Shown one piece after another: positions 1-64,000 of a stretch of 64,000 nucleotides of DNA (position 1 is its first letter; the number at the start of each line of letters is the position of its first letter). Below the pieces are notes generated by a model. It worked only from the letters and a program-made list of their open reading frames with translations. It made no database searches and was not told where the DNA came from. The DNA is from Candidatus Sumerlaeia bacterium. GTDB taxonomy: Bacteria > Sumerlaeota > Sumerlaeia > SLMS01 > JAHLLQ01. The translations under genes and the position numbers were made by a program. The DNA is taken from contig JAHCAW010000001.1 in NCBI GenBank assembly GCA_019634695.1, positions 48,328 through 112,327 on the forward strand, written 5' to 3'.

Positions 1-2
1 TC

Positions 3-110
3 CGCGACCACCGCGAGATCATGGTGATCGACACGAAGGACGATCAGGAAGCCGTCGCGCAGGCGTGGATGCTGGCGCGGGCGCTGAACGTGCGCGTCAA
101 CAATCGCTGA
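3..110 (+). CDS. 3' end of an unidentified gene (partial; ...ARALNVRVNNR*)
   Basis: The frame is open to the left edge with strongly G/C-biased third positions. TGA lies at 108-110, just upstream of the next gene's start. Confidence 0.4.
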   Translation, partial: RDHREIMVIDTKDDQEAVAQAWMLARALNVRVNNR

Positions 111-126
111 GCCGCAAGGGAGCACC

Positions 127-1254
127 ATGCCGCACGTCGTTCATGTCTACAAGGACACCTGGCCCCCGGTCGTCGGGGGCATCGAACGGTGCATCTCGTG
201 GATGGCCGAGGGGCTGGTGCGCGACCATGGCTACGAGGTGACGGTGCTCGTGAATGCGCGGTCGCGCACGACGCGCGAGCGCGAGCACGACGGCGCGCGC
301 ATCATCGAGGTGGGCGAGTGGGGGCGCGCCTTCTCCGCGCCGCTGTCACCCGCGTTTCCCCTCGCGATGCGCCGCCTCAAGGCCGACATTTGGCACTTCC
401 ACCTGCCGAACCCAACCGGCGACGTCTCGTGGCTGATGGCACGGCCCAAGGGCGCCGTCGTCGCCACGTATCACAGCGACATCGTGCGCCAGCGCTGGGC
501 ACTGGCGGCCTACCAACCGTTCCTGAACGCCTTCCTGCGGCGGTGCGACGTCATCATGCCGACGTCGCCGCGGTTGATCGAATCGTCGCCGACGCTGCAA
601 CACTTCCGCGACCGCTGCGTGCCGGTGCCGCTCGGCATGCCGCTGGCCAAGTACGAACGCACGGCCGAGGCCGCCGCCCGCGCCCGCGAGGTCAAGCGCG
701 CCCACAAGGGCTTCCCACTTCTCGTCTTCGTCGGCGTGCTGCGCTACTACAAGGGACTTCAGTTCCTCATCTCGGCGCTTCGTGGCCTGCCGCACGTGCA
801 TGCAGTGCTGATCGGCGACGGCCCGGAGCGCGAGGGGCTCGGCAACCTCGCGCGCGAACTCGGCGTCGACGACCGCGTCTCCTTCACCGGCTTCCTCGAC
901 GACGAGCAGATGATCGCGCACCTGCACGCCGCCGACGTCTATGTGCTGCCCAGCCATCTGTCGGCCGAGGCGTATGGGCTCTCGCAAATCGAGGCCATGG
1001 CCGCCGGCCTGCCCGTCGTCTGCTGCGACCTGCCGACCGGTGTGCCGTTCGTCAACGTGCACGGCGAAACCGGCCTCGTCGTGCTGCCGGCCAGCGACAC
1101 CGCGCTCGCCGAGGCCATCGCCGAGCTCCTCTCAAACCAATCACGCCGCCTCCGCATGGCCGAAGCCGCCTGGCGCCGCGCCCACGAGGAGTTCAGCGTC
1201 GACCGCATGATCTCCCGCCTCGTCGACGTGTACGCCGGCCTGAAGAAACGATAG
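127..1254 (+). CDS. Glycosyltransferase family 4 (GT-B fold)
   Basis: 375 aa. The N-terminus HVYKDTWPPVVGGIE and the C-terminal EAYGLSQIEAMAAGLPVV..GETGL (E-x7-E region) are typical of GT4 enzymes. Confidence 0.85.
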   Translation: MPHVVHVYKDTWPPVVGGIERCISWMAEGLVRDHGYEVTVLVNARSRTTREREHDGARIIEVGEWGRAFSAPLSPAFPLAMRRLKADIWHFHLPNPTGDVSWLMARPKGAVVATYHSDIVRQRWALAAYQPFLNAFLRRCDVIMPTSPRLIESSPTLQHFRDRCVPVPLGMPLAKYERTAEAAARAREVKRAHKGFPLLVFVGVLRYYKGLQFLISALRGLPHVHAVLIGDGPEREGLGNLARELGVDDRVSFTGFLDDEQMIAHLHAADVYVLPSHLSAEAYGLSQIEAMAAGLPVVCCDLPTGVPFVNVHGETGLVVLPASDTALAEAIAELLSNQSRRLRMAEAAWRRAHEEFSVDRMISRLVDVYAGLKKR

Positions 1255-1322
1255 CGCCGCCTCCGCATCGCGCACTGCCGGGAAGCGCAACTGTAGGCTG
1301 CGAGAGACCAAGAATGAATAGG

Positions 1323-1350
1323 TCTTATGGGTCCCATGGGACCCATAAGA
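1323..1350 (+). terminator. Perfect 28-nt palindrome (tcttatgggtcc catg ggacccataaga), possible terminator hairpin
   Basis: 12-bp arms and a 4-nt loop read directly, about 70 nt after the GT4 stop. No T-tract follows, so terminator function is uncertain. Confidence 0.35.
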
Positions 1351-1634
1351 CACCGTCGGAGAGTAGACTTCAGTACTCCGAGCGTCAGCGAGGTGGCCTG
1401 TCTGCGCCATCCAGTTGCTCCTCGTCACTCCCAACCACCACCTGCCAACTGTTGCTGAATCCCCGAGATTGTACAAAAACTATTCGATAGTCACCCGGCG
1501 GATACTCATCAAGTCGCGCAATACCACACTTCGACCATCGGCCTCGGCCGTCCTCGCCGAAGCGCCCCCAAACCGGGCATCCCCCAGACCCAGAACACCA
1601 AGAATCAAGAACTCCAGCATCAAGCATCTCCATA

Positions 1635-1698
1635 GCCAAGAACCCCCAGAGCCAAGCACCCCCAGAGCCAAGAACCCCCAGACCCAAGCGCCCCCATA
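1635..1698. repeat. 16-bp tandem repeat x4 (GCCAAGMACCCCCAGA), with degenerate copies upstream from about 1581
   Basis: Read directly: gccaagaacccccaga / gccaagcacccccaga / gccaagaacccccaga / cccaagcgcccccata. It sits in a lower-GC convergent intergenic region. Confidence 0.8.
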
Positions 1699-1893
1699 AT
1701 CACGCATCCCGAGACCAAGGAAACCTCAGATCGCGACACGCCCTCAGCGTGCTTCAGCACGCTCTTCCTTGCCCCCGGGTTCACCCGGTGGGGAAGAAGA
1801 CACAATTCCCTATTTGGAAGCACGCTTCAGCGCGCTTCCCTTTCGGAGATTCAAGTCATAATCAGGATGGCTCGGACAAACAATTCCCGATTC

Positions 1894-3417
1894 TCACGCC
1901 CGGGCGCGAGCTGCAACCAAGGACCACAGGTCTTCGAGGCTGCGCTGCCAGGCGCTTGCCCGGCTGGCAGCCGTGGCGGCGGCCGCCGCGGACTCGGTCC
2001 GGATGCGCTCGACAGACTCGCGGACGCGGTCCGGATGCGGCGAGCCGGTTTGCCCGCGCGTTGCCACCAGCAGCTTCGGATCCTCGAGCGTCCGCATCTC
2101 CGCGTCCGTGACAGGCGCCACGCCCGCATCGAGTTCCCGCAGGTGCGCATTGATGGCCTCGCCGGTGAGCACGCCGGTCGCCTCGCAGGCGCGCACCGCC
2201 CGACCCAGCACGCGATAGCAGTCCCGGAACGGCACGCCGCGCGTGCGCGCCAGAAAGTCCGCCACGTCCGTCGCGTTCAGAAAGCCCTGCGCGCAGGCCG
2301 CGTGCATGCGGTCCGCGTGCACGACAAGGCCGGCGACCACGCCGGCGAACACACGCGGCGCACCTTCGACATGCGCGGCCGCATCGAGCACGAGATACTT
2401 CGTCCACTGCGTGTCGCGGTTGTACCCCATCGGCGCGGCATGGGCGACGCCGAGCAGCGCCTGCACGACGGAGGCCGCCGCCGCGGCGCGCGCGCGCGTC
2501 ACCTCCGCGAAATCCGGATTCCGCTTTTGCGGCATGATCGAGCTGCCCGTCACGAAGGCCTCGGGCAGGCGCACCCACTCGCGCGGCGGCGAGGACAGCA
2601 GGATCAGGTCCTGGCCGAAGCCGGCCAGATGCGTCAGCAGCCGCGCGACCGCGAAGGCATACGAGGTCTCGGCCTCGCCGCGCGACCAGATCGCATCGAC
2701 GGTGCTCGCCGAGGGCTTGTCGAATCCGAGCAGGGTGGCGGTGCGCTCGCGATCGGTCGGCCAGCTCGATCCATACGACGCCGCGGCGCCGAGCGGGCAT
2801 TCGGCCACCTCGTCGAGCATCGCCGCGAACGCGCGCGTGTCGCGGGTAACGCGCGCCGCGACGGCCGCCGTCCAGTGTCCCCATGTCGCAATCATCGCCG
2901 GCTGCATGTGCGTGAAGCCCGGGCAGGGCGTCGCGACGTGTGCGAGTGCGTGATCCGCGAGCGCCTCGACGAGCGCGTGCGTTTCGGCCGCCGCCGCCGC
3001 GATGCGCTCGCGCAGCCACAGCCGCATGTCCGTCGCCACCTGGTCGTTTCGGCTGCGCCCCGTGTGCAGGCGTCCGCCCGCGCCGGCGCCGGCCAACTCG
3101 GTGACCAGTTCCTCGATGGACATGTGAATGTCCTCGGACTGCGGACGCAGCAACGGTTCGCCGGCGCGATGGCGGGCGCGCGCCTCAAGCAGCGCGGCCA
3201 GGATGCCCCGTGCCTCGTCGGGCCCGAGGATGCCGCGCTCGGCCAGCATGATCGCGTGCGCGGCGTTCGTCGCCAGGTCGTGTTCGACCAGTGCCGCGTC
3301 GGCTTCGGGCCGCGCGCGCACGTCCCACCCCGCGCAGAAGGCGACATTGTCGTCTGCGACGGCATCGTCGCCCACGCGCTTGGCCCACACGGGGCGACTG
3401 GTCGGAGGCACGCTCAT
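1894..3417 (-). CDS. argH: Argininosuccinate lyase
   Basis: 507 aa carrying the fumarate-lyase signatures GRLHTGRSRNDQVATD and GSSIMPQKRNPD. Confidence 0.95.
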   Translation of the reverse strand: MSVPPTSRPVWAKRVGDDAVADDNVAFCAGWDVRARPEADAALVEHDLATNAAHAIMLAERGILGPDEARGILAALLEARARHRAGEPLLRPQSEDIHMSIEELVTELAGAGAGGRLHTGRSRNDQVATDMRLWLRERIAAAAAETHALVEALADHALAHVATPCPGFTHMQPAMIATWGHWTAAVAARVTRDTRAFAAMLDEVAECPLGAAASYGSSWPTDRERTATLLGFDKPSASTVDAIWSRGEAETSYAFAVARLLTHLAGFGQDLILLSSPPREWVRLPEAFVTGSSIMPQKRNPDFAEVTRARAAAAASVVQALLGVAHAAPMGYNRDTQWTKYLVLDAAAHVEGAPRVFAGVVAGLVVHADRMHAACAQGFLNATDVADFLARTRGVPFRDCYRVLGRAVRACEATGVLTGEAINAHLRELDAGVAPVTDAEMRTLEDPKLLVATRGQTGSPHPDRVRESVERIRTESAAAAATAASRASAWQRSLEDLWSLVAARARA

Positions 3418-3433
3418 GGGGCGCCGGGCGATC

Positions 3434-4180
3434 CTATTCGAACAGCGACTTCTCGTGCAGCAGCGGCACCTTCTCGTTCAGGTGCTTGACGACGTTGTTC
3501 AGGAAGTTCTCGAGGTCGGCCGTGCTGAGGTCGTAGGGCTCCTCGGCCAGCGTGTTGATGTCCACCTTGATGCCGAGTGCCAGGTCGGGGCTGCCCTGCT
3601 GCTGGGTGCGGATCGGGTGGATGTGGATGCGGCGGTTGACGGACAGGCCGTCCTCCAGCGCGGGGCGTGAATGCGTCTGGATCTGAAGCTCGAGCAGGCG
3701 CTCGCCGAAGTGGTTGCCGGGGGCGAGCAGGGCGCGCTGCATGCGCTGGTTGGCGCTCGAGGCGGTGCCGGCGATGAAATCGGTCAGCACGCCGACGCGC
3801 GAGGCGGTGGCGCCGAAGTGTTCGCTCAGCGTGGTGTGGATGCGCATGGCCTGCGGGATGAAGCGCTCGAAGGACTCGACGAGGCCGAGGGTGCGCATGG
3901 TCGGCTGGCCCTGCTCGTTCTGGCCGATGTCGCCGGGCATCATGCGGAACTCGACTTTGGCGGGGCCGACATCGAGCACTAGGCGCTGGTCGCGCGAGGC
4001 GAAGCGCACGCGCGGCACGTCCGGCGGCGCGTTCGGCGGCACCTGCCCGAAGGCCGGCTCGGCGTCCAGCTCCGTCAGCCGCCACGGCAGCGCCTGGGCG
4101 AAGTTCTGCATGTCCTTCACGTCGAATTTGCGCAGAAAGAGGCCCAGAAGGATTCCGGTGACCTGGTAGTTCGGCAGCAT
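3434..4180 (-). CDS. Hypothetical protein (248 aa), function unknown
   Basis: Uninterrupted ORF with very high GC3, located 16 nt upstream of argH on the same strand. I recognise no motif. Confidence 0.7.
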   Translation of the reverse strand: MLPNYQVTGILLGLFLRKFDVKDMQNFAQALPWRLTELDAEPAFGQVPPNAPPDVPRVRFASRDQRLVLDVGPAKVEFRMMPGDIGQNEQGQPTMRTLGLVESFERFIPQAMRIHTTLSEHFGATASRVGVLTDFIAGTASSANQRMQRALLAPGNHFGERLLELQIQTHSRPALEDGLSVNRRIHIHPIRTQQQGSPDLALGIKVDINTLAEEPYDLSTADLENFLNNVVKHLNEKVPLLHEKSLFE

Positions 4181-4267
4181 GAGCGCCTCCTGGCGATGGG
4201 TGCCCCACCCCGCGGGGACGGGCGTCGGCAGTCAAGGAGCCGGCCCGCCCCCGGCGCAACCCCAACC

Positions 4268-5599
4268 TCACGCCGGCGGATGCACCATCGCCGCCGGAAA
4301 CCGCGCCGTGTGAATCGCCGCGTCCACCGCCGTCGCCAACACCGGCTGCCGCTCCAGAAACTTCGTGAACGTCGTGTGAAGCACGTAGTACTTCTCCACG
4401 TTCAGCAGCGCCTCCTCGACCGTCGCGTCGGAGGCCACCGTCTCGCCCCGCTCGGCCATCAGCCCCGTCAAGTACCACCGCACCAGCGCGAAGTGCAGCA
4501 GCATGAACCGGTGGCCCGCCCGGATCGTCTCCGCCAGGAGCAGGTCCTTGCGGAACAGCACATGGCGGAAGTAGCGCGTCAGCAACTCATCGGCGAAGGA
4601 CCCTGGCGTCAGGTCCGCCCGACGCGTGCGGAAATCGGCATAGTGGAACCGCCGCTCGAGCGGCAGCAGCCGAATGCCGGCGGCACCCGCCGCATGCAAC
4701 GTGTAGTGGCGCAGCAACGTCATCAGCGCCCGCGCCCGCGTGGCGTCGCGCCACAGCGCCTGGCGGAAGGTCGTCACCAGTCCGACGAACGCGCGGTGCA
4801 CCATCGGTGCCGGCTTGCGGCGCTGCGCCATCAGCAGCAGCGGTCCCCAGTTGTCGCGCCGGAATCGCTCGGTCAGCGCGGCGACCAGTTCGACGTCGCT
4901 GGCCGTGCCTGCCGCGCGCCGTTCGTCGTCCGTCAGCCGCACCGCCGCGCCGGGCATGGCGCGGGCCGTCTCGAGCGCGCGCGTCGTCAGGTCGATCAGG
5001 ATCGACTGCGCCAGCAGGCGCAGCGGCAACGGGTGGCGGGGTTGGGCGAGGATCTCGTCGAGCGCGCGCTCGAGCTCGACGGCTGCCTCGAAGGCGATCT
5101 CCAGCCGCGCGGTCAGGCGCGGTTGCGCCGCCGTGCGCGAGACGTGCACGCGCTCGCGGTAGTTCTCCGCCAGCTCGTCGCGCTTCTCGACCAGCAGTCG
5201 GCCGCTGTTCCGCCGCACCGCCGTGCACGCGAACGTCACGCCGGCGAACGTGCCGCCCGGCGTGTCCACAAAGCGATACGGGAAGTCGATGCAGACCTGC
5301 GGCTTCTCCTTCGGCCCCAGCGCCGCGTGCAGCGCGCACGTGCGGTCGTCGCACAGGAAGGTGCAGAAGTCGCCGACGCGGCGCAGCGCGCGCCCGCCCT
5401 TGTCGAAGGCGCTGTCCACAAAGGGCGTCTCGCCCTGCGCGCGCTGCTGGTGCGCGGCAAGGTCGTGGCGTTGCAGGCGCCGTTCGGAATCCTCGTCGAC
5501 CGGAATCTCCCAGAAGTCCGTGCAGCCGCGCCCGCACTGCACGCAATCGTAGTGCTGGCCCTCGGGGATATGCAGGCGATCGGCGGATGGGCGTGTCAT
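4268..5599 (-). CDS. YkgJ-family Cys-cluster (CxxCxxCC-type zinc/iron-chelating) domain protein with a long C-terminal extension
   Basis: The start MTRPSADRL overlaps the upstream stop by 4 nt. It carries the motifs YDCVQCGRGCTDFWE and FCTFLCDDRTCALH..KPQVCIDFPYRF. This is the in-frame tail of the over-long 4268..7351 track ORF. Confidence 0.7.
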   Translation of the reverse strand: MTRPSADRLHIPEGQHYDCVQCGRGCTDFWEIPVDEDSERRLQRHDLAAHQQRAQGETPFVDSAFDKGGRALRRVGDFCTFLCDDRTCALHAALGPKEKPQVCIDFPYRFVDTPGGTFAGVTFACTAVRRNSGRLLVEKRDELAENYRERVHVSRTAAQPRLTARLEIAFEAAVELERALDEILAQPRHPLPLRLLAQSILIDLTTRALETARAMPGAAVRLTDDERRAAGTASDVELVAALTERFRRDNWGPLLLMAQRRKPAPMVHRAFVGLVTTFRQALWRDATRARALMTLLRHYTLHAAGAAGIRLLPLERRFHYADFRTRRADLTPGSFADELLTRYFRHVLFRKDLLLAETIRAGHRFMLLHFALVRWYLTGLMAERGETVASDATVEEALLNVEKYYVLHTTFTKFLERQPVLATAVDAAIHTARFPAAMVHPPA

Positions 5600-7311
5600 G
5601 TCGGTGGCGTCGCATCCATGCGGTTGCGCGCGGCAATCGGCCTGCCGCGCAGGAAGTTGGGCTCGGGTGCCGGCGCCGGCCGCGGACGCAGCAGGCGCCG
5701 CATGTGCCGCGCGAAGGACTTCACCGATGCCTCGGCGCGATACCACGCCTTCACCAGCAGTCCCTCGCGTGCCATGGCGTTCGCCGCGTTGCCCCCGTTG
5801 ATCCCCCATGCCACGAAGCACACGCGGCACTCGTGGCGCGGAATCGGGCTGTTCACCCGCCACCGCAGCAGGCGATACCGCCAGCCGTTCCAGATCGCGC
5901 GAAACGGACGTTCGGCCACGTTGCCCAGATACTGCCCGCTCGCGCAGCACGGCGTCACGCGCCCGTCCGTGTGAATGTAGGGCTCGCGCCACGGACTGTT
6001 GCAGCGCTGGGCGAAGCGATCGCGAGCCGGCAGCACGCGCCCGTCCGGCAACCACTTCCGCCAACCGCTCCTCGCCGCCGTGCCTGCATTCGGCGCTTCG
6101 TACGGCGGCGGCGTCGTCAGGTGCACACCCAACTCCGTCGCCACGCACCGCGCTTCGTCCAGCCGCGCATTCGCCCGCGCCGCGTCGTGCCGCAGCGACT
6201 GCTCGTCGTACTCGTTGGCGTTCGGCGCGTAGTCCGCCACGTGCACCTGGCCGATGCCGAAGCGATGCGCCAGCCGCACGACGTCGGGCAGCTCGTCGAT
6301 GTTGCGGCGCAACGCCACGAAGATGAACCCGAACCGCGAGAAGAAGCGCGACAGGTGGATGTCGCGCAGCTTGGCGATCATGGCCAGCTTCTCGATCGTC
6401 AGGTCGAAGCTCGATCCGGCGCGGATTTCCTCGAAGGTTCCGCGCGTGGCCCCGTCGATCGAGATCGAGATGTCCACCGGGCAGCGCGTCAGGTGCTCGA
6501 TGCGGTCGAAGTTCAGCAGCGACGCGTTCGTCACGAAGTGCACCAGCGATCCGTTCTCGATCGCCAGGCTCAGGATGCCGTCGAAGTTCTCCGCCATCGT
6601 CGGCTCGCCGAAGCCTGTGATGCTGATGCGCCCGTTGGTCGGCATCACGTCGTCGCGCACGCGATCCATGATCGGCCCGCGCAGGTCCTCCGCGTGATAC
6701 GGGCCGTAGCCCTTCACGCAGGTGCGGCAGTAGAAGTTGCACTTCGTCGTGCTCTCCAGATACAGCGCGGGGGGCATCGACTCGAGGCGCAGGCGTCGCT
6801 GCGCGATTTCGCGGCGGTTCAGCTCCTCGTTCGTGCGCTGGAGGTCCGTCGGCTCGCGCCGTTGCGGCACGTAGCGTTCCGCCCGCCGCCCCGAGGCCGA
6901 CTCGCGCCGTCGCAGGTGCTGCACATAGCGAACGCCCATCGTGGCGTCGGCGCATTCGGGCATCTCGCCGAGCACCGCGCGGTAGGTTGCCTCGGCCTCG
7001 TCCAGCCGCCCGAGATTGACGAGGCGGTCGCCAATGCGCCAGCGCATCTCGAGGTCGCCCGGCCGCACGCGCAGGGCCTGCTCGTACAGTTCGATCGCCC
7101 GCTCGTGCCGGCCCGCGTGGGCCTGTGCCCACGCCAGATGCCCGATGACCTCGACGGCCCCCGGCGCCTCCGCCAGCAGCGCCTCGAGATCCGCGATTCC
7201 GTCGCTCTCGCCCGCCCGCATGCGCGCCAGCACCCCCTCCAGGCGCGCGCGCGCCTCGGGCGACAACTCCGCGGTGAGACAGGGTCCGGTCGTCACGATG
7301 CCCTCCGGCAT
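5596..7311 (-). CDS. Radical SAM / SPASM-domain enzyme with N-terminal TPR repeats
   Basis: Carries the CNFYCRTC (CxxxCxxC) cluster and GFGEPT. The C-terminal CNSPW..GRVTPCCAS..CRVC region is SPASM/twitch-like, and the N-terminal about 150 aa is TPR-like. The start at MPEGIV leaves a 109-nt divergent intergenic region; the alternative start at 7422 is less likely. Confidence 0.8.
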   Translation of the reverse strand: MPEGIVTTGPCLTAELSPEARARLEGVLARMRAGESDGIADLEALLAEAPGAVEVIGHLAWAQAHAGRHERAIELYEQALRVRPGDLEMRWRIGDRLVNLGRLDEAEATYRAVLGEMPECADATMGVRYVQHLRRRESASGRRAERYVPQRREPTDLQRTNEELNRREIAQRRLRLESMPPALYLESTTKCNFYCRTCVKGYGPYHAEDLRGPIMDRVRDDVMPTNGRISITGFGEPTMAENFDGILSLAIENGSLVHFVTNASLLNFDRIEHLTRCPVDISISIDGATRGTFEEIRAGSSFDLTIEKLAMIAKLRDIHLSRFFSRFGFIFVALRRNIDELPDVVRLAHRFGIGQVHVADYAPNANEYDEQSLRHDAARANARLDEARCVATELGVHLTTPPPYEAPNAGTAARSGWRKWLPDGRVLPARDRFAQRCNSPWREPYIHTDGRVTPCCASGQYLGNVAERPFRAIWNGWRYRLLRWRVNSPIPRHECRVCFVAWGINGGNAANAMAREGLLVKAWYRAEASVKSFARHMRRLLRPRPAPAPEPNFLRGRPIAARNRMDATPPT

Positions 7312-7420
7312 GTCGAGGACGGTAGGGCGGGCCGGACGGACGCGCAAGCACGGGGATGCGGACGAACCTGTCCTTGTCCCACGGCGGCTGACGGCGTCAT
7401 GCTGGCGGCGGAGGTTCGTC

Positions 7421-7825
7421 ATGGCGGCACCCCACGACGAGTTCGCCCCGTTCGCCCGCGCGCTGGTTGGCCAGGTGCCGGCGGCCAAGTTCCGCCAGCG
7501 CTACGTCGCCGGCTGCCGCGCCTGCTTTGGCGAGCCCGCCCCCGAGTCCGCCGCCCTGGCCCTTGCCCGCCGGCGCCCCTGGGCGGTCACGCCGCTCGAC
7601 GCCGCCTGCGGCATCCTGCGTCCCCGCGACCCGCTGCGCCAGCGCCTGCTGCTCCTGACGGCCATCCTCGAGGCCTCGCCCGAGTACGCCGACCACTTCC
7701 TGCCCCGCCGACTGTCGTGGTTCGGCCTGTTGGTGCTCCTGCCCGCCCGGGTCGCGCTCGCCGGCCTGCGCGCCGTCGTCGGGATCGCCCTGCTGCTCAC
7801 CGTTGCCGAGGTCCAGCGCCCGTGA
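7421..7825 (+). CDS. Small hypothetical protein with a C-terminal transmembrane segment (134 aa)
   Basis: ATG at 7421. It has a hydrophobic tail WFGLLVLLPARVALAGLRAVVGIALLL. Its stop overlaps the GTG start of the next gene (GTGA). Confidence 0.5.
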   Translation: MAAPHDEFAPFARALVGQVPAAKFRQRYVAGCRACFGEPAPESAALALARRRPWAVTPLDAACGILRPRDPLRQRLLLLTAILEASPEYADHFLPRRLSWFGLLVLLPARVALAGLRAVVGIALLLTVAEVQRP

Positions 7826-9444
7826 TCGAGGCCGATGTCATCGTCGTCGGGTCGGGCGCCAGCGGCGTTCAGGCGGCCTGGGCGCTCGCCGAAGCGGGCC
7901 ACGCCGTCGCCCTCGTCGATGTCGGCGAGCGCGACCGCCACTACGCCCCCCTCATCCCTCCACTCGACTTCCTCACCCTGCGCCGCACCGACCCGGACCA
8001 GCACCGCATCTTTCTCGGCGACGACTTCGAGGGGGTCCCGTTCGGTCCCGTCCGCGTCGGCGCCCAACTCACTCCGCCCCGCCAGTACCTGACCCGCCGT
8101 GCCGACGAGCTGGCGCCCGTGCTCGCCGACGATGGCTTCGCCGCCATGCGCAGCCTTGCCCTCGGCGGGCTCGCCGCCGGCTGGGGCGCCGCCTCGCTCC
8201 CCTGGCTCGACGAGGAACTCGCCGACTTCCCCTTCGGCCGTGCCGACCTGCAACCGCACTACGACCGCGTCGCCGCCCGCGTCGGCATCTGCGGCGCGTC
8301 CGACGACCTGCTTGCCGTGCTCGGGCCGCTCGATCCGCTGCTGCCGCCGGCGCCGCTCGATTCCAACGCCGCCGCCGTCCTGCGCCGCTACGGCCGCCGC
8401 CGCGCGAGCTTCCGCCGGCGCGGGCTCCACGTCGGGCGCGCCCGCCTGGCGCTCGCCACCCGCCCCTTCCGCGGCCGCGGCCCCTGCCCGCTCGACGACA
8501 TGGACTTCTGGGCCGACGGCGCCCGCGCGGTCTACCGACCCCGCTTCACTGTCGAGGAACTCGAGGAGCGCTTCCCGCGCTTCAGGTACCTCCCGGGGCT
8601 GTTTGCCGAAACGTTTCGCGAAAACACCGCCGAACAGTACGTGGAACTCGACTGCCGCGCCTTGCACGACGGCTCGCGCGCATGCCTGCGCGGCCGGCGG
8701 CTTGTGCTCGCCGGAGGCGTCTTCGGCACCGCCCGGGTCGTCCTCCAGTCCCTCGGCGCCGTCGGCCGGCCCCGCCCCCTGCTCTCCAACGCCTACACCT
8801 ACTTCCCGGCCCTCGATCTCAACCTCGTCGGCAAACCAGTCCGCGACCGTCGCCACAGCCTCTCCCAGCTCTGCATGGCCTACGACCCCGACGGCACCCG
8901 CCGCCATATGGTCAGCGCCCAGCTCTACTCGTACCGCTCGCTCCTGCTCTTCAAGCTCGTCAAGGAATCTATGTTGTCGCATGCCGACTCCATCCGCGTC
9001 CTGCGGCAACTGAGCGACCTGCTCGTGATCCTGGGTGTCCATCACGAGGACCGCCCCGAGCCGGGCAAGTGGCTCGCCCTGCGGCCCGCCGCCGAAGGGG
9101 CGGTGCCGGCGCTTGAAGTCCACCACCAGTCCTCCCCGCGCACCCTCGCCCGGCAGGCCCGGGACGAACGGCGCATGCGGCGCTTCCTGCTCGAGCTGGG
9201 CTGTCTGCCGCTCGGCGCCGTCCGTCCGGGCGCCGGCTCCAGCATCCACTACGCCGGCACCTTCCCGATGCGCACGCGCGGCGGACCGCTAACCTGCACG
9301 CCCGACGGCCGCCTGCGGGCCACGCGCCTGGTGCATCTGGCCGACGGGTCCGGGTTCCCGACGCTGCCAGCCAAGGGACTAACCTTGACGTTGATGGCAA
9401 ACGCGGACCGCGTCGGCCGCGCCGTGGCGGAGCAGCTTCCATGA
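7822..9444 (+). CDS. GMC-family FAD-dependent oxidoreductase
   Basis: Has the N-terminal Rossmann motif DVIVVGSGASGVQAAWALAEAG and a C-terminal GSSIHYAGT..ADGSGFP..LTLMANADR region typical of GMC C-domains. This is the in-frame tail of track ORF 4807..9444. Confidence 0.8.
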   Translation: MIEADVIVVGSGASGVQAAWALAEAGHAVALVDVGERDRHYAPLIPPLDFLTLRRTDPDQHRIFLGDDFEGVPFGPVRVGAQLTPPRQYLTRRADELAPVLADDGFAAMRSLALGGLAAGWGAASLPWLDEELADFPFGRADLQPHYDRVAARVGICGASDDLLAVLGPLDPLLPPAPLDSNAAAVLRRYGRRRASFRRRGLHVGRARLALATRPFRGRGPCPLDDMDFWADGARAVYRPRFTVEELEERFPRFRYLPGLFAETFRENTAEQYVELDCRALHDGSRACLRGRRLVLAGGVFGTARVVLQSLGAVGRPRPLLSNAYTYFPALDLNLVGKPVRDRRHSLSQLCMAYDPDGTRRHMVSAQLYSYRSLLLFKLVKESMLSHADSIRVLRQLSDLLVILGVHHEDRPEPGKWLALRPAAEGAVPALEVHHQSSPRTLARQARDERRMRRFLLELGCLPLGAVRPGAGSSIHYAGTFPMRTRGGPLTCTPDGRLRATRLVHLADGSGFPTLPAKGLTLTLMANADRVGRAVAEQLP

Positions 9445-10322
9445 CCGACCGGGTCCTTGTAATCACGGGCGCGACGGGTTTCGTCGGCGGGGCGCTCTGC
9501 CGGCGCTTTGCCGCGGCCGGTTGGCAGGTGCGCGCCGGCGTGCGCGACCCCGCCAGCGCCCGGTTCGACGATCCGGCGATCCGGCCGTTCCGGTGCGATC
9601 TGCCCGAGGCGCTCGATACCAAGGCCTTCCGGGGTGCCGAGGCGGTGATCCATGCGGCCTACGCCACGCAGGTGTGCTCGCCGGCCGAGGCGCGGGCGGT
9701 CAACGTGCGGGGCACGGCGCGGGTGCTGCACGCGGCGCGGCGGGCGGGCGCGCGATTCGTGTTCGTCTCATCGTGTTCGGCGCATGCAGGGGCGCAAAGC
9801 CTGTACGGGCGCAGCAAGTACGCCCTGGAGCGGCGGCTCGATCCGACGCGCGACCTGATTGTCCGGCCCGGGCTCGTGCTGGGCGGCGGCGGACTGGCCG
9901 CCCGGATGGCCGAGACCCTGCGTCGATCCCCCGTCGTGCCGCTCTTCGACGGTGGGCGCCAGCCGCTCCAGACCGTCCACATCGACGATCTGGTCGAGGC
10001 GCTGCTCCGGCTCGTGAGTGCTCAGGCGACGGGACTTGTGGTGCTGGCCGAGGCCGAGCCCCTCGCCCTGCGGGACTTCATGCGCCTGCTGGCCACCCAA
10101 GTCGGCGCCCGTCCGATCTGGCTTCCCCTTCCGAGCGGGCCGGTGCTGGCCGCCCTGGCCGTGACCGAGCGCCTCGGCCTGCGCCTGCCGATCGGCCGCG
10201 AGAACCTGCTGGGGCTGCGAGGTCTGGTGCGGCAGGACGCCGAGCTCGGAAGCCGGCTGACCGGACTGCGGATGCGCTCTGCGGCCGATTCGCTGCAACG
10301 GGGCTGGATCGGTTGCGCTTGA
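9441..10322 (+). CDS. NAD-dependent epimerase/dehydratase (extended SDR)
   Basis: Carries VLVITGATGFVGGAL (GxxGxxG) and YGRSK (YxxxK). Its start forms an ATGA overlap with the upstream gene. Confidence 0.85.
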   Translation: MTDRVLVITGATGFVGGALCRRFAAAGWQVRAGVRDPASARFDDPAIRPFRCDLPEALDTKAFRGAEAVIHAAYATQVCSPAEARAVNVRGTARVLHAARRAGARFVFVSSCSAHAGAQSLYGRSKYALERRLDPTRDLIVRPGLVLGGGGLAARMAETLRRSPVVPLFDGGRQPLQTVHIDDLVEALLRLVSAQATGLVVLAEAEPLALRDFMRLLATQVGARPIWLPLPSGPVLAALAVTERLGLRLPIGRENLLGLRGLVRQDAELGSRLTGLRMRSAADSLQRGWIGCA

Positions 10323-10393
10323 CATGGGCAATCCGCCCCCCCCACGATTCGCTTTGCCGCACCCATTTCGTGCACCAAGAAGGAGAGTGAATC

Positions 10394-11317
10394 GTGAAAC
10401 GATTTGCAGCGCTCGCAGGCGTTCTGGCCATCGCCTCGGCTTCGGTCGCCGTGGCTCAGGGACCCGTGGCGGCGAACTATGAAGCCACCCCGTTCTTTAC
10501 CGAGACCTTCGCCGGCGGCACGCCGACCGGTCTGTGGCAGCCCGATCCGGGCATGACAGTCCCGATGGTGGCGGCGACGTTCGTCACCGCGACTCCCGGC
10601 ACCATCAACGCGGCGTTCGTCACCGCCAACCCGCTGGCCACCGCCACCGGCGGCGGCGCGATGATGATGGGCAACCTCTCCTCGACGGCCGGCACGGACT
10701 TTGGCCTCAACTACATGCGCGTTGTGAACACGCTGGCCAATGGCAGCGGTCAGGACCTGAAGGGAATGACCGAGTACCGGATGGTCGCGCGGCTGTGGCT
10801 TCCTTCGGAAGCGCAGGTCGGCGGCAGTAGCGGTAGCGTCCGCTATCAGGTCGGGCCGTACGGCTACGGCGGCAGCCTGTTCCGCCCGGGCATCTGGTAC
10901 AACACCGGCAGCACGGGCCTCGGGCCGGGCTTCGGCCAGCGCGGCGATCAGGACGGCAACTCCGTCCTCGTCAGCGGTGCTCTGGCCACCGGGCGCTGGA
11001 CCAAGATGGAAGTCATGTTCATGGAAGACGGCGTGGACGCCAACCTCGTGAACATGTCGGTCGGCGTCGACACCAACGGCGACAACAACATCGACGAGAA
11101 CGACCCGAACGAGTTCTTCAGCACGGGACTGAACTTCCTCAAGACGGTCCGCGGCCTGGTCGATTTGCCTGCCACGGCGCCGGAGAACTCGCCCGCCCCG
11201 GGCATCTTCACCGTCGGCGTCGTCTCCAGCGACATCTTCCCGCTCTTCGTCGACTCCGTCGAACTCTACGCCAAGGCGACGGTCTCCAGCACCACGGGCT
11301 GGGAACTGTACAACTGA
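10394..11317 (+). CDS. Secreted hypothetical protein (307 aa)
   Basis: GTG start preceded by AAGGAGAG. The signal peptide is MKRFAALAGVLAIASASVAVAQG. The protein is Gly/Thr-rich, possibly a jelly-roll fold. Confidence 0.7.
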   Translation: MKRFAALAGVLAIASASVAVAQGPVAANYEATPFFTETFAGGTPTGLWQPDPGMTVPMVAATFVTATPGTINAAFVTANPLATATGGGAMMMGNLSSTAGTDFGLNYMRVVNTLANGSGQDLKGMTEYRMVARLWLPSEAQVGGSSGSVRYQVGPYGYGGSLFRPGIWYNTGSTGLGPGFGQRGDQDGNSVLVSGALATGRWTKMEVMFMEDGVDANLVNMSVGVDTNGDNNIDENDPNEFFSTGLNFLKTVRGLVDLPATAPENSPAPGIFTVGVVSSDIFPLFVDSVELYAKATVSSTTGWELYN

Positions 11318-11348
11318 TCGACCGATTCCGGTCGTCTGGTCGAACACC

Positions 11349-11380
11349 CGCCCCCCGCGGCCCTTGCGCCGCGGGGGGCG
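11349..11380. terminator. Bidirectional stem-loop between convergent genes
   Basis: cgccccccgcgg(c) ... (g)ccgcggggggcg forms a 12-13 bp perfect GC stem, read directly. Confidence 0.5.
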
Positions 11381-11383
11381 TTG

Positions 11384-12007
11384 TCATGGTCGGCGTGCGC
11401 GCGTGGGACTGGTGGGGGAGTCGTCGGCCTGCACGTCGGCGGTCAGCGGCGGCGGCACAAGGAACAGGCGTTCGACCTCCTCGCGGCGCACATCGACTTC
11501 GGCGATCACGTCGCGGGTGAGGTCGGCCGCCGCCGTGCCGAACAGCACGTTCTCGCCGCGCAGTACGATGTCGATACCCTCGCGGCGGGCGACGTCGGCG
11601 ACGACGTCGTGGATGAGTTCCATCAGCGGCTCGAGTTGGCGCTCGCGGATGCGGCGCTCGCGGTCGTAGGCCTGCGCCTGGCGGTCGAGTTCGGCGGCCA
11701 GCGCCTGATACTCCTCGCGGCGCTGGCTGGTGCCGTCGGACGACAGCAGCACGCGCTGGCGTTCGTACTCGGCGCGGAAGCGGGCCAGCTCGGCGCTGCG
11801 CTCCTCGATGCGCTCGCCCAGGCGGGCCAGTTCGGCGTCGGCCTGTTCGAGCGTCTCGCGCACCGCCACGCTCCCCGGCACGATGCGGTCCATGTCCACG
11901 AACGCCACCCGCATGCAGGGCGCGCGTTCCTCCTCGGCCAGCGACGGCGACAACGCCAGTCCCGTCGCCACTGCCACCGCGAACAGCCGGGCACGAACCT
12001 TCAGCAC
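11384..12007 (-). CDS. OmpH/Skp-family periplasmic chaperone
   Basis: GTG start with a GGAGGAG RBS. The signal peptide VLKVRARLFAVAVATGLALSPSLA is followed by a long charged coiled-coil (ELARLGERIEERSAELARFRAEYERQR). Confidence 0.7.
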   Translation of the reverse strand: MLKVRARLFAVAVATGLALSPSLAEEERAPCMRVAFVDMDRIVPGSVAVRETLEQADAELARLGERIEERSAELARFRAEYERQRVLLSSDGTSQRREEYQALAAELDRQAQAYDRERRIRERQLEPLMELIHDVVADVARREGIDIVLRGENVLFGTAAADLTRDVIAEVDVRREEVERLFLVPPPLTADVQADDSPTSPTRARRP

Positions 12008-12033
12008 GTCGCTCCTCCCGCGCCGTCCGCGGC

Positions 12034-13572
12034 TCACACGTAGCTGTGCAGGCCGGGCAGCAGGTAGTTGACTCCGAAGTAGGTGAACAGCACCGACACG
12101 AACCCGACGATCGCGACGATCGCCGCGCGGCGACCGCTCCAGCCCGCAAGGTAGCGCACGTGCAGATAGATCGCGTAGACGAGCCATGTGATCGCCGACC
12201 AGGTTTCCTTCGGGTCGAAGCCCCACGGGCGTCCCCATGCCGTCGCGGCCCACACGGCGCCGAAGATGATCCCGATCGTCAGCAGCGGGAAGCCGACGCC
12301 GATGATGCGATAGTTGAAGACGTCCATCGCGCGCAGGGTCGGCAGGCGGCGCGCCAGCAGGCCCGCGCCCTCGTCGCCGCCCAGCACGTACGACTTCACG
12401 AGATACAGGCCGGCGACGAAGAACGACAGCGCGAAGGCCGAGTAGCTGAGCATGATCGTCACGACGTGGTACGTCAGCCAGCTCGACTGGAGCGCCGGCA
12501 TGAGCGGGCGGATCTGGCTGTCGAAGATCGGCGCCTTGTGCGCGATCACCATGAAGATGAAGCCCAGGATCGCGGCGCCGAGCCCGACGGCGCGCACCAG
12601 TTTCATGGCCTCGAGGATCAGCGCGACGAGCACCATGCCGGCGATGGCGAAGGTGAAGGATTCGTACATGTTGGACAGCGGCGCGCGTCCGCCCAGCATC
12701 CAGCGCGCGACGATGCCGACGAGCTGCTCGACGAAGCCCAGCGACAGCAGGACGAACCCGATGCGGTTCCAGCGCTCGCGCGCCATCATCAGCGCCGCGC
12801 CGTAGACGAGCGCCGCGAGCAGGCAGAACATCGCGGACTTCTGGAAGGGCTTGTGCGTGTGGTAGAAGAGGTCGAGCTTCATGCGGCTGGTGGAGATGCC
12901 GTGGCCGAGCGCTGCGAGCTCGACGGCCTGCACGAGTTCGCGGGCGGCCTGGGTGCCGGCGGCGGCGTCGTCGGTCGCCAGGGCCCGCCGCAGCGCGCTC
13001 CACTGCTCGACGATGCGCTCGTCGAGCGAGTCGAGGTTGCCTTCGCGGGCGGCCTCGTCGGCGTCGAGCCACGTGCCCTCGCGCGGCACGATGGCGAACT
13101 CGCCGGCGACGTTCTCGATCAGGCCGGCGCGGTACTCGATGCTGTTGAGCACCTTGAGCCACTTGTCCTGGTCCTCGTGCAGCAGCGCCACGAGCGCGTC
13201 GCGGTATTGCATGTCGCGCCACTGGGCGACGGAGACGCGCGGCGCGTCGTAGAGGCGGACGAGCTCGGGGTGCGAGAGCTTGATGAGCGGCGCGTGCGCG
13301 CCCGCGTGCGGGTTGCGCATGAGGCCGAGCATCGTCTCGAGCGGCTCGCGCCCCTCGATGCGCGGGCGGCCGGCGATCGCCGAGATGTAGCTCTCGGAGA
13401 ACGTGTGCCCCGCGCGCACGAAGCCGGTGTCCTGCACCGGCAGGCGACGCAGCGCCGTCACCGCCTCGCGCCACTCGGGGCCAAGTCCCAGCGTGGCCGG
13501 CTGCGCGGAGGCGCCCGAGGCAAACAATACTGCCAGAATCAGTGCGACAAGGTGCGTGAACGTCGATTTCAT
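12034..13572 (-). CDS. ccsA: Cytochrome c biogenesis System II protein CcsA/ResC with an N-terminal periplasmic extension of about 230 aa
   Basis: Carries the Trp-rich heme-handling motif WGRPWGFDPKETWSAITWLVY and multiple TM helices. It follows ccsB with a 4-nt overlap. Confidence 0.9.
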   Translation of the reverse strand: MKSTFTHLVALILAVLFASGASAQPATLGLGPEWREAVTALRRLPVQDTGFVRAGHTFSESYISAIAGRPRIEGREPLETMLGLMRNPHAGAHAPLIKLSHPELVRLYDAPRVSVAQWRDMQYRDALVALLHEDQDKWLKVLNSIEYRAGLIENVAGEFAIVPREGTWLDADEAAREGNLDSLDERIVEQWSALRRALATDDAAAGTQAARELVQAVELAALGHGISTSRMKLDLFYHTHKPFQKSAMFCLLAALVYGAALMMARERWNRIGFVLLSLGFVEQLVGIVARWMLGGRAPLSNMYESFTFAIAGMVLVALILEAMKLVRAVGLGAAILGFIFMVIAHKAPIFDSQIRPLMPALQSSWLTYHVVTIMLSYSAFALSFFVAGLYLVKSYVLGGDEGAGLLARRLPTLRAMDVFNYRIIGVGFPLLTIGIIFGAVWAATAWGRPWGFDPKETWSAITWLVYAIYLHVRYLAGWSGRRAAIVAIVGFVSVLFTYFGVNYLLPGLHSYV

Positions 13573-15320
13573 TGCTCAGCCTCCTGAGGGGTGGGGGCGG
13601 GCGCGACGGCGTCGATGGCGGCGGTCGTCGTGCGGTCGAACTCTTCGGACGGGTGGCGATAGTGCGCCGCCACGAGCAGCTCCTGCGACTTGTCGTCGAC
13701 CAGGAACCAGACGTCGCGTCGGCGGACGAAGAAGCCCATATACAATCCGATCATCATCAGCGTGCAGCCGGCGTAGATGGTGGGGATGATCGGATTGCGC
13801 GTCAGCGACAGGACGGTGGCGTAGGCGGGGACGCGCGGGCCGGCGCGGACGATCCAGCCCGGCTCCTGCGCGGCCGCGGCCAGCGCCGCCTCCTCCGCTT
13901 CGTCTTCCGTCGGTTCGTTCGTGGCCAGCATCGCCTTCTCGCCCAGGCCCAGCACCACGCGCCCGAGCAGCACGTTGTCGTGTCCGTCCGTCACCTCGAC
14001 GACGAACACCGGCCCGTCGTCGGTCAGGTCGAAGTCGACCAGCTCCATGCGGAAGTGCGCGTCGGTCGCATGCGAGAAGCTCTTCATGTCGGCGCGATGG
14101 AACAGCCACTGGCGAGCGGCCGGCGCGCCGTCGCTCAGCAACGTGACGCGCACCGCGGGATTGTTCGGCTCGGTGGAGCGACTCGTCGCCTGCCGATCCG
14201 CGCCCATCACAAAGTCGGGCTCGTAGCGATCGACGAGCACCTCGAGTTCCGAGCCATGGCTGTGCGCCGCGCCCAGCGAACCCGCACCCACCTCGACGCC
14301 GCCCTGCATCACGCGCCAGCGCATCGCCGCGTCCACCGACAGCGTGTGCCCGGGCATCCCCGGCAACGCGCGCGTCTGGCCAAGGGTCATTTGCAGCACG
14401 ATCGGCGCGGACGATCCCGGCGGCGTCACCTCGACCTCGTGCCGCGCCACGCCCTGCATCTCTTGGTAACTCGTCTGGTGGGCCCGCCAGCCCAGCAGCC
14501 GCGGCGAGTGATTCACCTCGACCGGCCCCGCGTAGATCGGCTGCGTGCCGCGCGTCGCCGTGATCTGCGAAATGTAGTGCGACGGAATCCGCGTGCGCGG
14601 GAAGAAGCCCGTGTCGAAGTCGTCGATCGTGATCGTGAAGCCCAGCGGCACCTCGGCATTCGTGCCGCGCATCCGCATCGTCGTCGTCGATCCACCCTCG
14701 ATCACCTGGATGTAGCCCTCCTTCGCCACCCAACTGGCGACGAAGCCGGCCAGCAGCACGACGATCAGCCCGACGTGCGACACCGGCGCGCCCCAGCGCC
14801 CCAGCCACCCGCTGCGCGCCATCCCGGCGTTGCCCTCGACCTTGACCTCGAAGCCCCGGCGCCGAAACGACTCGGCCACCTCGGCGACACCACCGGTGTA
14901 TTGCCGGCGCATCGCCAGCGACGCCGCGCGGAAGAACGCCGGCTGGTCGTGCACCCGCAGCGTCCGCGACGGCAGCAACTTCTGAATGATGTTCTGCGTC
15001 GTCGCGCAGCCCATGTTGACGGCCAGCGCCAGCAGCAGCAGCTTGAACCACCAGGTATAGTAGATGACTGCCTGCGCCCGTTCGAGCGGATCGATGAGCG
15101 TGCCGACGATCGAGGCGATCGTCAGGATCACCAGCAGGACAATGCCGACCTTGAGGGAGAAGAACCACTTCCACGGCGACCGATACCAGATGCGGTCGGC
15201 GTCGACGGCTTGGCCGTTGCCGTTTGTTGGCAGGGGTGTCTGGCGCCGGCGGCGTTCGGGACGCGCCGGGGCCTGAGTGACGGGTTCGCTCGCAAGGGGG
15301 GGAGGAGGGGCGGCGCTCAT
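13569..15320 (-). CDS. ccsB: Cytochrome c biogenesis System II protein CcsB/ResB
   Basis: The segment WYRSPWKWFFSLKVGIVLLVILTIASIVGTLI plus a large periplasmic domain and C-terminal TM helices fit ResB. The start was chosen at MSAAPPPP. Confidence 0.9.
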   Translation of the reverse strand: MSAAPPPPLASEPVTQAPARPERRRRQTPLPTNGNGQAVDADRIWYRSPWKWFFSLKVGIVLLVILTIASIVGTLIDPLERAQAVIYYTWWFKLLLLALAVNMGCATTQNIIQKLLPSRTLRVHDQPAFFRAASLAMRRQYTGGVAEVAESFRRRGFEVKVEGNAGMARSGWLGRWGAPVSHVGLIVVLLAGFVASWVAKEGYIQVIEGGSTTTMRMRGTNAEVPLGFTITIDDFDTGFFPRTRIPSHYISQITATRGTQPIYAGPVEVNHSPRLLGWRAHQTSYQEMQGVARHEVEVTPPGSSAPIVLQMTLGQTRALPGMPGHTLSVDAAMRWRVMQGGVEVGAGSLGAAHSHGSELEVLVDRYEPDFVMGADRQATSRSTEPNNPAVRVTLLSDGAPAARQWLFHRADMKSFSHATDAHFRMELVDFDLTDDGPVFVVEVTDGHDNVLLGRVVLGLGEKAMLATNEPTEDEAEEAALAAAAQEPGWIVRAGPRVPAYATVLSLTRNPIIPTIYAGCTLMMIGLYMGFFVRRRDVWFLVDDKSQELLVAAHYRHPSEEFDRTTTAAIDAVAPAPTPQEAEQ

Positions 15321-15512
15321 GCACAAGGCTTCCGGGAGGGAGTCACGACCTGCGCCGGAAAGAGCAAGGACCGAACCCGGACCTGTCTTGTCTGTTTCTC
15401 CCGTCGCGCCGGGGTGTTTGCGTCGCGTGCCGCTGGATTTCGGACAACCGCGCAGCGCGCGATCGGAGGCGTCGCGCACGTCATTGGAACTGGCTTGTTT
15501 AGCGCCTCGCGG

Positions 15513-16571
15513 CTAGCGGCGGTAGTCGCGTTCGCGGTGACAGGGTGTGGCGCAGGTGCCCCCCGTCTCGGTGACGTCGAATCGCAGCTCACCCTCCCAG
15601 GCGCCGAAGGTAATCGAGGATCGAATCAGGTGTGGCGTGTCAGTCGCATGGGCAGTGTGACAGACGTGGCACGCTCGCCCGCGCTTGAGCTGCAGGACGT
15701 GGACGCGATGGAGGTTGTCGCGGCCGTTGCGGAACCGCGTGGCGGCGCCGGCCGGATGTGCTTCGACCAGGGACGGCTCGTGGCATTGCCAGCACAGCCC
15801 ATAGTTCTCGCGGCGGTAGGTCTCATAGGCACCGGTCGGGTAATTGTCCTTCAGAAGGCTCGGCTGCATCGACCCATGCGGCGTGTGACAGGCGTGGCAC
15901 AGTGCCTCGCGCAGCGGTGGATGCACGACGGCCAGCTCGCGGATTTCGCGGCCGACGTTTTCCAGACGGCGACCGTGCGACTGGATCGCCATGTCGTGGC
16001 AGGTGAGGCAGGTCTCTCCCAGATTGGCGCGCATGTAGCCGGAGCCGGCGCCCTGATGCGCATGGTGACAGGAGCCGCATTCGCCGGCCGGATCGAAGTG
16101 CCCGTGACGATGCGGGCGTTCGGCGGCACGGGCCAGGTCTTCGGCGTGGCACTCGGCGCAGGAAGTCAGGTGCTGCTCGGTGCGCAGCAGATTGCGGACG
16201 GTGCTGCGATGGGGCTCGTGACAGGAGGTGCAGGACTGGGCGCCGGGCGGGTGCGCGACGTGGTTCCCGGCGACTTCGATGTCGGTGTGACAGGCAAGGC
16301 ACACTTGGGGCTGTGGCTTGGTGATCGGGGCCTTGGAATCGGGCGCATGGTCGCCGTGGCAGCGGTCGCACCACTGCTCGAGGAAGGCGGGGTGATCGAT
16401 GGCGCCGGGCTGGCGCGGCGGTGTCGGATGACAGTCGCTGGCCGTGCAGGACTTGTTGTAATGCGTGTCGTTGGGGGCGCCGACGCCGCTGCGGGCAAGG
16501 CCCAGGGCGCCGATGGCGGCGGCCAGCACCAGCACGACGGCGCGCTTGCGCGGCCCGGCGGGGGTCTTCAT
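15513..16571 (-). CDS. Periplasmic multiheme cytochrome c with 11 motifs (9 CXXCH + N-terminal CX4CH + C-terminal CX3CH)
   Basis: Start at MKTPAG with a strong GGAGGGAGGGAGGAG RBS and a signal peptide. Motifs are CTASDCH, CDRCH, CLACH, CTSCH, CAECH, CGSCH, CLTCH, CHACH, CWQCH, CHVCH and CATPCH. It is a paralog of 31054..32391. Confidence 0.9.
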   Translation of the reverse strand: MKTPAGPRKRAVVLVLAAAIGALGLARSGVGAPNDTHYNKSCTASDCHPTPPRQPGAIDHPAFLEQWCDRCHGDHAPDSKAPITKPQPQVCLACHTDIEVAGNHVAHPPGAQSCTSCHEPHRSTVRNLLRTEQHLTSCAECHAEDLARAAERPHRHGHFDPAGECGSCHHAHQGAGSGYMRANLGETCLTCHDMAIQSHGRRLENVGREIRELAVVHPPLREALCHACHTPHGSMQPSLLKDNYPTGAYETYRRENYGLCWQCHEPSLVEAHPAGAATRFRNGRDNLHRVHVLQLKRGRACHVCHTAHATDTPHLIRSSITFGAWEGELRFDVTETGGTCATPCHRERDYRR

Positions 16572-16708
16572 CTCCTCCCTCCCTCCTCGGGGGAACCCTT
16601 CTTGCTCCTTGGGGGAGGCAAGCGGGTCCACGTCCGGTCAGTCCCCGTTCTTGTAGCAAGCCGCTCTCCATCGGGCGCGAACGGGGTCCACCCAAGGAAG
16701 GTCACGTG

Positions 16709-18289
16709 ATGAGCGAGAATCCCTCTGCCCCGTCCGCGAGCGCGCCGACTCCGGCGCCGCCGCCGTTGTCGCGCAACCTGATCAGCTATCTCGGCTGGGT
16801 CGTCGTGGTCGTCGTGACGGTGCTGATTGTCGTGTTGGTCACGTCGGACATCCTGTTCCATCGGGAGAATCCGTACAACAGCGTCGTGACGTATCTGGTG
16901 CTGCCGGGCGTGCTGGGCGGCGGCGTGGGGTTGATTCTGCTGGGGGTTCTGGTGGAATGGTATCGCCGGCATCGGCGGGAACCGGGCACGTACCCGACGT
17001 TGCCGACGATCGATCTGAACCTGCACTGGCAACGCCGTCGCCTGATGATCGGGGCGGTGCTGATGAGTCTGTTCTTCGGTGGCTCGGCCATCGGCGTCTA
17101 CCAGTCGTACCACTATACCGAGTCGCCCGAATTCTGCGGGCTCGTCTGCCATAGTGTGATGAAGCCCGAGTACGAAGCCTACCAGCACTCGCCTCACGCG
17201 CGGGTTCTGTGCACGGAGTGTCACATTGGCGGCGGGGCCGATTGGTACGTGAAGTCGAAGATGTCGGGGCTGCGGCAGGTTGTGGCGATGGTGACACAGA
17301 GCTACGAGCTGCCGATCAAGACGCCGGTGCACAACCTGCGGCCGGCGCGCGACACATGCGAGGAGTGCCACTGGCCTGGCAAGTTCAGCGGTTCGAGGGA
17401 GCGGGAGATCTGGCACTTCTCGCCGGACCAGTCGAACACGGCGTTGCGGTACAACCTGCTGATGAAGGTCGGCGGCGGCGAACCCGAGGTCGGCCAGGGT
17501 CACGGCATTCACTGGCACATCAGCTCGGCGGTGACGGTGCGCTACTGGCCGCGCGACGAGCAGCGGCTCGACATCCCGTGGGTCGAGGTCACGGTCGCCG
17601 ACGGCGCCCCGCGCATCTTCCGCTCGCCGGACTTCGCCGGTCAGGATCCCCCGGAGACCGAAATCCGCACGATGGACTGCATCGACTGCCACAACCGGCC
17701 GGCGCACATCTACAAGTCCCCGCGCCACCTGGTGGACCAGTCGCTGGCCGGCGGGCTGCTCGACTCCTCGTTGCCCTACGTTCGGCGCCAGGCGGTGCGG
17801 GTGCTCGAGGCGCGCCACGCCTCGACCGAAGAGGCCCTGGCCGCCATCGAAGCCGACTTCCGCGCCCAGTACGCGACCCGCATGCAGGGCGAAAAGGGAC
17901 GCGAACTCGTCGAGAGCAACATCGCCTGGCTTCAGCGCCTCTACGAGCGCAACTTCTTCCCCGAGCAGAAGGTCGACTGGCGCACCTACCCCAACCACCT
18001 CGGCCACTTCGAGTTCCCCGGCTGCTATCGCTGCCATGACGACAAGCACGCCACCGTCACCGGCGAGACCATCTCCAACAACTGCAACCTCTGCCACGAC
18101 ATGATCGATCAGGCCGAGGGCGAGGCGGCCTACCGCGCGTCCACCTACCACGCCGCCCCGTTCAATCACCCGCGCGGGCTCGGCGACGTCTGGATCGGCC
18201 GCAACTGCACCGACTGCCATGGGCTCGAAGGCGAGCCGCTCCGCGAAGTCACCCACCTGTCCTCCGGATCCCATCCCCCCGCCCGGTAA
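16709..18289 (+). CDS. ImcH-like inner-membrane multiheme cytochrome (3 TM helices, NapC/NirT-like region, 7 heme motifs)
   Basis: RBS AAGGAAGG. There are three N-terminal hydrophobic helices, followed by EFCGLVCH (CX3CH), CTECH, CEECH, CIDCH, CYRCH, CNLCH and CTDCH. Confidence 0.8.
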   Translation: MSENPSAPSASAPTPAPPPLSRNLISYLGWVVVVVVTVLIVVLVTSDILFHRENPYNSVVTYLVLPGVLGGGVGLILLGVLVEWYRRHRREPGTYPTLPTIDLNLHWQRRRLMIGAVLMSLFFGGSAIGVYQSYHYTESPEFCGLVCHSVMKPEYEAYQHSPHARVLCTECHIGGGADWYVKSKMSGLRQVVAMVTQSYELPIKTPVHNLRPARDTCEECHWPGKFSGSREREIWHFSPDQSNTALRYNLLMKVGGGEPEVGQGHGIHWHISSAVTVRYWPRDEQRLDIPWVEVTVADGAPRIFRSPDFAGQDPPETEIRTMDCIDCHNRPAHIYKSPRHLVDQSLAGGLLDSSLPYVRRQAVRVLEARHASTEEALAAIEADFRAQYATRMQGEKGRELVESNIAWLQRLYERNFFPEQKVDWRTYPNHLGHFEFPGCYRCHDDKHATVTGETISNNCNLCHDMIDQAEGEAAYRASTYHAAPFNHPRGLGDVWIGRNCTDCHGLEGEPLREVTHLSSGSHPPAR

Positions 18290-18295
18290 GCCGCC

Positions 18296-19914
18296 ATGGC
18301 ACCGATCGACAGCCGTCCACGCACCCGTCCGGCCAGCTCCCGCAGCAAGAGCGCTCCAAAGCTCTCCTTGCCTGAGGGGCCCGGTGTGACAGACAAGTCA
18401 CACCACGACGCCGCCAAGAGGTCCCGGACGGCCATGCAGGCTTCCCACGCTCCCGCCTTCGCGTCTCCCCATGGCATGATGGGCGAGCTGCCGCCGCCAT
18501 TGCGCCTCTATCTCGACGCCCAGCCGCGCCGCGTCCGCATGTTTGCAGAAGACCTTCGCGTAATCTGGTGCAACCGCCCCGACGGCCTCGAGGATCGCCT
18601 GCGCTTCCCCGCCCCCGACGGGCCGACCGTTCCGGCAACCGGCAGCGACCGCGAGCGCTGGCCGGTCACCCGGGTTCTGGAGGGAGCGCCTCGCGCCTCG
18701 CGCCTCTACACCGTCCAGCATCTGCCCGAAGGATGCCAGCGCCCCGAGTTCGCCTTCCTGCGCGTCACCGCCTGGCCGATCCAGACGCCGCATGGCCTGC
18801 TCGTCATCGAGGAGACCGAGACGGTCGACGCGCCCGAGGAGGACGCGCATCGTCTCGGCCACCTCGACCAGAGCATCGAGGATCTGCTGCACCATGTGTT
18901 GACCGGCTTGAACCGTGGGGCCGACGTGCCGCACCTGCGCCTGGAGAATCCGGCGGTCGAAGTTTGCGACGGCGTGCGGCGCTGCACGGGCGAATCGTGC
19001 GCCGGCAACGGGCGTTCGCGCTGCTGGGAGCTGTCCCAATTGACGGCGGCCGAGCGCGAAGCCGCCGGCCTGCTCGAGCACTTCGAGGCGTGCAGTCGTT
19101 GCCCGGTCTTCGGGGCTGCCTCGCCCGATCCGCTTATCCGCATCTCGGAGAACTTCAACCGGCTGCTGTCGCTGCTCGAGGTCAAGCACGCCGAGAGCCT
19201 GGACGTTCAGCACCGCATGCAGCAGGCCGACAAGCTGGCCATCATGGGCGAGCTGCTGGCCAGCATCGCGCACGAGATCAAGAACCCTCTGGGCATCATC
19301 ATCGGGCGGATCGACGTCCTGGGCCTTGAGATGGACGCCATCACGCCCGGAGAACTCGCCGGCGACCTGCGCACCATTCAGGACCAAGCCGACCGCGTGC
19401 GCCAGATCGTCGACCACCTGCTGCGCATGGCCCGCCCCGAGCCCCCGGACTTCCACCCGGTGAACCTCAATGCCGTCGTCAACGACTGCCTGGCGATGGT
19501 GCGCAAGAACCTCACCGACCGCCGCATAGCGGTCGTCACGCGGCTGGCACCCGAGCTGCCCGACATTCAGGCCGACCGCATCCAGATGCAGCAGGTGCTG
19601 CTGAACCTGATCCTGAACGCGCGCGACGCGATGGACGAGGGCGGCAAACTGACGATCGCGACCAGTCTCGACGTGCCGCATCCGGCAGGCGTGCGCGTGG
19701 TGGTGTCGGACACCGGCATCGGCATCCCGGCCGATCGGCTGACGAAGCTCTTCTCCTCGTTCCACACGACGAAGCTCGAGCGCGGCGGCACGGGCCTGGG
19801 CCTGGCGGTCTGCCGCCGCATCATGGCGGCGCATCATGGCCGGATTCACGCCGAGAGCGTCGCCGGCCGCGGCACGACGATGCGCCTGTGGCTGCCCGTC
19901 GACAGGAGGGTCGC

Positions 19915-19918
<4 letters not shown>
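18296..19918 (+). CDS. Cytoplasmic sensor histidine kinase with a Cys-rich sensory region
   Basis: Carries the H-box LLASIAHEIKNPL, N-box LNLILNARDA and G-boxes DTGIGI / GTGLGLAVCRRI, with no TM helices. The true start may be downstream (ATG 18434 or 18476), because the first about 45 codons are low-complexity and contain a palindrome. Confidence 0.8.
18383..18404. promoter_or_regulatory. Perfect palindrome GGTGTGAC-N6-GTCACACC (candidate operator/UAS)
   Basis: Read directly. The same TGTGAC-N6-GTCACA core recurs at 26871-26890 in clearly non-coding DNA. Confidence 0.4.
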
Positions 19919-21396
<1,478 letters not shown>

Positions 21397-21717
21397 GGCA
21401 CGCTCCCACGACCTCGCCCGCACGCGCCCGAAACCGGGTGAGGCTTTCCCGTCACAGTCCAGCCCCTCCACAGCCTCTGCTCCCTTTCGCGCGACTTCGG
21501 CCGGTCGTCGCAGCATTGCCGCCATTGAACTTGCGAATCGACCTCTCCCAAATTCCCCGTCGGGGAAGGATTTTGCTATTCTCTTCCAAGTGTTCGCTGC
21601 TTCGCGGGGGACGTGTGCCCGAAGACCAATCCGGTGTCGGTCGCTCGATCGGGTCCCATACCTCCGCCCCATTCATCGGGTCGTCGGAAACGTGTGCTGA
21701 GAGGGAGGCGCGCCGAG

Positions 21718-24700
21718 ATGAGAACCCTTCGAATCGCTCAAGCTGTCCGTGCGGTGATCCTGACCGTGCTGCTGGGGCTTCTGACCGCCCCGGCGCTGGC
21801 GCAGGCCATTGGCCGCGTGGAGGTTATGTCGGTTACACCGCGCATGGTCGCGGCGGATCCGAACGACATCTTCGACGAGGTCGCCTCGGGCCTCAACGTC
21901 GTGGGCGTCGAAGAGAAGGTCTACCTGTCGGCCATGGCGCTGCCCGGGCAGACGCTCGGCGGGGCGACCTGGGTGCTGCGCAGCCGGCCCGGCGAGTCCA
22001 ACGCCGCCCTGAGTGACACGACGGGCACACTCGTGACGCTGGTTCCCGACGTCTCGGGACTCTACATCGTCGAGCTGACTCCGCTCAATGCCTCGAACCA
22101 ACCGACCACCGTCGTTCGCCAGCGCATCTACGCCGGCGTCTGGGTCGGCGCCGGCGTCTTCAACACCCACGCCGATCCGAATCCGACGATCCCATCGTGT
22201 GCCAACGCCTGCTGCCACGCGGAGAGCAACGTCCCGCGCCTCAACGTCGTCGACCGCTGGCTCGACAGCAAGCACGCCACCACCCTGCAAGCGCACCTCA
22301 ACGGCGAGCGCGGCAACCACACCACCGAGTCGTGTCTGCCCTGTCACAGCGTCGGCTTCAAGAAGTCGGCCGACAACCGGGGCTTCGACGACATCGCCTT
22401 CGACCTTGGATTCGACCTCGCCCAGATCGCCACGCTCGTTCAGGACGCCGTCGCCAACGGCAACCAGAACTTCCACGTCCTTCCCGCCGCCCTTCAGAAC
22501 CACGCCTCCGTGCAGTGCGAAAGCTGCCACGGACCCGGCTCGCACCACCTCGGCGCGATCCTGGAACCGGACCGCGGCATCGCCGGCGTCAACCTCGACA
22601 CCAAGCAGTGCGCCCAGTGCCACGACTCGGCCTCGGGCTTCCAGCAGGGATTCTATCAGTGGAACGCCTCCTCGCATCCGATCACCGCGGACCTGAGCCA
22701 GGGCAACGTGGCGACGAACAACACGTGCCGGCCCTGTCACACCGGCGAAGGCTTCGTCTACGGCATGGTGCGCGGCGAGCCGATCCCGCAACTCGGCGCC
22801 GGCCAGTACCACGGCATCACCTGCTCGAGTTGCCATGACCCGCACGGCTCCGAGCACCCGCACCAGATTCGCATCTCGGGCGCCGTGACGCTGCCCAGCG
22901 GCCACGTCTTCGAGACCGCCGGCAAGGGCGGCCTGTGCGCCAAGTGCCACAACACGCGCTCGACCAACGGCGACAACACCGCCATCACCAGCTTCCGCGG
23001 CGCCCACTACGGCCCGCAGGCCGACGTCCTTCTCGGCGTCAACATGGCCCACTTCAACCTGCCCGTCTACGATAACTCCGCCCACACCACCATCGTGAAG
23101 GACACCTGCGTGACCTGTCACATGGCGCCGGGCGTCGGCGGTGGACCGGGCCAGACGACGCCGCCGCTCGTTGGCGAGCACACCTACTCCATGCGCGACG
23201 ACCGCGGCACGGCCGACCCGTCCGACGACATCATCAACGCTGCCAACGCCTGCGCCTCCTGCCATCCCGAGCTGACCGACACGTACAACCGGCTCGCCCG
23301 TGGCGACTATGACGGCGACGGCGTGCGCGAAGGCATCCAGACCGAGGTCGAGGGCCTGCTGGCCCTGCTGCGTCCCGGCCTGCTCGCCCTGCCCGGTGCC
23401 AGCTTGAGTGCCTCCGGCACGATCAGCGTCACCCAGGCCAACTGGAACACTTGGTCTCAGGACCAGCGCCGCGCGGTCTACAACCACAACATGGCCGTCA
23501 ACGACAAGAGCCGCGGCATCCACAACACCTCGTTCACGGTGCAGAGCCTCCAGCGTTCGTACTTCGGCGCCTACGGCCGCACGATCACGGACGACTTCCC
23601 CAAGATCGACCTGCGCGGCCCCGTGCAGCCGACCTCGATCGTTCCGCCAACCCCGTCGCCGACTCCTGTCCCCACGCCGACCCCGGTGCCGACCCCGGTG
23701 CCCGAATACCTGGCCGTGATCGACCTCGTCGGCGTGTCGCCGCGCACGGTGGACACCGACACCTCCGGCAGGTTCGACGAGGCCGCGACAGGCCTGCGGG
23801 CCGTCGGCGTTGGCGAGAAGGTCTACATGCAGGCGCGCAAGGTGGACAACGCGGTGATCTCGTACCGCTGGAGCATCCTGAGCCGTCCGTCGGGTTCGAC
23901 CGCCGGCCTCAGCGCCACCACCGGCGAGGCCATCACCTTCCGGCCCGACCGCCGCGGCGTCTACATCGTGCGCCTGACTCCGGAGACTTCCGGCAAGGCC
24001 GTCATCGACGTTTACGACCAGCGCATCTACGCCGCCGACTTCGTGGGTGTCGGCAAGATCGATCCCGAGTCGACCGTCGCGCCGCGGGCGCCGCAGTGCG
24101 GCACCGGCTTCTGCCACGGCGGAGACAGCGGCAACGCCGACCTCAACGTGCTGCAGGACTGGCTCCAGACCAAACACGCCAGCAAGCTGCAACGCGACCT
24201 CAACGGCGAGACCGTCGCCTTCTACTCGGTCTCGTGCCTGCCCTGCCACACGGTCGGCTTCAACGACCACTTCCAGGCGATCAACAACGGCTTCGACGAC
24301 ATCGCCACGCGGCTGTCGTTCGACCTGAACCAGATCCCGGCGCTCGTTGCCGACGCCCGCCAGAACGGCAACCGCAACTTCAACCAGTTGCCGGCCGAGC
24401 TGCAGGGCCACTCCTCCGTGCAGTGCGAGAGCTGCCACGGCGCCGGCTCGCTGCATCCGTCGAACCTGACGGCGGCCGACAAGGGCATCGACGGCGCGAA
24501 CCTCGGCTTCTCGGCGTGCGCCAAGTGCCACGACTCGGCCTCGGGCTTCCAGCAGGGCTTCTACCAGTGGAGCAGCTCGTCGCACCCGGTGACGGCGGAC
24601 CTGAGCCAGGGTAGCGTCGCGGCCAACAACACCTGCCGGCCGTGCCACACCGGCGAGGGCTTCGTCGCGGTGTATGGCGACGGCAAGCCGATCCCGCAGC

Positions 24701-25581
24701 TCGCCAACCACGAATACCACGGCATCACCTGCTCGGCCTGTCACGATCCGCACAGCGCGAAGAATCCGCACCAGTTGCGGGCGTGGGGCGACTTCGTGAT
24801 TCCGTCGGGCACGCGGCCGTACGGCTCCGGCACCGGCGGCACCTGCTTCCGCTGCCACAACTCGCGCATCGCCAACGCGGAGACCACTTCGCAGACGAGT
24901 TTCCGCGGGGCGCACTACGGAACCCAGGGCGACATGCTGCTCGGCTCGACCGGTGTGTCGTTCGGCCTGCCGTTCTCGCCGAACTCGCCGCACCTTGCCA
25001 CCGTGGACAACACCTGCACGGCCTGTCACATGGCGGAGACGCCGCTGTCCGGGCCGGGCATCATCGAGACGCCGCTTGTCGGCGGACACACCTACTCGAT
25101 GCGCGACACCCGCGGCACGGCCGATCCGTCCGACGACATCATCAACGTGGCCAACGCCTGCCAGCAGTGCCACCTGACGCTCGACAGCTACGACTATCCG
25201 GCGCGGGGCGACTACGACGGCAACGGCATCGTCGAGGGCACGCAGACCGAGGTCGCCGGGCTGCTGCTGATGCTGCGCACCGGCATCCTGGCCACCATGC
25301 CCGGGACGACGGCCAACGCCGCCGGGCGCATCAGCGTCACCACCGCCGCCTTCAGCCAACTGACTCCGGACCAGAAGCGCGCGCTGTACAACTACAACTT
25401 CGTCCATGCGGACGGCAGCCTGGGCGTGCACAACACGGCCTACGCGGTGCAGTTGCTCCAGCGCTCGTACTACGGCGTCTACGGGGTGTCGATCCTGGTC
25501 GACTTCCCGAACATCCACCTGCGCGGCCCCGTGCAGGAACCGATCCCGCGCCCGTCAAGGGACCAATGGCGCGTGCGCTGA
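21718..25581 (+). CDS. Secreted giant multiheme cytochrome c: 18 heme motifs, two homologous halves joined by a Pro/Thr linker
   Basis: The signal peptide is MRTLRIAQAVRAVILTVLLGLLTAPALAQA. Each half carries one CX4CH (CANACCH / CGTGFCH) plus 8 CXXCH. The linker is PPTPSPTPVPTPTPVPTPVP. Confidence 0.9.
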   Translation: MRTLRIAQAVRAVILTVLLGLLTAPALAQAIGRVEVMSVTPRMVAADPNDIFDEVASGLNVVGVEEKVYLSAMALPGQTLGGATWVLRSRPGESNAALSDTTGTLVTLVPDVSGLYIVELTPLNASNQPTTVVRQRIYAGVWVGAGVFNTHADPNPTIPSCANACCHAESNVPRLNVVDRWLDSKHATTLQAHLNGERGNHTTESCLPCHSVGFKKSADNRGFDDIAFDLGFDLAQIATLVQDAVANGNQNFHVLPAALQNHASVQCESCHGPGSHHLGAILEPDRGIAGVNLDTKQCAQCHDSASGFQQGFYQWNASSHPITADLSQGNVATNNTCRPCHTGEGFVYGMVRGEPIPQLGAGQYHGITCSSCHDPHGSEHPHQIRISGAVTLPSGHVFETAGKGGLCAKCHNTRSTNGDNTAITSFRGAHYGPQADVLLGVNMAHFNLPVYDNSAHTTIVKDTCVTCHMAPGVGGGPGQTTPPLVGEHTYSMRDDRGTADPSDDIINAANACASCHPELTDTYNRLARGDYDGDGVREGIQTEVEGLLALLRPGLLALPGASLSASGTISVTQANWNTWSQDQRRAVYNHNMAVNDKSRGIHNTSFTVQSLQRSYFGAYGRTITDDFPKIDLRGPVQPTSIVPPTPSPTPVPTPTPVPTPVPEYLAVIDLVGVSPRTVDTDTSGRFDEAATGLRAVGVGEKVYMQARKVDNAVISYRWSILSRPSGSTAGLSATTGEAITFRPDRRGVYIVRLTPETSGKAVIDVYDQRIYAADFVGVGKIDPESTVAPRAPQCGTGFCHGGDSGNADLNVLQDWLQTKHASKLQRDLNGETVAFYSVSCLPCHTVGFNDHFQAINNGFDDIATRLSFDLNQIPALVADARQNGNRNFNQLPAELQGHSSVQCESCHGAGSLHPSNLTAADKGIDGANLGFSACAKCHDSASGFQQGFYQWSSSSHPVTADLSQGSVAANNTCRPCHTGEGFVAVYGDGKPIPQLANHEYHGITCSACHDPHSAKNPHQLRAWGDFVIPSGTRPYGSGTGGTCFRCHNSRIANAETTSQTSFRGAHYGTQGDMLLGSTGVSFGLPFSPNSPHLATVDNTCTACHMAETPLSGPGIIETPLVGGHTYSMRDTRGTADPSDDIINVANACQQCHLTLDSYDYPARGDYDGNGIVEGTQTEVAGLLLMLRTGILATMPGTTANAAGRISVTTAAFSQLTPDQKRALYNYNFVHADGSLGVHNTAYAVQLLQRSYYGVYGVSILVDFPNIHLRGPVQEPIPRPSRDQWRVR

Positions 25582-25597
25582 CCGTGGAGAACCCCGT

Positions 25598-25626
25598 GGG
25601 GCGGGCGAGAGCCCGCCCCTTTCCTC
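25598..25626 (+). terminator. Intrinsic terminator-like hairpin after the giant cytochrome gene
   Basis: ggggcgggc gaga gcccgcccc followed by tttcctc: a 9-bp GC stem, a tetraloop and a T-rich tail. Confidence 0.6.
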
Positions 25627-25654
25627 AACACCCGGGAGGAGGCGAGGAAGCAAC

Positions 25655-26110
25655 GTGACACCGCGCGACCGCACTCGCTGCGTGCTGGTGGTCGGAGGCG
25701 ACGAGAAGCTTCGCACCCGCCTCTCCCGGTGCCTGCTGCATCTGGGCTGCAACGAGTGCGACTACGACCCGGACGAGGTCGCCTCGGCCGACTTTTGGCG
25801 CGAGCGTCCCTGCGCCCCCGCCGCGGTGGTCATCGATCTGCGCGAGGGCTTCGAGCCCGGCCGTGCCGTCCTGCAAGCTCTCAAGCGCGCCCGCATCGAC
25901 TCGCCCGTCATCGTCCTTACTCCCGACTTCTCCCGCGAGTTCGGAACGAAAATTGTATCTCTTGGCGTCAGTTACTGTCTGGCCCGCGACTGCGACGACG
26001 GCGAACTGCTCGAAGCGCTGACCGGTTTGATCGATCCGCCGGGAACCGACTCCCGGTCTTCCACCCGGAAGAACATCCCATCGTCCGAGCCCCCGACACC
26101 ACGGAGGTGA
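25655..26110 (+). CDS. Stand-alone atypical receiver (REC-like) domain protein
   Basis: GTG start after GGGAGGAGG. The beta1 strand is CVLVVGGDE, beta3 is AAVVIDL and beta4 is VIVLTP, but the conserved Lys-Pro of beta5 is replaced (YCLARD). Confidence 0.55.
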   Translation: MTPRDRTRCVLVVGGDEKLRTRLSRCLLHLGCNECDYDPDEVASADFWRERPCAPAAVVIDLREGFEPGRAVLQALKRARIDSPVIVLTPDFSREFGTKIVSLGVSYCLARDCDDGELLEALTGLIDPPGTDSRSSTRKNIPSSEPPTPRR

Positions 26111-26113
26111 CCC

Positions 26114-26764
26114 GTGCCCCCACTCATGAGACCCCTTTCGCGAGGCGCCCTGCTGGCCTCCGCCCTTGTCGTTGGGGCACTTCTGGTGCCGCGACCCACG
26201 CCGTCGGCCATCGAGGGATCCGCCCACGACTTCTCCGCCGTCGATCCCAGCCAGCAGATCTGCATCTTCTGCCACACGACGCACCGCGCCGACACCTCCG
26301 TCGTCGACGCCCCGCTGTGGAACCACGCGGTCACCAACCGCACGTACCAGCTCTACAACAGCCCGACGCTCGACGCGACGGTCTCGCAGCCCTCGGGCGC
26401 CTCGCGACTGTGCCTCTCCTGTCACGATGGCACGGTGGCCGTGGATTCCTACGGCGGACGCGCCGGCGTCATCTTCCTGGGCGGCCGGTTGGCGATCGGT
26501 GCCGACGAGTTGACCAACGACCACCCGGTCTCGTTCCTCTACGACGACGCGCTGGCGGCGGCCGACGGCGAGCTGCACCGCCCGTCCGCAACGCCCTCGG
26601 GTCTGGGCTCCACGATCGACGACGACCTGCTGTTCAACGGCCGGCTCGAGTGCTCAAGCTGCCATGACGTGCATAACGGCGCCTCGGCCGAGGCCATCGG
26701 CGAGAAGCTCCTCGTCATCACCCAAGTGGGCAGCCAACTGTGTCTCACCTGTCACGACAAGTGA
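26114..26764 (+). CDS. Periplasmic tetraheme cytochrome c
   Basis: Has a signal peptide and the motifs CIFCH, CLSCH, CSSCH and CLTCH. The N-terminal about 100 aa (CIFCHTTH..APLWNH..LCLSCHDGTVA) is homologous to the start of 36697..38394. Confidence 0.85.
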   Translation: MPPLMRPLSRGALLASALVVGALLVPRPTPSAIEGSAHDFSAVDPSQQICIFCHTTHRADTSVVDAPLWNHAVTNRTYQLYNSPTLDATVSQPSGASRLCLSCHDGTVAVDSYGGRAGVIFLGGRLAIGADELTNDHPVSFLYDDALAAADGELHRPSATPSGLGSTIDDDLLFNGRLECSSCHDVHNGASAEAIGEKLLVITQVGSQLCLTCHDK

Positions 26765-26810
26765 GGCGGCCCTACCCGCCCCAGTGCGCGAGGAACCCCG
26801 CGCGACGCGA

Positions 26811-26840
26811 CCCCGGCCCCCTTCTTCGGGCCGGGGTTTT
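26811..26840 (+). terminator. Rho-independent terminator
   Basis: ccccggccc-(8 nt)-gggccgggg followed by ttttcgc, located 47 nt after the stop. Confidence 0.7.
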
Positions 26841-26870
26841 CGCTCTGGGGGGGGCCGCGCACCAGAAACC

Positions 26871-26890
26871 CTGTGACCGGGCTGTCACAG
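26871..26890. promoter_or_regulatory. Perfect palindrome CTGTGAC-N6-GTCACAG upstream of the NHL/cytochrome operon
   Basis: Lies in the 466-nt non-coding gap between the terminator and the NHL gene. It has the same core as 18383-18404. Confidence 0.45.
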
Positions 26891-27230
26891 TCGCGGGCGC
26901 CGGCCTCGGGAATGGCCCGGGGCGGGTGCATGGAGAGGGCACGCTGGGCGGACGGCGAATTCTGGTTGGCCTCGCCAGGAGTCTCCGGGATCGCGTCGGC
27001 CCTGCTCCCGGGGGAACGACAAAGCCGCACCAACCGAAAGAGTTTCAACACTCGGCAAGGCGATTGAGGGGGTGGCCGGTGGCGAACGGGCCGGTCGCTT
27101 GTGACCTGCGGGCCTCCGGCGTTCTGCGCGCCCGCTCGTCCGCCACTGAATAAGGCCCGCAAGGGGGGACTTGGGCACGATCCTTTCAAGGAAATCGGAT
27201 AATCCAAGTATTGCTTGTCGGAGGCGCTCC

Positions 27231-28337
27231 ATGTCGGCGAAATCGGCCCCCCACAGCAGGCTCCTCGGCTGGGCCGTGGCGCTGGTCGCCATTGGCCTGC
27301 TGACGGGTTGTGCGGCCTCGTCGGCGCGGTCGGTGGCCGAGGCGACGCCCGTGGTCTTCCCGGCTCCGCCGGCCCCTGCGCGCGTCCAGTACCTGGGCGG
27401 CATCTCCACGCCGGACGACCTGCCGCGGGCCCGCAGCAAGTTCGCCGACTTCGTCCTCGGCCCGGAGCCGACCAGCTACCCGCTGGCCAAGCCGATCAGC
27501 GCGACGCTGCAGGGTTCCCGCCTGTACGTGTGCGACACGGTGCTGAACTCGGTGCTGGTCTACGACCTGGTCAGCGGGGAGGCGCGTCCGCTGGAGGGCG
27601 ACCGCGGGATCGGCAAGATTCGCCAGCCGAACAACCTGTGCTTCGACAGCGCCGGGCGCCTGTACGTGGCGGACAAGGTGCGGCAGGCGGTGGTGGTGTA
27701 CAATCCGGACGAGTCGTTTCTTGCGGCGTGGGGTCGGCCGGGCGAGTTCGCGCCGGTGGCCGTGGCGGTCCACGGCGACGAGATCTTCGTGTGCGATTCG
27801 AACCGGCACGAGATCGAGGTCTGGAGCCGGCAGGACGGGTCGCGGCTTCGGACGATCGGTGGACTGGGCAACGAGCCGGGCAAGTTCTTCATCCCGACGC
27901 AGGTGGCAGTGGACGCGGGCGGGGTGCTGCACGTGACGGATACGGGCAACTTCCGCGTGCAGCGACTGACACGGACGGGCGAGCCGCTGGCCGTGGTCGG
28001 CGGACCGGGGCGGGCGTTGGGCAAGTTTGCGTGGCCCAAGGGGATGGACCTCGACGGCCGCGGGCGCCTGTACGTGGCGGACTCGCGGTTTGCGAACGTG
28101 CAGATTTTCGACGCGCAGGGGCGCCTGCTGCTGTTCTTCGGCGGGCCGGGCCCGGACGGCGGTCATCTGGACCTGCCGGCCGGCGTGCGGCTGGTTCCTT
28201 GGCCGCGCGGCGTGCCGTGGCTCGAGCAACGCCTGATGGCGGGCTTCGATCCGGAGTTTCTCGCCGTCGTCGTCAGCCAGCAGGCGCAGTACTTCGTGAA
28301 CTTCTTTGCCATCGCGCGTGAGGAGGCGTCGCCGTGA
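27231..28337 (+). CDS. NHL-repeat (six-bladed beta-propeller) lipoprotein
   Basis: Has the lipobox LLTGC. Repeated blades are of the type P.g.a.D..G.lYVaD..n..vqvfd (for example GRLYVADKVRQAVVVY and GRLYVADSRFANVQIFD). Confidence 0.85.
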   Translation: MSAKSAPHSRLLGWAVALVAIGLLTGCAASSARSVAEATPVVFPAPPAPARVQYLGGISTPDDLPRARSKFADFVLGPEPTSYPLAKPISATLQGSRLYVCDTVLNSVLVYDLVSGEARPLEGDRGIGKIRQPNNLCFDSAGRLYVADKVRQAVVVYNPDESFLAAWGRPGEFAPVAVAVHGDEIFVCDSNRHEIEVWSRQDGSRLRTIGGLGNEPGKFFIPTQVAVDAGGVLHVTDTGNFRVQRLTRTGEPLAVVGGPGRALGKFAWPKGMDLDGRGRLYVADSRFANVQIFDAQGRLLLFFGGPGPDGGHLDLPAGVRLVPWPRGVPWLEQRLMAGFDPEFLAVVVSQQAQYFVNFFAIAREEASP

Positions 28338-28930
28338 AGCGAGCCCCGGCGCGGCATCGTGCGATTGCGGCGGCGGCTGTGGTGGCCGCCGCAGTGCTCG
28401 CGGCGTCGTGCTCGCCGGAGTCGCGCTATCGCGTGCTGAGCGCCGTGTTCGACGGCGTGCCGCCGCCGGCGGGATTCGAGACGCCCGCGCCGGGCATCGT
28501 CGTTCCGTCGGTCGAGGTGCCCGGCAGCGGATTCCTCGACGACCTGCGCACGCTGCGCGAGCAGCGCCCGCCGCGCGACACCACGCCCGTGATCCTGTCC
28601 GTCCACAAGCCGGTGGCCGAGCGCAAGTGCCGCGAGTGCCACGGCGATCCCGAGGACGTCGCGATCATCCCGCACGACGCCCGCCTGTGCGACAAGTGCC
28701 ACCTGGACCAGCGCCGCGAGCAGGGCTGGGACCACGGACCGATCAATCTGGGCACGTGCATTCCGTGTCACACGCCGCATCGCTCGCGTCACAAGAGCCT
28801 GCTCTCCGAGCCGCTGCCCGACCTCTGCCTGCACTGCCACAAGGACGTGTCGCCCGACGGGCCCGACTACCACGTCGTCGCGAACTTCGCCGACTGCAGC
28901 GCGTGCCACGATCCCCACCGGATGTATTGA
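28334..28930 (+). CDS. Pentaheme cytochrome c lipoprotein
   Basis: Its start forms a GTGA overlap with the NHL gene. It has the lipobox LAASC and the motifs CRECH, CDKCH, CIPCH, CLHCH and CSACH. Confidence 0.85.
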   Translation: MKRAPARHRAIAAAAVVAAAVLAASCSPESRYRVLSAVFDGVPPPAGFETPAPGIVVPSVEVPGSGFLDDLRTLREQRPPRDTTPVILSVHKPVAERKCRECHGDPEDVAIIPHDARLCDKCHLDQRREQGWDHGPINLGTCIPCHTPHRSRHKSLLSEPLPDLCLHCHKDVSPDGPDYHVVANFADCSACHDPHRMY

Positions 28931-28931
28931 G

Positions 28932-31031
28932 ATGCCCCAGGATTCCGTTCCACGCTCCCGTCACTCCGCGCCCGGCATGCACGCCGCCCTGGTGGGGCTT
29001 GTGTTGCTGCTGGTCGCCGCGGCATGGGCGGAGCCCTACGAGGACCGCTGCTATCGGTGCCATGGGCAGAGCTGGATCGCGCAGCGCAGCCCGACGGCGC
29101 TGGCCGCGATGGTGCGCGCGCCCGAGGGCGGAGAGCGCCGCATTCGCGACGTGTCGGAGATTCCGGGACTGCTGGTGACGGGCGAGGCGTTCGCCGCCTC
29201 GGCGCACGGCGGCCTGGCGTGCACGGAGTGCCATCCGGGCGTCGACACGCTGCCGCACAACCAGGTGGTCGCCAGCCTGTCCTGCGTGGCCTGCCATGCG
29301 GGCGCGGCGAACGACGTGGCCATGGGGATGCACGCGCCGACGGTGGAGGGAACGCCGAACTGCGCGCACTGTCACGGCGATGCCCATGCGATTCGCAAGT
29401 ACGGCGGGCCGCGGACGTACACGCGGGCGATCGAGATGGTCGAGCGCTGCTCGGCCTGTCACGGCGACGTGTCGCACGGCAAGTTCTCGCCGGCCGAGAC
29501 GTTCCACGACAGCATCCACGGCGAGGCGCTGTTCAAGAAGGGGCTGGTCTCGGCGCCGATGTGCACGGACTGCCACGGGCCGCACGCGATGTTCACGGCC
29601 GCGGATCCCCGCAGCCCCGTGCATCCGCTGAATGTTCCCGAGACATGCGGCGCGTGCCATCAGGGCGTGGTGCCGGTGTTCCTGAACAGCGTGCACGGGC
29701 GCAACCTTCTGGCCGGGCGCGCCGACGCGGCGTCGTGCACGAGCTGCCACCACAGCCACGGCGTGGCCGGCGCGGACACGACCTTCGCGATCGACGTGGT
29801 GGCCGAGTGCTCGCACTGCCACATCAAGCTGGGCGAGTCGTACCTGCGCAGCTATCACGGCAAGGCGACGCAACTCGGCGGGCGCAACGCGGCGGTCTGC
29901 TCGAAGTGCCACGGCGCGCACGACATCCAGCCGGCGTCGGATCCGACGTCGAGGATTGCCGCCGGCAACCTGGTGGCGACCTGCGGCGAGTGTCACCCGG
30001 GCGCCAACGAGAACTTCGTCAAGTACATCGCGCACGTCGACTACACGGATCGCTCGCAGAATCCGGTGGTCTTCTTCACCTTCTGGGGCATGACGATCCT
30101 GCTGTGCAGCGTGCTGCTGGTGTTCATCCCGCACTCGCTGCTCTGGTTCCAGCGGACGCTGGGCGAGCGGCTGCGCTCGAAGGGCCACGGGCACGGTTCC
30201 GGGCGAATGGTGCGCCGGTTCAACCGCATGCACCGGCTGACGCACGCGCTGATCATCATCAGCTTCATGGGCCTTGTGGCGACGGGCTTCCCGCTGAAGT
30301 ACAGCTACACGGGCTGGGCGCAGGCGATCGCCTCGCTCTTCGGCGGCATCCACGCGATGGGCATCCTGCACCGGTTGTTCGCCGTGGTGACGTTCGCCTA
30401 CGCGGGTCTGCACCTGGGCTTCCTTGCGTGGTTCTTCTGGAGGAAGTGCCCGGCGCCGCGTTGGCGCTACATCATCGGGCCGGACTCGATGCTGTTCTCG
30501 CTGAAGGACTTCAAGGACTTCATCGCGATGATGAAGTGGTTCTTCCGCCGGGGACCGCGGCCGCAGTTCGACCGCTGGGCATACTTCGAGAAGTTCGACT
30601 ACTGGGGCGAGATCTGGGGCGTGATCGTCATCGGCGGCAGCGGCCTGCTGCTCTGGTTCCCGACGCTGTTCACGAAGGTGCTGCCCGGCTGGATTCTCAA
30701 CGTCGCGATGGTGATTCACAGCATCGAGGCGCTGCTGGCCGCGTCGGTGATCTTCCTCGTCCACTTCTTCAACACGCACCTGCGGCCGGAACGCTTCCCG
30801 ATCGACCTGACGATGTGGAGCGGCCAGATGACCGAGGAGGAGATGAAGATCGAACGGCCTGCCGAGTACGCGCGGCTGGTCGAGTCCGGTGCGCTCGAGG
30901 AACGACTCGAGGAGCCCATCTCCGCCCGGCGCCGCCTGCTCGGCATTGTCCTGGGCATGACCGCCTTCCTGATCGGCATCGCCTTGATCGTCCTGGCGAT
31001 CCAGACCGAAATCCTCAACCTCGTCAAGTGA
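28932..31031 (+). CDS. CbcL-like fusion: 11-heme periplasmic cytochrome c domain + C-terminal His-rich integral-membrane b-type cytochrome domain (HydC/FdnI-like)
   Basis: There are 11 CXXCH motifs in aa 1-375. About 5 TM helices with conserved histidines follow (IPHSLLWF, MHRLTHALII, ILHRLF..GLHLGF, VIHSIEALL..LVHFFNTH). Confidence 0.8.
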   Translation: MPQDSVPRSRHSAPGMHAALVGLVLLLVAAAWAEPYEDRCYRCHGQSWIAQRSPTALAAMVRAPEGGERRIRDVSEIPGLLVTGEAFAASAHGGLACTECHPGVDTLPHNQVVASLSCVACHAGAANDVAMGMHAPTVEGTPNCAHCHGDAHAIRKYGGPRTYTRAIEMVERCSACHGDVSHGKFSPAETFHDSIHGEALFKKGLVSAPMCTDCHGPHAMFTAADPRSPVHPLNVPETCGACHQGVVPVFLNSVHGRNLLAGRADAASCTSCHHSHGVAGADTTFAIDVVAECSHCHIKLGESYLRSYHGKATQLGGRNAAVCSKCHGAHDIQPASDPTSRIAAGNLVATCGECHPGANENFVKYIAHVDYTDRSQNPVVFFTFWGMTILLCSVLLVFIPHSLLWFQRTLGERLRSKGHGHGSGRMVRRFNRMHRLTHALIIISFMGLVATGFPLKYSYTGWAQAIASLFGGIHAMGILHRLFAVVTFAYAGLHLGFLAWFFWRKCPAPRWRYIIGPDSMLFSLKDFKDFIAMMKWFFRRGPRPQFDRWAYFEKFDYWGEIWGVIVIGGSGLLLWFPTLFTKVLPGWILNVAMVIHSIEALLAASVIFLVHFFNTHLRPERFPIDLTMWSGQMTEEEMKIERPAEYARLVESGALEERLEEPISARRRLLGIVLGMTAFLIGIALIVLAIQTEILNLVK

Positions 31032-31053
31032 CACCCCACGGAGCGCCCCGACC

Positions 31054-32391
31054 ATGAACAGCCCCCTGACGCGATTCAGCCTCCTGCTGGCGATCACCCT
31101 GCTCGCGCTGGCGCTGCAAGGCCCGGCGCGCGCCAACACGCAGATCACGCTCGGCGCCTCGTGCGTGACCGGCGAGTGCCACGGCGACGTGACCGCGCAT
31201 CAGTTCCTGCACGGCCCCGTCAACCTGAAGCAGTGCCAACCCTGCCACGAACCCATCGGCGGCCGGCACGAGTTCGCACCGCTGACCGACAGTCGCAGCC
31301 TGTGCATCACCTGCCACGAGGTGGACCAACCGAAGGCCTTCGTCCATGGACCGTTTCAGACCGACTGCGTGGTCTGTCACAGTCCGCACGGCGACTCGAA
31401 CCGGCACTTCGTCAAGGGGGGCGAGGGAGCGGCCTCGTGCACCATGTGCCATGACAGCGTGACGCGCGGCATGACGCACCTGCACGGGCCGGTGGCCGTC
31501 GGCGAGTGCCTCGTCTGCCACGAGCCGCACCAGTCGAACCACAAGGGCCTGCTGATCGACGCGCGCCCGCAGCTCTGCATGGGATGTCACATCGACGTGG
31601 CGCACGAGATCGAGCGCGCGGTGGTCGTGCACCAGCCGGTCGAGATGGAATGCGCCGGCTGCCACAATCCGCACGGCGGCACGGCGGCGTTCTTCCATCC
31701 GGCCGAGGGCCCGGACCTGTGCCGCTCGTGCCATGGCGGCTTCCTCGAGGAGGCCATGCAGGCTCCCTTCCCGCACGGCGCGATGACCGAAGGCAAGGCC
31801 TGCCAGAATTGCCACGCTCCCCATGCCTCGGCCCAGCAGGGCCTGCTTGGCACGGACACGATGGACCTTTGTCTCTCGTGCCACAGCTCCGAGATTCGCC
31901 ATGCACGCGGCACGATTCCCAACATCGCGGCGCAGCTTTCCTCGGCGACGTTCCTGCACGGTCCGATCAGCGAGCGCAACTGCGTCGCCTGCCACAAGGC
32001 GCACGGCTCCGACGTCGCCAGCATCCTGACGAAGCCCTTCCCGCGCGAGTTCTACGCGCCCTACAAGGAGGGTGCCTACGACATGTGCTTCGAGTGCCAC
32101 GACAACACGCTTGTGCTGAACGAGCGCAGCACCGCCACGCAGTTCCGCGACGGCGACCGCAACCTGCACTTCCTGCACGTCAATCGCGAGAAGGGGCGCA
32201 CCTGCCGGGCCTGTCACTCCGAGCACGCCTCCGTGCAGCCCCACCACGTTCGCACCGAAGTTCCGTTCGGCCGCTGGATGATGAAGGTCCAGTTCACGAA
32301 GACGGAGACCGGCGGAACGTGCGAGACGGGCTGCCACATTCCGTACGGGTACGACCGCGTGCGGCCGGCGGCGGGGAGCACGACGCCATGA
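31054..32391 (+). CDS. Periplasmic multiheme cytochrome c with 15 motifs (13 CXXCH + N-terminal CX4CH + C-terminal CX3CH)
   Basis: Has a signal peptide, then CVTGECH, 13 CXXCH and a final CETGCH. The C-terminal block RDGDRNLHFLHV..CRACH..TGGTCETGCH parallels that of 15513..16571. Confidence 0.9.
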   Translation: MNSPLTRFSLLLAITLLALALQGPARANTQITLGASCVTGECHGDVTAHQFLHGPVNLKQCQPCHEPIGGRHEFAPLTDSRSLCITCHEVDQPKAFVHGPFQTDCVVCHSPHGDSNRHFVKGGEGAASCTMCHDSVTRGMTHLHGPVAVGECLVCHEPHQSNHKGLLIDARPQLCMGCHIDVAHEIERAVVVHQPVEMECAGCHNPHGGTAAFFHPAEGPDLCRSCHGGFLEEAMQAPFPHGAMTEGKACQNCHAPHASAQQGLLGTDTMDLCLSCHSSEIRHARGTIPNIAAQLSSATFLHGPISERNCVACHKAHGSDVASILTKPFPREFYAPYKEGAYDMCFECHDNTLVLNERSTATQFRDGDRNLHFLHVNREKGRTCRACHSEHASVQPHHVRTEVPFGRWMMKVQFTKTETGGTCETGCHIPYGYDRVRPAAGSTTP

Positions 32392-33218
32392 TGCGACTGC
32401 GCTCGGCGCGGAACCATCGCGAGGCCCTGCTCGCCGGCATGCTGGCGTTGCTGCTGGCCGTGGCGACGGGTCGGCCAGCCGTCGGCGATCTCGTGCCGCC
32501 ACTCGATGGCGCGGGAATCGTCGTGAAGGCGATGCCGAAGGATGCGCCGACGACCGGGCCGGTGGTGCTCGTCTTCCTGAAGCCGGGCGATGCGCACGCG
32601 GCTCGGATCGTCGAGGACCTGCATGCGCTGCGCGGGCGCGACGAGCGCCTGGCGCGGTCCAGCTCCGTTGTGGCGATCATCTCGCGCTTTCCGGGCGGGG
32701 GAGCGCCGGCTCTGCCGACCTTTCCGAAGGACTGGCGCGTTCTGCACGACACGCAGGACACGCTCTACACGGCCTATCGGATCATCGCGACGCCGAGCGT
32801 GGCAGTTGTCGGAAGCGACAAGCGGCTGGTCGGGTTCCACCCGGGATACGGACCGGCGCTGGCCGCGGCGATTCGGCGCGACCTGATGCTGGCGATCGAC
32901 GGTGCCGGTGCACTGGTGACTCCGACGCCCTCGCGCGACGGCATGAACGTGCAGATGGGTCGGGCACTGGCGCGGCGCGGTCTGTGGGAGCGCGCGCTGG
33001 GCTACTATCGCAAGGCGGCCGAGGAAGGCGAACTCTCCGCCGAGGCGCAGCTCGAGATGGCCACGCTGCACCTGGAGCTGGGCGAGCGCGACGACGCGCT
33101 GCGTCTGCTCGAGGCACTCGCGCCCGCTCACGCGAACCTGCCCGGCATCGAGGATCTGCGCCGCCGATTGACCGAGTCCGTGGAGACGCCGCTCCCGAAA
33201 CCGCCACCCGTGCCGTGA
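32388..33218 (+). CDS. Exported thioredoxin-fold (TlpA-like) protein lacking the CXXC site, fused to C-terminal TPR
   Basis: Its start forms an ATGA overlap. It has a signal/anchor segment. VVLVFLKPGDAHAAR occupies the position where redoxins have WCxxC, and the TPR-like tail is LARRGLWERALGYYRKAAEEG. Confidence 0.6.
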   Translation: MMRLRSARNHREALLAGMLALLLAVATGRPAVGDLVPPLDGAGIVVKAMPKDAPTTGPVVLVFLKPGDAHAARIVEDLHALRGRDERLARSSSVVAIISRFPGGGAPALPTFPKDWRVLHDTQDTLYTAYRIIATPSVAVVGSDKRLVGFHPGYGPALAAAIRRDLMLAIDGAGALVTPTPSRDGMNVQMGRALARRGLWERALGYYRKAAEEGELSAEAQLEMATLHLELGERDDALRLLEALAPAHANLPGIEDLRRRLTESVETPLPKPPPVP

Positions 33219-33254
33219 AGGGAGGATGGGACCTCGCGTCCCCGATGGCCGCCC

Positions 33255-35306
33255 ATGCTTCCCCGTCCACTCCTCGCGCTCGCCGCTGTCGTCCTGCTGC
33301 TCGGCATGACCAGCGTGGCCCGTGCGCAGGCGGACCGCTTTCGCCGCGAGTATCCCGTGCAGGCCCTTGCCGTCACGGACACCGACGCGGAACTGGGCAT
33401 CGAATACAACTACTTCGGCGAGACGATCCGGCGCTCCGGCGGCGGACGCCTGCGCTACTCGAACCACTTCCTGCAGGAATACTACCAGGGGCGCGCGCGT
33501 GGATACATCTACCATCCGCGGCTGCTCACCTACTCGGCGCAGGTGCGCCTTGGGCTTTCGCAGCAATGGCTGCGTCGCGACTCCGACGGCGACAGCTCCT
33601 CGTCGTTCGACAACGATGAGCTGCTGGGCTACGACCTGCGCCTGGACTTCTTCAAGGACCACCCGCTGAGCGGCAGCGTCTTCGCACGTCGCGACGAGCG
33701 CATCCTGATGGGCCTGTTCGTGGACCGCTATCTCGTGCGCACCGAAGCCCAGGGCGGCACGCTGCGGTGGAAGAACGACATCGCTCCGATGAACCTGAGC
33801 GTCACGCGCTCGAAGGTCGAGGAGTTCGGCATCAACAGCCACAGCACCACGCTGACCGACACGCTCGAGTACAACCTGCGCCACGACATCGGCCGCCGCA
33901 GCCGCACCGACGTGCAGGCGCGCGTGCAGAGCATCGAGCGCGACTTCGAGGCGGAAACCTTCCGTGGCCGCGTCGAGCGCGAGACCGAACTCGACACGCG
34001 CACCCTCCAGGCCACCAACCGCCTGAATCTCGACGCGCAGGGCCGCAGCACCCTGCGCTCCACAGTGCGATACCACCAGCAGCGCAACGGGCAGGACCTG
34101 ACCACGCTCTATTGGCAGGAGCGCCTCCAGCTCCAACACTCGCGCAACCTGCGCAGCTACGCCGAGGCGAGCTTCCTGCGCAACGAGTACTCCGACGGGC
34201 GCAAGAACGACACCTATCGCGCCGAGATCGGCGTCGATCACCAGCTCTACGAGAGCCTGCGCACGCACTTCGACATCCATGGCCGGCGCACGGTGGCCCA
34301 GATCACCGAAGAGGATCGCTACGGCGCGACGGCGCAGCTTCAGTACCGCAAGAAGACGGGGCTCGGCGTGTTCAGCGCCGGCTTCTCGAAGACGCTCGAC
34401 CAGGTGGAGCGCACCGGCGGCGCGGCCTCGGACGACATCCTCGACGAGGCGCTGACGCTCTTCATCGCCGTGCCGACGTTCCTCGGCCGCGGCGACGTCA
34501 TCGCCCCCAGCATCGTCGTCACCGACGTGACGAACACGATCATCTACACCGAAGGGTTCGACTACGAGATCGTGCGGCAGGGTCGGCGCACGGGCCTGCG
34601 CATCGTGCCGGGCGGCCTGCTGGCCGACGGCGACCAAGTGCTCGTGGACTATCGCATCGAGGTGGACGGCGACGTCTCCTACATCGCCGACGACCAGACG
34701 ATCTACCTGCGGCACGACTTCGAACGCGGGATCAAGGGACTGTCGCTCTACGCGCAGCGCCACGACCTGCGGGCCCGACGCATCGACGCGGCCGACGACT
34801 TCGGCATCGTCGAGTTCACCGACCAGATGGTCGGCCTGCGGCAGGAGTGGCGCCAGTTCGCGTTCGTGAGCGAGTATCAGGAGTTCGACGACGACCTCGG
34901 CGGGTTCACGCAGTGGCGCAACCGGCTGGAGGGAAACCATCGGCTCAGCTCGCGCACGCGCCTTGGCTGGAACGTCGGCATCAACAAGACGGACTACAGC
35001 TCGAACCGCGACATCAGCGGTCAGGACGAGAGCGACTATCGCTTCGCCGGCGTGTTCGTCGATGGGCGCTTCTCGAACCGCGGCTTCTGGCGCGTGGAGG
35101 CGCGGACGATGCGCGAGACGGGGCGGACGGAGAGCACCACGAACGGCGTGCTGGCGCGTGCGGGCTTCGAGTGGCGCCGCATGACCATCGAGGGCGGCGC
35201 GCGCTTCGAGCAGTACGAGGTCTTCGACACCGAGCGCGACCGCGTGCACGTCTTCGTGCGGATGCGTCGCAGCCTGGGCCGCCGCCCGATGGAGGGCCGC
35301 CGATGA
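33255..35306 (+). CDS. Candidate outer-membrane beta-barrel (porin-like) protein, 683 aa
   Basis: The signal peptide is MLPRPLLALAAVVLLLGMTSVARAQ. The protein has no Cys or heme motifs. It shows long runs of alternating hydrophobic/polar residues rich in Y, R, D and G (LRYSNHFLQEYY, TLEYNLRHD, AEIGVDHQLY), and its cluster context fits. The fold is not verified. Confidence 0.55.
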   Translation: MLPRPLLALAAVVLLLGMTSVARAQADRFRREYPVQALAVTDTDAELGIEYNYFGETIRRSGGGRLRYSNHFLQEYYQGRARGYIYHPRLLTYSAQVRLGLSQQWLRRDSDGDSSSSFDNDELLGYDLRLDFFKDHPLSGSVFARRDERILMGLFVDRYLVRTEAQGGTLRWKNDIAPMNLSVTRSKVEEFGINSHSTTLTDTLEYNLRHDIGRRSRTDVQARVQSIERDFEAETFRGRVERETELDTRTLQATNRLNLDAQGRSTLRSTVRYHQQRNGQDLTTLYWQERLQLQHSRNLRSYAEASFLRNEYSDGRKNDTYRAEIGVDHQLYESLRTHFDIHGRRTVAQITEEDRYGATAQLQYRKKTGLGVFSAGFSKTLDQVERTGGAASDDILDEALTLFIAVPTFLGRGDVIAPSIVVTDVTNTIIYTEGFDYEIVRQGRRTGLRIVPGGLLADGDQVLVDYRIEVDGDVSYIADDQTIYLRHDFERGIKGLSLYAQRHDLRARRIDAADDFGIVEFTDQMVGLRQEWRQFAFVSEYQEFDDDLGGFTQWRNRLEGNHRLSSRTRLGWNVGINKTDYSSNRDISGQDESDYRFAGVFVDGRFSNRGFWRVEARTMRETGRTESTTNGVLARAGFEWRRMTIEGGARFEQYEVFDTERDRVHVFVRMRRSLGRRPMEGRR

Positions 35307-35397
35307 GAGGGAAGCTCGATGGGATGCGCGGAATCGAACCTGGACTGTCGCCAGGTGAAGCATATCTCGCTGCAACTCAACGAATCCCGATGCCCTT

Positions 35398-35569
35398 AAC
35401 TGTGGCTCGGGCGTCCCGCCCGAGTTCCGCCACGCCACGCGCATGGTGCCGATGCCTGCGTTCTGGCGTACCTCCTCCTATATGGATTCCAACAGGCTGT
35501 CTTGTAGCGCGTGACGTCCACTACTTGGCGAGATTCCCGGAACTCGGGCGAGACGCCCGAGCCACAGTT
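35398..35569. repeat. 32-nt inverted repeats (31/32 match) flanking a 108-nt lower-GC spacer; each arm contains its own 8-bp hairpin
   Basis: The arm aactgtggctcgggcgtcccgcccgagttccg (35398-35429) matches the reverse complement of 35538-35569. The internal hairpin is ctcgggcg-N3-cgcccgag. Confidence 0.75.
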
Positions 35570-35629
35570 TTACCGCCTGCCGCCAGCGCATGCATTGGTC
35601 TAGTTCTTCCCTCCAACCTCCGAAGTCGT

Positions 35630-36700
35630 GTGACGCGCGCGCTGGCACTGCTTGCGCTGCTCCTCGTGCTGGCTTCGTGCGCCGGCACGCGTCGCGATCC
35701 GTTTGCGACGACGGCGGGAATCGCTCCCGTCTGGCCTCCGCCGCCCGAGCCGCCGCGCGTGGAGCATGTGCTGTCGATCGCCGACCATCGCGATCTGTTC
35801 GAGGAAGGTGGTTTCGGCCGGTCGCTGGCACGCCTTGTCGGTGGCCCGGTCGACTCGCGGCTTGTGCGGCCCTATGCCATCGCGGTGGATGCGAAGCTCG
35901 GGCTGCTGGTGACGGATCCGGGCAATCAGTGTGTGCATCGGTTCGACTGGGACTCGCGGCGCTATCGCCGGATTGGCGAGTCGTTGGCGGGCGGCCTGCC
36001 GTCGCCTGTCGGCGTGGCTGTCGCGCGGGACGGGTCGATTCTCGTGGCGGATTCACGCCTCGCATCGATCGAACGATTCAGCTCCGACGGGCGCCATCTT
36101 GGACGCTTCGCGCCGGGACATCCATTCCGTCGGCCGGCTGGCATCGCCGTCGATGAAGCGAGCGGCGAGGTCTACGTTGCCGACGTGCTCGCGCATCAGG
36201 TGCTGGTCTTCGGCGCCGACGGGGCGTTGCAGCGCGCGCTGGGCGGCAACGGCAGCGCACCGGGCCGGTTCAACTTCCCGACGCATCTCGGGCTGGACGG
36301 ATCGGGCGGGCTGCTGGTGGCCGACGGGATGAACTTCCGCGTGCAGCGCCTGGCGCGCGATGGCGCGGCGCTGACGGTGTACGGGCGCGTCGGCACGGCG
36401 CGCGGCGACTTCGCGCACCCCAAGGGCGTCGCCGCATGGGACGCGGAGACGTTCGTCGCGGTCGAGGGCCTGCACGACGCGCTGGTGTTGTTCGATGGAG
36501 AGGGCCGCCTGCTGCTGGCGATCGGCGAGGCGGGTTCGGGGCCGGGGCAGTTCTGGCTGCCGGCCGGACTCGCGGCGGACCGCGCGCGCGGCCTGCTCTT
36601 CGTCGCCGACAGTTTCAACAGTCGGGTGCAGGTGTTCCGCCTGCTGCCCGCGCCCGCCGTGTCCGACCCCGCGCAGGAAGAGAAAGGACCGACCCCATGA
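35630..36700 (+). CDS. NHL-repeat beta-propeller lipoprotein (second copy)
   Basis: GTG start and lipobox VLASC. Blades include GLLVTDPGNQCVHRFD, GSILVADSRLASIERF, GEVYVADVLAHQVLVF, GLLVADGMNFRVQRL and GLLFVADSFNSRVQVF. Confidence 0.8.
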   Translation: MTRALALLALLLVLASCAGTRRDPFATTAGIAPVWPPPPEPPRVEHVLSIADHRDLFEEGGFGRSLARLVGGPVDSRLVRPYAIAVDAKLGLLVTDPGNQCVHRFDWDSRRYRRIGESLAGGLPSPVGVAVARDGSILVADSRLASIERFSSDGRHLGRFAPGHPFRRPAGIAVDEASGEVYVADVLAHQVLVFGADGALQRALGGNGSAPGRFNFPTHLGLDGSGGLLVADGMNFRVQRLARDGAALTVYGRVGTARGDFAHPKGVAAWDAETFVAVEGLHDALVLFDGEGRLLLAIGEAGSGPGQFWLPAGLAADRARGLLFVADSFNSRVQVFRLLPAPAVSDPAQEEKGPTP

Positions 36701-38394
36701 ACCGCCTGCCGCTTCTCGCGCTGGGGGCGCTGCTCGTTGTCCTCGCAACGCGGGGCCTCACGCAGACCAGCATCGTCGATACGCCGCACAACCTCTCGTC
36801 GAGCGGCCCCGGCGCCATCCGCGCGCTCGACGAGGATCGCGTCTGCGTCTTCTGCCACACGCCGCACGGCGCGCGCACCGAGGCGCCGCTGTGGAATCGA
36901 CGCGACTCGAGCGCCACCTATCAGCCCTACGACAGCCCCACGCTCGTCGCGCGACCGGGCCAACCCACCGGCTCCTCGAAGCTCTGCCTCTCGTGCCACG
37001 ACGGCACCGTCGCGCTCGGCGATCTCGTCTCGCAGTCGACGCCGATCGACTTCGCCGGCGGCACGCGCATGCCGGCCGGTCGCTCGCTCATCGGCACGGA
37101 CCTGCGCGACGATCATCCCATCTCCTTCGCGTACTCCGACGCCCTGTCGGGCGGCAGCGCACGCCTGGCCGCGCCGCACTCCTGGGACCCGGCCATCCAG
37201 CTCGACGCCGCCGGCATGCTCCAGTGCACCACCTGCCACGATCCGCACGACAACCAGTGGGGGCGCTTCCTCGTCATGCACAACGCCGAGGCCCGCCTTT
37301 GCCGCGAGTGCCACATCATGCCCGAGTTCGACAACACGCCGCACGCGCTGTCGAACGCCACATGGAACGGCGTCGGCACGACGCCGTGGCCGCACACGGA
37401 GTTCGACAACGTGGCGACCAACTCGTGCCTGAACTGCCATCGCTCGCACCACTCGCCGCGCGGCCAGCACCTGCTGACCGGCGCCACCGACGCGGCCACC
37501 TGTCTGGCGTGCCACGACGGCAGCGTCGCGCGCTCCAACGTCCAGGTCGCCCTGCGCAAGCCCCATCGCCATCCGGTGCTCGAGACGTCGGCCGCGCACG
37601 TGCCGGGCGAGGTCCTCACCGGTTTCGCCGATCACGTCACCTGCTCGGACTGCCACAGCCCGCATCACATGACGACGTCGAAGGCCGACGCGCCGATGGT
37701 GCCCGGCACGATGACCGGCGTCTCCGGCGTGACGATCGACGGCACGCCGATCGCCGAGGCGATGTTCGGCTACGAGGTCTGCCTGAAGTGCCATGCCGAC
37801 GACGCCTCGGCCACCTTCCGCGGCATCGAGCGCCAGGTGCGGTCCAACGGCGTGCGCCGCGCGTTCGCCTCCGACAGCCCCTCGTTCCATCCCGTGGCGT
37901 TCACGGGCCGGAACCCGGACGTGCCGAGCTTGATCGCGCCGCTGAACGAGCAGTCCCAGATCGCGTGCACGGATTGCCACGGCGACGACGCGACGGCGCC
38001 GGGCTCGGGCGCCGCCGCCCCGCACGGCTCGCAGCACGAGTTCCTCCTGCGGCGCGAGTACCGCACCGGCTCGCGGGTCTCCGAGAGTCCGACGGCCTAC
38101 GCGCTTTGCTACGGCTGCCACGACCGGTCGGTCGTGCTCAGCGACCGCAGCTTCGTGGGCCATCGCCGCCACGTCGTCGACGAGCGCACGCCCTGCTCGG
38201 CCTGCCACGACGCGCACGGCATCGACGGCGCCGCCGGCAACGCGGTCAACAACGCGCGCCTGATCAACTTCGACCTGTCGGTCGTCTCGCCGCTGCCGCT
38301 GACGGGCGAATTGGAATACGTCTCGCACGGCTCGGGAACGGGCTCGTGCACACTCAACTGCCACGGCAAGGACCACAACCGGCAGGACTACTGA
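36697..38394 (+). CDS. Periplasmic/secreted multiheme cytochrome c with 12 motifs (11 CXXCH + terminal CX3CH)
   Basis: Its start forms an ATGA overlap with the NHL gene, and it has a signal peptide. Motifs are CVFCH, CLSCH, CTTCH, CRECH, CLNCH, CLACH, CSDCH, CLKCH, CTDCH, CYGCH, CSACH and CTLNCH. Confidence 0.9.
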   Translation: MNRLPLLALGALLVVLATRGLTQTSIVDTPHNLSSSGPGAIRALDEDRVCVFCHTPHGARTEAPLWNRRDSSATYQPYDSPTLVARPGQPTGSSKLCLSCHDGTVALGDLVSQSTPIDFAGGTRMPAGRSLIGTDLRDDHPISFAYSDALSGGSARLAAPHSWDPAIQLDAAGMLQCTTCHDPHDNQWGRFLVMHNAEARLCRECHIMPEFDNTPHALSNATWNGVGTTPWPHTEFDNVATNSCLNCHRSHHSPRGQHLLTGATDAATCLACHDGSVARSNVQVALRKPHRHPVLETSAAHVPGEVLTGFADHVTCSDCHSPHHMTTSKADAPMVPGTMTGVSGVTIDGTPIAEAMFGYEVCLKCHADDASATFRGIERQVRSNGVRRAFASDSPSFHPVAFTGRNPDVPSLIAPLNEQSQIACTDCHGDDATAPGSGAAAPHGSQHEFLLRREYRTGSRVSESPTAYALCYGCHDRSVVLSDRSFVGHRRHVVDERTPCSACHDAHGIDGAAGNAVNNARLINFDLSVVSPLPLTGELEYVSHGSGTGSCTLNCHGKDHNRQDY

Positions 38395-38471
38395 ACCGCG
38401 TCAGCACCCCTGAACGGAACGCTCCGTCCGGGTGTTACGTGGGGTCGTTCATTCAACATGAGTGAAATCAG

Positions 38472-38560
38472 TGGTGGACGGGAGTGGGTTCGAACCACTG
38501 TAGGGTGTTATACCCGCCAGATTTACAGTCTGGTGCCATTAACCACTCGGCCACCCGTCC
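38472..38560 (-). tRNA. tRNA-Tyr (anticodon GTA), class II with long variable arm, CCA encoded
   Basis: The reverse complement is GGACGGGTGGCCGAGTGGTTAATGGCACCAGACTGTAAATCTGG...AGTGGTTCGAACCCACTCCCGTCCACCA. The acceptor, anticodon and T arms all pair. Confidence 0.9.
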
Positions 38561-38588
38561 ACAAAGAGAAACAGACTCCGGAAGAGCA

Positions 38589-38664
38589 TGGTGCTGGTGA
38601 TGGGACTCGAACCCGCAACCGCCTGATTACAAATCAGGTGCTCTGCCAATTGAGCTACACCAGC
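38589..38664 (-). tRNA. tRNA-Thr (anticodon TGT), CCA encoded
   Basis: The reverse complement is GCTGGTGTAGCTCAATTGGCAGAGCACCTGATTTGTAATCAGGCGGTTGCGGGTTCGAGTCCCATCACCAGCACCA. It folds as a cloverleaf with one C-A mismatch in the T stem. Confidence 0.85.
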
Positions 38665-38778
38665 ATGGAAAGCCGTGCCTTGTCGGGGGTGCGGCTTTCC
38701 CCTTGGCGACTGTCGTCGCGAAGGAGGCAAGGAAGTAGGCCCGGGGCCGCCCGGCTGTCAACGACCAAGTGACCGGCG

Positions 38779-40071
38779 TCACGACCCGCGGGGGTCCGGG
38801 GTTTCGGCGGCCGGCAGGATCGGGGCGTCCACGTCGATCGGGTTGATCGGCGTGCTGTCCTGCAGCACCTCGAATCCGCGGACCACGACGCGGTCGCCGC
38901 TCTGGACGCCGAAGGTGATCTCGACCTCGTCCTTGCCCTCGAGGCCCAGCTCGACCGGGGTCATGCGGGCGACGGCATAGTCGGTGTCGGGCTGGCCGAC
39001 CGCGACGAAGACGACGTCGAGGTTGTTGCGGCGGGTCAGGGCGGACTTGGGCAGGCGGATGCGGTCGCGGCGGCGTTCGACGACGACGTCGCCGCGACCG
39101 AACATGCCGGGGCGCAGGGCCAGACCGGGATTCTCGAGCAGGATATCGACCTCGAAGGCGCGGGTGTCCGGGTTGACGTTGGCCGAGATGCGCTCCACCT
39201 GCCCGGTGGGGGTCATGTCCTCGGTGGCGTAGATGACGACGTCGGCCTGCTGGCCAAGGGCGATGCGGCCGATGTCGCGGCTGGTGACGTCGCAGCGCAT
39301 GAGGACGCGCGACAGGTCCACGACGCCGCAGACAAGGTGGCTGGCGGAGATCTGGCGGCCCTCGTGGCTGGTGACGGATTCCTGGCCGAAGCCGCGGGCG
39401 AAGCGACCGCTGCCCTCCAGGGTGGCGGGGGCGACGACGACGCCGGCGAACGGGGCGCGCAGGACGAGGCGCTCGACGCGGTTCTCGGTCTCGCGCAGGT
39501 TCGTCTGGGCCTTCTCGAGGTTGATGAGCGCCTGGCGTCGGCTGTTGCGCGAGCGCTCGAGTTCGAGCTCGGCGGCGTCGAGTTCCTTCTTGGCGGAGAT
39601 GCCGCGGGAGTACAGGCCCTGGACGGAGCGGAACTCCTCGGTGCGGAAGCGCAGGGCGCGGTCGGCGATGTCGAGGTTCTCGCGTTGGAGGTCCACGTCG
39701 GCGCGATTGAGCATCAGCTCGCGGGCGAGGTTGGGGCTCTCGATGCGGGCGATGACCTGGTCCTGCTCGACGAGGTCGCCCTCGATCCAGGGGCGCTCGA
39801 AGAAGAGGCGGCCGGCTTCCTCGCTGCGGACCGCCTGGCTGCGGATCGGGACGATGGACCCGGTGGTGGAGATGGTCGCGCGAATCTCGCCCCGCTCGGC
39901 CGTCTTCACCAGCACGGGCGTCAGGAAGGGCCGTTCCTTGCGGATGGTGGCGGCGGGCTTGTCGCCCGACGCGCCCTCCTTGGAGGCACCATCCTTCTTG
40001 CCGGGTCGGCAGCCCGACGCGGCAACGAGCAACAGCAGCAGGAGGAGGGCGTGGTGGCGGGAAACGGGCAT
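38779..40071 (-). CDS. Efflux transporter periplasmic adaptor (HlyD/MFP family) lipoprotein
   Basis: Has the lipobox VAASGC, a coiled-coil hairpin (DLQRENLDIADRAL...ELELERSRNSRRQALINLEKAQ), the segment LRAPFAGVV and a beta-barrel C-terminus. This is the tail of track ORF 38779..41433. Confidence 0.8.
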   Translation of the reverse strand: MPVSRHHALLLLLLLVAASGCRPGKKDGASKEGASGDKPAATIRKERPFLTPVLVKTAERGEIRATISTTGSIVPIRSQAVRSEEAGRLFFERPWIEGDLVEQDQVIARIESPNLARELMLNRADVDLQRENLDIADRALRFRTEEFRSVQGLYSRGISAKKELDAAELELERSRNSRRQALINLEKAQTNLRETENRVERLVLRAPFAGVVVAPATLEGSGRFARGFGQESVTSHEGRQISASHLVCGVVDLSRVLMRCDVTSRDIGRIALGQQADVVIYATEDMTPTGQVERISANVNPDTRAFEVDILLENPGLALRPGMFGRGDVVVERRRDRIRLPKSALTRRNNLDVVFVAVGQPDTDYAVARMTPVELGLEGKDEVEITFGVQSGDRVVVRGFEVLQDSTPINPIDVDAPILPAAETPDPRGS

Positions 40072-40235
40072 CGGGACTGTCAGGGGGTGACGTGGCCCCG
40101 ACGCCGTCCATGGGTTGGCGGGGCGGTGGGGGGGCGCAATGGCGAAAAGCGTTCGGTTGCCCGCCTCTCCGGAGGCTTGGGGGGACTTCCCAACCAAGAT
40201 GCGACAGTTCCGGGCGGCCGCAGGTTCCCGGTCGG

Positions 40236-41408
40236 TCAGGCGGTATCGGCGTCGGCCACCGGCTGGCTGGGGCTGCCCTTCTCCTGCCCGGGCCAGCGCT
40301 TCTTTGCCCGCAGGATGGTTTCGTACAGGGTCAGGGTCTCGGCGACCATGCGATCCACGTCGTATTCGCGGACGCGCCGGGCGGCGGACTCGGCGAGTTT
40401 GCGCCGCAGCGAGGGGTTGACCGCCAACTTGATGACGAGTTCCCGGAAGGCGGTCCTGTCGCCGGCGGGGACGAGGTAGCCGTCGACGCCGTCGCGAACC
40501 TGCTCGCGGGCCCCGCCGACGTCGGTGGCAACGACGACGGCGCGGTGGAGCATGCTCTCGAGGATGACGCTGCTGAAGCCTTCGCGGGTGCTGGGCAGGA
40601 TGGAGATGTCGGCGGCGGCGAGCAGATCGGCGACGTCGTCGCGCTGGCCGAGCAGGCGCGCCTGGGCCTGGAGCCCAAGTTCGCGGATGCGTTGCTCGAT
40701 GACAGCGTGCTCGCGGCCCGTGCCGACGAGCAGCAGGCGCGCGTTGGGGACGATCTTGAGGACGCGGGGGAACTCGTCGAGGAAGGCGCGGTGGTTCTTG
40801 TGCTCGTGGAGGCGCGCGACGTGGACGATGAGGACGGTGTCGCTGGGCAGGCGCAGGTCGTCGAGCAGGCGCGCGCGGGGGCGCGTCGGGGGTGGGGCGA
40901 GGTTGATGCCGTCGTGGATCACCTGGAGGCGCTCCTCGTCGACGGCGAGCTCGCGGGCGGCGCTCTGGCGGATGGCGCGGCAGGAGGTCAGCAGGCGGTC
41001 GCGCAGGGGCAGCAGGGTGCGGTCGACGAGGGCCTGTCGGCGGTGGGCGTAGGCGGGCAGGTCGTGGAGCTGCGAGACGATGCAGGGGACGCCGGCGAGC
41101 CGGGCAGCGAGGGTGCCCGCGACGTTGGCCGGCTGGTGGTGCGTGTGGACGACATGGAAGGCGTGTTGGCGGAAGAGCCGGCGGAGGGGGAGGATGCCGG
41201 GGGTGGCGATTCGGCGCGCGTCGCCCAGGACGGTGCAGGGGATGTCGGCCTTCTCGAGTCGGGCGAGCAGTTCGCCCTGGCCGCGCAGGACGACGACGTG
41301 GGGATCCCAGCCGTGCTCGCGCAGGCGTGGGAGGAACTCGATCAATCGCTGTTGGACGCCGCCGACCCACATCGAGTCGACGACGCGGCACACGCGCAGG
41401 CGTTCCAT
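40236..41408 (-). CDS. Glycosyltransferase family 4
   Basis: Starts at MERLRVCRVVDSMWVGGVQQ. It carries LPSTREGFSSVILESMLHRAVVVATDVGG (EX7E region). Confidence 0.85.
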   Translation of the reverse strand: MERLRVCRVVDSMWVGGVQQRLIEFLPRLREHGWDPHVVVLRGQGELLARLEKADIPCTVLGDARRIATPGILPLRRLFRQHAFHVVHTHHQPANVAGTLAARLAGVPCIVSQLHDLPAYAHRRQALVDRTLLPLRDRLLTSCRAIRQSAARELAVDEERLQVIHDGINLAPPPTRPRARLLDDLRLPSDTVLIVHVARLHEHKNHRAFLDEFPRVLKIVPNARLLLVGTGREHAVIEQRIRELGLQAQARLLGQRDDVADLLAAADISILPSTREGFSSVILESMLHRAVVVATDVGGAREQVRDGVDGYLVPAGDRTAFRELVIKLAVNPSLRRKLAESAARRVREYDVDRMVAETLTLYETILRAKKRWPGQEKGSPSQPVADADTA

Positions 41409-41481
41409 GGCCGGCAGGGTGCCACATCTGCACCCGACCAAGACAAGCGGGAAACGAATCGCAAGGATTATGACGATTCGG

Positions 41482-42567
41482 TTAGTGAGCGAGCAGGGAC
41501 TCGTAGAGAGCGACGGTGCGGTCGCAGGCGGCGGGGATGGAATGGGCGCGGCCGATGGCGAGTGCTTCGTCGGCCATGGGGCGAAGGCGGGCGGGGTCGG
41601 CGGCAAGGCCGGCGAGGGCCTCGGCCCATGGGGCAGGATCCGTGGTGGGCAGCAGGAGGCCGGCGGAGCGGCCCTCGAGGAGTTCGCGGTGCGGGTCGAT
41701 GTCGGAGACGACGAACGGTCGGCCGGCGGCGCAGGCCTCGAGCAGGGCATTGGGGAAGCCCTCGCGGAAGCTGGCGGAGACGAACAGGTCGGCACGCGCC
41801 AGCCAGGAGAAGACGTCGTCGGTCGCCCCGGGCAGTCGCACCCAGTCGGTGAGTTCCTTTTCGGCAACCAGGCGGCTGAGCTTGCTGTGGCCCGGGCCAT
41901 CGCCCAGCAGCGTGATGCGCGCGGGGACGTTGCGACGGCGGCACTCGGCGGCCACATCGACGAGGAAGTCCAGCCGCTTCTGCTTCACGAAGCGCCCGGC
42001 CCAGAGCAGTTCGAGCGGTTCGCCCGGGGCGCGCTCGGGCAGGGGCGCGACCGTCTCCGGCCCGACCACGCCGTTGTGAATCACGGTGATCCTGTCGCCC
42101 GGCACGCCGAGGCCCACGAGCACCTGGCGCACGGAGTCGCCGACGGCGACGAAGGCGTCCGGCCGGCCGGCCGTGCGGCGGATGCTGCGCTCCTGATGGA
42201 CGCTCGTCGTCGGAATCTGGTTGTGGTAGCCGTTGACCAGACGCACGCGGCCGCGGGCCATCAGGGCGAAGTTGGTGCTCATGTTCGCGCCGTACATGTG
42301 CGCGTGGACGATCTGCACGTCGCGTCGGCGGACAAGCAGGCGCAGGCGCAGCGCGCCGAGCGGATCGAGGCGCGAGCGGAACGGCACGTGATGGACGGCG
42401 AAGCCCTCGGCGGCGAAGCGCTCGGCCATGCGGCCCGGTTCGTCGATCGTGCAGACCTCGCACGTCAGGCCGCGCTGGCGCAACTCGCGGAAGGCCAGCA
42501 GCATCTGGCGCTGGACGCCCCCGATATCGAGGTTCGAGATGACGCGCAGCACGCGAATATCCGGCAC
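41482..42567 (-). CDS. Glycosyltransferase family 4
   Basis: N-terminus RVLRVISNLDIGGVQRQ. It carries VSASFREGFPNALLEACAAGRPFVVSDI. I chose a GTG start; the alternative GTG at 42552 is possible. Confidence 0.8.
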   Translation of the reverse strand: MPDIRVLRVISNLDIGGVQRQMLLAFRELRQRGLTCEVCTIDEPGRMAERFAAEGFAVHHVPFRSRLDPLGALRLRLLVRRRDVQIVHAHMYGANMSTNFALMARGRVRLVNGYHNQIPTTSVHQERSIRRTAGRPDAFVAVGDSVRQVLVGLGVPGDRITVIHNGVVGPETVAPLPERAPGEPLELLWAGRFVKQKRLDFLVDVAAECRRRNVPARITLLGDGPGHSKLSRLVAEKELTDWVRLPGATDDVFSWLARADLFVSASFREGFPNALLEACAAGRPFVVSDIDPHRELLEGRSAGLLLPTTDPAPWAEALAGLAADPARLRPMADEALAIGRAHSIPAACDRTVALYESLLAH

Positions 42568-42732
42568 GGCAGCGGGGTCCTTTGCGGGATGACGACGGCG
42601 CCTGAAGGGTGATCTCGGGTTCGGGATCGGACAGCCGCAACGGCAATTCCCCCGGGCTCTGCCATCGGCCGGATTGCCGACCGATGCGCGTCGTGCTTGT
42701 GTCCGGCGGCCGGTGCGGCATGAGGTGAGGAC

Positions 42733-44385
42733 ATGCGAGCCGACCTGCGCCAGCTTCCCCGCGTGCGCACCTACTGGGTGCTGACGGTCCTGATGGCCGT
42801 GGGGCTGTGGCTGCGCGGGACGGACCTTGGACTGGTGCCGTTCAACATCGACGAGGCGGCGCTGAGTGTGTTCGCCAACACGCTGGCGCACCTGCGCGGC
42901 CTTCCCATCGTGGGCGTGCGGACGAGCTTCGGGTTTCACAACCCGCCGCTGTTCGTCTACCTGATGGCGCCCTGCTTTGCGTTCACGCAGGACCCGCGGT
43001 TCGCCGTGCTGGCGTTGGCGATGGCGGGCACGCTGGCGATTGGGTTGGTGGGACTGACGGCGCGGCGTCTGTGGGGCGGCTGGGCGGCGGTGGTGGCGGC
43101 CGCGCTCGTGTGCTTCTCGCCCACGGCCATCGACCACAGCCGACGGCTGTGGGGGCACGACACGATGATTTTCTGGAGCGCGCTGGCGTTGTACGCGGCG
43201 GTGCGCGCGTCGCAGTCGAGTCGTCGCAAGTTCGCGTGGGTGGGTCTTGGGGCGGCGGCCGCCGCGCAGGCGTGCCATCTGTCGGGCGTGTTGCTGTGGA
43301 TCGTGCCGGTCGGGGCGCTCGTGTTGTTCCGTCCCTCGCACTGGCGGCGTTCGCTGGCGGTTGGTGCGCTGGTGCTGGGGGTGATCTATGCGCCGTGGGT
43401 GTTCGAGGAGGCGCGGGCGGGCGAGTCCGGGCGCCGCTTCGAGGAAACCCGCCTGATCGTGGGCCTGATGACGGGCCGCGCGGAGGTGGCGCGACGGGCC
43501 GAGGGGCCTGCTCCCCCGATCGAGTCCTGGGCGTTGCAGTTGGCCGATGCCGGGCACAACGACATGTTGGGGCTCGAGTACGAGCGGTTTCTCGCGGAGC
43601 GCCCCGCGCTGCGCAGGACGACACGCGCGGCATGGTGGCTGCTGGCGGGCTTGCAGGTGGCGGCGATGATCGCGTTGCTGGCGACGGCCACGCGCTGGCG
43701 GTCGATGCCCGTGTCGGCGCGCTGGGCGATGCTGTTGGCGGCGGGGGCGCTCGCGCCCATGGTGCTGTTCACCGTGTTGCCGGTGACCGCGGTGCCGCCG
43801 TATCAGTTGCCCGCGCTGGTGCCGTGCGCGTTGGCGGTGGCCTGGCTGGCGACGCGCTGGCCGGAGATCGTGCGGGGCGCCTCGTGGCGGGCGATGCGGC
43901 GTCGCCCCCTCGAGGCGCGCGCGTTGGCGGGCGCGCTCGTGCTCGTCCTGTTCGTCGCGGCGTTCGGCGTGTCGTACACGCGGGCGCAGCGGGGCTTCCT
44001 GCGGGCGGTCACACCGGCGGACCGCACGACGACGGCGCTCGCGCACAAGATCGACGCGATGGCCCTGATCGTCAGCTCCGCGGCGGCGAGCGGCGTGCGC
44101 ACCTCCATCTCGCAGGACGGGCGCACCGCGCGCGCCGGCCTGGACTACTGGGTGGTGTACCTGCACTACTACGTCTCGGGTAGCGAGACAGTCCCGGTCG
44201 ATCCGCTGGCCGAGCACCAGTTCGTGGTGCGCGACAGCAAGACGGTGCTGCGGCCCGAGGTGGCCGCATGGCTGGAGCAGTTCGACTCGACCGCGATCGG
44301 CAACCTGACCGTCACGCGCCTGATCGGCCCCGAAGCCGCCGAGTGGCGCCGCCTCACCGAACTCTTCCCGTCGGCAGGGGAGTGA
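42733..44385 (+). CDS. Polytopic membrane glycosyltransferase, PMT/ArnT-like (GT39/GT83-type)
   Basis: Has at least 10 hydrophobic helices, an N-terminal loop motif PFNIDEAAL..GFHNPPLFVYL, and a soluble C-terminal domain. Confidence 0.7.
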   Translation: MRADLRQLPRVRTYWVLTVLMAVGLWLRGTDLGLVPFNIDEAALSVFANTLAHLRGLPIVGVRTSFGFHNPPLFVYLMAPCFAFTQDPRFAVLALAMAGTLAIGLVGLTARRLWGGWAAVVAAALVCFSPTAIDHSRRLWGHDTMIFWSALALYAAVRASQSSRRKFAWVGLGAAAAAQACHLSGVLLWIVPVGALVLFRPSHWRRSLAVGALVLGVIYAPWVFEEARAGESGRRFEETRLIVGLMTGRAEVARRAEGPAPPIESWALQLADAGHNDMLGLEYERFLAERPALRRTTRAAWWLLAGLQVAAMIALLATATRWRSMPVSARWAMLLAAGALAPMVLFTVLPVTAVPPYQLPALVPCALAVAWLATRWPEIVRGASWRAMRRRPLEARALAGALVLVLFVAAFGVSYTRAQRGFLRAVTPADRTTTALAHKIDAMALIVSSAAASGVRTSISQDGRTARAGLDYWVVYLHYYVSGSETVPVDPLAEHQFVVRDSKTVLRPEVAAWLEQFDSTAIGNLTVTRLIGPEAAEWRRLTELFPSAGE

Positions 44386-44536
44386 GCGGGTTCCGGGAAA
44401 CAAACGACAGCGCCCGGCCGCGACGGCGCCACCCTGCACAGGCGACGACGAAACGCCAGACACCCGGGCGACTTCGGCCTCATGGAGCAACATGGACAAC
44501 CGGACACCCGCCAAGGACCGGTCCTTCCCGGCGAGC

Positions 44537-45070
44537 GTCCACCCCGTCCACCTCGTCCACTTCGTCCACTTTCCTAGTGGACGCAAAGTGGACAGGACAA
44601 AGTGGACGACCATCCGTCCACTTTGCACCCCCGTCCACCTCGTCCACTTTGTCCACTCACCTAGTGGACAACAAAGTGGACAGGACAAGTGGACGACCAT
44701 CCGTCCACTGTCCACCCCGTCCACCTCGTCCACTTCGTCCACTTTCCTAGTGGACGCAAAGTGGACAGGACAAAGTGGACGACCATCCGTCCACTGTCCA
44801 CCTCGTCCACTGTCCACTTCGTCCACTTACATAGTGGACGACAAACTGGACAGGACAAGTGGACGACCATCCGTCCACTGTCCACTCCGTCCACTGTCCA
44901 CCTCGTCCACTTCGTCCACTTACCTAGTGGACGCAGAGTGGACAGGACAAAGTGGACGACCTATCCGTCCACCGTCCACTCCGTCCACCGTCCACTCCGT
45001 CCACCTCGTCCACTTCGTCCACTCACATAGTGGACGACAAACTGGACAGGACAAGGTGGACGCCCTGTCC
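44537..45070. repeat. Six tandem hairpin units (79, 87, 86, 84, 94, 104 bp) built from GTCCAC / GTGGAC hexamers
   Basis: There are 31 exact GTCCAC copies, mostly at 9-bp spacing, and 16 exact GTGGAC copies. Every unit has the form (GTCCACnnn)n-YTAG-TGGAC-n5-GTGGAC-n8-GTGGACGACCATCC. The array lies between convergent genes. Confidence 0.95.
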
Positions 45071-45142
45071 GTCCGGTGACCACTCATGCGGTCTTGGGAG
45101 GTGGATGGCACCGCCCCGGCCCCAGTTGACGGGTTGGTGCTG

Positions 45143-46690
45143 CTAGTTGCTATCCGGGGTCGCATCGGACGGGCCGATGCGGGCGAGTCGTCGCGCGAGT
45201 TGAGCCTCGTGGAGGTTGGCGGGGGTCAGGAGATGCGCGGGGATCGCTTCGATCCAGAGTCCGTCGGACGTGGCGGCGGCCGGCTCCTGGAGCGCGAGGC
45301 CGACGAAGTTGACCAGATCGGTGCTCCAGCCCGCCTGGCGCTTCACGGCCTGCGGCGTGCGGATGCCCCAGAAGGTCTCCCATGCGGCGCAGTGGCGGCC
45401 GAGGTTGGCGCCGCCGCCGCTGCGCCACAGGCGTGTGGCGGCTCCGGCGTCGAGGGCCGTGAAGAGGTTGGCGTTCGGGGCGCGCTTGTGGTGGTCGAAG
45501 CACAGGTCCACGCCGCGCCCGTTGGAGAAGACGTTGGCGGCGCTGGTCGAGCTGACCGTCAGGTCGTGGATGAAGCGGTGGCGGAAGTCGAAGCCGGTGA
45601 TGAGGTTGTCGGTGCGCGAGATGAGCATGCCGTGGTGGCCGAAGTCGCCGCGAAAGGGGATGGCATCGTCGGTGGCGCGAAAGGTGACGTCGGCGAAGGT
45701 GCAGAACCAGGCGCTGGAGATGATGCCGCAGTCGGCGTTGACGATCTCGATGTCGCGGACCCAGCAGTCGCGCACGTTGGCGAAGGCGACCGCGTTGTAG
45801 CCCGCCTCGGTGAAGTGGCCCTCATAGGCGCGCGCGGGGAACTCGACGGTGAGCGACTCGATGCCGCTGTCGGAGACGGAAACCTCGAAGCCGCGAAGGC
45901 GCGGGCGCCATGCGCTGCGGATGTCGTAGCGCAGCGGGCGGTCCAGCACCGCGACGTCGGCCTCGAGGCGCAGGACGCGGACCACTTGCAGCGCGCGCGT
46001 CGTCGCGGGGCGGATCATGCTCGTGTCGCCCGGGTCGCCACCGTACAGGTAGTCGAGCAACGACTTGTCGTCGTCGTCGCGCAGTTCGACGGCGATCTCC
46101 ATGCCGTCGCGCAGCACGCCGGGCTTGGTCACCGTGAGGCGATCGTCCCCGCGACGAGCGGGCGCGGCGATGTCCGTCAGGACCTCCTCGCGAAACGTGC
46201 CGCGGATGCCGAGGAAGCCGTCCGACCAGGAGTAGCCGGAGAGCGGGCGACCGCCGCTGTTGGTGGTCGGCTTCGGGTCGATGTGCTCGAGGCCCTTGGG
46301 GAAGACGAGCACCGTGCGCCCCGGGCCCTCGCCGCGCAGCACAACGCCGGAGCGCCGGATCGAAACGCGATCCGTCAGGATGTAGCGACCGGCCGGAATC
46401 AGGATGGCGCCGGATTCGGTCTCGGCGACGGCGCGCTGGAAGGCGGCCGTGTCGTCGCCCTCGTCGTCGGGCACGGCGCCGAAGTCGGTCACGCGGGCGA
46501 CGACGGCGACGTCGGGGATGGGGCTCTCGCCGGAGCGATAGCCCGCGAACGAGAAGTCGGGCAGGCGCCCGGCGGGATCCCACAGTTCGCCCGCTTCACC
46601 CCAGAGCGCGGAGTGCGTCGGTTCGGCGGCGCCCAGCGACGCCGTCAGCAGGATCGCCGCCAGTCGGGGCAGCATCGTTGCCCGTGTCAT
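45143..46690 (-). CDS. Secreted right-handed beta-helix protein of the pectate-lyase superfamily (glycoside hydrolase/lyase-like)
   Basis: Starts at MTRATMLPRLAAILLTASLGAA with a GGAGGAG RBS. The N-terminal motif VTDFGAVPDDEGDDTAAFQRAVAE..GAILIPAGRYIL is typical of Pectate_lyase_3-type domains. Confidence 0.65.
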   Translation of the reverse strand: MTRATMLPRLAAILLTASLGAAEPTHSALWGEAGELWDPAGRLPDFSFAGYRSGESPIPDVAVVARVTDFGAVPDDEGDDTAAFQRAVAETESGAILIPAGRYILTDRVSIRRSGVVLRGEGPGRTVLVFPKGLEHIDPKPTTNSGGRPLSGYSWSDGFLGIRGTFREEVLTDIAAPARRGDDRLTVTKPGVLRDGMEIAVELRDDDDKSLLDYLYGGDPGDTSMIRPATTRALQVVRVLRLEADVAVLDRPLRYDIRSAWRPRLRGFEVSVSDSGIESLTVEFPARAYEGHFTEAGYNAVAFANVRDCWVRDIEIVNADCGIISSAWFCTFADVTFRATDDAIPFRGDFGHHGMLISRTDNLITGFDFRHRFIHDLTVSSTSAANVFSNGRGVDLCFDHHKRAPNANLFTALDAGAATRLWRSGGGANLGRHCAAWETFWGIRTPQAVKRQAGWSTDLVNFVGLALQEPAAATSDGLWIEAIPAHLLTPANLHEAQLARRLARIGPSDATPDSN

Positions 46691-46733
46691 GTCTGTGCTC
46701 CTCCCGGACGATGGCGCGCGGGCCGGTCCGTCG

Positions 46734-47321
46734 TCAGTAGGGCCCGTACAGGTCGGTCCACTTCCACGTGATGAAGAAGAGGATCGTGTGGCGGATGTAG
46801 CGCGCCTGGGCGCCGACCTCGGGGATTTCGAACAGCAGCGCGTTGTCGTCGGTGTCGAGGGCATGAGCGCCCATGCGCGCGCGCCCGAGCTGCCAGTCCT
46901 TCTTGAACAGACTGATCTCCGGCGTGTTGAGCGAGGCGCCGACGAAGCTGAAGTTGAACTCGGGGATGCCGACGAGGAGCTGGAAGTCGTCGATGCCCCC
47001 CGAGGCGGCGGTCATGCGGACGCGCACGTCGGACTCGTCGGCGTCGTGGGACTCGAGCATGCCCTGGCGCAGCAGGTACAGGCGCATCATGGCTTCGGTG
47101 TATTGCTGGTCCGGGAGGTCGAGCGACTCGGTGTCGAGGAAGTAGCGCTTGCCGGCGACGTTGTCGAGCGCGGGGAACTGGTCGATCGTCATGAGGGAGG
47201 ACTGGGCGATGAGCTGGCGCTCGACGGCCGTGCGGGGGGTCGTCGTCTTGCGCGACGAGACGCACCCGGCGAGGCTGGCGAACAACAGAGGCAGGACGAA
47301 CAGGAGGATAATGCGGTTCAT
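46734..47321 (-). CDS. Lipoprotein of unknown function (195 aa)
   Basis: The N-terminus MNRIILLFVLPLLFASLAGC contains a lipobox. The gene has high GC3. Confidence 0.6.
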   Translation of the reverse strand: MNRIILLFVLPLLFASLAGCVSSRKTTTPRTAVERQLIAQSSLMTIDQFPALDNVAGKRYFLDTESLDLPDQQYTEAMMRLYLLRQGMLESHDADESDVRVRMTAASGGIDDFQLLVGIPEFNFSFVGASLNTPEISLFKKDWQLGRARMGAHALDTDDNALLFEIPEVGAQARYIRHTILFFITWKWTDLYGPY

Positions 47322-47432
47322 GGGACGGACTCCGTGGCTGTTGTGGGCAGCACAATTGGCGCGAGCATGGATTCCGCGCCCCGGGATGTCCACCCAAAAC
47401 GGCCCGCTGGATTGCCGGCACCCGCGCCCACG

Positions 47433-48710
47433 TCAGTGCTCGCCGAGCACCTGCCAGCGATCGGGCGTGGCGACGGGTTCGAGTTCGAAGTAGCGCACGA
47501 GCGCGCGCGCCGTGGCCCGGCCGACATTGCGATGAACCTCCGGCGTCATCACGGCGCTCGGCGTCGGTCCGTCGTTGATGCGGTTGTAGCCGCCCTCGTA
47601 GATGAAGCCCAGCACGCCGTACTCGGCGGTCATGTACTGACGGGACAGGCTCGTGTCGGACGAGGTGCTGGCGCCGCGGAGGTGGTCGAAGTTCGGGTCT
47701 TCCTGATCGACCAGTTCGAGGAAGCGGCGCGTGTCGGCGTGATAGGTGTCGGGCGTGGGATACAGCGGCGGGCGGATGTTGGACGCCGCATGGAAGGCGA
47801 AGTGGGGATTGGCGCCCGAGGTGCTGTGCAGGTCGTTGAAGAAGTCGAAGGAGTTGCCGCCGCCATGCCAGGCGGCGACCTCGCGCACGATGGCGCGGAC
47901 CTCCGGCGAGGTGGTCGCCGACGGGTTGTTCCACACGCGGTTGAGGTTCACCCCGGCGAAGTTGTTGCGATAGTTGCCGGCAACGACGCCGTCGGGGTTC
48001 ACCATCGGGACAATCCAGGTGTCGGCCTTCTGGCGCAGCGCCAGGCCGTCGGGCGTGTCCGAGAGCAGCACTTCCATGATGCCCTCGAGCACGAAGTTGC
48101 CGGTGACTTCGGCGGAATGCTGGCGCGCGATCAGCCAGAAGCCCTTCTTGCCGCCCTCGGGCGCGACGGCCGGGTCGGTCACGCGCAGCAGGATGATGTC
48201 GCGGCCCTGCACGCTCTGGCCGATGGTGCGCCGCGTGACGTGCGGGTGCTGCTCCCACTCGGCAATGCGTTCGAGCGCGTCGCTCCACCGATACGGGAAG
48301 TGGAACGCGACCTCTTCCGGGTCCGCGGTGAACGAGTGCGTGAACGTGAAGACCGGCGAGGCGTGCGAGCGCGCGCCCGTCGTGTGGCTCCACGTCTTGC
48401 CGCCGTCCTGCGAGGCCACCGGCCATGCCGTTCCCCAATGCCCGGGCACATTGTGCGTGTTCGTGCCGAGCAACTGGAAGGTCAGCGTCTGACCGGCCGC
48501 TCCCGCGACGCGGAAGTGGAACCACTGGCGATCCGTCGAGTTCGTGTCGGGGCGGATGCGGAAGCTGTACGTCGACTCGGTGACCTTCGTGAAGTCGGTG
48601 CCGTTGCCGCACTCGAAGTCAGTGTCGAAGACGACCTGCGCCTGAACGGCCACCCCCCAGACCAGCAGGACCAGCAGGGCAACCAGGGGACGCAGACGGC
48701 TGTGGAGCAT
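47433..48710 (-). CDS. M14-family zinc carboxypeptidase (cytosolic-carboxypeptidase-like N-domain), secreted
   Basis: Has a signal peptide, the N-domain motif FECGNG and the segments ARQHSAEVTGNF, MVNPDGVVAGNYR and DLHSTSG. Confidence 0.75.
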   Translation of the reverse strand: MLHSRLRPLVALLVLLVWGVAVQAQVVFDTDFECGNGTDFTKVTESTYSFRIRPDTNSTDRQWFHFRVAGAAGQTLTFQLLGTNTHNVPGHWGTAWPVASQDGGKTWSHTTGARSHASPVFTFTHSFTADPEEVAFHFPYRWSDALERIAEWEQHPHVTRRTIGQSVQGRDIILLRVTDPAVAPEGGKKGFWLIARQHSAEVTGNFVLEGIMEVLLSDTPDGLALRQKADTWIVPMVNPDGVVAGNYRNNFAGVNLNRVWNNPSATTSPEVRAIVREVAAWHGGGNSFDFFNDLHSTSGANPHFAFHAASNIRPPLYPTPDTYHADTRRFLELVDQEDPNFDHLRGASTSSDTSLSRQYMTAEYGVLGFIYEGGYNRINDGPTPSAVMTPEVHRNVGRATARALVRYFELEPVATPDRWQVLGEH

Positions 48711-48807
48711 GGGAGGCTCTCCGACGAAGGACTGGGCAGGAGGGTGTCCGGGGCCGGGGCGCATGGCAAGCCGGGCCTTGGGGGGGTGGCGATTGGGCTT
48801 GCGTTGG

Positions 48808-48833
48808 CATCAGCATATCATGATACGTTGATG
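48808..48833. promoter_or_regulatory. AT-rich 26-bp palindrome CATCAGCATATCA|TGATACGTTGATG (candidate SahR operator)
   Basis: 11 of 13 arm positions pair and the TATCATGATA core is perfect. It lies 40 nt upstream of the regulator's ATG and stands out in GC-rich DNA. Confidence 0.45.
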
Positions 48834-48873
48834 TCCCCGGCGGCGAGAAGGCCCCGGGCCAAGGACCCCGGCC

Positions 48874-49836
48874 ATGCACGCCCCCGCCCTGAGCCGCCTC
48901 TTCAAGGTCCTGAGTGACCCGACGCGCCTGCGCCTCCTGCACCTGATGGCGCTGGAGGAGCTGTCGGTCATGGAGCTGGCCGAGGTGACGCAGTTGGCGC
49001 AGTCGCGGGTGTCGAACCACCTGAAGGTGCTGCGCGAGGAGGGGCTGATCGAGGAGCGACGCGAGGGGGCCTGGCGGCACTATCGGGTGGAGGCGGAGCG
49101 GCTGCCCGAGGGCCCGCGGCGGCTGTGGGACTCGATCCGCGCGGCCTGGGAGGCCGACGACGCGGCGCTGGCGGACCAACGTCGCCTCGAGGCGGTGCTG
49201 GCGCGGCGCACGGCCCGCGAGGGGCGGTTCTTCGAGACGATCGCCGACCGCTGGGACGCGGTGCGCGCCGAGCTGTTCGGCGACACGATCGGCCGGCTCG
49301 TGCTGCGCCCCTTCGTGCCCGCCGATGCCGTGGTGGCGGATCTGGGCTGCGGCACCGGATATGCGTTCGAGTTGTTCGGCGACCGGCCGCGGCGCCTGAT
49401 CGCGATCGATTCGAGCCCGGCGATGCTGGCGGTGGCCCGCCGCAAGGTGAAGGCGCTGGGGCTGCGCAACGTGGAGTTTCGCGAGGGCGACGCGGAGGCG
49501 CCGCCGCTGAAGGCGGGCGAGGCCAGCGTCGCGACGCTGCTGATGGTGCTGCACCATCTGGAGGAGCCGGCGCGGGCGCTGGCAGCGGTCGGACGCGCAT
49601 TGCGGCCGGGCGGCTGCGTGCTGATCGCCGACTTCGCCGCGCACCAGCAGACCTGGCTGCGCGAGACGATGCAGCACCGCTGGCTGGGCTTCTCGCGCCC
49701 GGCGCTGGAGGAGATGCTCGGCGCGGCCGGCCTGCGGACCACCTCGTGGTCCGTGATGCCGGGGCGCTCGTGGGTGACGGAGGAAAGCCGGCGCGTGCAG
49801 GTGCCCGATGGGTTCGTCTGCACGGCCACCAAGTGA
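48874..49836 (+). CDS. sahR: ArsR-type HTH fused to a SAM-methyltransferase-like domain (SahR-like regulator)
   Basis: The N-terminus is [50 protein letters not shown]. The C-terminal [10 protein letters not shown] is class-I MTase motif I. The gene lies directly upstream of ahcY. Confidence 0.65.
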
Positions 49837-49939
49837 GAGGAAATCCGACCGCGGGCCGACGGGCCCGTTGGATGAACAGCCGGACCGAAAGCGCGAAACC
49901 CGCAACACTCGACCCCAATTCCCTCGAAGGAGACGTCGT

Positions 49940-51373
49940 ATGACCACCGCACTGAAGACCGAGATTCCGCCGTACAAGGTGGCGAGCATCGACCAGGCCG
50001 CGTTCGGCCGGAAGGAAATCGCCATTGCCGAAACCGAGATGCCCGGCCTGATGGCCATGCGCGAGGAGTACGGCCCGCGCAAGCCGCTCAAGGGCGCCAA
50101 GGTCAGCGGCTCGCTGCACATGACGATCCAGACGGCCGTGCTGATCGAGACGCTCGTCGAGCTGGGCGCCGACGTGCGCTGGGCATCGTGCAACATCTAC
50201 TCGACGCAGGACCACGCGGCCGCGGCGATCGCCAAGGCCGGCGTGCCGGTCTACGCCTGGAAGGGCGAGACGCTGGCCGACTACTGGTGGTGCACGAAGA
50301 TGGCGCTGCTGCACGGCGACGGCGGGCCGGACCTGATCGTCGACGACGGCGGCGACGCCACCATCATGATCCACCGCGGCATCGAGCGCGAGCTCGAGTT
50401 CGAGAAGACCGGCCGCAAGCCGGCCGTCTGCACGGACAGCGAGGACGTCGAGGAGCTCGACAAGATCCTCAACGAGACCCTCGACGAGGACCCGTCGCTG
50501 TGGCGCCGCGTCGGCAGCAAGGTCGTCGGCGTCAGCGAGGAGACCACCACCGGCGTGCATCGCCTCTACGAAATGGAGGCCGCCGGCACGCTGCTCTTCC
50601 CGGCGATCAACGTGAACGACTCGGTCACCAAGTCCAAGTTCGACAACCTGTACGGCTGCCGCGAGTCGCTGATGGACGGCATCAAGCGCGCCACCGACGT
50701 GATGATCGCGGGCAAGAAGTGCGTGGTGCTCGGCTACGGCGACGTCGGCAAGGGTTGCGCGCAGGCCTTCGCCGGCCTCGGCGCCCAGGTCTCCGTCACG
50801 GAGATCGATCCCATCTGCGCGCTGCAGGCCGCGATGGAAGGCTTCAACGTCGTCACGATGGACGAGGCCTGCGCCTGGGGCGACATCTTCGTCACCGCCA
50901 CCGGCAACGTCGACGTCATCACCCGCGCGCACATGGACCGCATGAAGGACCAGGCGATCGTGTGCAACATCGGGCACTTCGACAGCGAGATCCAGGTCTC
51001 GGCGCTGGCCGACCTCGAGTGGGACGAGATCAAGCCGCAGGTCGACCACATCATCTGGCCGGACGGCAAGCGCATCATCATGCTCGCCAAGGGCCGGCTG
51101 GTGAACCTGGGCTGCGCGACGGGCCACCCGAGCTTCGTCATGAGCTCGAGCTTCACCAACCAGACCATCGCGCAGGTCGAGCTGTGGGAGAACCGCAAGA
51201 CGGGCAAGTACGAGAAGAAGGTGTACGTGCTGCCCAAGGCGCTCGACGAGAAGGTGGCGCGGCTGCACCTCAAGAAGCTGGGCGCGACGCTGACGACGCT
51301 GACCGACAAGCAGGCGCGCTACATCAACGTGCCCGTCGATGGGCCCTACAAGCCGGAGCAGTATCGGTACTGA
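49940..51373 (+). CDS. ahcY: Adenosylhomocysteinase
   Basis: 477 aa with RBS GAAGGAG. It carries [26 protein letters not shown], the NAD site [18 protein letters not shown] and a C-terminal KPEQYRY. Confidence 0.95.
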
Positions 51374-51502
51374 GCTTCGCTCTCAACCCGGCCAATCGAA
51401 TACTGGGCATAACCCTCTTGACCTGCGCGGGGGGGTTGTGCCCACTTCTTTGAAGCATGGGGGTTGGGATTCGGACCCGTTTCCAGTAGGGAGCACGCAC
51501 AG

Positions 51503-51733
51503 ATGCCTGTCGAAGCCCGGCAGCCTAACCACGCAGAATCCACCGTGAAGGAGGGGGCGCTCACACATTCGGAGCGAGCGGCGCTCGACCAAATTGTGGC
51601 CCGCATGTTCCAGCTCTGGATCTGTGATTCGCTCTCCAAGTCGATTCACGACCAACTGAATGCACGACTGGAACGTGAGATCGGCCACAAACTCTCGCAG
51701 CTCATCCGATCGGATGTTTCTCGCATCCTTTAG
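51503..51733 (+). CDS. Small hypothetical protein (76 aa; could start at 51464)
   Basis: The ORF lies in lower-GC DNA. Its TAG stop overlaps the TA target duplication of the IS element. I recognise no motif. Confidence 0.3.
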   Translation: MPVEARQPNHAESTVKEGALTHSERAALDQIVARMFQLWICDSLSKSIHDQLNARLEREIGHKLSQLIRSDVSRIL

Positions 51734-52861
51734 AGCGGTTGCCAGTATTCATGGCCGAATCGCGCAGGTCTGCGTGTTGAGCGTTTGGCGGTTCATAGCC
51801 CAGCAGAGGGCCTTGTCGAGCCGCTCCATCAGTTCGTCTCGCGTCTTGGCGACGAAATCGATGAACCAGTTGGCCTTGATGATCAGCCACAGGCGTTCGA
51901 TGGGGTTCATGTCGGGCGAGTAGGCCGGCAGGTACAGAGGCTCGAACCGGCCCCACCGAAGGCTCTTCGCGCGGTGCCACGAGGCGTTGTCCATGATGAG
52001 GATCTGGCGGGGACGCTTGAAGGCGATGTCCTTGTTCGCCTCGTCGAGGAAGACCTGGAAGACTTCGCGGTCGGAGTGACTGAACTCGAGGAGGAACGCT
52101 TCGCCGGTACGCGGGCAGATCATGCCGCAGACGTTCATGCGCAGGTGGTCGCCGTTCTTCGTGACGGTCGGTTTGCTCCCCTTCTTCGCCCAGCGCCGCC
52201 GCGGCCGCGGGTCGCCTTCGACACCCATTTCATCTTGAAACCACAGGTCGATCTGCTCGTCGACCATCAACTGCGCGAGCTTCTCGCGAAACGCCTCGCG
52301 GGCCTGCTCGTCCTGGCGGTCGGGCCACGGGCGCGGCACCTTGAGGGCAAAGCCGCGCTCGTGAAACAGCCGCACCACGGTGCGGTAGCTCACCTCGACC
52401 TCCGTGCAATCCTTCAGCCAGCCGTGGAACTTGCGGGCCGTCCAATGCGTTTCGTTGGCAAGAGCCGGGTCCTCGATCACCTTCTCAAAATAGGCGGCCT
52501 GCTCGGCCTGAATCGCCTTCGGCCGACCGGGATGACGGCGGTCGATCAGGCCATCGATGCCCTGGGCGTTGAAGGCCGCGACCCAGCGCCGCAGTGTCCG
52601 TTCGCTCGTGTTGAACAGGGCGCAGGTGAACTCGAAAGTCGCGCCGAGAATCAGTGCCTTCATCGCCAGCAGACGGCGCTTGGCCAGTTCCGACGCGCCC
52701 GCGTCCGCCGCCGTATCCAGATCGGCGGCCGAAGCGTTTTCGGGGTTCGGAAGGACTCGTTCGCGGCTCACGCGTGAGGTAAAACACAGACTCCTCCACT
52801 AAAAAAGGGAAATCTGCACCCAGAGCACACTTTTTTCGGCCAACTATTTTGGCAACCGCTC
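51733..52861 (-). mobile_element. IS630-family insertion sequence (1129 bp) with TA target-site duplication
   Basis: The terminal inverted repeats are GAGCGGTTGCCA (51733-51744) and TGGCAACCGCTC (52850-52861). Both are flanked by TA (51731-32 and 52862-63). The element holds a single DDE transposase ORF. Confidence 0.85.
51749..52771 (-). CDS. IS630-family DDE transposase
   Basis: 340 aa with an N-terminal HTH, followed by WFQDE, IMDNASWH and LPAYSPDMNPIERLW. Confidence 0.9.
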   Translation of the reverse strand: MSRERVLPNPENASAADLDTAADAGASELAKRRLLAMKALILGATFEFTCALFNTSERTLRRWVAAFNAQGIDGLIDRRHPGRPKAIQAEQAAYFEKVIEDPALANETHWTARKFHGWLKDCTEVEVSYRTVVRLFHERGFALKVPRPWPDRQDEQAREAFREKLAQLMVDEQIDLWFQDEMGVEGDPRPRRRWAKKGSKPTVTKNGDHLRMNVCGMICPRTGEAFLLEFSHSDREVFQVFLDEANKDIAFKRPRQILIMDNASWHRAKSLRWGRFEPLYLPAYSPDMNPIERLWLIIKANWFIDFVAKTRDELMERLDKALCWAMNRQTLNTQTCAIRP

Positions 52862-52884
52862 TAGTTCGGCGTGGAGTCCGCATC

Positions 52885-53352
52885 ATGTCGAATGAGCCAG
52901 GGTTCAAGTCTGACCAGAGTGCAAGTCTCGGGTCGGAAGCACAGCAAGAGCTGAGACCTGATCTGGCTGCCTCCGAGGAGTCGGACTCATCGGGCGCGGA
53001 CGTCGCGCTTCCATCCAGCCTCGTCGAGAACGCACCCAGATTCATCCGCGAGTTCATGGCGATTGCCAGCCACTCATCCGGTCCCTTGCCGAATCCGATC
53101 GCGAAGAAGTTTACTGCCGAGCATATTGACAAGCTGCTGGCCAACAGCTCGAAGGAAGAGGAGCACCGGCACAGCCAGTACCTGCATCGCAACTACACTT
53201 GGTTGATCGTGCTCGCTCTGCTCTTGGCCTTCTTGGTGTTCTGCATCCTGAAGATCGAGGACGCGGATTTGGTAAAGATGATCGTGGCGACAGTATTTGG
53301 CTTTCTTGCCGGTGGGCTTGGGGGTTTCGGGCTCGGTCGCGCCACCAGATAG
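52885..53352 (+). CDS. DUF2335-like membrane protein
   Basis: SGPLPNPIAKKFTAEHIDKLLANSSKEEEHRH followed by two TM helices matches the DUF2335 pattern as I remember it. Confidence 0.6.
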   Translation: MSNEPGFKSDQSASLGSEAQQELRPDLAASEESDSSGADVALPSSLVENAPRFIREFMAIASHSSGPLPNPIAKKFTAEHIDKLLANSSKEEEHRHSQYLHRNYTWLIVLALLLAFLVFCILKIEDADLVKMIVATVFGFLAGGLGGFGLGRATR

Positions 53353-53430
53353 TGGCTACGGGTCCACGTTCGCGCCACTTCGGTCCGGTCCATGATTGTG
53401 GGTGCCCTGGAAGGTCGCGGAGCAGCCAGC

Positions 53431-53685
53431 ATGACCACCGACCAGATTCACGAACTGGTGCAAGCCATTCAGACGCGCCTGACGACGCTCGGCAGGTCGC
53501 GAGGGATCGAGCTGGAGATTGCCGAGGACGCGACGACGTTCGAGGACGAGTGGCTCTATGTGGCGATCGCGTCGCCGCGCCAGAGTGTGCATGTCTCCGA
53601 GTACGCCGAGCTCCTGTCGGACGTCGAGAAGGCGCTGCGCGACGACGGCATCGGCAACGTCCTGTTGGTGCCGGCGCGTCCGTAG
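53431..53685 (+). CDS. Small hypothetical protein (84 aa)
   Basis: ORF starting MTTDQIHELV in the lower-GC islet. I recognise no motif. Confidence 0.35.
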   Translation: MTTDQIHELVQAIQTRLTTLGRSRGIELEIAEDATTFEDEWLYVAIASPRQSVHVSEYAELLSDVEKALRDDGIGNVLLVPARP

Positions 53686-53688
53686 CGT

Positions 53689-55704
53689 TCACCGACACTC
53701 GAGTCCCAAGAGTTGCAGCTCGGCGTCGAGTTCCTCGCGCGCGACGGTGCCGTGGGTGGCTTCGAGTTGGCGCGCCAGGGCGGTCGCCGCTGCCGTGTCG
53801 CCCTGCGTGCAGGCCAGGGCGGCGGCGGTCTTGAGCAGGCGCGCGGGCGCGTCGGGTCGCGGGGGCAGGTCCGGCGCGAGCAACGCCGCTGCGCCGGCCG
53901 TGTCGCCGAGGCGCAAGCGGGCGAACGCGGCGTGCCAGGCGCTGGCACGATAGCGGGCATCGCGCCGCAGCGCCTCCTCGAAGTGCGGGAGTGCCTGCTC
54001 GGCGCGGCCGAGATCGTGCAACAGAATCACTCCGATGTTCATCGGCGCGACGGGATCGCCGGGCTGGGCGTCGGCCGTCTCGCGAAAGCCCGCCAGCGCG
54101 CCGGCAAGGTCGCCTAGGCCATAGGACGCCTGCGCGCGGAGCTGAATCGCCTGCGCCACGCCGGGGCGCTCCGCCTCGGCCCGCCGCGCGAAGTCCAGCG
54201 CCTCGTCGTAGCGTCGCGCGAAGAACGCCGCGTTGCTCAGGCGCAGGAACTCGCCGTGTCGCACGTTCTCGCTGCGCACCCCCCACCAGTCGCCCCAGCT
54301 CATCGCGGCGCCAATCAGCACCAGCGCCCCGAAGGCCAACACGCGCGGACCGCGCACGCCGCGCGCCGCCACGTGCAGCGCCAGCACCGCCAGTCCCCCG
54401 CCCGCCAGCACAGCCGCCGGCAACACCAGCGGCATCCGCATCCGGCCGCTCGTGTAGTACAACCCGATCGCGCCGGCGGTCAGCACCGCATAGCCCCACA
54501 CCAGCACCATCGCGCGCCGCCGTCCGCGCGTCAGCAAGCCCGCCATCGCCAGCGACGCCAGCGCCCACGGCCACACGACACCGAACCGCCCGGGCAGCAG
54601 CCTGAGAAACAATGACAGTTCGCGCTGAACCGTATAGTCCTCAAAATTGTAGATTTCGCGGTCCGACACCAGGTACAGCGCCTTGCGCGCCATCAGGCCG
54701 AGCCATGCCGCCGGATCGGCGGCGATGGCCGTCCGCGCGCGACCGAACCACCACGCATCCACGGCGCCGAGGCGCCCGCCCGCGGGCGGCTCGGGCACGT
54801 CGCCACGCGCCACCGCCGCGGCGAACTCGTCCAGCGCGTGCCGCCGCGTCGGATTCCCCGCCGCGTCATACGCCCATCGCGCCTGCAACAGATAACGCCC
54901 CGACATGCCCGGCGCGTTCGCGTGATAGAAGTTGTACCCGCCCTGCCACGGCAGCACACGCCACTCGCCGCCCGCCGTCGCGTTGCGCAAACCCACCAAT
55001 CCCATCGCCGCCAGCGGCAACGCCAGAAACACGGTCGCATGGATCAGTCGCCGCACGTGGCCGCGTCGCCAACATCCCCATCCCATCCACACCGCCAGCA
55101 GCGGCAGCACCGGCGTCAGCGTCGGCCGCGTCAACCATGCCAGCGCCGCGAACGCGCCGGCCGCCAGCACCCATCGCATGCGCACGCGCGCCTCCGCACC
55201 CATCCCGCGCACCAGCGCCCACAGCAACGCCGACTGCCAGAAGACCGAGAAGAAGTCGAGCACCAGCCGGTTCTCGAGCCGCACGAGCGGGGCGTGCAGC
55301 GTCAGGAACGCCGCCGTCAACGCGCCGGCCAACTGCCCGCGCGTGCCCGGCCCCGCCAGCCGCCGCGCCACGTCGAACCCCAACACCACCAGCACCGCGC
55401 CGAGCACGTGCTGCACCAGCCGCAGCGCCCAGTACCACAGGTCCCCGGTCACGGCCATCGTGGCCGCCACGATCATCGAGTAGAGCGGCGCCTTGAAGAG
55501 CGGCTCGGCCCCGAAGCCCTCGCCGCGCAACAACCCCCGCGCCGTCTCGGCCGTCTCGCGCTCGTCCAGCAACTGGATCGAGAAGAGCACCGAATCGGCG
55601 CTCGAACTCAGATACGCCAGCCGCACGACGAACGCCACGCCGAACCAGAAGCCCGGATGCCCGAGCCAACCCAGCGGGGAACTGCCGCGCACGTGGGGTT
55701 GCAT
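53689..55704 (-). CDS. PMT/ArnT-like polytopic membrane glycosyltransferase with C-terminal TPR repeats
   Basis: The N-terminal half of about 450 aa has at least 10 TM helices (FWFGVAFVVRLAYL, APLYSMIVAATMAV...). The C-terminus has TPR repeats (EALDFARRAEAERP..., ALPHFEEALRRDARY). Confidence 0.7.
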   Translation of the reverse strand: MQPHVRGSSPLGWLGHPGFWFGVAFVVRLAYLSSSADSVLFSIQLLDERETAETARGLLRGEGFGAEPLFKAPLYSMIVAATMAVTGDLWYWALRLVQHVLGAVLVVLGFDVARRLAGPGTRGQLAGALTAAFLTLHAPLVRLENRLVLDFFSVFWQSALLWALVRGMGAEARVRMRWVLAAGAFAALAWLTRPTLTPVLPLLAVWMGWGCWRRGHVRRLIHATVFLALPLAAMGLVGLRNATAGGEWRVLPWQGGYNFYHANAPGMSGRYLLQARWAYDAAGNPTRRHALDEFAAAVARGDVPEPPAGGRLGAVDAWWFGRARTAIAADPAAWLGLMARKALYLVSDREIYNFEDYTVQRELSLFLRLLPGRFGVVWPWALASLAMAGLLTRGRRRAMVLVWGYAVLTAGAIGLYYTSGRMRMPLVLPAAVLAGGGLAVLALHVAARGVRGPRVLAFGALVLIGAAMSWGDWWGVRSENVRHGEFLRLSNAAFFARRYDEALDFARRAEAERPGVAQAIQLRAQASYGLGDLAGALAGFRETADAQPGDPVAPMNIGVILLHDLGRAEQALPHFEEALRRDARYRASAWHAAFARLRLGDTAGAAALLAPDLPPRPDAPARLLKTAAALACTQGDTAAATALARQLEATHGTVAREELDAELQLLGLECR

Positions 55705-55785
55705 GGGCTATGAGTTCTCCCCGGGAGCGCCGAGCCCCAGCATTGATCAGGCCGTCCGAAGCGCAAGGGAGAACGGGCATTCCGG

Positions 55786-58503
55786 TTGCCTGAGGGGCCG
55801 GGGTGGGGGAGGGTGCCGGCGGAACGCTTGGGACGGGGGTTTGGCGTGAGCTGGCACTCAGGAAAGCGAAGCACTGTAATACTGGCCGGGGTCTTTCTCG
55901 CGCTGGCGGCGGGGTTGTGGGCGCAGACGATTCCGGAGCGGCTGGACGCGGTCTTCAGCCGGTCGACGGTGATTGCGAACGACTGGAGCGTGCTGGTCGA
56001 GAGCGCCGACGGGGCGGCGGAGTATTACGCGCGCGGGGCGGACCTGCCGCTCATCCCGGCGTCGAACCAGAAGATGTTCACGACGGCGGCGGCGTTCGGG
56101 TTGCTCGGCGTGAACCATGAGTTCGAGACGCGCATCTACCACACGGGCACGCTGTCGGCCGGGGCGATCTCGGGCGACATCGTGATCCTGAGCGAGCACG
56201 ACCCGACGTGGAACACGTCGGTGTTCGGCAGCGGCAACTCGCGACGGGCGCTGGATCATATCGCGAACCGGTTGCACGGGCTGGGCGTGCGGTCGGTGGC
56301 CGGCAGCGTGCGCGGCTACGGCGCGATGTTCTACAATCTGGGATCCACGAACACGAACCACGCGCCCGCGAATCAGGTGGCGAGGAACAACGAGGCGGCG
56401 ACGGCGTTCCGCGATGCGCTGGTGGCGCGCGGCATCTCGGTGGCGGGCACGACGGTGTCGTCGGTGTACTCGTTCACGCCGCCGACGGGTTCCACGTTGT
56501 TGCTGACGCACCAGTCGGGCGATCTGACGTACAGCGGGCGCCGCTTGACGGTCGAGGTCGCCTCGATCGCGATCAACCGGCCGAGCCACAACCCGATGGC
56601 GGACTATCTGCTGCGGCACATTGGCTATCAACTGCATCCGCAGAAGCAGGACAGCTACGCGGCGGGTGGCGCGTTGGCATTGGCGTGGTTCCGCGACGTG
56701 GCCGGACTCGATGTCACGGGCATGGCGATCCACGACGGGTCGGGGCTTTCGTACAGCAACCGCGTGACGGCGCGCCAGACGCTGCACCTGACGCGGTGGA
56801 TGATGGCGAACTATCCGTCGTGGGGCGACACGCTGACGGTGAGCGGCGTGAACGGCACGATGGCGTCGCGGCTGACGGACTACTCGGGACGCTTTCTGGG
56901 CAAGACGGGTTCGCTGGGCATCTGCATCGCCTTGTCGGGCTTCTTCAACCATCCGGTGGACGGGCGTCGGTACTACATCGCGATGATCGGAAACCGCTCG
57001 TCGATCGACCAGACGGCGACGCGCGGCGCGGTGGACGATGCCGTGCGCGTGTTGGGCAGCACGCGGATCATGCCAATCTCGCCAGGCCTGCTGGCGGTGC
57101 GCAACGACGGCCCCGGCACGGTGCGCGTGGACTGGGCGGACAACGCGCTGACCGCGACCGGGTACGTTCTGCGCGGGAGCAGCGAAGGGGTCGCCTTTCC
57201 GTTCGTGCCGATGTTCCCCGTGCCCTACATCATCGAATCGTCGGCGCCGGGCTTGAACAACCAGGACTACACGGAAGTCGGCACCTGGCAGGCGAGCACG
57301 GCGCACAGCACGGCGCCGGGTCTGACGGCGGGCGCCGGTTCGCGGTTCACGGTGCGCACCTCGGGGACGGCGCAGGCGCGTTTCGCGCCGTCGGGGCTGG
57401 GCACGGGGCGCTATCGCGTGGACGTGACGTGCTACGACTTTGCGAGCGCGAGCGCGCCGGGCACGACGGTGCGTCTGGTCGATGCGCGTGGCACGCGCAC
57501 CGCGACGTTCGACCTGTCGAGCGACACGGCGGGCAACCGCTGGCGTTCGGTCGGCGCGGTCGAGTTCGTCGCCGGCGCGGGGCACTACGTCGAGTTCGAC
57601 AACAGCGCGCAACTGCTGACCGGCTCGAACGATCGGTTGAATCCGGCGGCGGTGCGCTTCGTGCCGCTGTTTCATCGCGAGACGGGGCTGGCAGCCGATG
57701 CGCGGCGGTACTATCGCGTTGCGGCGGTCGGGCCGTCGGGCGCCGAGGGCGAGCCGTCGAACACCTATGCGGTGCTGGTGGGCGACTCGCCGCGGGTGCT
57801 GGTGGTCGATGGCAACGACCGTTGGCGCACGCAGTCGGAGAACACGGGCCGTGGCAATCATGCGTGGGCGGCGATCAATGCGGCGGCCATCGCGGATCGT
57901 CCGCACGACGCGGCGGACAATGATGCCGTGATTGCCGGACTGGTGCGCCTGCACGACTACGGCGCGGTCGTCTGGGCGCTGGGCGAGGAGTCCACCGTCG
58001 ACCGCACCTTCGACGCCACCGAACAGGCGCTTGTCACCGACTACCTGACGAGTCGCGGCGGCGCGCTGTTCTTCAGCGGCGCCGAAGTGGGCTACGATCT
58101 GGACCGCGACACGAACTTCACGGACCCCGACAGCCTGTTCTATCGCACCGTCCTGCGCCACCGCTATGTGGCGGACAACTCGGGCATCCGGGTGGTGGAC
58201 AGCGTCGCGGACGAACTGTTCGCGGGCATCGACGGACTGGACTTCTCGCAGAGCCCGATGCAGGTGGACTGGCCGGACGTGGTGGCACCGATCAACGGCT
58301 CGGTGGTCGCGTTGCAGTATCGCGGCACGACACTGGGCGCCGGGGTGGCGTACCGCGGCGAGGGCGGCGGCTCGGTGATCGGGCTGGGCTTTCCGTTCGA
58401 GGCGATCGGCGACGCGGGCCAGCGCACGGCGCTGATGACGCGTGCGCTGGACTTCCTGCTGCCGGCTTCGCCGACGACGGGCTCGGGCTGGGTGCTGTAC
58501 TGA
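55786..58503 (+). CDS. PBP4-type D-Ala-D-Ala carboxypeptidase/endopeptidase (S13) with a C-terminal multidomain extension of about 480 aa
   Basis: Carries the SxxK motif PASNQKMFT, HDGSGLS and the KTG motif GKTGSL. The start is uncertain; a GTG at 55846 would give a cleaner signal anchor. Confidence 0.8.
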   Translation: MPEGPGWGRVPAERLGRGFGVSWHSGKRSTVILAGVFLALAAGLWAQTIPERLDAVFSRSTVIANDWSVLVESADGAAEYYARGADLPLIPASNQKMFTTAAAFGLLGVNHEFETRIYHTGTLSAGAISGDIVILSEHDPTWNTSVFGSGNSRRALDHIANRLHGLGVRSVAGSVRGYGAMFYNLGSTNTNHAPANQVARNNEAATAFRDALVARGISVAGTTVSSVYSFTPPTGSTLLLTHQSGDLTYSGRRLTVEVASIAINRPSHNPMADYLLRHIGYQLHPQKQDSYAAGGALALAWFRDVAGLDVTGMAIHDGSGLSYSNRVTARQTLHLTRWMMANYPSWGDTLTVSGVNGTMASRLTDYSGRFLGKTGSLGICIALSGFFNHPVDGRRYYIAMIGNRSSIDQTATRGAVDDAVRVLGSTRIMPISPGLLAVRNDGPGTVRVDWADNALTATGYVLRGSSEGVAFPFVPMFPVPYIIESSAPGLNNQDYTEVGTWQASTAHSTAPGLTAGAGSRFTVRTSGTAQARFAPSGLGTGRYRVDVTCYDFASASAPGTTVRLVDARGTRTATFDLSSDTAGNRWRSVGAVEFVAGAGHYVEFDNSAQLLTGSNDRLNPAAVRFVPLFHRETGLAADARRYYRVAAVGPSGAEGEPSNTYAVLVGDSPRVLVVDGNDRWRTQSENTGRGNHAWAAINAAAIADRPHDAADNDAVIAGLVRLHDYGAVVWALGEESTVDRTFDATEQALVTDYLTSRGGALFFSGAEVGYDLDRDTNFTDPDSLFYRTVLRHRYVADNSGIRVVDSVADELFAGIDGLDFSQSPMQVDWPDVVAPINGSVVALQYRGTTLGAGVAYRGEGGGSVIGLGFPFEAIGDAGQRTALMTRALDFLLPASPTTGSGWVLY

Positions 58504-58516
58504 CGGCCGTCGTGCG

Positions 58517-59593
58517 TTACGAATGCACCGCGATCCCGCGCATGCGCAGCCGCAGGTTGTTGGCGCTGTCGGCGAACTGGAAGGCGTCCTCCTCGGTGAC
58601 GAGGCCCTGCTCCCAGAGCTGGTGGATGTGAATATCGAAGGTCTGGTTGCCCTGGTTGGTGGTCTGGGCCATGGCGGACTTGATGGCCTTGATCTCGCCC
58701 TTCTGGACGAGTTCGGTGATCGTGGGCGTGGCGAGCATGATTTCGAGTGCGGCGACGCGGCCGCCTCCGCGCTTGGGCAGCAGGCGTTGGCTGATGATCG
58801 CCCTCAGGTTGAGCGACAGTTGCAGGAAGAGCTGCTCCTGATAGTCGTGCGGGAAGAAGTTGCTGATGCGCTCCAGCGTCTGGTTGGCGTTGTTGCTGTG
58901 GAGCGTGGCGAGCACCAAGTGGCCGGTCTCGGAGGCGTGCAGGGCGAAACCCATCGTCTCGGTGTCGCGAATTTCGCCGATGAAGATGACCTTGGGCGCC
59001 TGGCGCAGCGAGTTCTTCAGCGCCATGTGGAACGACTTGGTGTCGATGCCGACTTCGCGCTGGGTGATGATGCACTGGTTGTGGCGGTGGACGAACTCGA
59101 TCGGGTCCTCGATGGTGATGATGTGGCCGCCGCCCTTCTGGTTGCGGTAGTTGATCATCGCGGCCAGCGTGGTGGACTTGCCCGATCCGGTGGGGCCGGT
59201 GACCAGGACGAGGCCGCGTTCGGCCATGACGAGCTGGCCAAGGCGCGACGGCATGCCGAGTTCCTCGAGCGAGGGGATGTTCTCGGTGATGCGGCGAATG
59301 ACGAGGCCGACGGAGCCGCGCTGCGTGTAGATGTTGACGCGGAAGCGGGCGATGCCGGGCAGGGCGTACGAGAGGTTGACTTCGAGTTCCTGTTCGAACT
59401 CCTCGCGCTCCTGCTCGCGCATGATCTCGTAGGCGTAGGCGTGGCTGTCCTTGGGCAGGACGGTGAAGTTGGCGGCGCTGACGAACTTGCCGTGGAGCGA
59501 GAGCTTGGGCTCGGAGCCTGGGCAGATGTAGAGGTCCGATGCCTCCTTGGTCACCATGTCCTGGAGCAGGTCGTTCAGGGGAATGCGGTCCAT
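58517..59593 (-). CDS. pilU: PilT-family type IV pilus retraction ATPase, PilU-like
   Basis: Carries Walker A GPTGSGKST, Walker B VIFIGEIRD, GHLVLATLHSNNANQTLERISNFFP (PilU-like His box) and ITIEDPIEF. Confidence 0.8.
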   Translation of the reverse strand: MDRIPLNDLLQDMVTKEASDLYICPGSEPKLSLHGKFVSAANFTVLPKDSHAYAYEIMREQEREEFEQELEVNLSYALPGIARFRVNIYTQRGSVGLVIRRITENIPSLEELGMPSRLGQLVMAERGLVLVTGPTGSGKSTTLAAMINYRNQKGGGHIITIEDPIEFVHRHNQCIITQREVGIDTKSFHMALKNSLRQAPKVIFIGEIRDTETMGFALHASETGHLVLATLHSNNANQTLERISNFFPHDYQEQLFLQLSLNLRAIISQRLLPKRGGGRVAALEIMLATPTITELVQKGEIKAIKSAMAQTTNQGNQTFDIHIHQLWEQGLVTEEDAFQFADSANNLRLRMRGIAVHS

Positions 59594-59639
59594 CGTGGAG
59601 CTTCTCCTTTGGGGGCAGGCCAGTCAGGCGTGGGAGCGG

Positions 59640-61019
59640 TCAGGTCTTCTTGGGTCCGAAGGGGAAGGCCGGGTTGGGGCCGCCGGGCCCGCCGACGCCG
59701 GGAGGAGCCGGTGGTGCGAGCGGACGCGGGGGAGCCGCCTGCGGGGGGCGGGGCGGCATCGGGGGGGGCGGTCCGCCGGCCGGCGGGGGCCCGCCTGCGG
59801 GAGGCCGGGGCAGGGGCGGCCGGGGAGGAGGCGGCGGGGGCGGCGCGCCGCTTCCGGCACCAGTGGCGGCCATGTTGGTGGCCACCATTTGCCGGGCCTC
59901 GCGGGCCAGGTGCTCCTCGAGCTTCTGGACGCCGCCGCGCATGATGAAGTCCGGGTTGTTGGCGCGCGACAGGGCGTCGTATTCGGCGATCTTGCGCTCG
60001 GTCAGCAGGTCCTTGAGCGCCTGGTCCATCGACTGCATGCCGAGCTTCTGGGCGGTCTGGATGATCGTGGCGAGCTGGTGCGTCTTGCCTTCGCGGATGA
60101 GCGAGCGGGTGGCGGCGATGCCGAGCATGATCTCCATGGCGAGGGCGCGACCGGGGCGGTCGCACCGCGGCACCAGGTTCTGGCAGACGATCGCCTCGAA
60201 GGTCTCGGCGAACATCATGCGGACGAGCTTCTGTTGCTCGGGCGGGAAGACGTCGATCACGCGGTCGCAGGTCTTGGGGGCGGACTGCGTGTGCAGGGTG
60301 CCGAAGACGAGGTGGCCGGTTTCGGAGGCGGTCAGCGCGAGCGAGATGGTTTCAAGGTCGCGCATTTCGCCGACGAGGATGATGTCGGGGTCTTCGCGCA
60401 GGGCGCTGCGCAGGGCGGCGGCGAAGCTCTTGGTGTTGGGGCCGACCTCGCGCTGGTTGACCAGACAGCGCTTGTTCTGGTGAACGAACTCGATCGGGTC
60501 CTCGATGGTGAGGATATGGTCGTCGCGCGTCAGGTTGACGTAGTCGATCATGGCGGCCAGGGTGGTGGACTTGCCCGAGCCGGTGGGACCGGTGACGAGG
60601 ACGAGGCCGCGGGGACGGGTCGAGACCTTCATCAGGACGGGCGGCAGGCCGAGTTCCTGGAACGTGCGAATCTTTGTGGGGATGACGCGGAAGACGGCGC
60701 CCTCGCCGCGCATGGTGTAGAAGCAGTTCACGCGGAAGCGGCCGGCGGAGCCGAGCTGGAGGGCGAAGTCGAGTTCCTTGTTCTGTTCCAGGACGCGCCG
60801 CTGGTCGTCGTCCAGGATGTCGTAGAGCATGTGGTGCAGGGCGTCTTTGGTGAGTTCCGGCAGGGCAGTCGGGTTGATGGCGCCGTTGAGACGGTAGCAG
60901 GGCGGCTCGCCGACGGCCAGATGGATGTCGGAGGCCCCGATCTCGATGGCATGCAGGAGGATCGTGGCCAGGTCGTTGCCGGCCGGGACAGTGATGGCTT
61001 GCCGATGGAATTGACTCAT
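59640..61019 (-). CDS. pilT: Type IV pilus twitching-motility ATPase PilT with a 78-aa proline-rich C-terminal tail
   Basis: Carries GPTGSGKST, ILVGEMRD, GHLVFGTLHTQSAPKTCDRVIDVFP and AIRNLIREGK-like SLIREGKTHQ. The tail includes PPPPPPPRPPLPRPPAGGPPPAGGPPPPMPPRPP. Confidence 0.9.
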   Translation of the reverse strand: MSQFHRQAITVPAGNDLATILLHAIEIGASDIHLAVGEPPCYRLNGAINPTALPELTKDALHHMLYDILDDDQRRVLEQNKELDFALQLGSAGRFRVNCFYTMRGEGAVFRVIPTKIRTFQELGLPPVLMKVSTRPRGLVLVTGPTGSGKSTTLAAMIDYVNLTRDDHILTIEDPIEFVHQNKRCLVNQREVGPNTKSFAAALRSALREDPDIILVGEMRDLETISLALTASETGHLVFGTLHTQSAPKTCDRVIDVFPPEQQKLVRMMFAETFEAIVCQNLVPRCDRPGRALAMEIMLGIAATRSLIREGKTHQLATIIQTAQKLGMQSMDQALKDLLTERKIAEYDALSRANNPDFIMRGGVQKLEEHLAREARQMVATNMAATGAGSGAPPPPPPPRPPLPRPPAGGPPPAGGPPPPMPPRPPQAAPPRPLAPPAPPGVGGPGGPNPAFPFGPKKT

Positions 61020-61462
61020 CCGTGTATTCCTTGGGGGACTCGCGGTCGGGGCGATATCCGAACCGGGCCCCGGGAGTGCCGGAACGGCGGTTGGGGCGTC
61101 AGGATTCGCCTTGGCATGTGGGCATGGAAGGCAACGAAGACGCAAGCAAAGGATGGGCGAGTCATCGGGCGCTTTGTGCGGCCCCGGTTCGCCGTTCCAA
61201 GGCCCCTGTGCCCCGGCGCCCCCGTGCTGCCGTGGGTCAGGCTGTCGCAACTGGGTGCCTTGGGGGATACCGGCCGCGTGGGCGGGGGGTGGTCGCCCCG
61301 GGGCCTTGCCGTTCTTTCGCTTGCCCGGCAGGAGGCCGAACCTTTGAGTCTGGCGAACTTGCCGCTCCCGGCTGCTGGTTCCCCCGTCGCCGGCAGACCG
61401 GAACAGAAGTTGATTCACCGGCGAGCGCGACATTGTGCGCAGACTTGCGAGGTGCTCCTCCC

Positions 61463-62971
61463 ATGCTTTCCCCCCGATTTCTGATCCCGATGGCCGCCGT
61501 GGCGCTCTTCCTGACGCCGGCCCGACTCGTCACGGCCCAGTCCACCGACGCCGTCCTGACGACGAACACCTTCATTCGCATCGCGGAACGTACGCTGCCG
61601 GCCGTCGTCAGCATCGAAGTCACCGTCCCGGTCTCCCAGAGCAGCAGCGGTCAGGCCACCCCCGAGAGCATGGACGAGTTCCTGCGCCGCCTGCTGGAGG
61701 AACCCGGCGTCCCGCGCTTCCGCATGCCGGACATGGACCGCTTCGGCTACCGCGGCACCGGCTCCGGCGTCGTCATCTCCGAGCGCGAGGGCTGGGCCTA
61801 CGTCCTGACGAACCGCCACGTGGTCGGCACCAACGACACGGCGCAGTACAAGGTGACGCTGGACCCGTCGGCCGCGACCGAACCGGTCACCGTCGAGGGC
61901 GATTCGGTCGAGTGGGTCGGCGACGACTCGCTGACCGACATCGCGGTCCTGCGCTTCCGGGTGCCCGACGGCCTGGCGCTGCGCGTCATCGATTTCGCCG
62001 ACTCCGACGCCGTGGCGATCGGCGAGTGGGTGCTGGCGCTGGGCAATCCGCTCGAGCTCGGCAACAGCGTCTCGCAGGGGATCATCTCGGCCAAGAACCG
62101 CAGCCTCAACGCGCGCAACCGCATCGACAACCACTTGCAGACGACGGCGGTGATCAATCCGGGCAACTCGGGCGGGCCGCTGGTGAACCTGGACGGCAAG
62201 ATCGTGGGGATCAACAACGCGATCGCGACGGAGACCGGGCGCTGGGCCGGGATCGGGTTCGCCATTCCGGGCAACCTGGCGCGCGACGCGGCCGAGAAGC
62301 TGATCGCCGACGGGCGCGTGTCGCGCGGCTACCTGGGCATCGCGATGCGGGACGTGGTCGACATCAACAGCAGCGCCTACGATCTGCTCCTGAAGGAAGG
62401 CGTGTCGATCGAGGAAGTGCGCCCGAGCACGCCGGCCGAACTGGCCGGGCTGCGCCGCGGCGACGTGGTGGTCGCAGTCGACGAGCGGCGCATCCGCAAC
62501 TCGCAGGAATTGCTCGAGTCGATCGCGACCCGCACGGCCGGCGACACGATCGCGCTGACGGTGACCCGCCACACCGGCGGGGAAAAGCAGGAACTGCGGC
62601 TGGAGGTGGCCTTGATCGAGCGTCCCTCGGAGCAGGAGCTGGCCACGGCTTCGCCGCGCGAGACGACTCCGCGCGGCGGCAACTGGCCGCGATTGGGCCC
62701 ACGCTTGCAGGGCATCGGCGTCAAGCTGGCCCCCGCCACCGATGGCCCCCGCCCCGGCCTCCTCATCGAGGAAGTCGAAGAGGGCACGCCCGCCGCGCGC
62801 GCCGGCCTGCGACCCGGCGACATCCTCTACCAGGTGAATGCCTTCGACGTGCAGTCCTTTGCCGAACTGCGTCGCGCGCTGGCCAACGTCGATGCCGGCG
62901 CCGACCACGTCTTCGTGTTCGAGCGCGAGGGCAAGCAGCAGACCGCCACCGTGGAACAGCCCCGCAACTGA
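61463..62971 (+). CDS. htrA: HtrA/DegP-family periplasmic serine protease with PDZ domains
   Basis: Has a signal peptide and the catalytic triad context TNRHVV, DIAVLR and GNSGGPLVNLDGKIVGINNAI. Two PDZ-like segments follow. Confidence 0.9.
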   Translation: MLSPRFLIPMAAVALFLTPARLVTAQSTDAVLTTNTFIRIAERTLPAVVSIEVTVPVSQSSSGQATPESMDEFLRRLLEEPGVPRFRMPDMDRFGYRGTGSGVVISEREGWAYVLTNRHVVGTNDTAQYKVTLDPSAATEPVTVEGDSVEWVGDDSLTDIAVLRFRVPDGLALRVIDFADSDAVAIGEWVLALGNPLELGNSVSQGIISAKNRSLNARNRIDNHLQTTAVINPGNSGGPLVNLDGKIVGINNAIATETGRWAGIGFAIPGNLARDAAEKLIADGRVSRGYLGIAMRDVVDINSSAYDLLLKEGVSIEEVRPSTPAELAGLRRGDVVVAVDERRIRNSQELLESIATRTAGDTIALTVTRHTGGEKQELRLEVALIERPSEQELATASPRETTPRGGNWPRLGPRLQGIGVKLAPATDGPRPGLLIEEVEEGTPAARAGLRPGDILYQVNAFDVQSFAELRRALANVDAGADHVFVFEREGKQQTATVEQPRN

Positions 62972-62988
62972 AGGAGTCCGTCCGCCCC

Positions 62989-64000
62989 ATGACCGCCGCC
63001 GACATCCAGCAGACCCGTGAACTGGTCGAACGCGAGAGCGCGTTCGTCGCCGATCTCGAAGCCGAGGTTTCCAAACTCGTCGTAGGACAGAAGCGGCTCG
63101 TCGAACGCCTGGTCGTCGCCCTGTTGTGCAACGGCCACGTGCTGCTCGAGGGCCTGCCCGGCCTGGCCAAGACGCTGACGTGCAAGACGCTCGCCGCCTC
63201 CATCGACGCGACGTTCCAGCGCATTCAGTTCACGCCGGACCTGCTGCCCGCCGACGTCGTCGGCACGTTGATCTACAACGTGAAGGAGCAGACCTTCGAG
63301 CCGCGGCGCGGGCCGATCTTCGCGCACTTCGTGCTGGCCGACGAGATCAACCGCGCGCCGGCGAAGGTCCAGAGTGCCCTGCTCGAGGCGATGCAGGAAC
63401 GCCAGGTCACCATCGGCGACACGACGTACGCGCTGCCCGATCCGTTCATCGTGCTGGCAACGCAGAATCCGATCGAGCAGGAGGGCACGTACCCGCTGCC
63501 CGAAGCGCAGGTGGACCGCTTCCTGTTCAAGGTGCACGTGCCGTATCCGACGCGCGACGAGGAGCGCGACATCCTGGACCTGATGGCGGTGGCCGACTCG
63601 CGCCAGCGCGTCTCGACGCGCGACGTGGAGATTCGCCCCGTCGTGTCGCTCGACCGCCTGCGCGCCGCGCGTCCGGTCGTCGATGCCATCTACATGGACG
63701 AGAAGGTGAAGACGTACATCCTGGACCTTGTGGCGGCGACGCGCACGCCGGAGGCATTCGGCATCCGCTTCCGCGGGGGCTCGGGCGGCGGCGGGCCGGT
63801 GCTGGAGAAGGCGATCCAGGTTGGCGCCAGCCCGCGGGCGACGATCGCGCTGGCCGTGGCGGCGCGCGCGCACGCGTTCCTGCGGCGGCGCGGGTATGTC
63901 ACGCCCGACGACGTCAAGGCGATCGGCCCCGACGTGCTGCGCCATCGCATTCTGATTACCTACGAGGCCGAGGCCGAGGAACTGACGAGCGACGATATCG
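62989..64000 (+). CDS. MoxR-family AAA+ ATPase (3' end beyond the window)
   Basis: RBS GAAGGAG. It carries Walker A LLEGLPGLAKT, Walker B VLADEINRA, LATQNPIEQEGTYPLPEAQVDRF and VGASPRA. The frame is open to the window edge. Confidence 0.9.
   Translation, partial: MTAADIQQTRELVERESAFVADLEAEVSKLVVGQKRLVERLVVALLCNGHVLLEGLPGLAKTLTCKTLAASIDATFQRIQFTPDLLPADVVGTLIYNVKEQTFEPRRGPIFAHFVLADEINRAPAKVQSALLEAMQERQVTIGDTTYALPDPFIVLATQNPIEQEGTYPLPEAQVDRFLFKVHVPYPTRDEERDILDLMAVADSRQRVSTRDVEIRPVVSLDRLRAARPVVDAIYMDEKVKTYILDLVAATRTPEAFGIRFRGGSGGGGPVLEKAIQVGASPRATIALAVAARAHAFLRRRGYVTPDDVKAIGPDVLRHRILITYEAEAEELTSDDI

What the first reader, a model, noticed from the sequence alone, without database searches (positions are those of the whole stretch)
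12034..38394. About 26-kb multiheme cytochrome / NHL-propeller / barrel supercluster: candidate extracellular electron-transfer conduit with its own maturation genes and sigma54 control
Almost every gene in this span is cytochrome-related. On the minus strand an 11-heme cytochrome heads a string with ccsB, ccsA and a Skp-like chaperone. Divergent from it sit an ImcH-like 3-TM 7-heme protein, a cytoplasmic kinase and a sigma54 activator. Next comes an 18-heme secreted giant. A co-directional run follows at 25655-38394: receiver-like protein, 4-heme, NHL lipoprotein, 5-heme lipoprotein, 11-heme + cytochrome-b fusion, 15-heme, CXXC-less thioredoxin-fold/TPR protein, 683-aa barrel candidate, second NHL lipoprotein and 12-heme. 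I count 75 CXXCH plus 8 CX3CH/CX4CH motifs, so 83 putative hemes in 8 proteins. Two quinol-oxidoreductase-like inner-membrane entry points, periplasmic multihemes, lipoprotein cytochromes and an outer-membrane barrel follow the logic of Geobacter/Shewanella porin-cytochrome conduits. However, the parts list (two NHL propellers, a duplicated giant, a dead thioredoxin) and the gene order do not match Mtr, Pcc (OmaB/OmbB/OmcB) or Ext clusters as I know them. No catalytic terminal-reductase subunit (molybdopterin, Fe-S, Cu) is encoded. The direction of electron flow, reduction versus uptake/oxidation, cannot be told from sequence.
Basis: partly seen in the sequence, partly recalled or inferred. 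Interest (0 to 1): 0.9.

Follow-up and report, generated by a model that had tools for sequence, protein, structure and literature searches.

The report
OmcE-type cytochrome nanowire locus, Sumerlaeota
This 27-kb stretch of an uncultured Sumerlaeota bacterium encodes a complete, sigma-54-regulated route for moving respiratory electrons out of the cell, and its outer part matches the recently described OmcE "cytochrome nanowire" gene cluster of Geobacter rather than an unknown kind of conduit.

Summary
I recount 75 CXXCH plus 8 CX3-4CH motifs in the same eight proteins, and nearly every gene call is confirmed by profile searches.

This is an extracellular electron-transfer (EET) locus with no catalytic reductase, but it does match a known system. 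The 216-aa tetraheme protein is a full-length homologue of the OmcE nanowire subunit (PDB 7TFS, E=1e-21), with all four CXXCH motifs and all four distal histidines invariant.

The other parts also fit the published minimal omcE cluster:
- two NHL lipoproteins;
- an 11-heme and a 15-heme cytochrome, both homologous to the Geobacter omcE-locus 11-heme protein;
- a 683-aa protein modelled as a roughly 28-strand barrel (pLDDT 86);
- adjacent ResB/CcsA.

These features go beyond that minimal cluster:
- a CbcL-like quinol dehydrogenase sits inside the operon;
- an ImcH-like protein and a kinase/sigma-54 activator pair lie alongside;
- a tandem OcwA-like 2x9-heme protein is present;
- a 12-heme protein has an N-terminal domain that is a second complete OmcE module.

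The order from the OcwA-like gene to the 12-heme gene is the same in six Sumerlaeota genomes; the genes further upstream were seen in only two. A core version occurs in Acidobacteria and Calditrichaeota genomes. A sigma-54-type promoter and a palindromic upstream site are conserved.

Verdict: new variant of a known kind. Filament formation is inferred, not shown.

The parts
11384..12004 (-).
   Evidence: PF03938 OmpH, E=2.7e-21, 76.7 bits against a cut-off of 32.4; ORF read
12034..13572 (-). CcsA-type cytochrome c synthase (system II) with a roughly 250-aa N-terminal periplasmic extension of unknown function
   Evidence: TIGR03144, 254 bits against a cut-off of 188; PF01578. 44% identical to the CcsA of the Geobacter omcE locus
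13569..15320 (-). ResB (CcsB) heme-handling protein, system II
   Evidence: PF05140, E=1.4e-48. Homologous to the ResB of the Geobacter omcE locus
15513..16571 (-). Secreted 11-heme cytochrome (9 CXXCH + 2 CX3-4CH), paralogue of the 15-heme protein
   Evidence: 36% identical (E=9e-49) to the 370-aa 9+2-heme cytochrome of the Geobacter omcE locus
16591..16606 (+). Sigma-54-type -24/-12 candidate (GGGAAC-N5-TTGCT) about 100 bp upstream of the ImcH-like gene
   Evidence: A matching site, TGGAATCTTTCTTGCT, sits at the same place in the most divergent Sumerlaeia locus, L014
16706..18289 (+). ImcH-like inner-membrane cytochrome: 3 TM helices, NapC/NirT-type region, 7 heme motifs
   Evidence: PF03264, E=2e-11; TIGR03153 NrfH, weak; TM helices and heme map
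18296..19918 (+). Cytoplasmic histidine kinase. Contains a second copy of the GTGAC-N6-GTCAC palindrome at 18386-18401
   Evidence: HisKA plus HATPase_c; no TM helix; palindrome
19915..21396 (+). Sigma-54-dependent response regulator (receiver, AAA+ and HTH_8 domains)
   Evidence: PF00158, E=1e-71; PF00072; PF02954
21718..25581 (+). Secreted 18-heme protein: tandem duplication of an OcwA-like nonaheme module joined by a Pro/Thr linker
   Evidence: Halves 54% identical over 615 aa. Weak match to Thermincola OcwA, PDB 6I5B, E=1e-5. The module is single in L007/L014
25655..26110 (+). Stand-alone receiver-like protein. Contains an embedded sigma-54-like motif at 25943-25959
   Evidence: PF00072, E=4e-5, below the cut-off. 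tblastn matches at this position in five of the six Sumerlaeota loci, and an unverified 161-aa gene there in the sixth. Motif
26114..26764 (+). OmcE-homologous tetraheme cytochrome, the candidate nanowire subunit. Followed by a terminator-like hairpin (stem-loop 26824-26836 and T-run; the hairpin read by eye extends from about 26810)
   Evidence: PDB 7TFS, E=1.3e-21, and 9YUQ, E=9e-20, both full length. Four CXXCH and His38/57/137/187 are invariant in 42 homologues, including Geobacter OmcE. Hairpin
26873..26888 (.). Palindrome GTGAC-N6-GTCAC, candidate binding site for the sigma-54 activator
   Evidence: Two copies in the window against 0.12 expected. Present at the same place in L003, L005 and L006, and with one mismatch in L002 and L004
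27173..27188 (+). Sigma-54-type promoter GGGCACGATCCTTTCA, 43 bp upstream of NHL1
   Evidence: Identical in L002, L003 and L006 and one base different in L004 and L005, within otherwise unalignable spacers
27231..28337 (+). NHL beta-propeller lipoprotein 1
   Evidence: PF01436; lipobox LLTGC; homologous to the Geobacter omcE-locus NHL lipoprotein, E=5e-29
28334..28930 (+). 5-heme probable lipoprotein cytochrome
   Evidence: LAASC lipobox. Conserved in the Acidobacteria and Calditrichaeota loci
28932..31031 (+). CbcL-like quinol dehydrogenase: signal peptide, 11 c-heme motifs, six-TM b-type domain
   Evidence: Architecture as described for CbcL in PMC9129911
31054..32391 (+). Periplasmic 15-heme cytochrome, MtrA-like, candidate barrel-inserted rod
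   Evidence: PDB 6R2Q chain A, E=5e-11. 36% identical (E=4e-57) to the Geobacter omcE-locus 370-aa cytochrome
32388..33218 (+). Secreted protein with C-terminal TPR repeats. The N-terminal domain is unassigned and the thioredoxin fold is not verified
33255..35306 (+). Outer-membrane beta-barrel of about 28 long strands, with a conserved inserted domain at residues 391-470
   Evidence: AF2 mean pLDDT 85.6, pTM 0.73. Foldseek: the 50 best PDB matches listed are all outer-membrane barrels, with MtrB best by TM-score at 0.41. Invariant columns cluster in the insert
35398..35569 (.). 172-nt element with 32-nt inverted-repeat arms in a 323-bp gap that relatives lack
   Evidence: RNA fold -100.7 kcal/mol, z=-8.4
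35630..36700 (+). NHL beta-propeller lipoprotein 2
   Evidence: PF01436, E=9e-27; lipobox VLASC; E=4e-41 to the Geobacter NHL lipoprotein. Start inferred
36697..38394 (+). 12-heme cytochrome: a complete N-terminal OmcE module (residues 7-206) plus a 360-aa, 8-heme extension. Candidate filament base or adaptor
   Evidence: 7TFS, E=8e-29; 9YUQ, E=7e-27. 39% identical to the 4-heme protein. The extension has no PDB relative. Large family

Best explanation
The locus encodes a sigma-54-regulated EET system of a diderm Sumerlaeota bacterium. Its extracellular end is an OmcE-type polymerising cytochrome.

Proposed path:
1. Menaquinol is oxidised at the inner membrane by the ImcH-like and CbcL-like cytochromes.
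2. Electrons pass to the periplasmic 11-heme, 15-heme and 5-heme cytochromes.
3. They cross the outer membrane through the roughly 28-strand barrel. The MtrA-like 15-heme protein probably sits inside it, and the two NHL propeller lipoproteins probably help.
4. They leave on a filament of the tetraheme OmcE homologue. The 12-heme protein carrying its own OmcE module may join the barrel conduit to the filament. The OcwA-like 2x9-heme protein may be an additional surface reductase.

Support functions: ResB/CcsA attach the hemes and Skp serves the barrel. The kinase and sigma-54 activator drive the operons from conserved -24/-12 promoters.

Shown here: homologies, domain architectures, the barrel fold, synteny, and conserved promoter and palindrome elements.

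Inferred: polymerisation, the order of the carriers, the role of the 12-heme protein, and outward electron flow.
For: OmcE homology:
- The 4-heme protein matches 7TFS (E=1.3e-21) and 9YUQ (E=9e-20) over their full lengths.
- All eight heme-ligating histidines and the four CXXCH motifs are invariant across 42 homologues, including Geobacter OmcE.
- The 12-heme protein contains a second full OmcE module.

Match to the published omcE cluster signature, tested against the real G. sulfurreducens locus:
- the 11-heme and 15-heme proteins match its 9+2-heme cytochrome (E=9e-49 and 4e-57);
- both NHL proteins match its NHL lipoprotein (E=5e-29 and 4e-41);
- CcsA and ResB are adjacent in both loci.

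Barrel: AF2 pLDDT 85.6, and Foldseek finds only outer-membrane barrels.

Inner-membrane entry points.

Synteny:
- The eleven genes from the OcwA-like gene to the 12-heme gene keep the same order in six Sumerlaeota genomes, with barrel identity of 39-73%.
- The upstream block of ResB, the 11-heme gene, the ImcH-like gene, the kinase and the activator was checked in two of them. It is complete in L014. The 11-heme and ImcH-like genes are missing in L013.
- The core (OmcE-like, NHL, 5-heme, homologous barrel, NHL, 12-heme, 15-heme) recurs in an Acidobacteria and a Calditrichaeota genome. A third locus of unknown taxon carries much of it, but there the barrel, 5-heme and 15-heme counterparts did not pass the tblastn test. 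Sigma-54 activators are adjacent in two of the three loci.

Regulation:
- The 16-mer GGGCACGATCCTTTCA is conserved in five other genomes inside unalignable spacers.
- The GTGAC-N6-GTCAC palindrome occurs twice against 0.12 expected.
Against: - No filament has been observed for this protein or for any Sumerlaeota.
- The OmcE-like tetraheme family is very large, with thousands of hits. The paper read here describes experimentally determined filament structures for only two members (G. sulfurreducens and D. soudanensis), so homology does not prove polymerisation.
- The barrel shows no detectable sequence similarity to the 752-aa candidate barrel of the Geobacter locus (hhalign probability 0.4%).
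- No clear counterpart of the Geobacter 8-heme cytochrome was found.
- The candidate promoters deviate from the canonical GC at -12. A plain consensus scan of the window finds no more sites than chance.
- rpoN was not seen in the window.
- The AF2 model of the OmcE homologue without hemes was unusable (pLDDT 53).
Confidence: 0.68

Rival explanations
1. This is a porin-cytochrome conduit without a filament. The OmcE-like proteins act as monomeric or small oligomeric surface cytochromes docked on the barrel, as MtrC docks on MtrAB. This is essentially the reader's reading.
For: - The barrel's best structural match by TM-score is MtrB (0.41).
- The 15-heme protein resembles MtrA.
- The OmcE-like family is huge and mostly uncharacterised.
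- The 12-heme fusion could serve as the surface cytochrome on its own.
Against: - All residues that ligate hemes in OmcE filaments, including the N-terminal histidine, are invariant.
- The gene set is the one used in the literature to pick out nanowire-competent OmcE homologues.
- The small subunit gene is followed by its own terminator-like hairpin. That layout resembles genes for abundant structural subunits.
Confidence: 0.2
2. The same hardware runs inward. It takes up electrons from Fe(II), reduced minerals, cathodes or partner cells and feeds them to the quinone pool or to periplasmic acceptors.
For: - Sequence cannot give direction.
- NHL-propeller and multiheme clusters were linked to electron uptake in Desulfovibrio ferrophilus IS5 (PMC5815863).
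- Sumerlaeota genomes carry aerobic terminal oxidases (PMC8092238).
Against: - The two inner-membrane components have the architectures of ImcH and CbcL. In Geobacter these are quinol oxidases for outward transfer.
- No Cyc2- or MtoA-type iron-oxidation marker was found in the window.
Confidence: 0.1
3. This is a periplasmic reductase system for a soluble substrate (nitrite, hydroxylamine or sulfur oxyanions), centred on the OcwA-like or octaheme-like modules.
For: OcwA-type nonahemes belong to the NrfA/octaheme reductase fold class (own knowledge). The search gave a very weak match to an octaheme nitrite reductase (E=1).
Against: - No NCBIfam equivalog (Nrf, Otr, HAO) reaches its cut-off.
- The barrel, the lipoproteins and the OmcE homologues have no role in such a system.
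- The OcwA-like gene is absent from the cross-phylum core.
Confidence: 0.03

Closest known systems
omcE nanowire gene cluster of Geobacter sulfurreducens (GSU0618 region) and Desulfuromonas soudanensis WTL (PDB 7TFS, 9YUQ; bioRxiv 10.1101/2025.10.22.684050)
   Same: - A tetraheme OmcE-family subunit with identical heme-ligand pattern.
- NHL beta-propeller lipoprotein(s).
- A homologous 9+2-heme cytochrome.
- A large barrel with no Pfam match.
- resB/ccsA immediately adjacent.
- Glycosyltransferase genes (GT4 and PMT-type) nearby.
   Different: - The subunit is only 33-35% identical.
- The barrel is not sequence-related.
- There is no clear 8-heme partner.
- Extra genes are present: a CbcL-like protein inside the operon, a 5-heme lipoprotein, a TPR protein, a receiver-like protein, an OcwA-like 18-heme protein and a 12-heme OmcE fusion.
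- An ImcH-like gene and a kinase/sigma-54 activator pair are attached.
- The host phylum, Sumerlaeota, is not among the five phyla listed in that paper.
osc (OmcS-companion) cluster of G. sulfurreducens (Shen et al. 2025, Cell Chem Biol; known here only through PMC13194489)
   Same: The concept is the same: a filament cytochrome gene accompanied by dedicated folding, secretion and morphology genes and by paralogous cytochromes.
   Different: OmcS is a hexaheme with no sequence similarity to OmcE. The primary paper could not be read, so no gene-by-gene comparison was made.
MtrCAB porin-cytochrome complex of Shewanella (PDB 6R2Q)
   Same: A large barrel (best TM-score, 0.41) and a periplasmic MtrA-like multiheme rod (E=5e-11).
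   Different: - There is no MtrC/OmcA decaheme.
- The decaheme family models score below their cut-offs.
- The barrel has no family match and more strands.
- The propeller lipoproteins and the OmcE modules have no Mtr counterpart.
Outer-membrane cytochrome clusters with NHL beta-propellers of Desulfovibrio ferrophilus IS5 (PMC5815863)
   Same: Multiheme cytochromes are encoded together with two NHL-repeat propeller proteins that are proposed to stabilise an outer-membrane complex.
   Different: No sequence comparison was made here. That study concerns electron uptake and does not mention OmcE homologues or a barrel.
ImcH and CbcL inner-membrane quinol dehydrogenases of G. sulfurreducens
   Same: The domain architectures agree. 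One has 3 TM helices, a NapC/NirT region and 7 hemes. The other has a periplasmic multiheme domain plus a six-helix b-type domain.
   Different: - The CbcL-like protein has 11 c-hemes where CbcL has 9.
- Orthology to GSU3259 and GSU0274 was not tested.
- Here the CbcL-like gene sits inside the outer-membrane/filament operon.
OcwA, the surface nonaheme cytochrome of Thermincola potens (PDB 6I5B)
   Same: Nine heme motifs per module and weak sequence similarity along the module.
   Different: E is only 1e-5. Here two modules are fused in tandem behind an extra N-terminal domain, and the host is a diderm.

Membership tests
OmcE-type cytochrome nanowire cluster | Tetraheme subunit homologous to OmcE, with four CXXCH motifs and four conserved distal histidines | tested here: met
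   7TFS, E=1.3e-21, full length. H38, H57, H137, H187 and all CXXCH motifs are invariant in 42 sequences, including Geobacter OmcE.
OmcE-type cytochrome nanowire cluster | Large outer-membrane beta-barrel encoded nearby | tested here: met
   AF2 pLDDT 85.6, about 28 strands. Foldseek hits are all outer-membrane barrels. There is no sequence similarity to the Geobacter 752-aa protein.
OmcE-type cytochrome nanowire cluster | Beta-propeller lipoprotein(s) in the cluster (two in the minimal clusters) | tested here: met
   Two NHL proteins with lipoboxes. Both are homologous to the Geobacter omcE-locus NHL lipoprotein.
OmcE-type cytochrome nanowire cluster | Two accompanying multiheme cytochromes | tested here: inconclusive
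   The homologue of the Geobacter 9+2-heme protein is present twice, as the 11-heme and 15-heme proteins (E=9e-49 and 4e-57). The 8-heme partner has only weak, repeat-level hits.
OmcE-type cytochrome nanowire cluster | The subunit polymerises into a filament with a continuous heme chain and inter-subunit His ligation | not testable with these tools
   The heme-less AF2 model had pLDDT 53. No multimer or heme-aware modelling was available.
MtrCAB-type porin-cytochrome complex | MtrA/DmsE-family decaheme, MtrB-family porin, and MtrC/OmcA-family surface decaheme | tested here: not met
   TIGR03508 scores 115 bits against a cut-off of 192, and TIGR03507 only 19 bits. The barrel has no Pfam or NCBIfam match. 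Only fold-level resemblance was found.
Pcc (OmaB/OmbB/OmcB) and Ext clusters of Geobacter | Homology of the porin, periplasmic and lipoprotein cytochromes to OmbB/OmaB/OmcB or to ExtA-L | not tested
NF041028 (GSU2203 family) matches were far below the cut-off.
ImcH family | Up to three TM helices, a NapC/NirT-like quinol site region, and seven c-heme motifs | tested here: met
   Three TM helices, PF03264 at E=2e-11, and seven motifs. Orthology to GSU3259 was not tested.
CbcL family | Periplasmic multiheme c domain fused to a six-helix diheme b-type domain | tested here: met
   Signal peptide, 11 CXXCH motifs and six TM helices. Weak matches to Ni_hydr_CYTB and FdnI. CbcL itself has nine c-hemes. 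Orthology to GSU0274 and b-heme ligation were not tested.
System II cytochrome c biogenesis | A ResB/CcsB and CcsA pair | tested here: met
   TIGR03144 above its cut-off; PF05140, E=1e-48.
Sigma-54-dependent two-component regulon | An activator with receiver, AAA+ and HTH domains, plus -24/-12 promoters and upstream activator sites at target operons | tested here: inconclusive
   The activator is clear. The conserved GGCACG-N4-TTTCA element and the GTGAC-N6-GTCAC palindrome are supported by comparison across genomes. However, -12 is TC rather than GC, the consensus scan is at chance level, and rpoN was not examined.

The most novel reading that the evidence does not exclude
The 12-heme protein, an OmcE module covalently fused to an 8-heme extension, may be the missing adaptor of cytochrome nanowires. 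In this reading it sits at the outer-membrane barrel, receives electrons from the periplasmic rod, and seeds or anchors the polymer of the 216-aa subunit through the OmcE-type histidine-swap interface. It is always encoded next to the second NHL propeller.

This would answer how OmcE-type filaments are initiated and wired to the cell. The authors of the D. soudanensis structure state that this question is open and that no such candidate is encoded in the OmcE operons they examined.

The family is widespread: 520 clusters at 50% identity score E<=1e-30. It co-occurs with OmcE-like genes in Sumerlaeota, Acidobacteria and Calditrichaeota genomes.
Probability: 0.3. Interest if true: 0.8.

Novelty: new variant of a known kind. 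Interest (0 to 1): 0.6.

Why it matters
Cytochrome nanowires have been solved structurally in only a few organisms. How they are secreted, anchored and fed with electrons is still unknown.

This locus puts every step in one regulon conserved across a phylum: quinol oxidation, periplasmic relay, barrel, propeller lipoproteins, filament subunit, heme attachment and a sigma-54 switch. It adds a subunit-like fusion protein that could be the anchor.

It extends OmcE-type clusters to Sumerlaeota, a widespread uncultured phylum. The main genomic survey read here describes that phylum through fermentation, oxidative phosphorylation and nitrite reduction, and no mention of extracellular electron transfer came up in it. 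The loci also show the same core in Acidobacteria and Calditrichaeota genomes. Mineral or electrode respiration by filaments may therefore be much more widely distributed than current lists suggest.

The compact gene set is also a natural candidate for heterologous reconstruction.

Tried and rejected
- AF2 of the OmcE homologue with a 42-sequence alignment gave pLDDT 53, as expected without hemes. No fold search was run on it.
- hhalign of the barrel family against the Geobacter 752-aa protein found nothing. Barrel homology between the two clusters therefore remains untested at the fold level. Non-window sequences could not be submitted for structure prediction.
- A plain sigma-54 consensus scan of the window was at or below chance. 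Only cross-genome comparison revealed conserved sites.
- The primary osc-cluster paper (PMC11845295) and the ImcH paper (PMC10601379) are not held.
- Exact look-up of the barrel protein returned only a 2.8-kb contig with no taxonomy.
- The C-terminal 359 residues of the 12-heme protein have no PDB sequence relative.
- The thioredoxin fold of the 276-aa protein was not detectable.
- The first genome scan, using the 27-sequence barrel alignment, failed for lack of conserved stretches. It succeeded with 13 sequences.
- Orthology to Nrf, Otr, HAO or ACIII was considered and rejected because no curated model reaches its cut-off.
- Recent horizontal transfer was considered, but GC content is uniform across the window.

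Full report

Yes. The window is about 69% G+C with no compositional break across the span. A six-frame ORF scan filtered on third-position G+C picks out one coherent gene set.

Pfam and NCBIfam confirm the following:
- a CcsA-type synthase (TIGR03144 above its cut-off) and ResB;
- a NapC/NirT-type region in the 7-heme protein;
- a HisKA/HATPase_c kinase;
- a receiver/Sigma54_activat/HTH_8 activator;
- a weak stand-alone receiver;
- two NHL propellers;
- TPR repeats in the 276-aa protein;
- a weak cytochrome-b signal in the 11-heme fusion.

A hydropathy scan shows three TM helices ahead of the seven hemes of the ImcH-like protein. It shows six TM helices behind the eleven hemes of the fusion. 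The giant protein is a tandem duplication, with halves 54% identical over 615 residues.

The Skp-like gene exists (OmpH, E=3e-21) but lies at 11384-12004(-), just outside the stated span. The thioredoxin fold of the TPR protein could not be detected. No molybdopterin, Fe-S or copper subunit is present.

**2.

The 216-aa tetraheme protein (26114-26764) aligns end to end with two OmcE nanowire subunits. These are G. sulfurreducens OmcE (PDB 7TFS, E=1.3e-21) and D. soudanensis OmcE (9YUQ, E=9e-20). I aligned 42 homologues, including Geobacter OmcE. The four CXXCH motifs and four further histidines (H38, H57, H137, H187) are invariant, as is the PLWN motif. This is the conservation pattern reported for OmcE homologues.

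Residues 7-206 of the 12-heme protein are a second complete OmcE module. The match to 7TFS is even better (E=8e-29), and the module is 39% identical to the small protein. The remaining 359 residues carry eight hemes and have no PDB relative.

**3. Match to the published cluster**

Petersen et al. [quoted passage not shown] In Desulfuromonadia these clusters lie next to resB/ccsB and are often followed by glycosylation genes.

I fetched the G. sulfurreducens locus and compared it protein by protein. Its gene order is ResB, CcsA, a 370-aa cytochrome with 9+2 heme motifs, a 330-aa 8-heme cytochrome, an NHL lipoprotein, OmcE, and a 752-aa protein with no family match.

Results for the window proteins:
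- The 11-heme protein, which also has 9+2 motifs, matches the 370-aa cytochrome at E=9e-49.
- The 15-heme protein matches the same cytochrome at E=4e-57.
- The two NHL proteins match the Geobacter NHL lipoprotein at E=5e-29 and 4e-41.
- CcsA and ResB match as well.

So the minus-strand operon (11-heme, ResB, CcsA, Skp) also has its counterpart in the Geobacter locus.

Two parts do not match. The barrel shows no sequence similarity to the 752-aa protein, and there is no clear 8-heme counterpart.

**4. The barrel**

The search of the 5.8-billion-protein collection found only 28 relatives. With 26 of them as the alignment, AlphaFold2 gives mean pLDDT 85.6 and pTM 0.73. The model has about 28 long antiparallel strands and a small inserted domain at residues 391-470. 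Many of the invariant columns lie in and around this insert.

Foldseek against the PDB returns only outer-membrane barrels in the 50 best matches listed: TonB-dependent receptors, LptD, FimD ushers and MtrB. All have probability 1.0, and MtrB has the best TM-score at 0.41.

**5. Organism and conservation**

All six genome loci found with the barrel alignment are Candidatus Sumerlaeota or Sumerlaeia MAGs, so the window is inferred to come from that phylum.

The gene order is identical in all six, at 39-73% barrel identity. The order is OcwA-like, receiver-like, OmcE-like, NHL1, 5-heme, CbcL-like, 15-heme, TPR, barrel, NHL2, 12-heme.

Two of these genomes were also read further upstream. The most divergent one also has the ImcH-like gene, the kinase, the activator and the divergent 11-heme/ResB operon. 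There the OcwA-like module is single. The closest named genome lacks the ImcH-like and 11-heme genes.

I also looked at three loci outside Sumerlaeota. The Acidobacteria and Calditrichaeota MAGs carry the core:
- OmcE-like genes (one or two copies);
- NHL;
- a 195-aa 5-heme protein;
- a homologous barrel (E=3e-37 and 2e-16);
- NHL;
- a 12-heme fusion homologue (42-43% identical over the full length);
- a 15-heme homologue.

The third locus, of unknown taxon, has the OmcE-like genes, both NHL genes and a 12-heme fusion homologue (44% identical). Its 660-aa, 276-aa and small neighbouring genes did not match the barrel, the 15-heme or the 5-heme proteins by tblastn.

Two of the three loci have an adjacent sigma-54 activator. 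The CbcL-like, TPR, receiver-like and OcwA-like genes are absent from all three, so they are Sumerlaeota additions.

An exhaustive HMMER search finds 520 clusters (at 50% identity) of the 12-heme family at E<=1e-30. Many are full length, and one is named as gammaproteobacterial.

The mBio survey of Sumerlaeota does not use the word heme. In the passages read, cytochromes appear only as terminal oxidases, and nothing on extracellular electron transfer came up. Sumerlaeota is also not among the five phyla listed for omcE clusters.

**6. Regulation**

A plain TGGCAC-N5-TTGCW scan of the window is at chance level. Comparison across genomes is more informative.

- In the 400-bp spacer between the OmcE-like gene and NHL1, the 16-mer GGGCACGATCCTTTCA lies at 27173-27188, 43 bp before the ATG. 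It is identical in three other genomes and differs by one base in two more. The surrounding sequence cannot be aligned. It reads as GGCACG-N4-TTTCA, a -24/-12 element with T in place of G at -12.
- About 285 bp upstream lies the palindrome GTGAC-N6-GTCAC. It is conserved at the same place in the relatives. It occurs only twice in the window against 0.12 expected, and the second copy is inside the kinase gene.
- A second -24/-12-like site precedes the ImcH-like gene in both the window (16591) and the most divergent relative.
- A third lies inside the receiver-like ORF, 155 bp before the OmcE-like gene (25943-25959). There the codons are unusually A/T-rich for this genome.
- Similar sites precede OmcE-like genes in the other phyla and in Geobacter.
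- Terminator-like hairpins follow the giant gene and the OmcE-like gene.

I rate sigma-54 control as likely but not proven.

**7. Mechanism**

Shown here: the homologies, domain architectures, barrel fold, synteny and conserved regulatory elements.

Inferred:
1. Menaquinol oxidation by the ImcH-like and CbcL-like proteins, by analogy with Geobacter.
2. Relay through the 11-heme, 15-heme and 5-heme cytochromes.
3. Passage through the barrel, with the MtrA-like 15-heme protein inside it.
4. Exit on a polymer of the OmcE homologue.

The 12-heme fusion is the obvious candidate for joining conduit and filament. Petersen et al. explicitly note that initiation, anchoring and termination of OmcE filaments are unexplained, and that no OmcE-like protein with extra hemes is encoded in the operons they examined.

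Each OmcE-type gene sits beside an NHL gene (OmcE-like then NHL1; NHL2 then 12-heme). The second pairing holds in every locus examined and the first in most of them. This hints at pairwise function. The OcwA-like protein may be an additional surface reductase.

Direction of flow cannot be read from sequence.

**8. Rival explanations**

- A filament-less porin-cytochrome complex remains possible. The paper read here describes experimentally determined filament structures for only two members of a very large family.
- Inward electron uptake is possible.
- A soluble-substrate reductase is unlikely.

**9. Verdict**

This is a real, coherent and conserved EET locus. It is not categorically new. It is an enlarged variant of the OmcE nanowire cluster in a phylum where that cluster has not been reported.

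Two features deserve follow-up. One is the OmcE-module fusion protein. The other is the inclusion of the inner-membrane quinol dehydrogenase in the same sigma-54 regulon.

Noticed in passing
window 35398-35569: A 172-nt element with 32-nt inverted-repeat arms (97% complementary) sits in a 323-bp gap between the barrel gene and NHL2. The RNA fold is -100.7 kcal/mol (z=-8.4) and is followed by UUUU. In the relative L013 these two genes overlap, so the gap looks like an insertion, either MITE-like or an intra-operon attenuator. There is a single copy in the window.
   Followed up: partly
window 25943-25959 (inside the receiver-like ORF 25655-26110): The motif GGAACGAAAATTGTATC is conserved at nucleotide level across Sumerlaeota loci and uses A/T-ending codons in a genome with GC3 near 0.9. 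It resembles a sigma-54 -24/-12 element about 155 bp upstream of the OmcE-like gene. Similar sites precede OmcE-like genes in L010, L012 and Geobacter L008.
   Followed up: partly
window 18386-18401: The second and only other copy of the GTGAC-N6-GTCAC palindrome lies about 90 bp inside the histidine kinase gene. L013 also has two copies near its kinase-like gene. This may reflect autoregulation by the activator.
   Followed up: partly
window 127-1254, 9441-10322, 40236-41957, 42733-44385, 48874-49836, 53689-55704: The flanks hold GT4 glycosyltransferases, two PMT_2 (GT39/ArnT-like) glycosyltransferases (one with TPR repeats), an epimerase and an ArsR-methyltransferase. Similar glycosylation gene sets follow omcE in Geobacter, where the filament appears to be glycosylated.
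   Followed up: no
window 38472-38664 (-): tRNA-Tyr(GTA) and tRNA-Thr(TGT) genes lie directly after the last gene of the cluster.
   Followed up: no
window 12034-13572 (-), residues 1-250: The CcsA-type protein carries a roughly 250-aa N-terminal extension with a signal-like start and no family match. The Geobacter CcsA is only 283 aa.
   Followed up: no
window 33255-35306, residues 391-470: Many of the invariant and near-invariant columns of the barrel family lie in a small inserted domain made of short strands, not in the barrel wall. This may be a plug or a docking site.
   Followed up: partly
L007/L014 and L013: The OcwA-like gene is a single 643-aa module in the most divergent Sumerlaeia genome, so the 18-heme duplication is lineage-specific. 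The closest named genome (L013) lacks the 11-heme and ImcH-like genes between ResB and the kinase-like gene.
   Followed up: partly
window 51749-52771 (-), 58517-61433 (-), 61022-62971 (+), 5596-7488 (-): Other genes in the window include a DDE_3 (IS630-type) transposase, PilT-like and PilB-like T2SSE ATPases, an HtrA-type protease with two PDZ domains, and a radical-SAM/SPASM protein with TPR repeats.
   Followed up: no
L011 697-3176; L012 9087-9707 and 14917-15558; L010 752-1414 and 10001-10630: The loci outside Sumerlaeota each carry two stand-alone OmcE-like genes in addition to the 12-heme fusion. Paralogous subunits therefore seem common in this cluster type.
   Followed up: no

Follow-up and report, generated by a model that had tools for sequence, protein, structure and literature searches.

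Repeating a smaller cytochrome module in tandem is a known route to more hemes, and MtrC-type proteins are thought to have come from internal duplication of a pentaheme unit. In Gram-positive metal-reducing bacteria, OcwA and OmhA act as terminal reductases on the cell surface. PKD domains, PT-rich linkers and DxDxDG loops typify extracellular proteins. Modular evolution of the multiheme cytochromes has been discussed (PMC9250108; bioRxiv 10.1101/2025.05.29.656830). OcwA, the nonaheme protein of Thermincola potens (PDB 6I5B), is a terminal reductase of iron oxides at the cell surface (PMC6703420; PMC9250108); it reduces nitrite and hydroxylamine in vitro, has two five-coordinate hemes, and forms a loose non-covalent dimer (PMC6703420). 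The S-layer-associated, 11-heme OmhA of Carboxydothermus ferrireducens (PDB 6QVM) shows that an OcwA-type core can take on added modules (PMC9250108). NrfA, ONR and MccA, the penta- and octaheme nitrite and sulfite reductases, form oligomers that are joined through C-terminal helices (PMC6703420).

Layout of the gene and heme motifs

The window, a stretch of 64,000 nucleotides from a Candidatus Sumerlaeia bacterium, encodes a cytochrome with 18 heme-binding motifs. Its gene is preceded by a ribosome-binding site, GGGAGG, 9–14 nt 5' of the ATG, and the product is 76% identical across 99% of its length to the orthologue P0001 of a related locus (L001).

21718..25581, + strand: whole gene, 18-heme two-module cytochrome c, 1287 aa (open reading frame and motif count)
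21718..21801, + strand: Sec signal peptide, aa 1-28, ...TAPALA/QA (read from the sequence; N-termini of homologues comparable)
21808..22152, + strand: module 1 PKD/Ig-like beta-sandwich, about aa 31-145 (AlphaFold2, Foldseek, family profile)
22153..23628, + strand: module 1 nine-heme core, aa 146-637 (motif positions, AlphaFold2, profile)
23629..23703, + strand: Pro/Thr-rich inter-module linker of 25 residues, aa 638-662, PTSIVPPTPSPTPVPTPTPVPTPVP (alignment of the halves)
23704..24051, + strand: module 2 PKD/Ig-like domain, about aa 663-778 (aligns with the module 1 N-domain)
24052..25536, + strand: module 2 nine-heme core, aa 779-1273 (motif positions, alignment)
25537..25578, + strand: C-terminal tail EPIPRPSRDQWRVR (W-tail), with a conserved Trp 4 residues from the end

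The signal peptide cleavage site was placed by eye; no lipobox cysteine is present in the signal peptide as read from the sequence. Tails equivalent to the W-tail are found in almost all close homologues, and similar ends are found on two other secreted proteins of the same window, so the W-tail is possibly a sorting or anchoring tag. PT-rich linkers also occur at the equivalent junction of close two-module homologues (e.g. P0001, P0003, P0004).

22198-22218, + strand: module 1 heme 1, CX4CH (CANACCH), aa 161
22333, 22516, 22609, 22726, 22822, 22936, 23107, 23251, + strand: starts of the module 1 CXXCH motifs
22627-22662, + strand: module 1 SASGFQQGFYQW
22996-23013, + strand: module 1 RGAHYG
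23305-23322, + strand: module 1 DxDxDG loop, DYDGDG, aa 530
23515-23529, + strand: module 1 GIHNT, aa 600, in the C-terminal three-helix bundle
24097-24117, + strand: module 2 heme 1, CX4CH (CGTGFCH), aa 794
24235, 24424, 24517, 24634, 24730, 24844, 25015, 25159, + strand: starts of the module 2 CXXCH motifs
24535-24570, + strand: module 2 SASGFQQGFYQW
24904-24921, + strand: module 2 RGAHYG
25210-25227, + strand: module 2 DYDGNG, aa 1165, counterpart of DYDGDG
25423-25437, + strand: module 2 GVHNT, aa 1236, counterpart of GIHNT

Recounting gave the same heme total as the preliminary description, one CX4CH and eight CXXCH per half (two and sixteen in the protein), and the loops, tails and Pro-Thr linker that it had noticed were all located. 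A motif scan of the 1287 aa found no CXXCK. The module 1 core ends with LRGPVQ, and its heme 1 motif has an extra cysteine, Cys165, that is specific to module 1. All 18 heme motifs are intact, as are all 8 conserved non-motif histidines of each half. With eight such distal-type histidines for nine hemes per module, one or more hemes may have an open site or a Met ligand, as is seen in the catalytic members of the NrfA family.

Origin and age of the repeat

The two halves are co-linear, with 335 identities over 625 aa (54%; BLASTP, 644 bits, E = 0), and direct repeats in the DNA are spaced by 1899, 1902, 1905 or 1908 nt, which bears out an in-frame tandem duplication of the whole module of ca. 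1.9 kb. The 1908-nt offset reported earlier is that of GTGCAGTGCGA, which occurs exactly twice in the window (22510 and 24418; 0.09 expected by chance). The duplication is not an assembly artefact: DNA identity between the halves is no more than 65.5%, and at least 13 independent assemblies contain a protein of this two-module design.

One block of about 85% DNA identity had been taken as a sign of recent duplication or gene conversion, which would make the two-module state young and possibly transient in this genome. The block is real: 22576-22758 and 24484-24666 are 84% identical over 183 nt, and in its 48-codon core the paralogue identity (0.861, or 86%) is slightly above the orthologue identity (0.826 and 0.792). 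Its content points elsewhere. It encodes a motif common to all four modules compared, the paralogous pair inside the L001 orthologue is 81% identical at the same block, and identical residues share a codon in 30 of 41 cases, against 26.7 expected from codon usage alone. Amino-acid conservation and codon bias thus account for the block, which is no evidence of recent gene conversion. At third codon positions the halves are 0.61 identical. This is no higher than the window scores against its 76%-identical orthologue (0.59–0.62), and matches the saturation found between orthologues.

A tree of the modules from 13 homologous proteins (100 bootstrap replicates) placed the module-1 copies in one clade (92% bootstrap) and the core module-2 copies in another (86%). 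These clades mirror each other, each tracking species relationships, and none of the 100 replicates paired the window's own modules as sisters. One tandem duplication gave rise to both modules before the Sumerlaeota-like clade radiated; it is old and conserved. Identity between the two modules of one protein ranges from 0.46 to 0.62 across homologues, and occasional local conversion may have occurred in some lineages, but a recent or homogenised duplication is largely refuted and highly improbable. Both modules have been kept intact under similar purifying selection since the duplication: mean pairwise identity is 0.593 among module-1 copies and 0.583 among module-2 copies. The two types have the same residue in 147 of the 150 columns conserved in both, and differ consistently only in the heme-1-binding loop.

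The cytochrome cluster

18296-19918, + strand: histidine kinase, upstream (Pfam)
19888-21396, + strand: sigma-54-dependent response regulator, upstream (Pfam)
21553..21580, + strand: terminator-like GC hairpin with T-run, between the sigma-54 regulator gene and the start codon, ca. 150 nt from the latter (scan tool)
25598..25626, + strand: terminator-like hairpin GGGGCGGGC-GAGA-GCCCGCCCC, then TTTCCTC; 9-bp all-GC stem at 25598-25619
25655-26110, + strand: receiver-like protein, conserved downstream
26114-26764, + strand: 4-heme cytochrome, conserved downstream
27171-28337, + strand: NHL beta-propeller, conserved downstream
28334-28930, + strand: 5-heme cytochrome, conserved downstream
28932-31031, + strand: 11-heme cytochrome fused to an FdnI-like cytochrome b membrane domain, conserved downstream
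31054-32391, + strand: 15-heme MtrA/DmsE-like cytochrome, conserved downstream
33255-35306, + strand: secreted 683-aa protein with no recognisable domain, conserved downstream

Beside a two-component sigma-54 pair lies a conserved cluster whose first structural gene encodes the 18-heme cytochrome. The order from the histidine kinase to the 683-aa protein is kept in L001 (Candidatus Sumerlaeota), L003 (BRC1), L004 and L006, and in all of the related loci examined that reach far enough upstream (these same four) the pair lies in synteny with the cytochrome. Cluster partners in L001 are 64–83% identical to those of the window. Genes for system II cytochrome c biogenesis are found 6 kb upstream.

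The upstream hairpin overlaps a weak GG-N9-TGC (-24/-12-like) string, and L001 and L006 have an equivalent hairpin and TTTTTGCTA at the same relative place, with different stem sequences. The downstream hairpin, seen in the preliminary description as a terminator, was found again (a 59-nt stretch of -30.5 kcal/mol, z = -2.4), with only UUU after the stem, and failed the T-run rule of the scan tool; L001 has an analogous hairpin with UUUU 3' of the orthologue. Monocistronic transcription, also proposed there, is plausible because terminator-like hairpins flank the gene on both sides, although the gene is fixed in a conserved multi-gene cluster.

Relatives and predicted structure

The cytochrome family is large and mostly single-module. 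Orthologues with one, two and three units coexist, two related genomes have a single-module protein in the same cluster position, and the forms with two or three modules have several independent origins. The label 'giant' given earlier is overstated, as a three-module relative has 27 hemes and the same window also encodes 11-, 11-, 12- and 15-heme proteins.

Each half consists of a PKD-like domain and, after it, a nine-heme core distantly related to OcwA and OmhA, within the NrfA superfamily. The module profile matched OcwA (E = 1.2e-31), with eight of the nine heme motifs and the GxHN helix aligned in order, and OmhA (E = 4e-25) from heme 3 through the C-terminal helices; matches to NrfA (1e-12), ONR and MccA were weaker (1e-12 to 6e-09). 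AlphaFold2 predicted module 1 well (pLDDT 89.9, pTM 0.89), as a PKD-like N-domain and a core with three long C-terminal helices. The beta-sandwich proposed for the N-domain agrees with seven strands at pLDDT 93-98; top Foldseek matches are PKD domains (probability 1.0, TM 0.62-0.67 normalised to target), the family profile matches a KIAA0319-like PKD domain, and module 2 has a weak Pfam K319L-like PKD match (aa 705-758). The model of the two-module protein was poor (pLDDT 62.6, pTM 0.40, linker below 50) and supports neither inter-module packing nor heme continuity. A flexible 25-residue linker and a PKD domain between the heme cores speak against a rigid single wire.

The features that define OcwA are only partly present. 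Shared are nine hemes per module, the C-terminal three-helix bundle with G-x-H-N, and a role that is likely to lie at the outer end of a chain for extracellular electron transfer. Unlike OcwA, the 18-heme protein has a host that is apparently not Gram-positive, a PKD-like domain before each core, CX4CH at heme 1 of each module, Phe at the H282 equivalent, no beta-sheet insertion between hemes 2 and 3, and two modules fused in one chain in place of a loose dimer. OmhA gained two N-terminal hemes, not a full second module, and lacks a PKD domain. The fold and heme packing are NrfA-like, not the 'staggered cross' of MtrC, OmcA and MtrF; Pfam MtrC/MtrF II-IV matches span heme-motif stretches only. 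Geobacter GSU1996, with four c7-type triheme domains, and HmcA likewise gained hemes through tandem repeats, but here the repeated unit is very large (ca. 635 aa) and includes a non-heme PKD domain, with a long PT linker between.

The five-heme arrangement and helical bundle at the C-terminus are detectably homologous to those of NrfA, ONR and MccA. Like other enzymes of the NrfA superfamily, the protein could work chiefly in catalysis, as a multi-electron reductase or oxidase whose substrates are small and soluble (nitrite, hydroxylamine, sulfite, polysulfide), and not as a conduit to insoluble acceptors. Neighbouring cytochromes would then feed its two active modules. Some relatives pass the Pfam Cytochrom_C552 threshold, NCBI names one 'ammonia-forming nitrite reductase', and OcwA, with its five-coordinate hemes, has such activity in vitro. 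The histidine count, a conserved R-G-A-H-Y close to where the distal His pair of heme 5 in OcwA aligns, and an NrfH-like membrane cytochrome gene at 16706-18289 fit as well. Such a role is nevertheless unlikely. The catalytic CXXCK is absent, both modules have Phe at the H282 equivalent, the cluster has an MtrA/DmsE-like 15-heme protein and no dedicated NrfH, NrfB or NrfBCD partner beside the gene, and PKD domains and a PT linker are more in keeping with display at the surface than with an enzyme of the periplasm. Type IX secretion takes relatives to the cell surface. The protein also differs from NrfA, ONR and MccA in its nine hemes per module and its probable export, and it shows no sign of catalysis.

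Location and proposed role

Many hemes per polypeptide suit charge storage, and the protein might instead be a periplasmic electron store or shuttle, linking the inner-membrane cytochrome b/11-heme protein to an outer conduit without being surface-exposed. It has a Sec signal peptide, yet sequence and domain searches found no lipobox, T9SS domain or recognised anchor, and several other cluster cytochromes could be outer components. This is quite unlikely: other secreted proteins share the W-tail, a hint that a dedicated step sorts them, and the linker and PKD domains would be unusual in periplasmic redox shuttles. Homologous single modules in KSB1, Ignavibacteria and Calditrichaeota bear C-terminal T9SS sorting domains and are therefore extracellular.

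On balance, the 18-heme protein most likely serves a pathway of extracellular electron transfer as its outer or terminal conduit. The cluster resembles a trans-envelope conduit, in which a cytochrome b fused to 11 hemes would oxidise quinol and electrons would pass on through the MtrA-like protein of 15 hemes and perhaps a protein of the outer membrane. As in MtrCAB, an MtrA/DmsE-like periplasmic multiheme protein is encoded; unlike MtrCAB, no MtrB-type porin was recognised, and the trans-outer-membrane part is conjecture because no porin signature was detected in the 683-aa neighbour. At the outermost position, probably on the cell surface, the 18-heme protein would distribute electrons much as MtrC/OmcA or OcwA do, with two nine-heme chains leading to extracellular acceptors such as minerals, flavins or partner cells. 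Duplication would double reach and contact area, and a covalently tethered pseudo-dimer may replace the homodimer typical of NrfA-family proteins. The two-module cytochrome is a variant on a known theme, an OcwA-like nonaheme core doubled with PKD domains in one chain, and its cluster probably serves to carry respiratory electrons to the outside of a Sumerlaeota-like bacterium.

Two homologous modules in one protein

The ORF at 21718–25581 (+), with GGGAGG before its ATG, codes for a protein of 1287 aa whose N-terminus is a typical Sec signal peptide (…TAPALA-QA) without a lipobox. A motif search found exactly 18 c-type heme sites: one CX4CH at aa 161, another at aa 794, and eight CXXCH in each half. 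The two halves, here called module 1 and module 2, are 54% identical over 625 aa (BLASTP, E = 0) and 65.5% identical at the nucleotide level, and there are seven long direct-repeat pairs in the DNA, with a spacing of 1899–1908 nt. The string GTGCAGTGCGA, singled out in the preliminary description, is present only at 22510 and 24418. The linker between the halves is PTSIVPPTPSPTPVPTPTPVPTPVP (aa 638–662, nt 23629–23703). Both modules carry a D-x-D-x-[DN]-G motif (DYDGDGVREG in module 1, DYDGNGIVEG in module 2), a putative Ca2+ loop, and its D/D/G/G positions are invariant among the two-module homologues. As to the 18 heme sites, the homologous halves, the linker and the offset of ca. 1.9 kb, the preliminary description was accurate. 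The block that it put at about 85% DNA identity is also present, as the closest DNA block between the halves (22576–22758 versus 24484–24666, 84% identical).

Fold of the modules and relationship to OcwA

Module 1 was modelled with AlphaFold2 from an alignment of 77 sequences (pLDDT 89.9, pTM 0.89). Its first ca. 115 residues form a seven-stranded beta-sandwich, the fold previously suspected for this region, and the best Foldseek matches of the sandwich are PKD domains (2YRL, AAVR PKD, ColH/ColG PKD; probability 1.0, TM 0.53–0.67, with 0.62–0.67 for the closest when normalised to the target). At the sequence level the PKD match of the 18-heme protein is 14.1 bits, under the Pfam cut-off of 27, and that of the relative P0029 has an E of 5e-05. 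The remainder of the model is a largely irregular heme domain with few helices until three long ones at the end (512–528, 553–568 and 576–591).

A Foldseek search of the module-1 model against the PDB matched the PKD domain alone, with no match to the heme core at E ≤ 0.001, and a profile-sequence search was therefore used for homology of the core. The profile of 77 modules matched the PDB sequences of OcwA from Thermincola potens (6I5B, E = 1.2e-31) and OmhA (6QVM, 4e-25) and, more weakly, those of NrfA, ONR and MccA; with a single sequence in place of the profile, the similarity to the OcwA/OmhA clade has an E of 1.1e-05. Eight of the nine heme motifs (hemes 1 and 3–9) are co-linear with those of OcwA; the stretch with heme 2 did not align. 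The ‘DGS-x-G-[VI]-HN’ helix is aligned in order, with the S/G/H/N of the G-x-H-N helix start invariant across the family, and the three-helix region matches OcwA residues 448–499.

OcwA is a nonaheme cell-surface terminal reductase with NrfA/c554-like heme packing, two five-coordinate hemes and a loose dimer (PMC6703420, PMC9250108). The modules of the window protein differ from it in several respects. OcwA has a beta-sheet insertion between hemes 2 and 3 (aa 75–156), which the modules lack: in module 1 these hemes are only ca. 57 residues apart, in a stretch predicted to be helical in the AlphaFold2 model, and an N-terminal PKD domain stands in place of the insertion. Heme 1 is CX4CH, unlike that of OcwA. 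In the column of the conserved distal His282 of OcwA (H253 in the chain), modules 1 and 2 have Phe308 and Phe944, respectively, within SASGFQQGFYQW, whereas some relatives, such as P0013 and P0012, retain His. A near-invariant His (H430/H1066, in R-G-A-H-Y) falls 2–3 residues off the column of OcwA H380/H381, the non-bonding distal His pair at five-coordinate heme 5, in a loop of uncertain alignment. In the family as a whole, nine proximal histidines and another eight are invariant or almost invariant, and both window modules keep all of them. Eight further histidines for nine hemes suggest that at least one heme per module may be without a His distal ligand. The window modules are relatives of OcwA and not members of that group in the strict sense.

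In the main rival to a role in electron transfer, the modules would be catalytic, like the NrfA-type reductases to which the profile also leads. Against this reading, a motif search that included C..CK found no CXXCK in the 18-heme protein, the motif of the NrfA catalytic heme with its Lys proximal ligand, and the distal His of heme 2 is lost.

The modules are also distinct from MtrC/OmcA/MtrF, which have ten hemes in pentaheme domains II/IV alternating with beta-barrels I/III; the window modules have nine hemes each, and their homology is of the NrfA type. The NCBIfam OmcA/MtrC and DmsE models scored far under their cut-offs on the 18-heme protein, and its Pfam PF22113 matches are short heme-motif stretches.

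Age of the duplication

An assembly artefact is ruled out by the DNA identity of the halves (65%) and by the occurrence of this architecture in no fewer than 13 assemblies. The preliminary description had considered the duplication possibly recent, or the halves subject to gene conversion, and the results below support neither.

Modules were excised from 120 homologues with an HMM built on the two halves of the window protein, and a neighbour-joining tree was made of 50 modules (Kimura protein distances, 100 bootstraps). One clade, with 92% bootstrap support, holds module 1 of the window protein and of 12 homologues (proteins 48–76% identical); another (86%) holds module 2 of the ten closest. 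The branching of one sub-tree mirrors that of the other, and the two modules of the window protein were sisters in none of the 100 replicates. By this topology, a single duplication predates the radiation of the window protein’s clade.

Codons were compared with those of the closest orthologue, which is 76% identical and lies in locus L001 of a Candidatus Sumerlaeota MAG. The window halves have a third-position identity of 0.613, against 0.587 and 0.620 for the orthologous modules of the two genomes; since paralogues and orthologues are equal in this respect, synonymous sites are saturated in both. In the 48-codon core of the most similar DNA block, the window paralogues are 86% identical, the orthologues 83% and 79%, and the paralogous pair within L001 81%. 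The block codes for the strongly conserved motif CHDSASGFQQGFYQW…CRPCHTGEGFV, and its DNA similarity is explained by protein conservation together with GC3 codon bias. Gene conversion was rejected for this block on the basis of codon reuse: the same codon is used at 30 of the 41 identical residues, against 26.7 expected from the codon usage of the gene.

Divergence between the two modules

Mean pairwise identity is 0.593 among the module-1 copies and 0.583 among the module-2 copies, which indicates that the two types evolve at the same rate. Of the 150 columns conserved in both types (in at least 12 of 13 proteins), 147 carry the same residue. The three fixed differences between the types in these 13 proteins are all in the heme-1 loop (22198–22218 versus 24097–24117), which is I-P-x-C-x-N-x-C-C-H in module 1 and A-P-x-C-x-T-x-F-C-H in module 2 and in single-module relatives. 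Module 1 has an extra conserved Cys immediately before the second heme-attachment Cys, where module 2 and the single-module proteins have Phe. Since the single-module proteins share the loop of module 2, module 1 is, judged by these residues, the derived copy.

Single-module proteins found at the same operon position group with the module-2 types in 66% of neighbour-joining replicates, and an exclusive clade of module 1 and module 2 appears in 2%. This placement is compatible both with faster early change in module 1 and with a secondary loss of that module from the single-module proteins.

Size of the family and number of modules

A HMMER scan with module 1 against 1.84 billion representative proteins found 1714 clusters at E ≤ 1e-3, 290 of them at E ≤ 1e-30. 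A survey of module number in the relatives found one, two and three modules, with single nine-heme modules predominant among the sequences examined. Many single-module proteins of KSB1, Ignavibacteria and Calditrichaeota (e.g. P0029, P0041 and P0074) end in a type IX secretion (T9SS) sorting domain, which implies that these relatives are exported to the cell surface. Such export of homologues in other phyla also argues against the catalytic reading.

From the tree and the architectures, multi-module forms originated repeatedly, in the following groups:

The window protein’s clade
P0021, modules sisters in 100% of replicates
P0020/P0024, 100%
P0014
Several proteins (P0026, P0123 and P0143) in which the second copy is without the PKD domain
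P0002, three modules and 27 hemes, modules mutual closest relatives (98%)

Public databases already list proteins of the exact two-module architecture as ‘hypothetical protein’.

The cytochrome gene cluster

The window has a G+C content of 64–73%, and its gene content and similarities place its source among the relatives of Candidatus Sumerlaeota (BRC1). The neighbouring genes are 64–83% identical to those of the MAG DJKA124_ANT21_bin.23. The genes around the 18-heme gene are, in order:

Upstream, ResB and CcsA (system II cytochrome c biogenesis)
15513–16631 (-), 11-heme DmsE-like cytochrome
16706–18289 (+), 7-heme membrane-anchored NapC/NrfH-like cytochrome
Histidine kinase, then sigma-54-dependent response regulator, the last two before the 18-heme gene
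Downstream, receiver-like protein, 4-heme cytochrome, NHL beta-propeller and 5-heme cytochrome
28932–31031 (+), 11-heme cytochrome fused to an FdnI-like di-heme cytochrome b membrane domain
31054–32391 (+), 15-heme MtrA/DmsE-like cytochrome
33255–35306 (+), conserved secreted protein of 683 aa, no detectable domain
12-heme cytochrome

The order from the kinase to the 683-aa protein is kept in two related loci, L001 and L006 (P0013, 50% identical), and in L003 (BRC1) and L004 as far as these shorter contigs extend; in L002, only the genes for the cytochrome and the 4-heme protein are present. The cytochrome at this place in the operon has two modules in the window, L001, L002 and L006, and a single nine-heme module in a BRC1 MAG (L003, 3450–5615) and an unclassified MAG (L004, 1138–3180). 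Genes homologous to the 7-heme NapC/NrfH-like and 11-heme DmsE-like cytochromes are missing from the corresponding position in L001, where the 11-heme query matches the paralogous 15-heme gene only, so this pair is a lineage-specific addition to the cluster. The 683-aa protein had no Pfam, NCBIfam or PDB sequence match and no porin signature was found in it; its assignment as a porin is left as conjecture.

Directly past the 12-heme gene are tRNA-Tyr (GTA) and tRNA-Thr (TGT) genes (38472–38664, -), at the end of the cytochrome island. Some 15 kb downstream of the 18-heme gene are genes for a GT4 glycosyltransferase (40236–41957, -) and a PMT_2-family protein (42733–44385, +), the latter related to protein O-mannosyltransferases. 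That these two glycosylate the Pro/Thr linker of the cytochrome is speculative.

Terminator-like hairpins lie on both sides of the 18-heme gene (21553–21580 and 25598–25626), and both are echoed in orthologous loci. The downstream hairpin, noted previously, has a 9-bp, all-GC stem (25598–25619) followed by UUU. Upstream, a GC hairpin followed by TTTTTGCTA is found ca. 100–155 nt before the start codon in the window, L001 and L006, with differing stems, and can be read as a terminator, or an attenuator, following the gene of the sigma-54 regulator. The hairpin contains a conserved GG-N9-TGC string at 21565 that resembles a –24/–12 promoter; because the string overlaps the hairpin and T-run, it is more simply taken as part of a terminator. 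A search for sigma-54 promoters (TGGCAC-N5-TTGC, up to 2 mismatches) gave nothing in the stretch from the regulator gene to the start codon, and matches across the window are fewer than expected by chance. The flanking hairpins make a separate transcript plausible, and to this extent the gene may be monocistronic, as had been proposed, but functionally it clearly belongs to the conserved cytochrome cluster.

A shared C-terminal tail

Three signal-peptide proteins of the window have a similar C-terminal ending, here called the W-tail:

10394–11317 (+), 307-aa protein with no Pfam match, ends …STTGWELYN
25537–25578, 18-heme protein, ends …SRDQWRVR
55786–58503 (+), 905-aa S13 D-Ala-D-Ala carboxypeptidase with Golvesin_C, ends …TTGSGWVLY

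Nearly all cytochrome homologues of the Sumerlaeota type end in W-x-[ILVMY]-[YRF]-(x), and the ending persists even where long extra domains or a PT spacer of 70 aa come before it. In the six-frame ORFs of at least 100 aa in the window, W.[ILVM]Y.?$ occurs in 2 of 301, both of them secreted proteins with the W-tail. The W-tail is without a transmembrane segment and so differs from the PEP-CTERM, LPXTG and T9SS signals. It looks like a candidate for an undescribed sorting or anchoring tag.

Proposed role

On sequence grounds, it is established that the protein is secreted, has 18 heme motifs and consists of two intact OcwA-like modules, both conserved long-term, and that its gene is in a cytochrome-rich cluster adjoining a sigma-54 two-component pair. 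The 11-heme/cytochrome b, 15-heme and 683-aa proteins are like the parts that an extracellular electron-transfer conduit has in the inner membrane, the periplasm and the outer membrane. The cluster could form a trans-envelope electron pathway. Quinol would be oxidised by the cytochrome b/11-heme protein, and the conduit in the periplasm or outer membrane would be the 15-heme MtrA-like protein, possibly with the 683-aa protein, a candidate novel outer-membrane component, as a partner in the outer membrane. The 18-heme protein would be the outermost, probably surface-exposed, electron-distributing component. Its cell-surface location and a part in Fe(III) oxide reduction are putative, on the basis of the signal peptide, the T9SS tails of relatives and the cluster context.

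With two modules, the protein may have twice the reach and twice as many exit hemes; another possibility is that the duplication imitates, within one chain, the dimers of the NrfA family. The presence of a PT-rich linker and of PKD domains points to a chain that is extended and flexible, and the AlphaFold2 model of both modules (aa 150–1287, 17-sequence alignment; pLDDT 62.6, pTM 0.40) is too poor to read their packing.

These observations can be joined in a single reading, which we think unlikely to hold as a whole: a covalently tethered, asymmetric pseudo-dimer of a surface reductase like OcwA, with a neo-functionalised module 1, surface delivery by the W-tail and a series of one-, two- and three-module forms. 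Under this pseudo-dimer reading, module 1 may be neo-functionalised at one site, the I-P-x-C-x-N-x-C-C-H loop of heme 1, where the extra Cys might affect ligation or redox potential or provide a thiol-based site. The C-terminal copy may retain the ancestral form, and the short C-terminal ‘W-x-hydrophobic-Y/R’ tag, hitherto undescribed and present on other secreted Sumerlaeota proteins too, may carry the protein to the cell surface.

Implications

Multiheme cytochromes serve as the wires of metal-respiring microbes and of bioelectrochemical devices, and module repetition is a recognised route to large ones. How heme chains lengthen during evolution is an active question. Cores of the OcwA type are known to gain and lose parts (PMC9250108; bioRxiv 10.1101/2025.05.29.656830). 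Among the papers covered by a literature search, there was none on the PKD-nonaheme family, its T9SS-exported members or its tandem forms and none linking T9SS or type IX secretion to multiheme cytochromes; among papers on Sumerlaeota, none was on an electron-transfer cluster by title and abstract. In PMC8092238, a phylum-wide genome survey of Sumerlaeota, a term search found no ‘heme’, ‘extracellular electron’ or ‘outer membrane’, and ‘iron reduction’ only in a reference title.

The findings extend current ideas, overturn none and supply testable material. The locus offers a clean and conserved example of the duplication of a whole unit of ca. 635 residues (PKD domain and nine hemes), with both copies kept intact over a long time. 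One- and two-module orthologues share an operon position in the loci examined and a three-unit orthologue also exists, a natural series of one, two and three modules. The two copy types differ consistently at only three positions, all in one heme loop, which is thus a direct mutational target. If the pseudo-dimer reading is true, the orthologues of one, two and three modules would be a natural series in which to test how far extracellular electron transfer reaches with heme chains of different length. In the Sumerlaeota (BRC1), the locus points to a gene cluster for extracellular electron transfer that has gone unreported; it likewise points to a large uncharacterised PKD-nonaheme family that is exported by the type IX secretion system in other phyla.

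Follow-up and report, generated by a model that had tools for sequence, protein, structure and literature searches.

The window, a 64,000-nt stretch of DNA with a GC content of 68.8%, carries on its plus strand, to which all coordinates given here refer, an operon that encodes multiheme cytochromes, NHL-repeat beta-propellers, and a predicted outer-membrane barrel. One of its genes, identified in the ORF list at 28932..31031 (ATG start, stop included), encodes a 699-aa fusion of an 11-heme cytochrome c domain to a membrane domain of the di-heme b type. Upstream of the fusion gene lie the gene for an NHL-repeat beta-propeller with a lipobox-like LLTGC (27171..28337; Pfam NHL, 1.5e-16), which has 4 nt in common with the next gene, and that of a 198-aa, 5-heme cytochrome with a lipobox-like LAASC (28334..28930); both are conserved in synteny. 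Downstream, the operon continues with genes for a 445-aa cytochrome with 13 CXXCH motifs and 2 variants (31054..32391; Paired_CXXCH, 1.9e-58), a TPR protein (32388..33218, with a start at 32319 or 32388; Pfam TPR_19 and synteny), a 683-aa predicted outer-membrane beta-barrel with a signal peptide (33255..35306), a second NHL-repeat beta-propeller (35303..36700; Pfam NHL, 9.3e-27), and a multiheme cytochrome of ~565 aa with a signal peptide (36697..38394), for which the longer ORF from 36436 gave 11 CXXCH motifs and 1 variant. Because the stop codon of the 5-heme gene lies 1 nt before the fusion gene and the stop codon of the latter lies 22 nt before the next start, the operon setting is taken to be real. 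The operon is also kept in relatives with 53 to 60% identity, and its conserved partners were found in three genomes. A gene for an ImcH-like inner-membrane cytochrome with 3 TM helices, one CX3CH motif, and 6 CXXCH motifs (16709..18289; Pfam NapC/NirT, 8.6e-12) is located ~11 kb upstream of the fusion gene and is a second candidate for a quinol oxidase in the locus.

The earlier note on this DNA had placed the gene within a conduit-like operon, and the predicted structure of the barrel bears this out. The AF2 model of the product of 33255..35306 (pLDDT 86.6, ~30 long strands) matched 302 barrels in the PDB at E<=1e-3, and MtrB (6r2q_B; TM 0.42 to 0.44) had the top TM-score among the five matches with the lowest E values. 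A large predicted barrel is thus flanked by 13-heme and ~11-heme genes, as in a conduit, whereas neither the barrel nor the neighboring cytochromes belong to the MtrB/PioB and MtrA/DmsE sequence families. In particular, no Pfam model matched the barrel, its sole NCBIfam match was a weak one (E 0.0026, well short of the cutoff) to a phage tail-tube model that is unrelated, and the partial MtrA/DmsE-like similarity of the 445-aa cytochrome (DmsE, 4e-33) amounted to 115 bits against the TIGR03508 (DmsE) cutoff of 192. The operon therefore resembles porin-cytochrome conduits (Mtr/Pcc/Uet-like) in architecture only.

The fusion gene has a GC3 of 0.89, as expected at 68.8% GC, and so is considered a real gene. 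More than 3,265 homologs of its product were retrieved by a database search; the nearest are MAG proteins with 53 to 97% identity, among which one bears the label Candidatus Sumerlaeota. A PDB sequence search with the full-length protein as the query yielded weak multiheme matches only and no solved close relative. Residues 1 to 34 (28932..29033) form a signal peptide or anchor, as judged from hydropathy, with the hydrophobic core LVGLVLLLVAAAWA and a helix at residues 15 to 31 of the model; cleavage is likely to occur after AWA.

The following domain, a multiheme cytochrome c domain at residues 35 to 377 (29034..30062), contains 11 CXXCH motifs along with 11 conserved non-motif histidines. 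The motifs start at residues 40, 97, 118, 144, 173, 211, 239, 269, 293, 323, and 351, so that they all fall within residues 40 to 355, in agreement with the 11 that the earlier note had counted in the N-terminal 375 aa; this N-terminal part also holds 22 of the 24 cysteines. Shuffling it produced a mean of 0.1 CXXCH motifs and a maximum of 2, and chance clustering of the motif was rejected for this reason. The conserved non-motif histidines are H92, H109, H134, H152, H196, H218, H255, H276, H309, H330, and H368, and no conserved Met was detected in the domain among the homologs. On this pattern of residues, the 11 covalent c-type hemes are probably all bis-His ligated. Sec export of the domain and its periplasmic location are strongly supported by the computation. 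MAFFT alignment with CbcL homologs revealed a 41-aa insert relative to Geobacter-type CbcL (residues 258 to 298; 29703..29825), which holds the two heme motifs that CbcL lacks, C269xxCH and C293xxCH, plus the invariant H276. The 11 hemes of this protein, compared to 9 in CbcL, result from this single insert; all 9 motifs of CbcL align, and the surplus of two hemes that had been proposed is thereby accounted for.

The membrane domain (residues 378 to 699; 30063..31028) comprises a linker helix, TM0, an FdnI-like core, TM1 to TM4, and a last helix, TM5, as delineated by the AF2 model, Foldseek, a profile match, and the positive-inside rule. In the AlphaFold model, helices span residues 378 to 415, 432 to 456, 473 to 505, 551 to 575, 587 to 616, and 665 to 698, most with a pLDDT of ~90, and hydropathy agrees with these six TM helices. 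A C-terminal membrane domain of ~320 aa had been anticipated correctly, but with ~5 helices instead of six. The cytoplasmic loops contain 7, 11, and 7 Lys and Arg residues and the periplasmic loops contain 0 and 1, in keeping with the positive-inside rule. By profile comparison, the domain matches E. coli FdnI (PDB 1KQF_C) with an E value of 3.7e-5 and ~16% identity, and in Foldseek, 1kqf_C was the sole significant PDB match (probability 1.00, TMt 0.73, 238 columns).

Histidines are numerous in this part of the protein (11 in total), and six of them, H401, H438, H480, H596, H611, and H616, are conserved at 90 to 100% in a set of 253 relatives of ~40% identity that includes stand-alone b subunits. 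Four of the six align with FdnI histidines, numbered here by counting straight from the profile alignment with 1KQF_C: H438 in TM1 (codon 30243..30245) with His18, H480 in TM2 (30369..30371) with His57, and, both in TM4, H596 (30717..30719) with His155 and H611 (30762..30764) with His169. H438 is 95% conserved, the rest being gaps, H480 is 99% conserved, and H596 and H611 are 100% conserved; the latter two are 15 residues apart, compared to ~14 in FdnI, with one alignment gap. Jormakka and coworkers reportedly assigned, in 2002, His57 and His155 of FdnI to heme bP and His18 and His169 to heme bC, and HQNO is said to have been bound beside His169 in that work. By alignment with FdnI, one heme b is expected on the periplasmic side of the membrane, close to its face and ligated by H480 and H596, and another close to the cytoplasmic face, ligated by H438 and H611.

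The proposal that the histidines are placed as in the di-heme b subunits of the HydC/FdnI type is upheld by these profile and fold matches and by the four aligned ligands, and neither missing bis-His pairs nor non-redox homologs, the outcomes that had been named as counting against it, were found. Conversely, the domain could be a heme-free anchor with incidental histidines, as might be suggested by the subthreshold scores of the curated b561/FdnI models: PF01292 (Ni_hydr_CYTB), one of the profile types recommended earlier, gave 18.8 bits against a threshold of 30.1, and TIGR01583 gave 22.8 bits against 115.85. Several close homologs have a precomputed PF01292 match. The anchor reading is hardly tenable in view of the FdnI fold match (TMt 0.73) and of the 95 to 100% conservation of the four FdnI-aligned histidines in 253 sequences, stand-alone b subunits among them; a non-redox membrane anchor was rejected because the ligand histidines are invariant.

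Two further features of the di-heme-b-type domain stand out by their conservation. A family-specific cytoplasmic loop with the start of TM3 (IIGPDSM...RGPRPQFDRWAYFEKFDYWGEIWG; 30471..30620) is common to CbcL homologs, and its EKFDY segment aligns, in the profile alignment, to the position where Q113 opens TM3 of FdnI. By analogy with FdnI and from its conservation, this loop is a candidate for an N-side quinol pocket. In addition, H401 in TM0 and H616 are near-invariant, and neither matches an FdnI ligand.

The relationship to CbcL was examined with references taken from 80 of more than 571 loci in a scan of reference genomes, which do not include G. sulfurreducens GSU0274. In BLASTP comparisons, the protein showed 37% identity over ~612 aa to the CbcL homolog of Geomonas propionica (E 2e-122) and 35% identity over ~612 aa to that of Trichlorobacter thiogenes (E 5e-122). 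The latter agrees in length and heme positions with WP_078790975.1, which is listed as a CbcL homolog (PMC6295460 Table S2); T. thiogenes is named both in that table and in the alignment of PMC9129911, and G. propionica is named in the alignment only. An approximate query, composed of garbled fragments of the CbcL alignment in PMC9129911, recovered C-terminal fragments of 80 to 230 aa only. The alignment with CbcL that the earlier note had called for thus demonstrates collinear homology over ~612 aa with a match for all 9 heme motifs, and the 9-heme count that it had given for the c domain of CbcL is the one tabulated (PMC6295460 Table S2).

These similarities place the protein in the CbcL/MtrH/MtoC family, for which a survey published in 2018 used a BLAST E value of <0.01 and described homologs with 3 to 23 hemes in 15 phyla (PMC6295460): along with the sequence similarity, the protein has an N-terminal domain whose CXXCH count lies between 3 and 23, six TM helices, and conserved histidines in the TM region. 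It is not, as judged by sequence, a strict ortholog of Geobacter CbcL, with 11 rather than 9 CXXCH motifs and an identity of only 35 to 37% to two members of a cluster within which identity is 57.6 to 100% (PMC6295460) or more than 65% (PMC9129911); in the b core, the identity to 9-heme proteins averages 43%. The combination of 11 hemes with a location in a conduit operon had been regarded as unusual. Both features are, however, already documented for the family: among the homologs of the 2018 survey are many with 11 hemes and a length of ~700 aa, and gene clusters that hold conduit genes are listed there as well (PMC6295460). The protein is therefore a new example, probably from a Sumerlaeota-like bacterium, of a type catalogued in 2018, not a new class. 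Sumerlaeota are absent from the phylum list of that survey (PMC6295460).

A quick neighbor-joining tree of the b core showed that the 11-heme proteins do not form one clade. The 45 nearest relatives, with at least 54% b-core identity, all have 11 hemes, except that a few truncated sequences have fewer, and nine further 11-heme proteins were found at 40 to 47% b-core identity. A single 11-heme clade was ruled out on account of this scattering, which indicates a recurrent heme count instead.

CbcL is required for the reduction of acceptors with potentials below about -100 mV, and the potential of its c domain, -194 mV, is below that of the menaquinone couple. In vitro, the periplasmic domain of CbcL reduces PpcA (PMC9129911), and menaquinol oxidation on the N side has been proposed for CbcL (bioRxiv 10.1101/2023.05.03.539133). 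As a member of the CbcL/MtrH/MtoC family, the protein described here most likely acts in the inner membrane as a bc-type quinol:cytochrome c oxidoreductase, with electrons predicted to pass from quinol toward the exterior of the cell. TM0 joins the 11-heme domain to the FdnI-like four-helix bundle, and the sixth helix follows the bundle. Menaquinol would be oxidized beside the cytoplasmic-side heme b, at a site built partly from the family-specific loop GPDS...RGP.P.F.RW.Y.EKFDY, and the protons would be released to the cytoplasm. The two b hemes would then carry the electrons across the membrane to the 11-heme wire, from which they would travel via the co-operonic periplasmic cytochromes and a barrel-cytochrome complex to an extracellular acceptor. 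In such an N-side layout, the membrane potential would help push electrons outward, which would suit acceptors of low potential and cost energy conservation, as proposed for CbcL. For the 699-aa protein, both the way in which electrons flow and the location of the quinol site are inferred.

Electron flow in the opposite direction, as proposed for MtoC, would make the protein a quinone reductase that feeds the quinone pool with electrons taken up from outside the cell, for example from Fe(II), a cathode, or a partner cell. Homologs from the CbcL/MtrH/MtoC family occur in Fe(II) oxidizers as well as in Fe(III) reducers, no sequence feature separates the oxidizing from the reducing members (PMC6295460), and the operon content (NHL, barrel, multihemes, TPR, and CcsA/ResB) is like that of the Uet electron-uptake cluster of Tenderiales. 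This direction nevertheless appears unlikely. The same locus harbors an ImcH-like gene, and ImcH homologs were present in Fe(III) reducers only in the 2018 survey (PMC6295460); moreover, none of the genes for Cyc2, Rubisco, or an oxidase were noticed near the operon in the partly annotated window. Furthermore, given an N-side quinone site, the reduction of quinone from the periplasm would work against the membrane potential.

A second alternative retains quinol oxidation but assigns the electrons to a soluble periplasmic acceptor, such as a reductase of N, S, or metalloid oxyanions, with the barrel and the cytochromes otherwise employed. Membrane cytochromes that oxidize quinol, such as those of the NapC/NirT family, are known to feed periplasmic reductases, and a terminal extracellular reductase is not provable from sequence. 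CymA belongs to the NapC/NirT family (PMC6295460). However, the conserved operon lacks a gene for a catalytic reductase, and the partners conserved in three genomes are multiheme cytochromes, a large barrel, and NHL propellers, which makes a periplasmic acceptor very improbable.

A quinol oxidase that feeds an extracellular acceptor hence is the preferred reading, and a broader version of it can be formulated, although we hold it only tentatively and think it somewhat doubtful as a whole. The conserved locus of ~27 kb (~12.0 to 38.4 kb) could constitute a complete, self-contained, sigma-54-regulated EET pathway in a Sumerlaeota-like lineage. It would offer two alternative quinol exits, one ImcH-type and the other 11-heme CbcL-type, would supply the maturation genes for its cytochromes, and would include an outer-membrane module of barrel, NHL, and TPR proteins that is novel in sequence. 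As part of the same proposal, H401 of TM0 and H616 could form, together with the invariant loop, a quinol or proton site on the cytoplasmic side, or a third heme site, absent from FdnI. Such a site, if real, would explain how the whole CbcL family makes use of the membrane potential for low-potential acceptors. A limited literature search found no report of EET in Sumerlaeota.

To our knowledge, only three connections from the quinone pool to EET have been described in bacteria. The CbcL family is one of them, and we know of no full-length member whose structure has been solved or whose quinol site has been defined biochemically. With this protein, the family gains an 11-heme member that is well conserved and comes from a lineage about which little is known. 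Because its operon is unusually complete, from the quinol module to the outer-membrane barrel, the gene would be convenient to express in a heterologous host and to use in structural studies of the family. The four ligand histidines, H401, H616, and the RW.Y.EKFDY loop offer invariant residues for mutagenesis that bear on the proposed quinol oxidation on the cytoplasmic side. What is known of the family is unchanged by this example, inasmuch as proteins with this architecture and this number of hemes, and their clustering with conduit genes, have been published before.

Among known systems, CbcL (GSU0274) and its Desulfuromonadales orthologs share with the protein the signal, the multiheme c domain, TM0, the FdnI-like di-heme b core, and the C-terminal TM helix, for a total of six TM helices, as well as the conserved set of histidines and the loop motifs GPDS, RGP.P.F.RW.Y.EKFD, GGSGL.LWFP, HS.EALLA, and HFFNTH.RPE.FP. 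The protein differs from CbcL in its length (699 aa compared to 619), in its 41-aa two-heme insert and a 34-aa insert after heme 1, in H494, which is conserved in its subfamily but not in CbcL, and in the location of its gene within a 10-gene conduit-type operon. Compared by catalogue features, the 11-heme homologs listed in PMC6295460 Table S2 are similar, with 11 CXXCH motifs, about 650 to 760 aa, and six TM helices; examples are Oter_2603 of Opitutus terrae (729 aa), PAW67162.1 of Opitutae (706 aa), OQB81828.1 of Planctomycetes (709 aa), and WP_069963319.1 of Lacunisphaera (722 aa). The motif spacing in the Planctomycetes 11-heme protein (57,22,30,28,43,28,30,25,41,28) is very similar to that in the 699-aa protein (57,21,26,29,38,28,30,24,30,28). 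MtoC and MtrH of Fe(II)-oxidizing and Fe(III)-reducing Betaproteobacteria belong to the same family, have the same architecture, and are likewise encoded within outer-membrane conduit clusters (mtoAB/mtrAB), but they are set apart by 9 hemes with a different spacing (40,25,51,31,31,25,30,28 in Daro_1404) and by partners of the MtrAB type, whereas the cytochromes beside the gene described here are below the cutoff for DmsE-family decahemes.

More distant parallels exist for the modules and for the gene content. FdnI, the gamma subunit of E. coli formate dehydrogenase-N (1KQF chain C; HydC/HyaC-type), shares the four-helix di-heme core and the four ligand histidines but is a separate subunit without a c domain and reduces menaquinone, whereas the protein described here is predicted to run the opposite way and also contains TM0, TM5, and a cytoplasmic loop of ~50 aa that is conserved. 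CbcBA of G. sulfurreducens (GSU0593-0594), compared by its description, is likewise a low-potential quinol oxidase in which a di-heme b module operates together with a multiheme c module but consists of two separate polypeptides, with 7 hemes and a b subunit of four TM helices. In gene content only, the Uet cluster of Tenderiales, the Occ cluster of Ca. Dechloromonas occultata, and the clusters of D. ferrophilus also combine NHL beta-propellers with multiheme cytochromes, and Uet additionally has an outer-membrane barrel, a TPR protein, and maturation genes of the CcsA/CcsB type nearby. In the description of Uet, entry into the quinone pool is assigned to ACIII and bc1 and not to a gene of the cluster, whereas the locus described here contains both a CbcL-type and an ImcH-type module.

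The ORF at positions 28932-31031 (+) begins with ATG, ends with a stop codon, and encodes a 699-aa fusion of a heme c domain and a membrane b-type domain. Its third-position GC content (0.89; window GC, 68.8%) is typical of genuine genes in the window, which is rich in spurious ORFs, and the ORF is real. As the earlier note claimed, the N-terminal 375 residues carry 11 CXXCH motifs (residues 40, 97, 118, 144, 173, 211, 239, 269, 293, 323, and 351), compared with a mean of 0.1 and a maximum of 2 after shuffling; 22 of the 24 cysteines fall within this part. The protein opens with an N-terminal signal or anchor, after which comes the heme domain, and the C-terminal part contains six hydrophobic helices, not about five as originally counted. 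The proposed HMM check succeeded for the N-terminal part, which matched the multiheme Pfam families Cytochrome_C7 (1.1e-15) and Cytochrom_c3_2 (2.3e-9), and fell short for the C-terminal part, where the sole Pfam match, Ni_hydr_CYTB (PF01292; residues 429-612), scored 18.8 bits, below the gathering score of 30.1. Residues 427-646 weakly matched NCBIfam TIGR01583 (formate dehydrogenase gamma; E = 7e-5) over nearly its full length (model positions 2-198 of 204). Taken alone, these two C-terminal matches are only suggestive of an FdnI-type b domain.

By sequence, the fusion protein belongs to the CbcL/MtrH/MtoC family. A database search recovered >3,265 relatives, including a subfamily of ~700-aa proteins with 53-97% identity to the fusion protein and a second group of ~900-1,050 aa with ~40% identity. 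The supplementary CbcL ortholog alignment of PMC9129911 contains the motifs GPDSLM and FRGPKPTFERW.YWEKFD, and bait taken from its fragments retrieved C-terminal fragments from Geobacteraceae and Desulfuromonas, one of which is 44% identical to the fusion protein over 224 aa (E = 5e-59). Several CbcL-type fragments from the C-terminal end (136-206 aa) were annotated as separate genes on contigs of 0.5-2.9 Mb (database proteins P0137, P0155, and P0175), one of them in Desulfuromonas thiophila; split genes, frameshifts, or errors of gene calling may account for them.

Full-length CbcL homologs for comparison were obtained from a reference-genome scan, namely, those of Geomonas propionica (616 aa) and Trichlorobacter thiogenes (615 aa), both represented in the ortholog alignment (PMC9129911). 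Each ORF contains nine CXXCH motifs, and the T. thiogenes protein agrees in length and heme positions with WP_078790975.1, which Table S2 of PMC6295460 lists as a CbcL homolog beside Geobacter sulfurreducens CbcL (GSU0274; 619 aa, 9 hemes, 6 TM helices). BLASTP aligned the fusion protein with the two homologs over ~612 aa, at 37% identity for G. propionica (E = 2e-122) and 35% for T. thiogenes (E = 5e-122), and in a multiple alignment their collinearity extends over the whole span between the first heme and the last helix, which upholds the initial description as CbcL-like. All nine CbcL heme motifs pair with nine of the eleven in the fusion protein; the two additional hemes that had been noticed correspond to C269 and C293, both in one insert (aa 258-298) placed after CbcL heme 7 and before heme 8. 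Another insert, of 34 aa, follows heme 1. With 35-37% identity and a heme count unlike that of Geobacter-type CbcL (11 versus 9), the fusion protein is not a strict CbcL ortholog.

In an alignment of 35 sequences, ten non-motif histidines of the c domain are invariant, and an eleventh, H109, is present in 22 of 22 eleven-heme members; the same alignment contains no conserved Met in this domain. This pattern of conserved residues fits eleven bis-His hemes, the state measured for all nine hemes of CbcL (PMC9129911). Exactly 11 motifs were found in every full-length member of the ~700-aa subfamily examined, and the nearest 45 relatives by b-core identity (at least 54%) are all 11-heme proteins, save a few truncated sequences with lower counts; further 11-heme proteins lie farther off, at 40-47% b-core identity. 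The longer relatives carry 18-23 heme motifs. Beyond the first interval, the heme spacing of the fusion protein (57, 21, 26, 29, 38, 28, 30, 24, 30, 28) agrees with that of the final ten hemes in a Zixibacteria relative with 19 hemes (L079:3865-6672). The spacing within this relative repeats, suggesting an internal duplication, and what was duplicated looks like an eight-heme module. Also observed were a stand-alone b subunit of 271 aa in a Nitrospirota MAG (L075:5848-6663) and a 6-heme variant with an extra ~150-aa N-terminal domain in a record labelled Campylobacter jejuni (L078:2120-4186).

The membrane domains of the fusion protein, six CbcL-type proteins, one stand-alone b subunit, and four database relatives were combined into a profile, whose matches in the PDB were confined to a single family: FdnI, the di-heme cytochrome b subunit of Escherichia coli formate dehydrogenase-N (1KQF chain C; E = 3.7e-5). 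An AlphaFold model of the fusion protein, built from 35 sequences (mean pLDDT, 83.9; most membrane helices, around 90), had 1kqf_C as its sole significant PDB match (probability, 1.00; target-normalised TM-score, 0.73). By residue count in the profile alignment, FdnI His18, His57, His155, and His169 correspond to H438, H480, H596, and H611 of the fusion protein, respectively. In the 1KQF structure, reported by Jormakka et al. in 2002, these four FdnI residues are reportedly the heme ligands, with the periplasmic-side heme bound by His57 and His155, the cytoplasmic-side heme by His18 and His169, and the quinone analogue HQNO located beside His169. Among 253 family members from 75 genome loci and database matches, stand-alone b subunits included, His is present in 100% at both H596 and H611, in 99% at H480, and in 95% at H438, where the rest are gaps. 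Thus, rather than lacking bis-His pairs or resembling non-redox proteins, the domain keeps its predicted ligands in 95-100% of members and matches FdnI, in support of the FdnI/HydC-type di-heme b domain originally proposed. H474 is poorly kept (14%), and H494 (63%) is kept in the fusion protein's subfamily without conservation in CbcL-type proteins.

The loops alternate between rich in Lys and Arg (7, 11, and 7 residues) and poor (0 and 1). In the resulting topology, the heme c domain is periplasmic, with H480 and H596 lying close to the periplasmic face of the membrane and H438 and H611 close to its cytoplasmic face. Two other histidines, H401 (30132-30134; His in 90.5% of the 253 members, otherwise 23 gaps and one Ala) and H616 (30777-30779; 98%), are near-invariant and have no counterpart among the FdnI ligands. 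In addition, a cytoplasmic loop, GPDS...RGP.P.F.RW.Y.EKFDY (30471-30620), is invariant in the family and absent from FdnI. These two histidines and the loop possibly form a site for quinol or protons, or for an additional cofactor.

To the domain architecture, topology, conserved ligand set, and operon documented here, a mechanism can be added by analogy with the CbcL model, in which menaquinol is oxidised on the cytoplasmic side (bioRxiv 10.1101/2023.05.03.539133). The fusion protein would likewise oxidise menaquinol at the cytoplasmic side, the two b hemes would carry electrons across the membrane, driven by the membrane potential, and protons would be released to the cell inside. Such a reaction would favour low-potential periplasmic and extracellular acceptors, with no addition to the proton-motive force. 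The invariant loop ends in EKFDY exactly at FdnI Q113, the start of helix III and the region of the FdnI quinone pocket; as a sequence feature, this position is consistent with cytoplasmic-side quinol oxidation. Sequence does not decide the direction of electron flow, as the family has members among iron reducers as well as iron oxidisers; the balance tilts toward outward transfer because the locus contains an ImcH-like gene, and ImcH homologs were found in reducers only in the 2018 survey (PMC6295460).

The fusion gene starts 1 nt past the stop of a 5-heme cytochrome gene (28334-28930, +) and lies 22 nt from a downstream 13-heme cytochrome gene (31054-32391, +). The locus opens on the minus strand with CcsA and ResB genes for cytochrome c maturation (System II; 12034-15479) and a 9-heme cytochrome (15513-16631). 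The subsequent genes are all on the plus strand, starting with the ImcH-like inner-membrane cytochrome (~16709-18289; longest ORF from 16421), which has three TM helices, one CX3CH and six CXXCH motifs, and a NapC/NirT Pfam match. With the CbcL-type fusion gene nearby, both quinol-oxidase types are present in one locus; Geobacter uses ImcH-type and CbcL-type quinol oxidases at different redox potentials. A sensor histidine kinase (18296-19918) and a sigma-54-dependent response regulator (19888-21396) lie directly upstream of the cytochrome genes, as in the equivalent position of another homologous locus (L081), suggesting dedicated regulation of the operon. A 1,322-aa protein (21613-25581; 1,287 aa in L081) with 16 CXXCH and 2 variant motifs and partial similarity to MtrC/MtrF domain II/IV may be a surface or matrix cytochrome; it is followed by a 4-heme protein (26114-26764) and the first NHL-repeat beta-propeller (27171-28337), which has a lipobox-like LLTGC. 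Downstream of the 13-heme gene are a TPR protein (32388-33218), a predicted outer-membrane barrel of 683 aa (33255-35306), the second NHL-repeat beta-propeller (35303-36700), and a ~565-aa multiheme protein (36697-38394). Gene order is kept around homologs at 60% and 53% identity in two other assemblies.

For the 683-aa protein, the database contains only 28 homologs; of those with a name, a protein from a Candidatus Sumerlaeota MAG is closest (73% identity). The model of the 683-aa protein (pLDDT, 86.6) comprises a signal helix, about 30 long antiparallel strands, and a small extra beta domain (about aa 402-470); 302 PDB chains match it at E <= 1e-3, and most of the matches listed are outer-membrane barrels. 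The top TM-score among the five lowest-E-value matches (0.42-0.44) belongs to MtrB of the Shewanella Mtr complex (6r2q_B). No Pfam family matched the protein, and NCBIfam gave a single weak match (E = 0.0026), to a phage tail-tube model that is unrelated; the protein appears to represent a narrowly distributed, undescribed barrel family. None of the locus components passed the curated MtrA or DmsE models. The conduit-like operon of the earlier note is therefore supported at the level of architecture, and not at the level of family models.

The 2018 survey delimited 138 CbcL/MtrH/MtoC homologs in 15 phyla, ranging from 416 to 1,034 aa, with 3-23 heme motifs and, in most cases, six TM helices; many are encoded beside cytochrome genes or inside mtrAB/mtoAB clusters (PMC6295460). 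At least a dozen 11-heme proteins of ~650-760 aa are listed in its Table S2, from Opitutus, Lacunisphaera, Verrucomicrobia, Planctomycetes, Lentisphaerae, Dadabacteria, Omnitrophica, a Deltaproteobacterium, and a mine-drainage metagenome (PMC6295460), with heme spacing close to that of the fusion protein. An exhaustive search that used the b domain alone returned 2,262 cluster representatives (50% identity) at E <= 1e-3, of which 357 reached E <= 1e-30; the matches listed extend from short proteins of ~185-300 aa, stand-alone or partial, to fusions longer than 1,100 aa. Overall, the initial observation is confirmed and its interpretation supported. What is new is modest: a member from a probable Sumerlaeota-like lineage, an unusually complete operon, and a sequence-novel barrel. 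Specialists would expect such a protein, yet the locus lends itself well to structural and biochemical studies of the family. Among known systems, Uet combines NHL propellers, a barrel, multiheme cytochromes, a TPR protein, and CcsAB, as does the locus here, and Uet clusters are flanked by ccsAB just as CcsA/ResB genes adjoin the cluster here; the Occ and D. ferrophilus clusters share with it NHL proteins and cytochromes.
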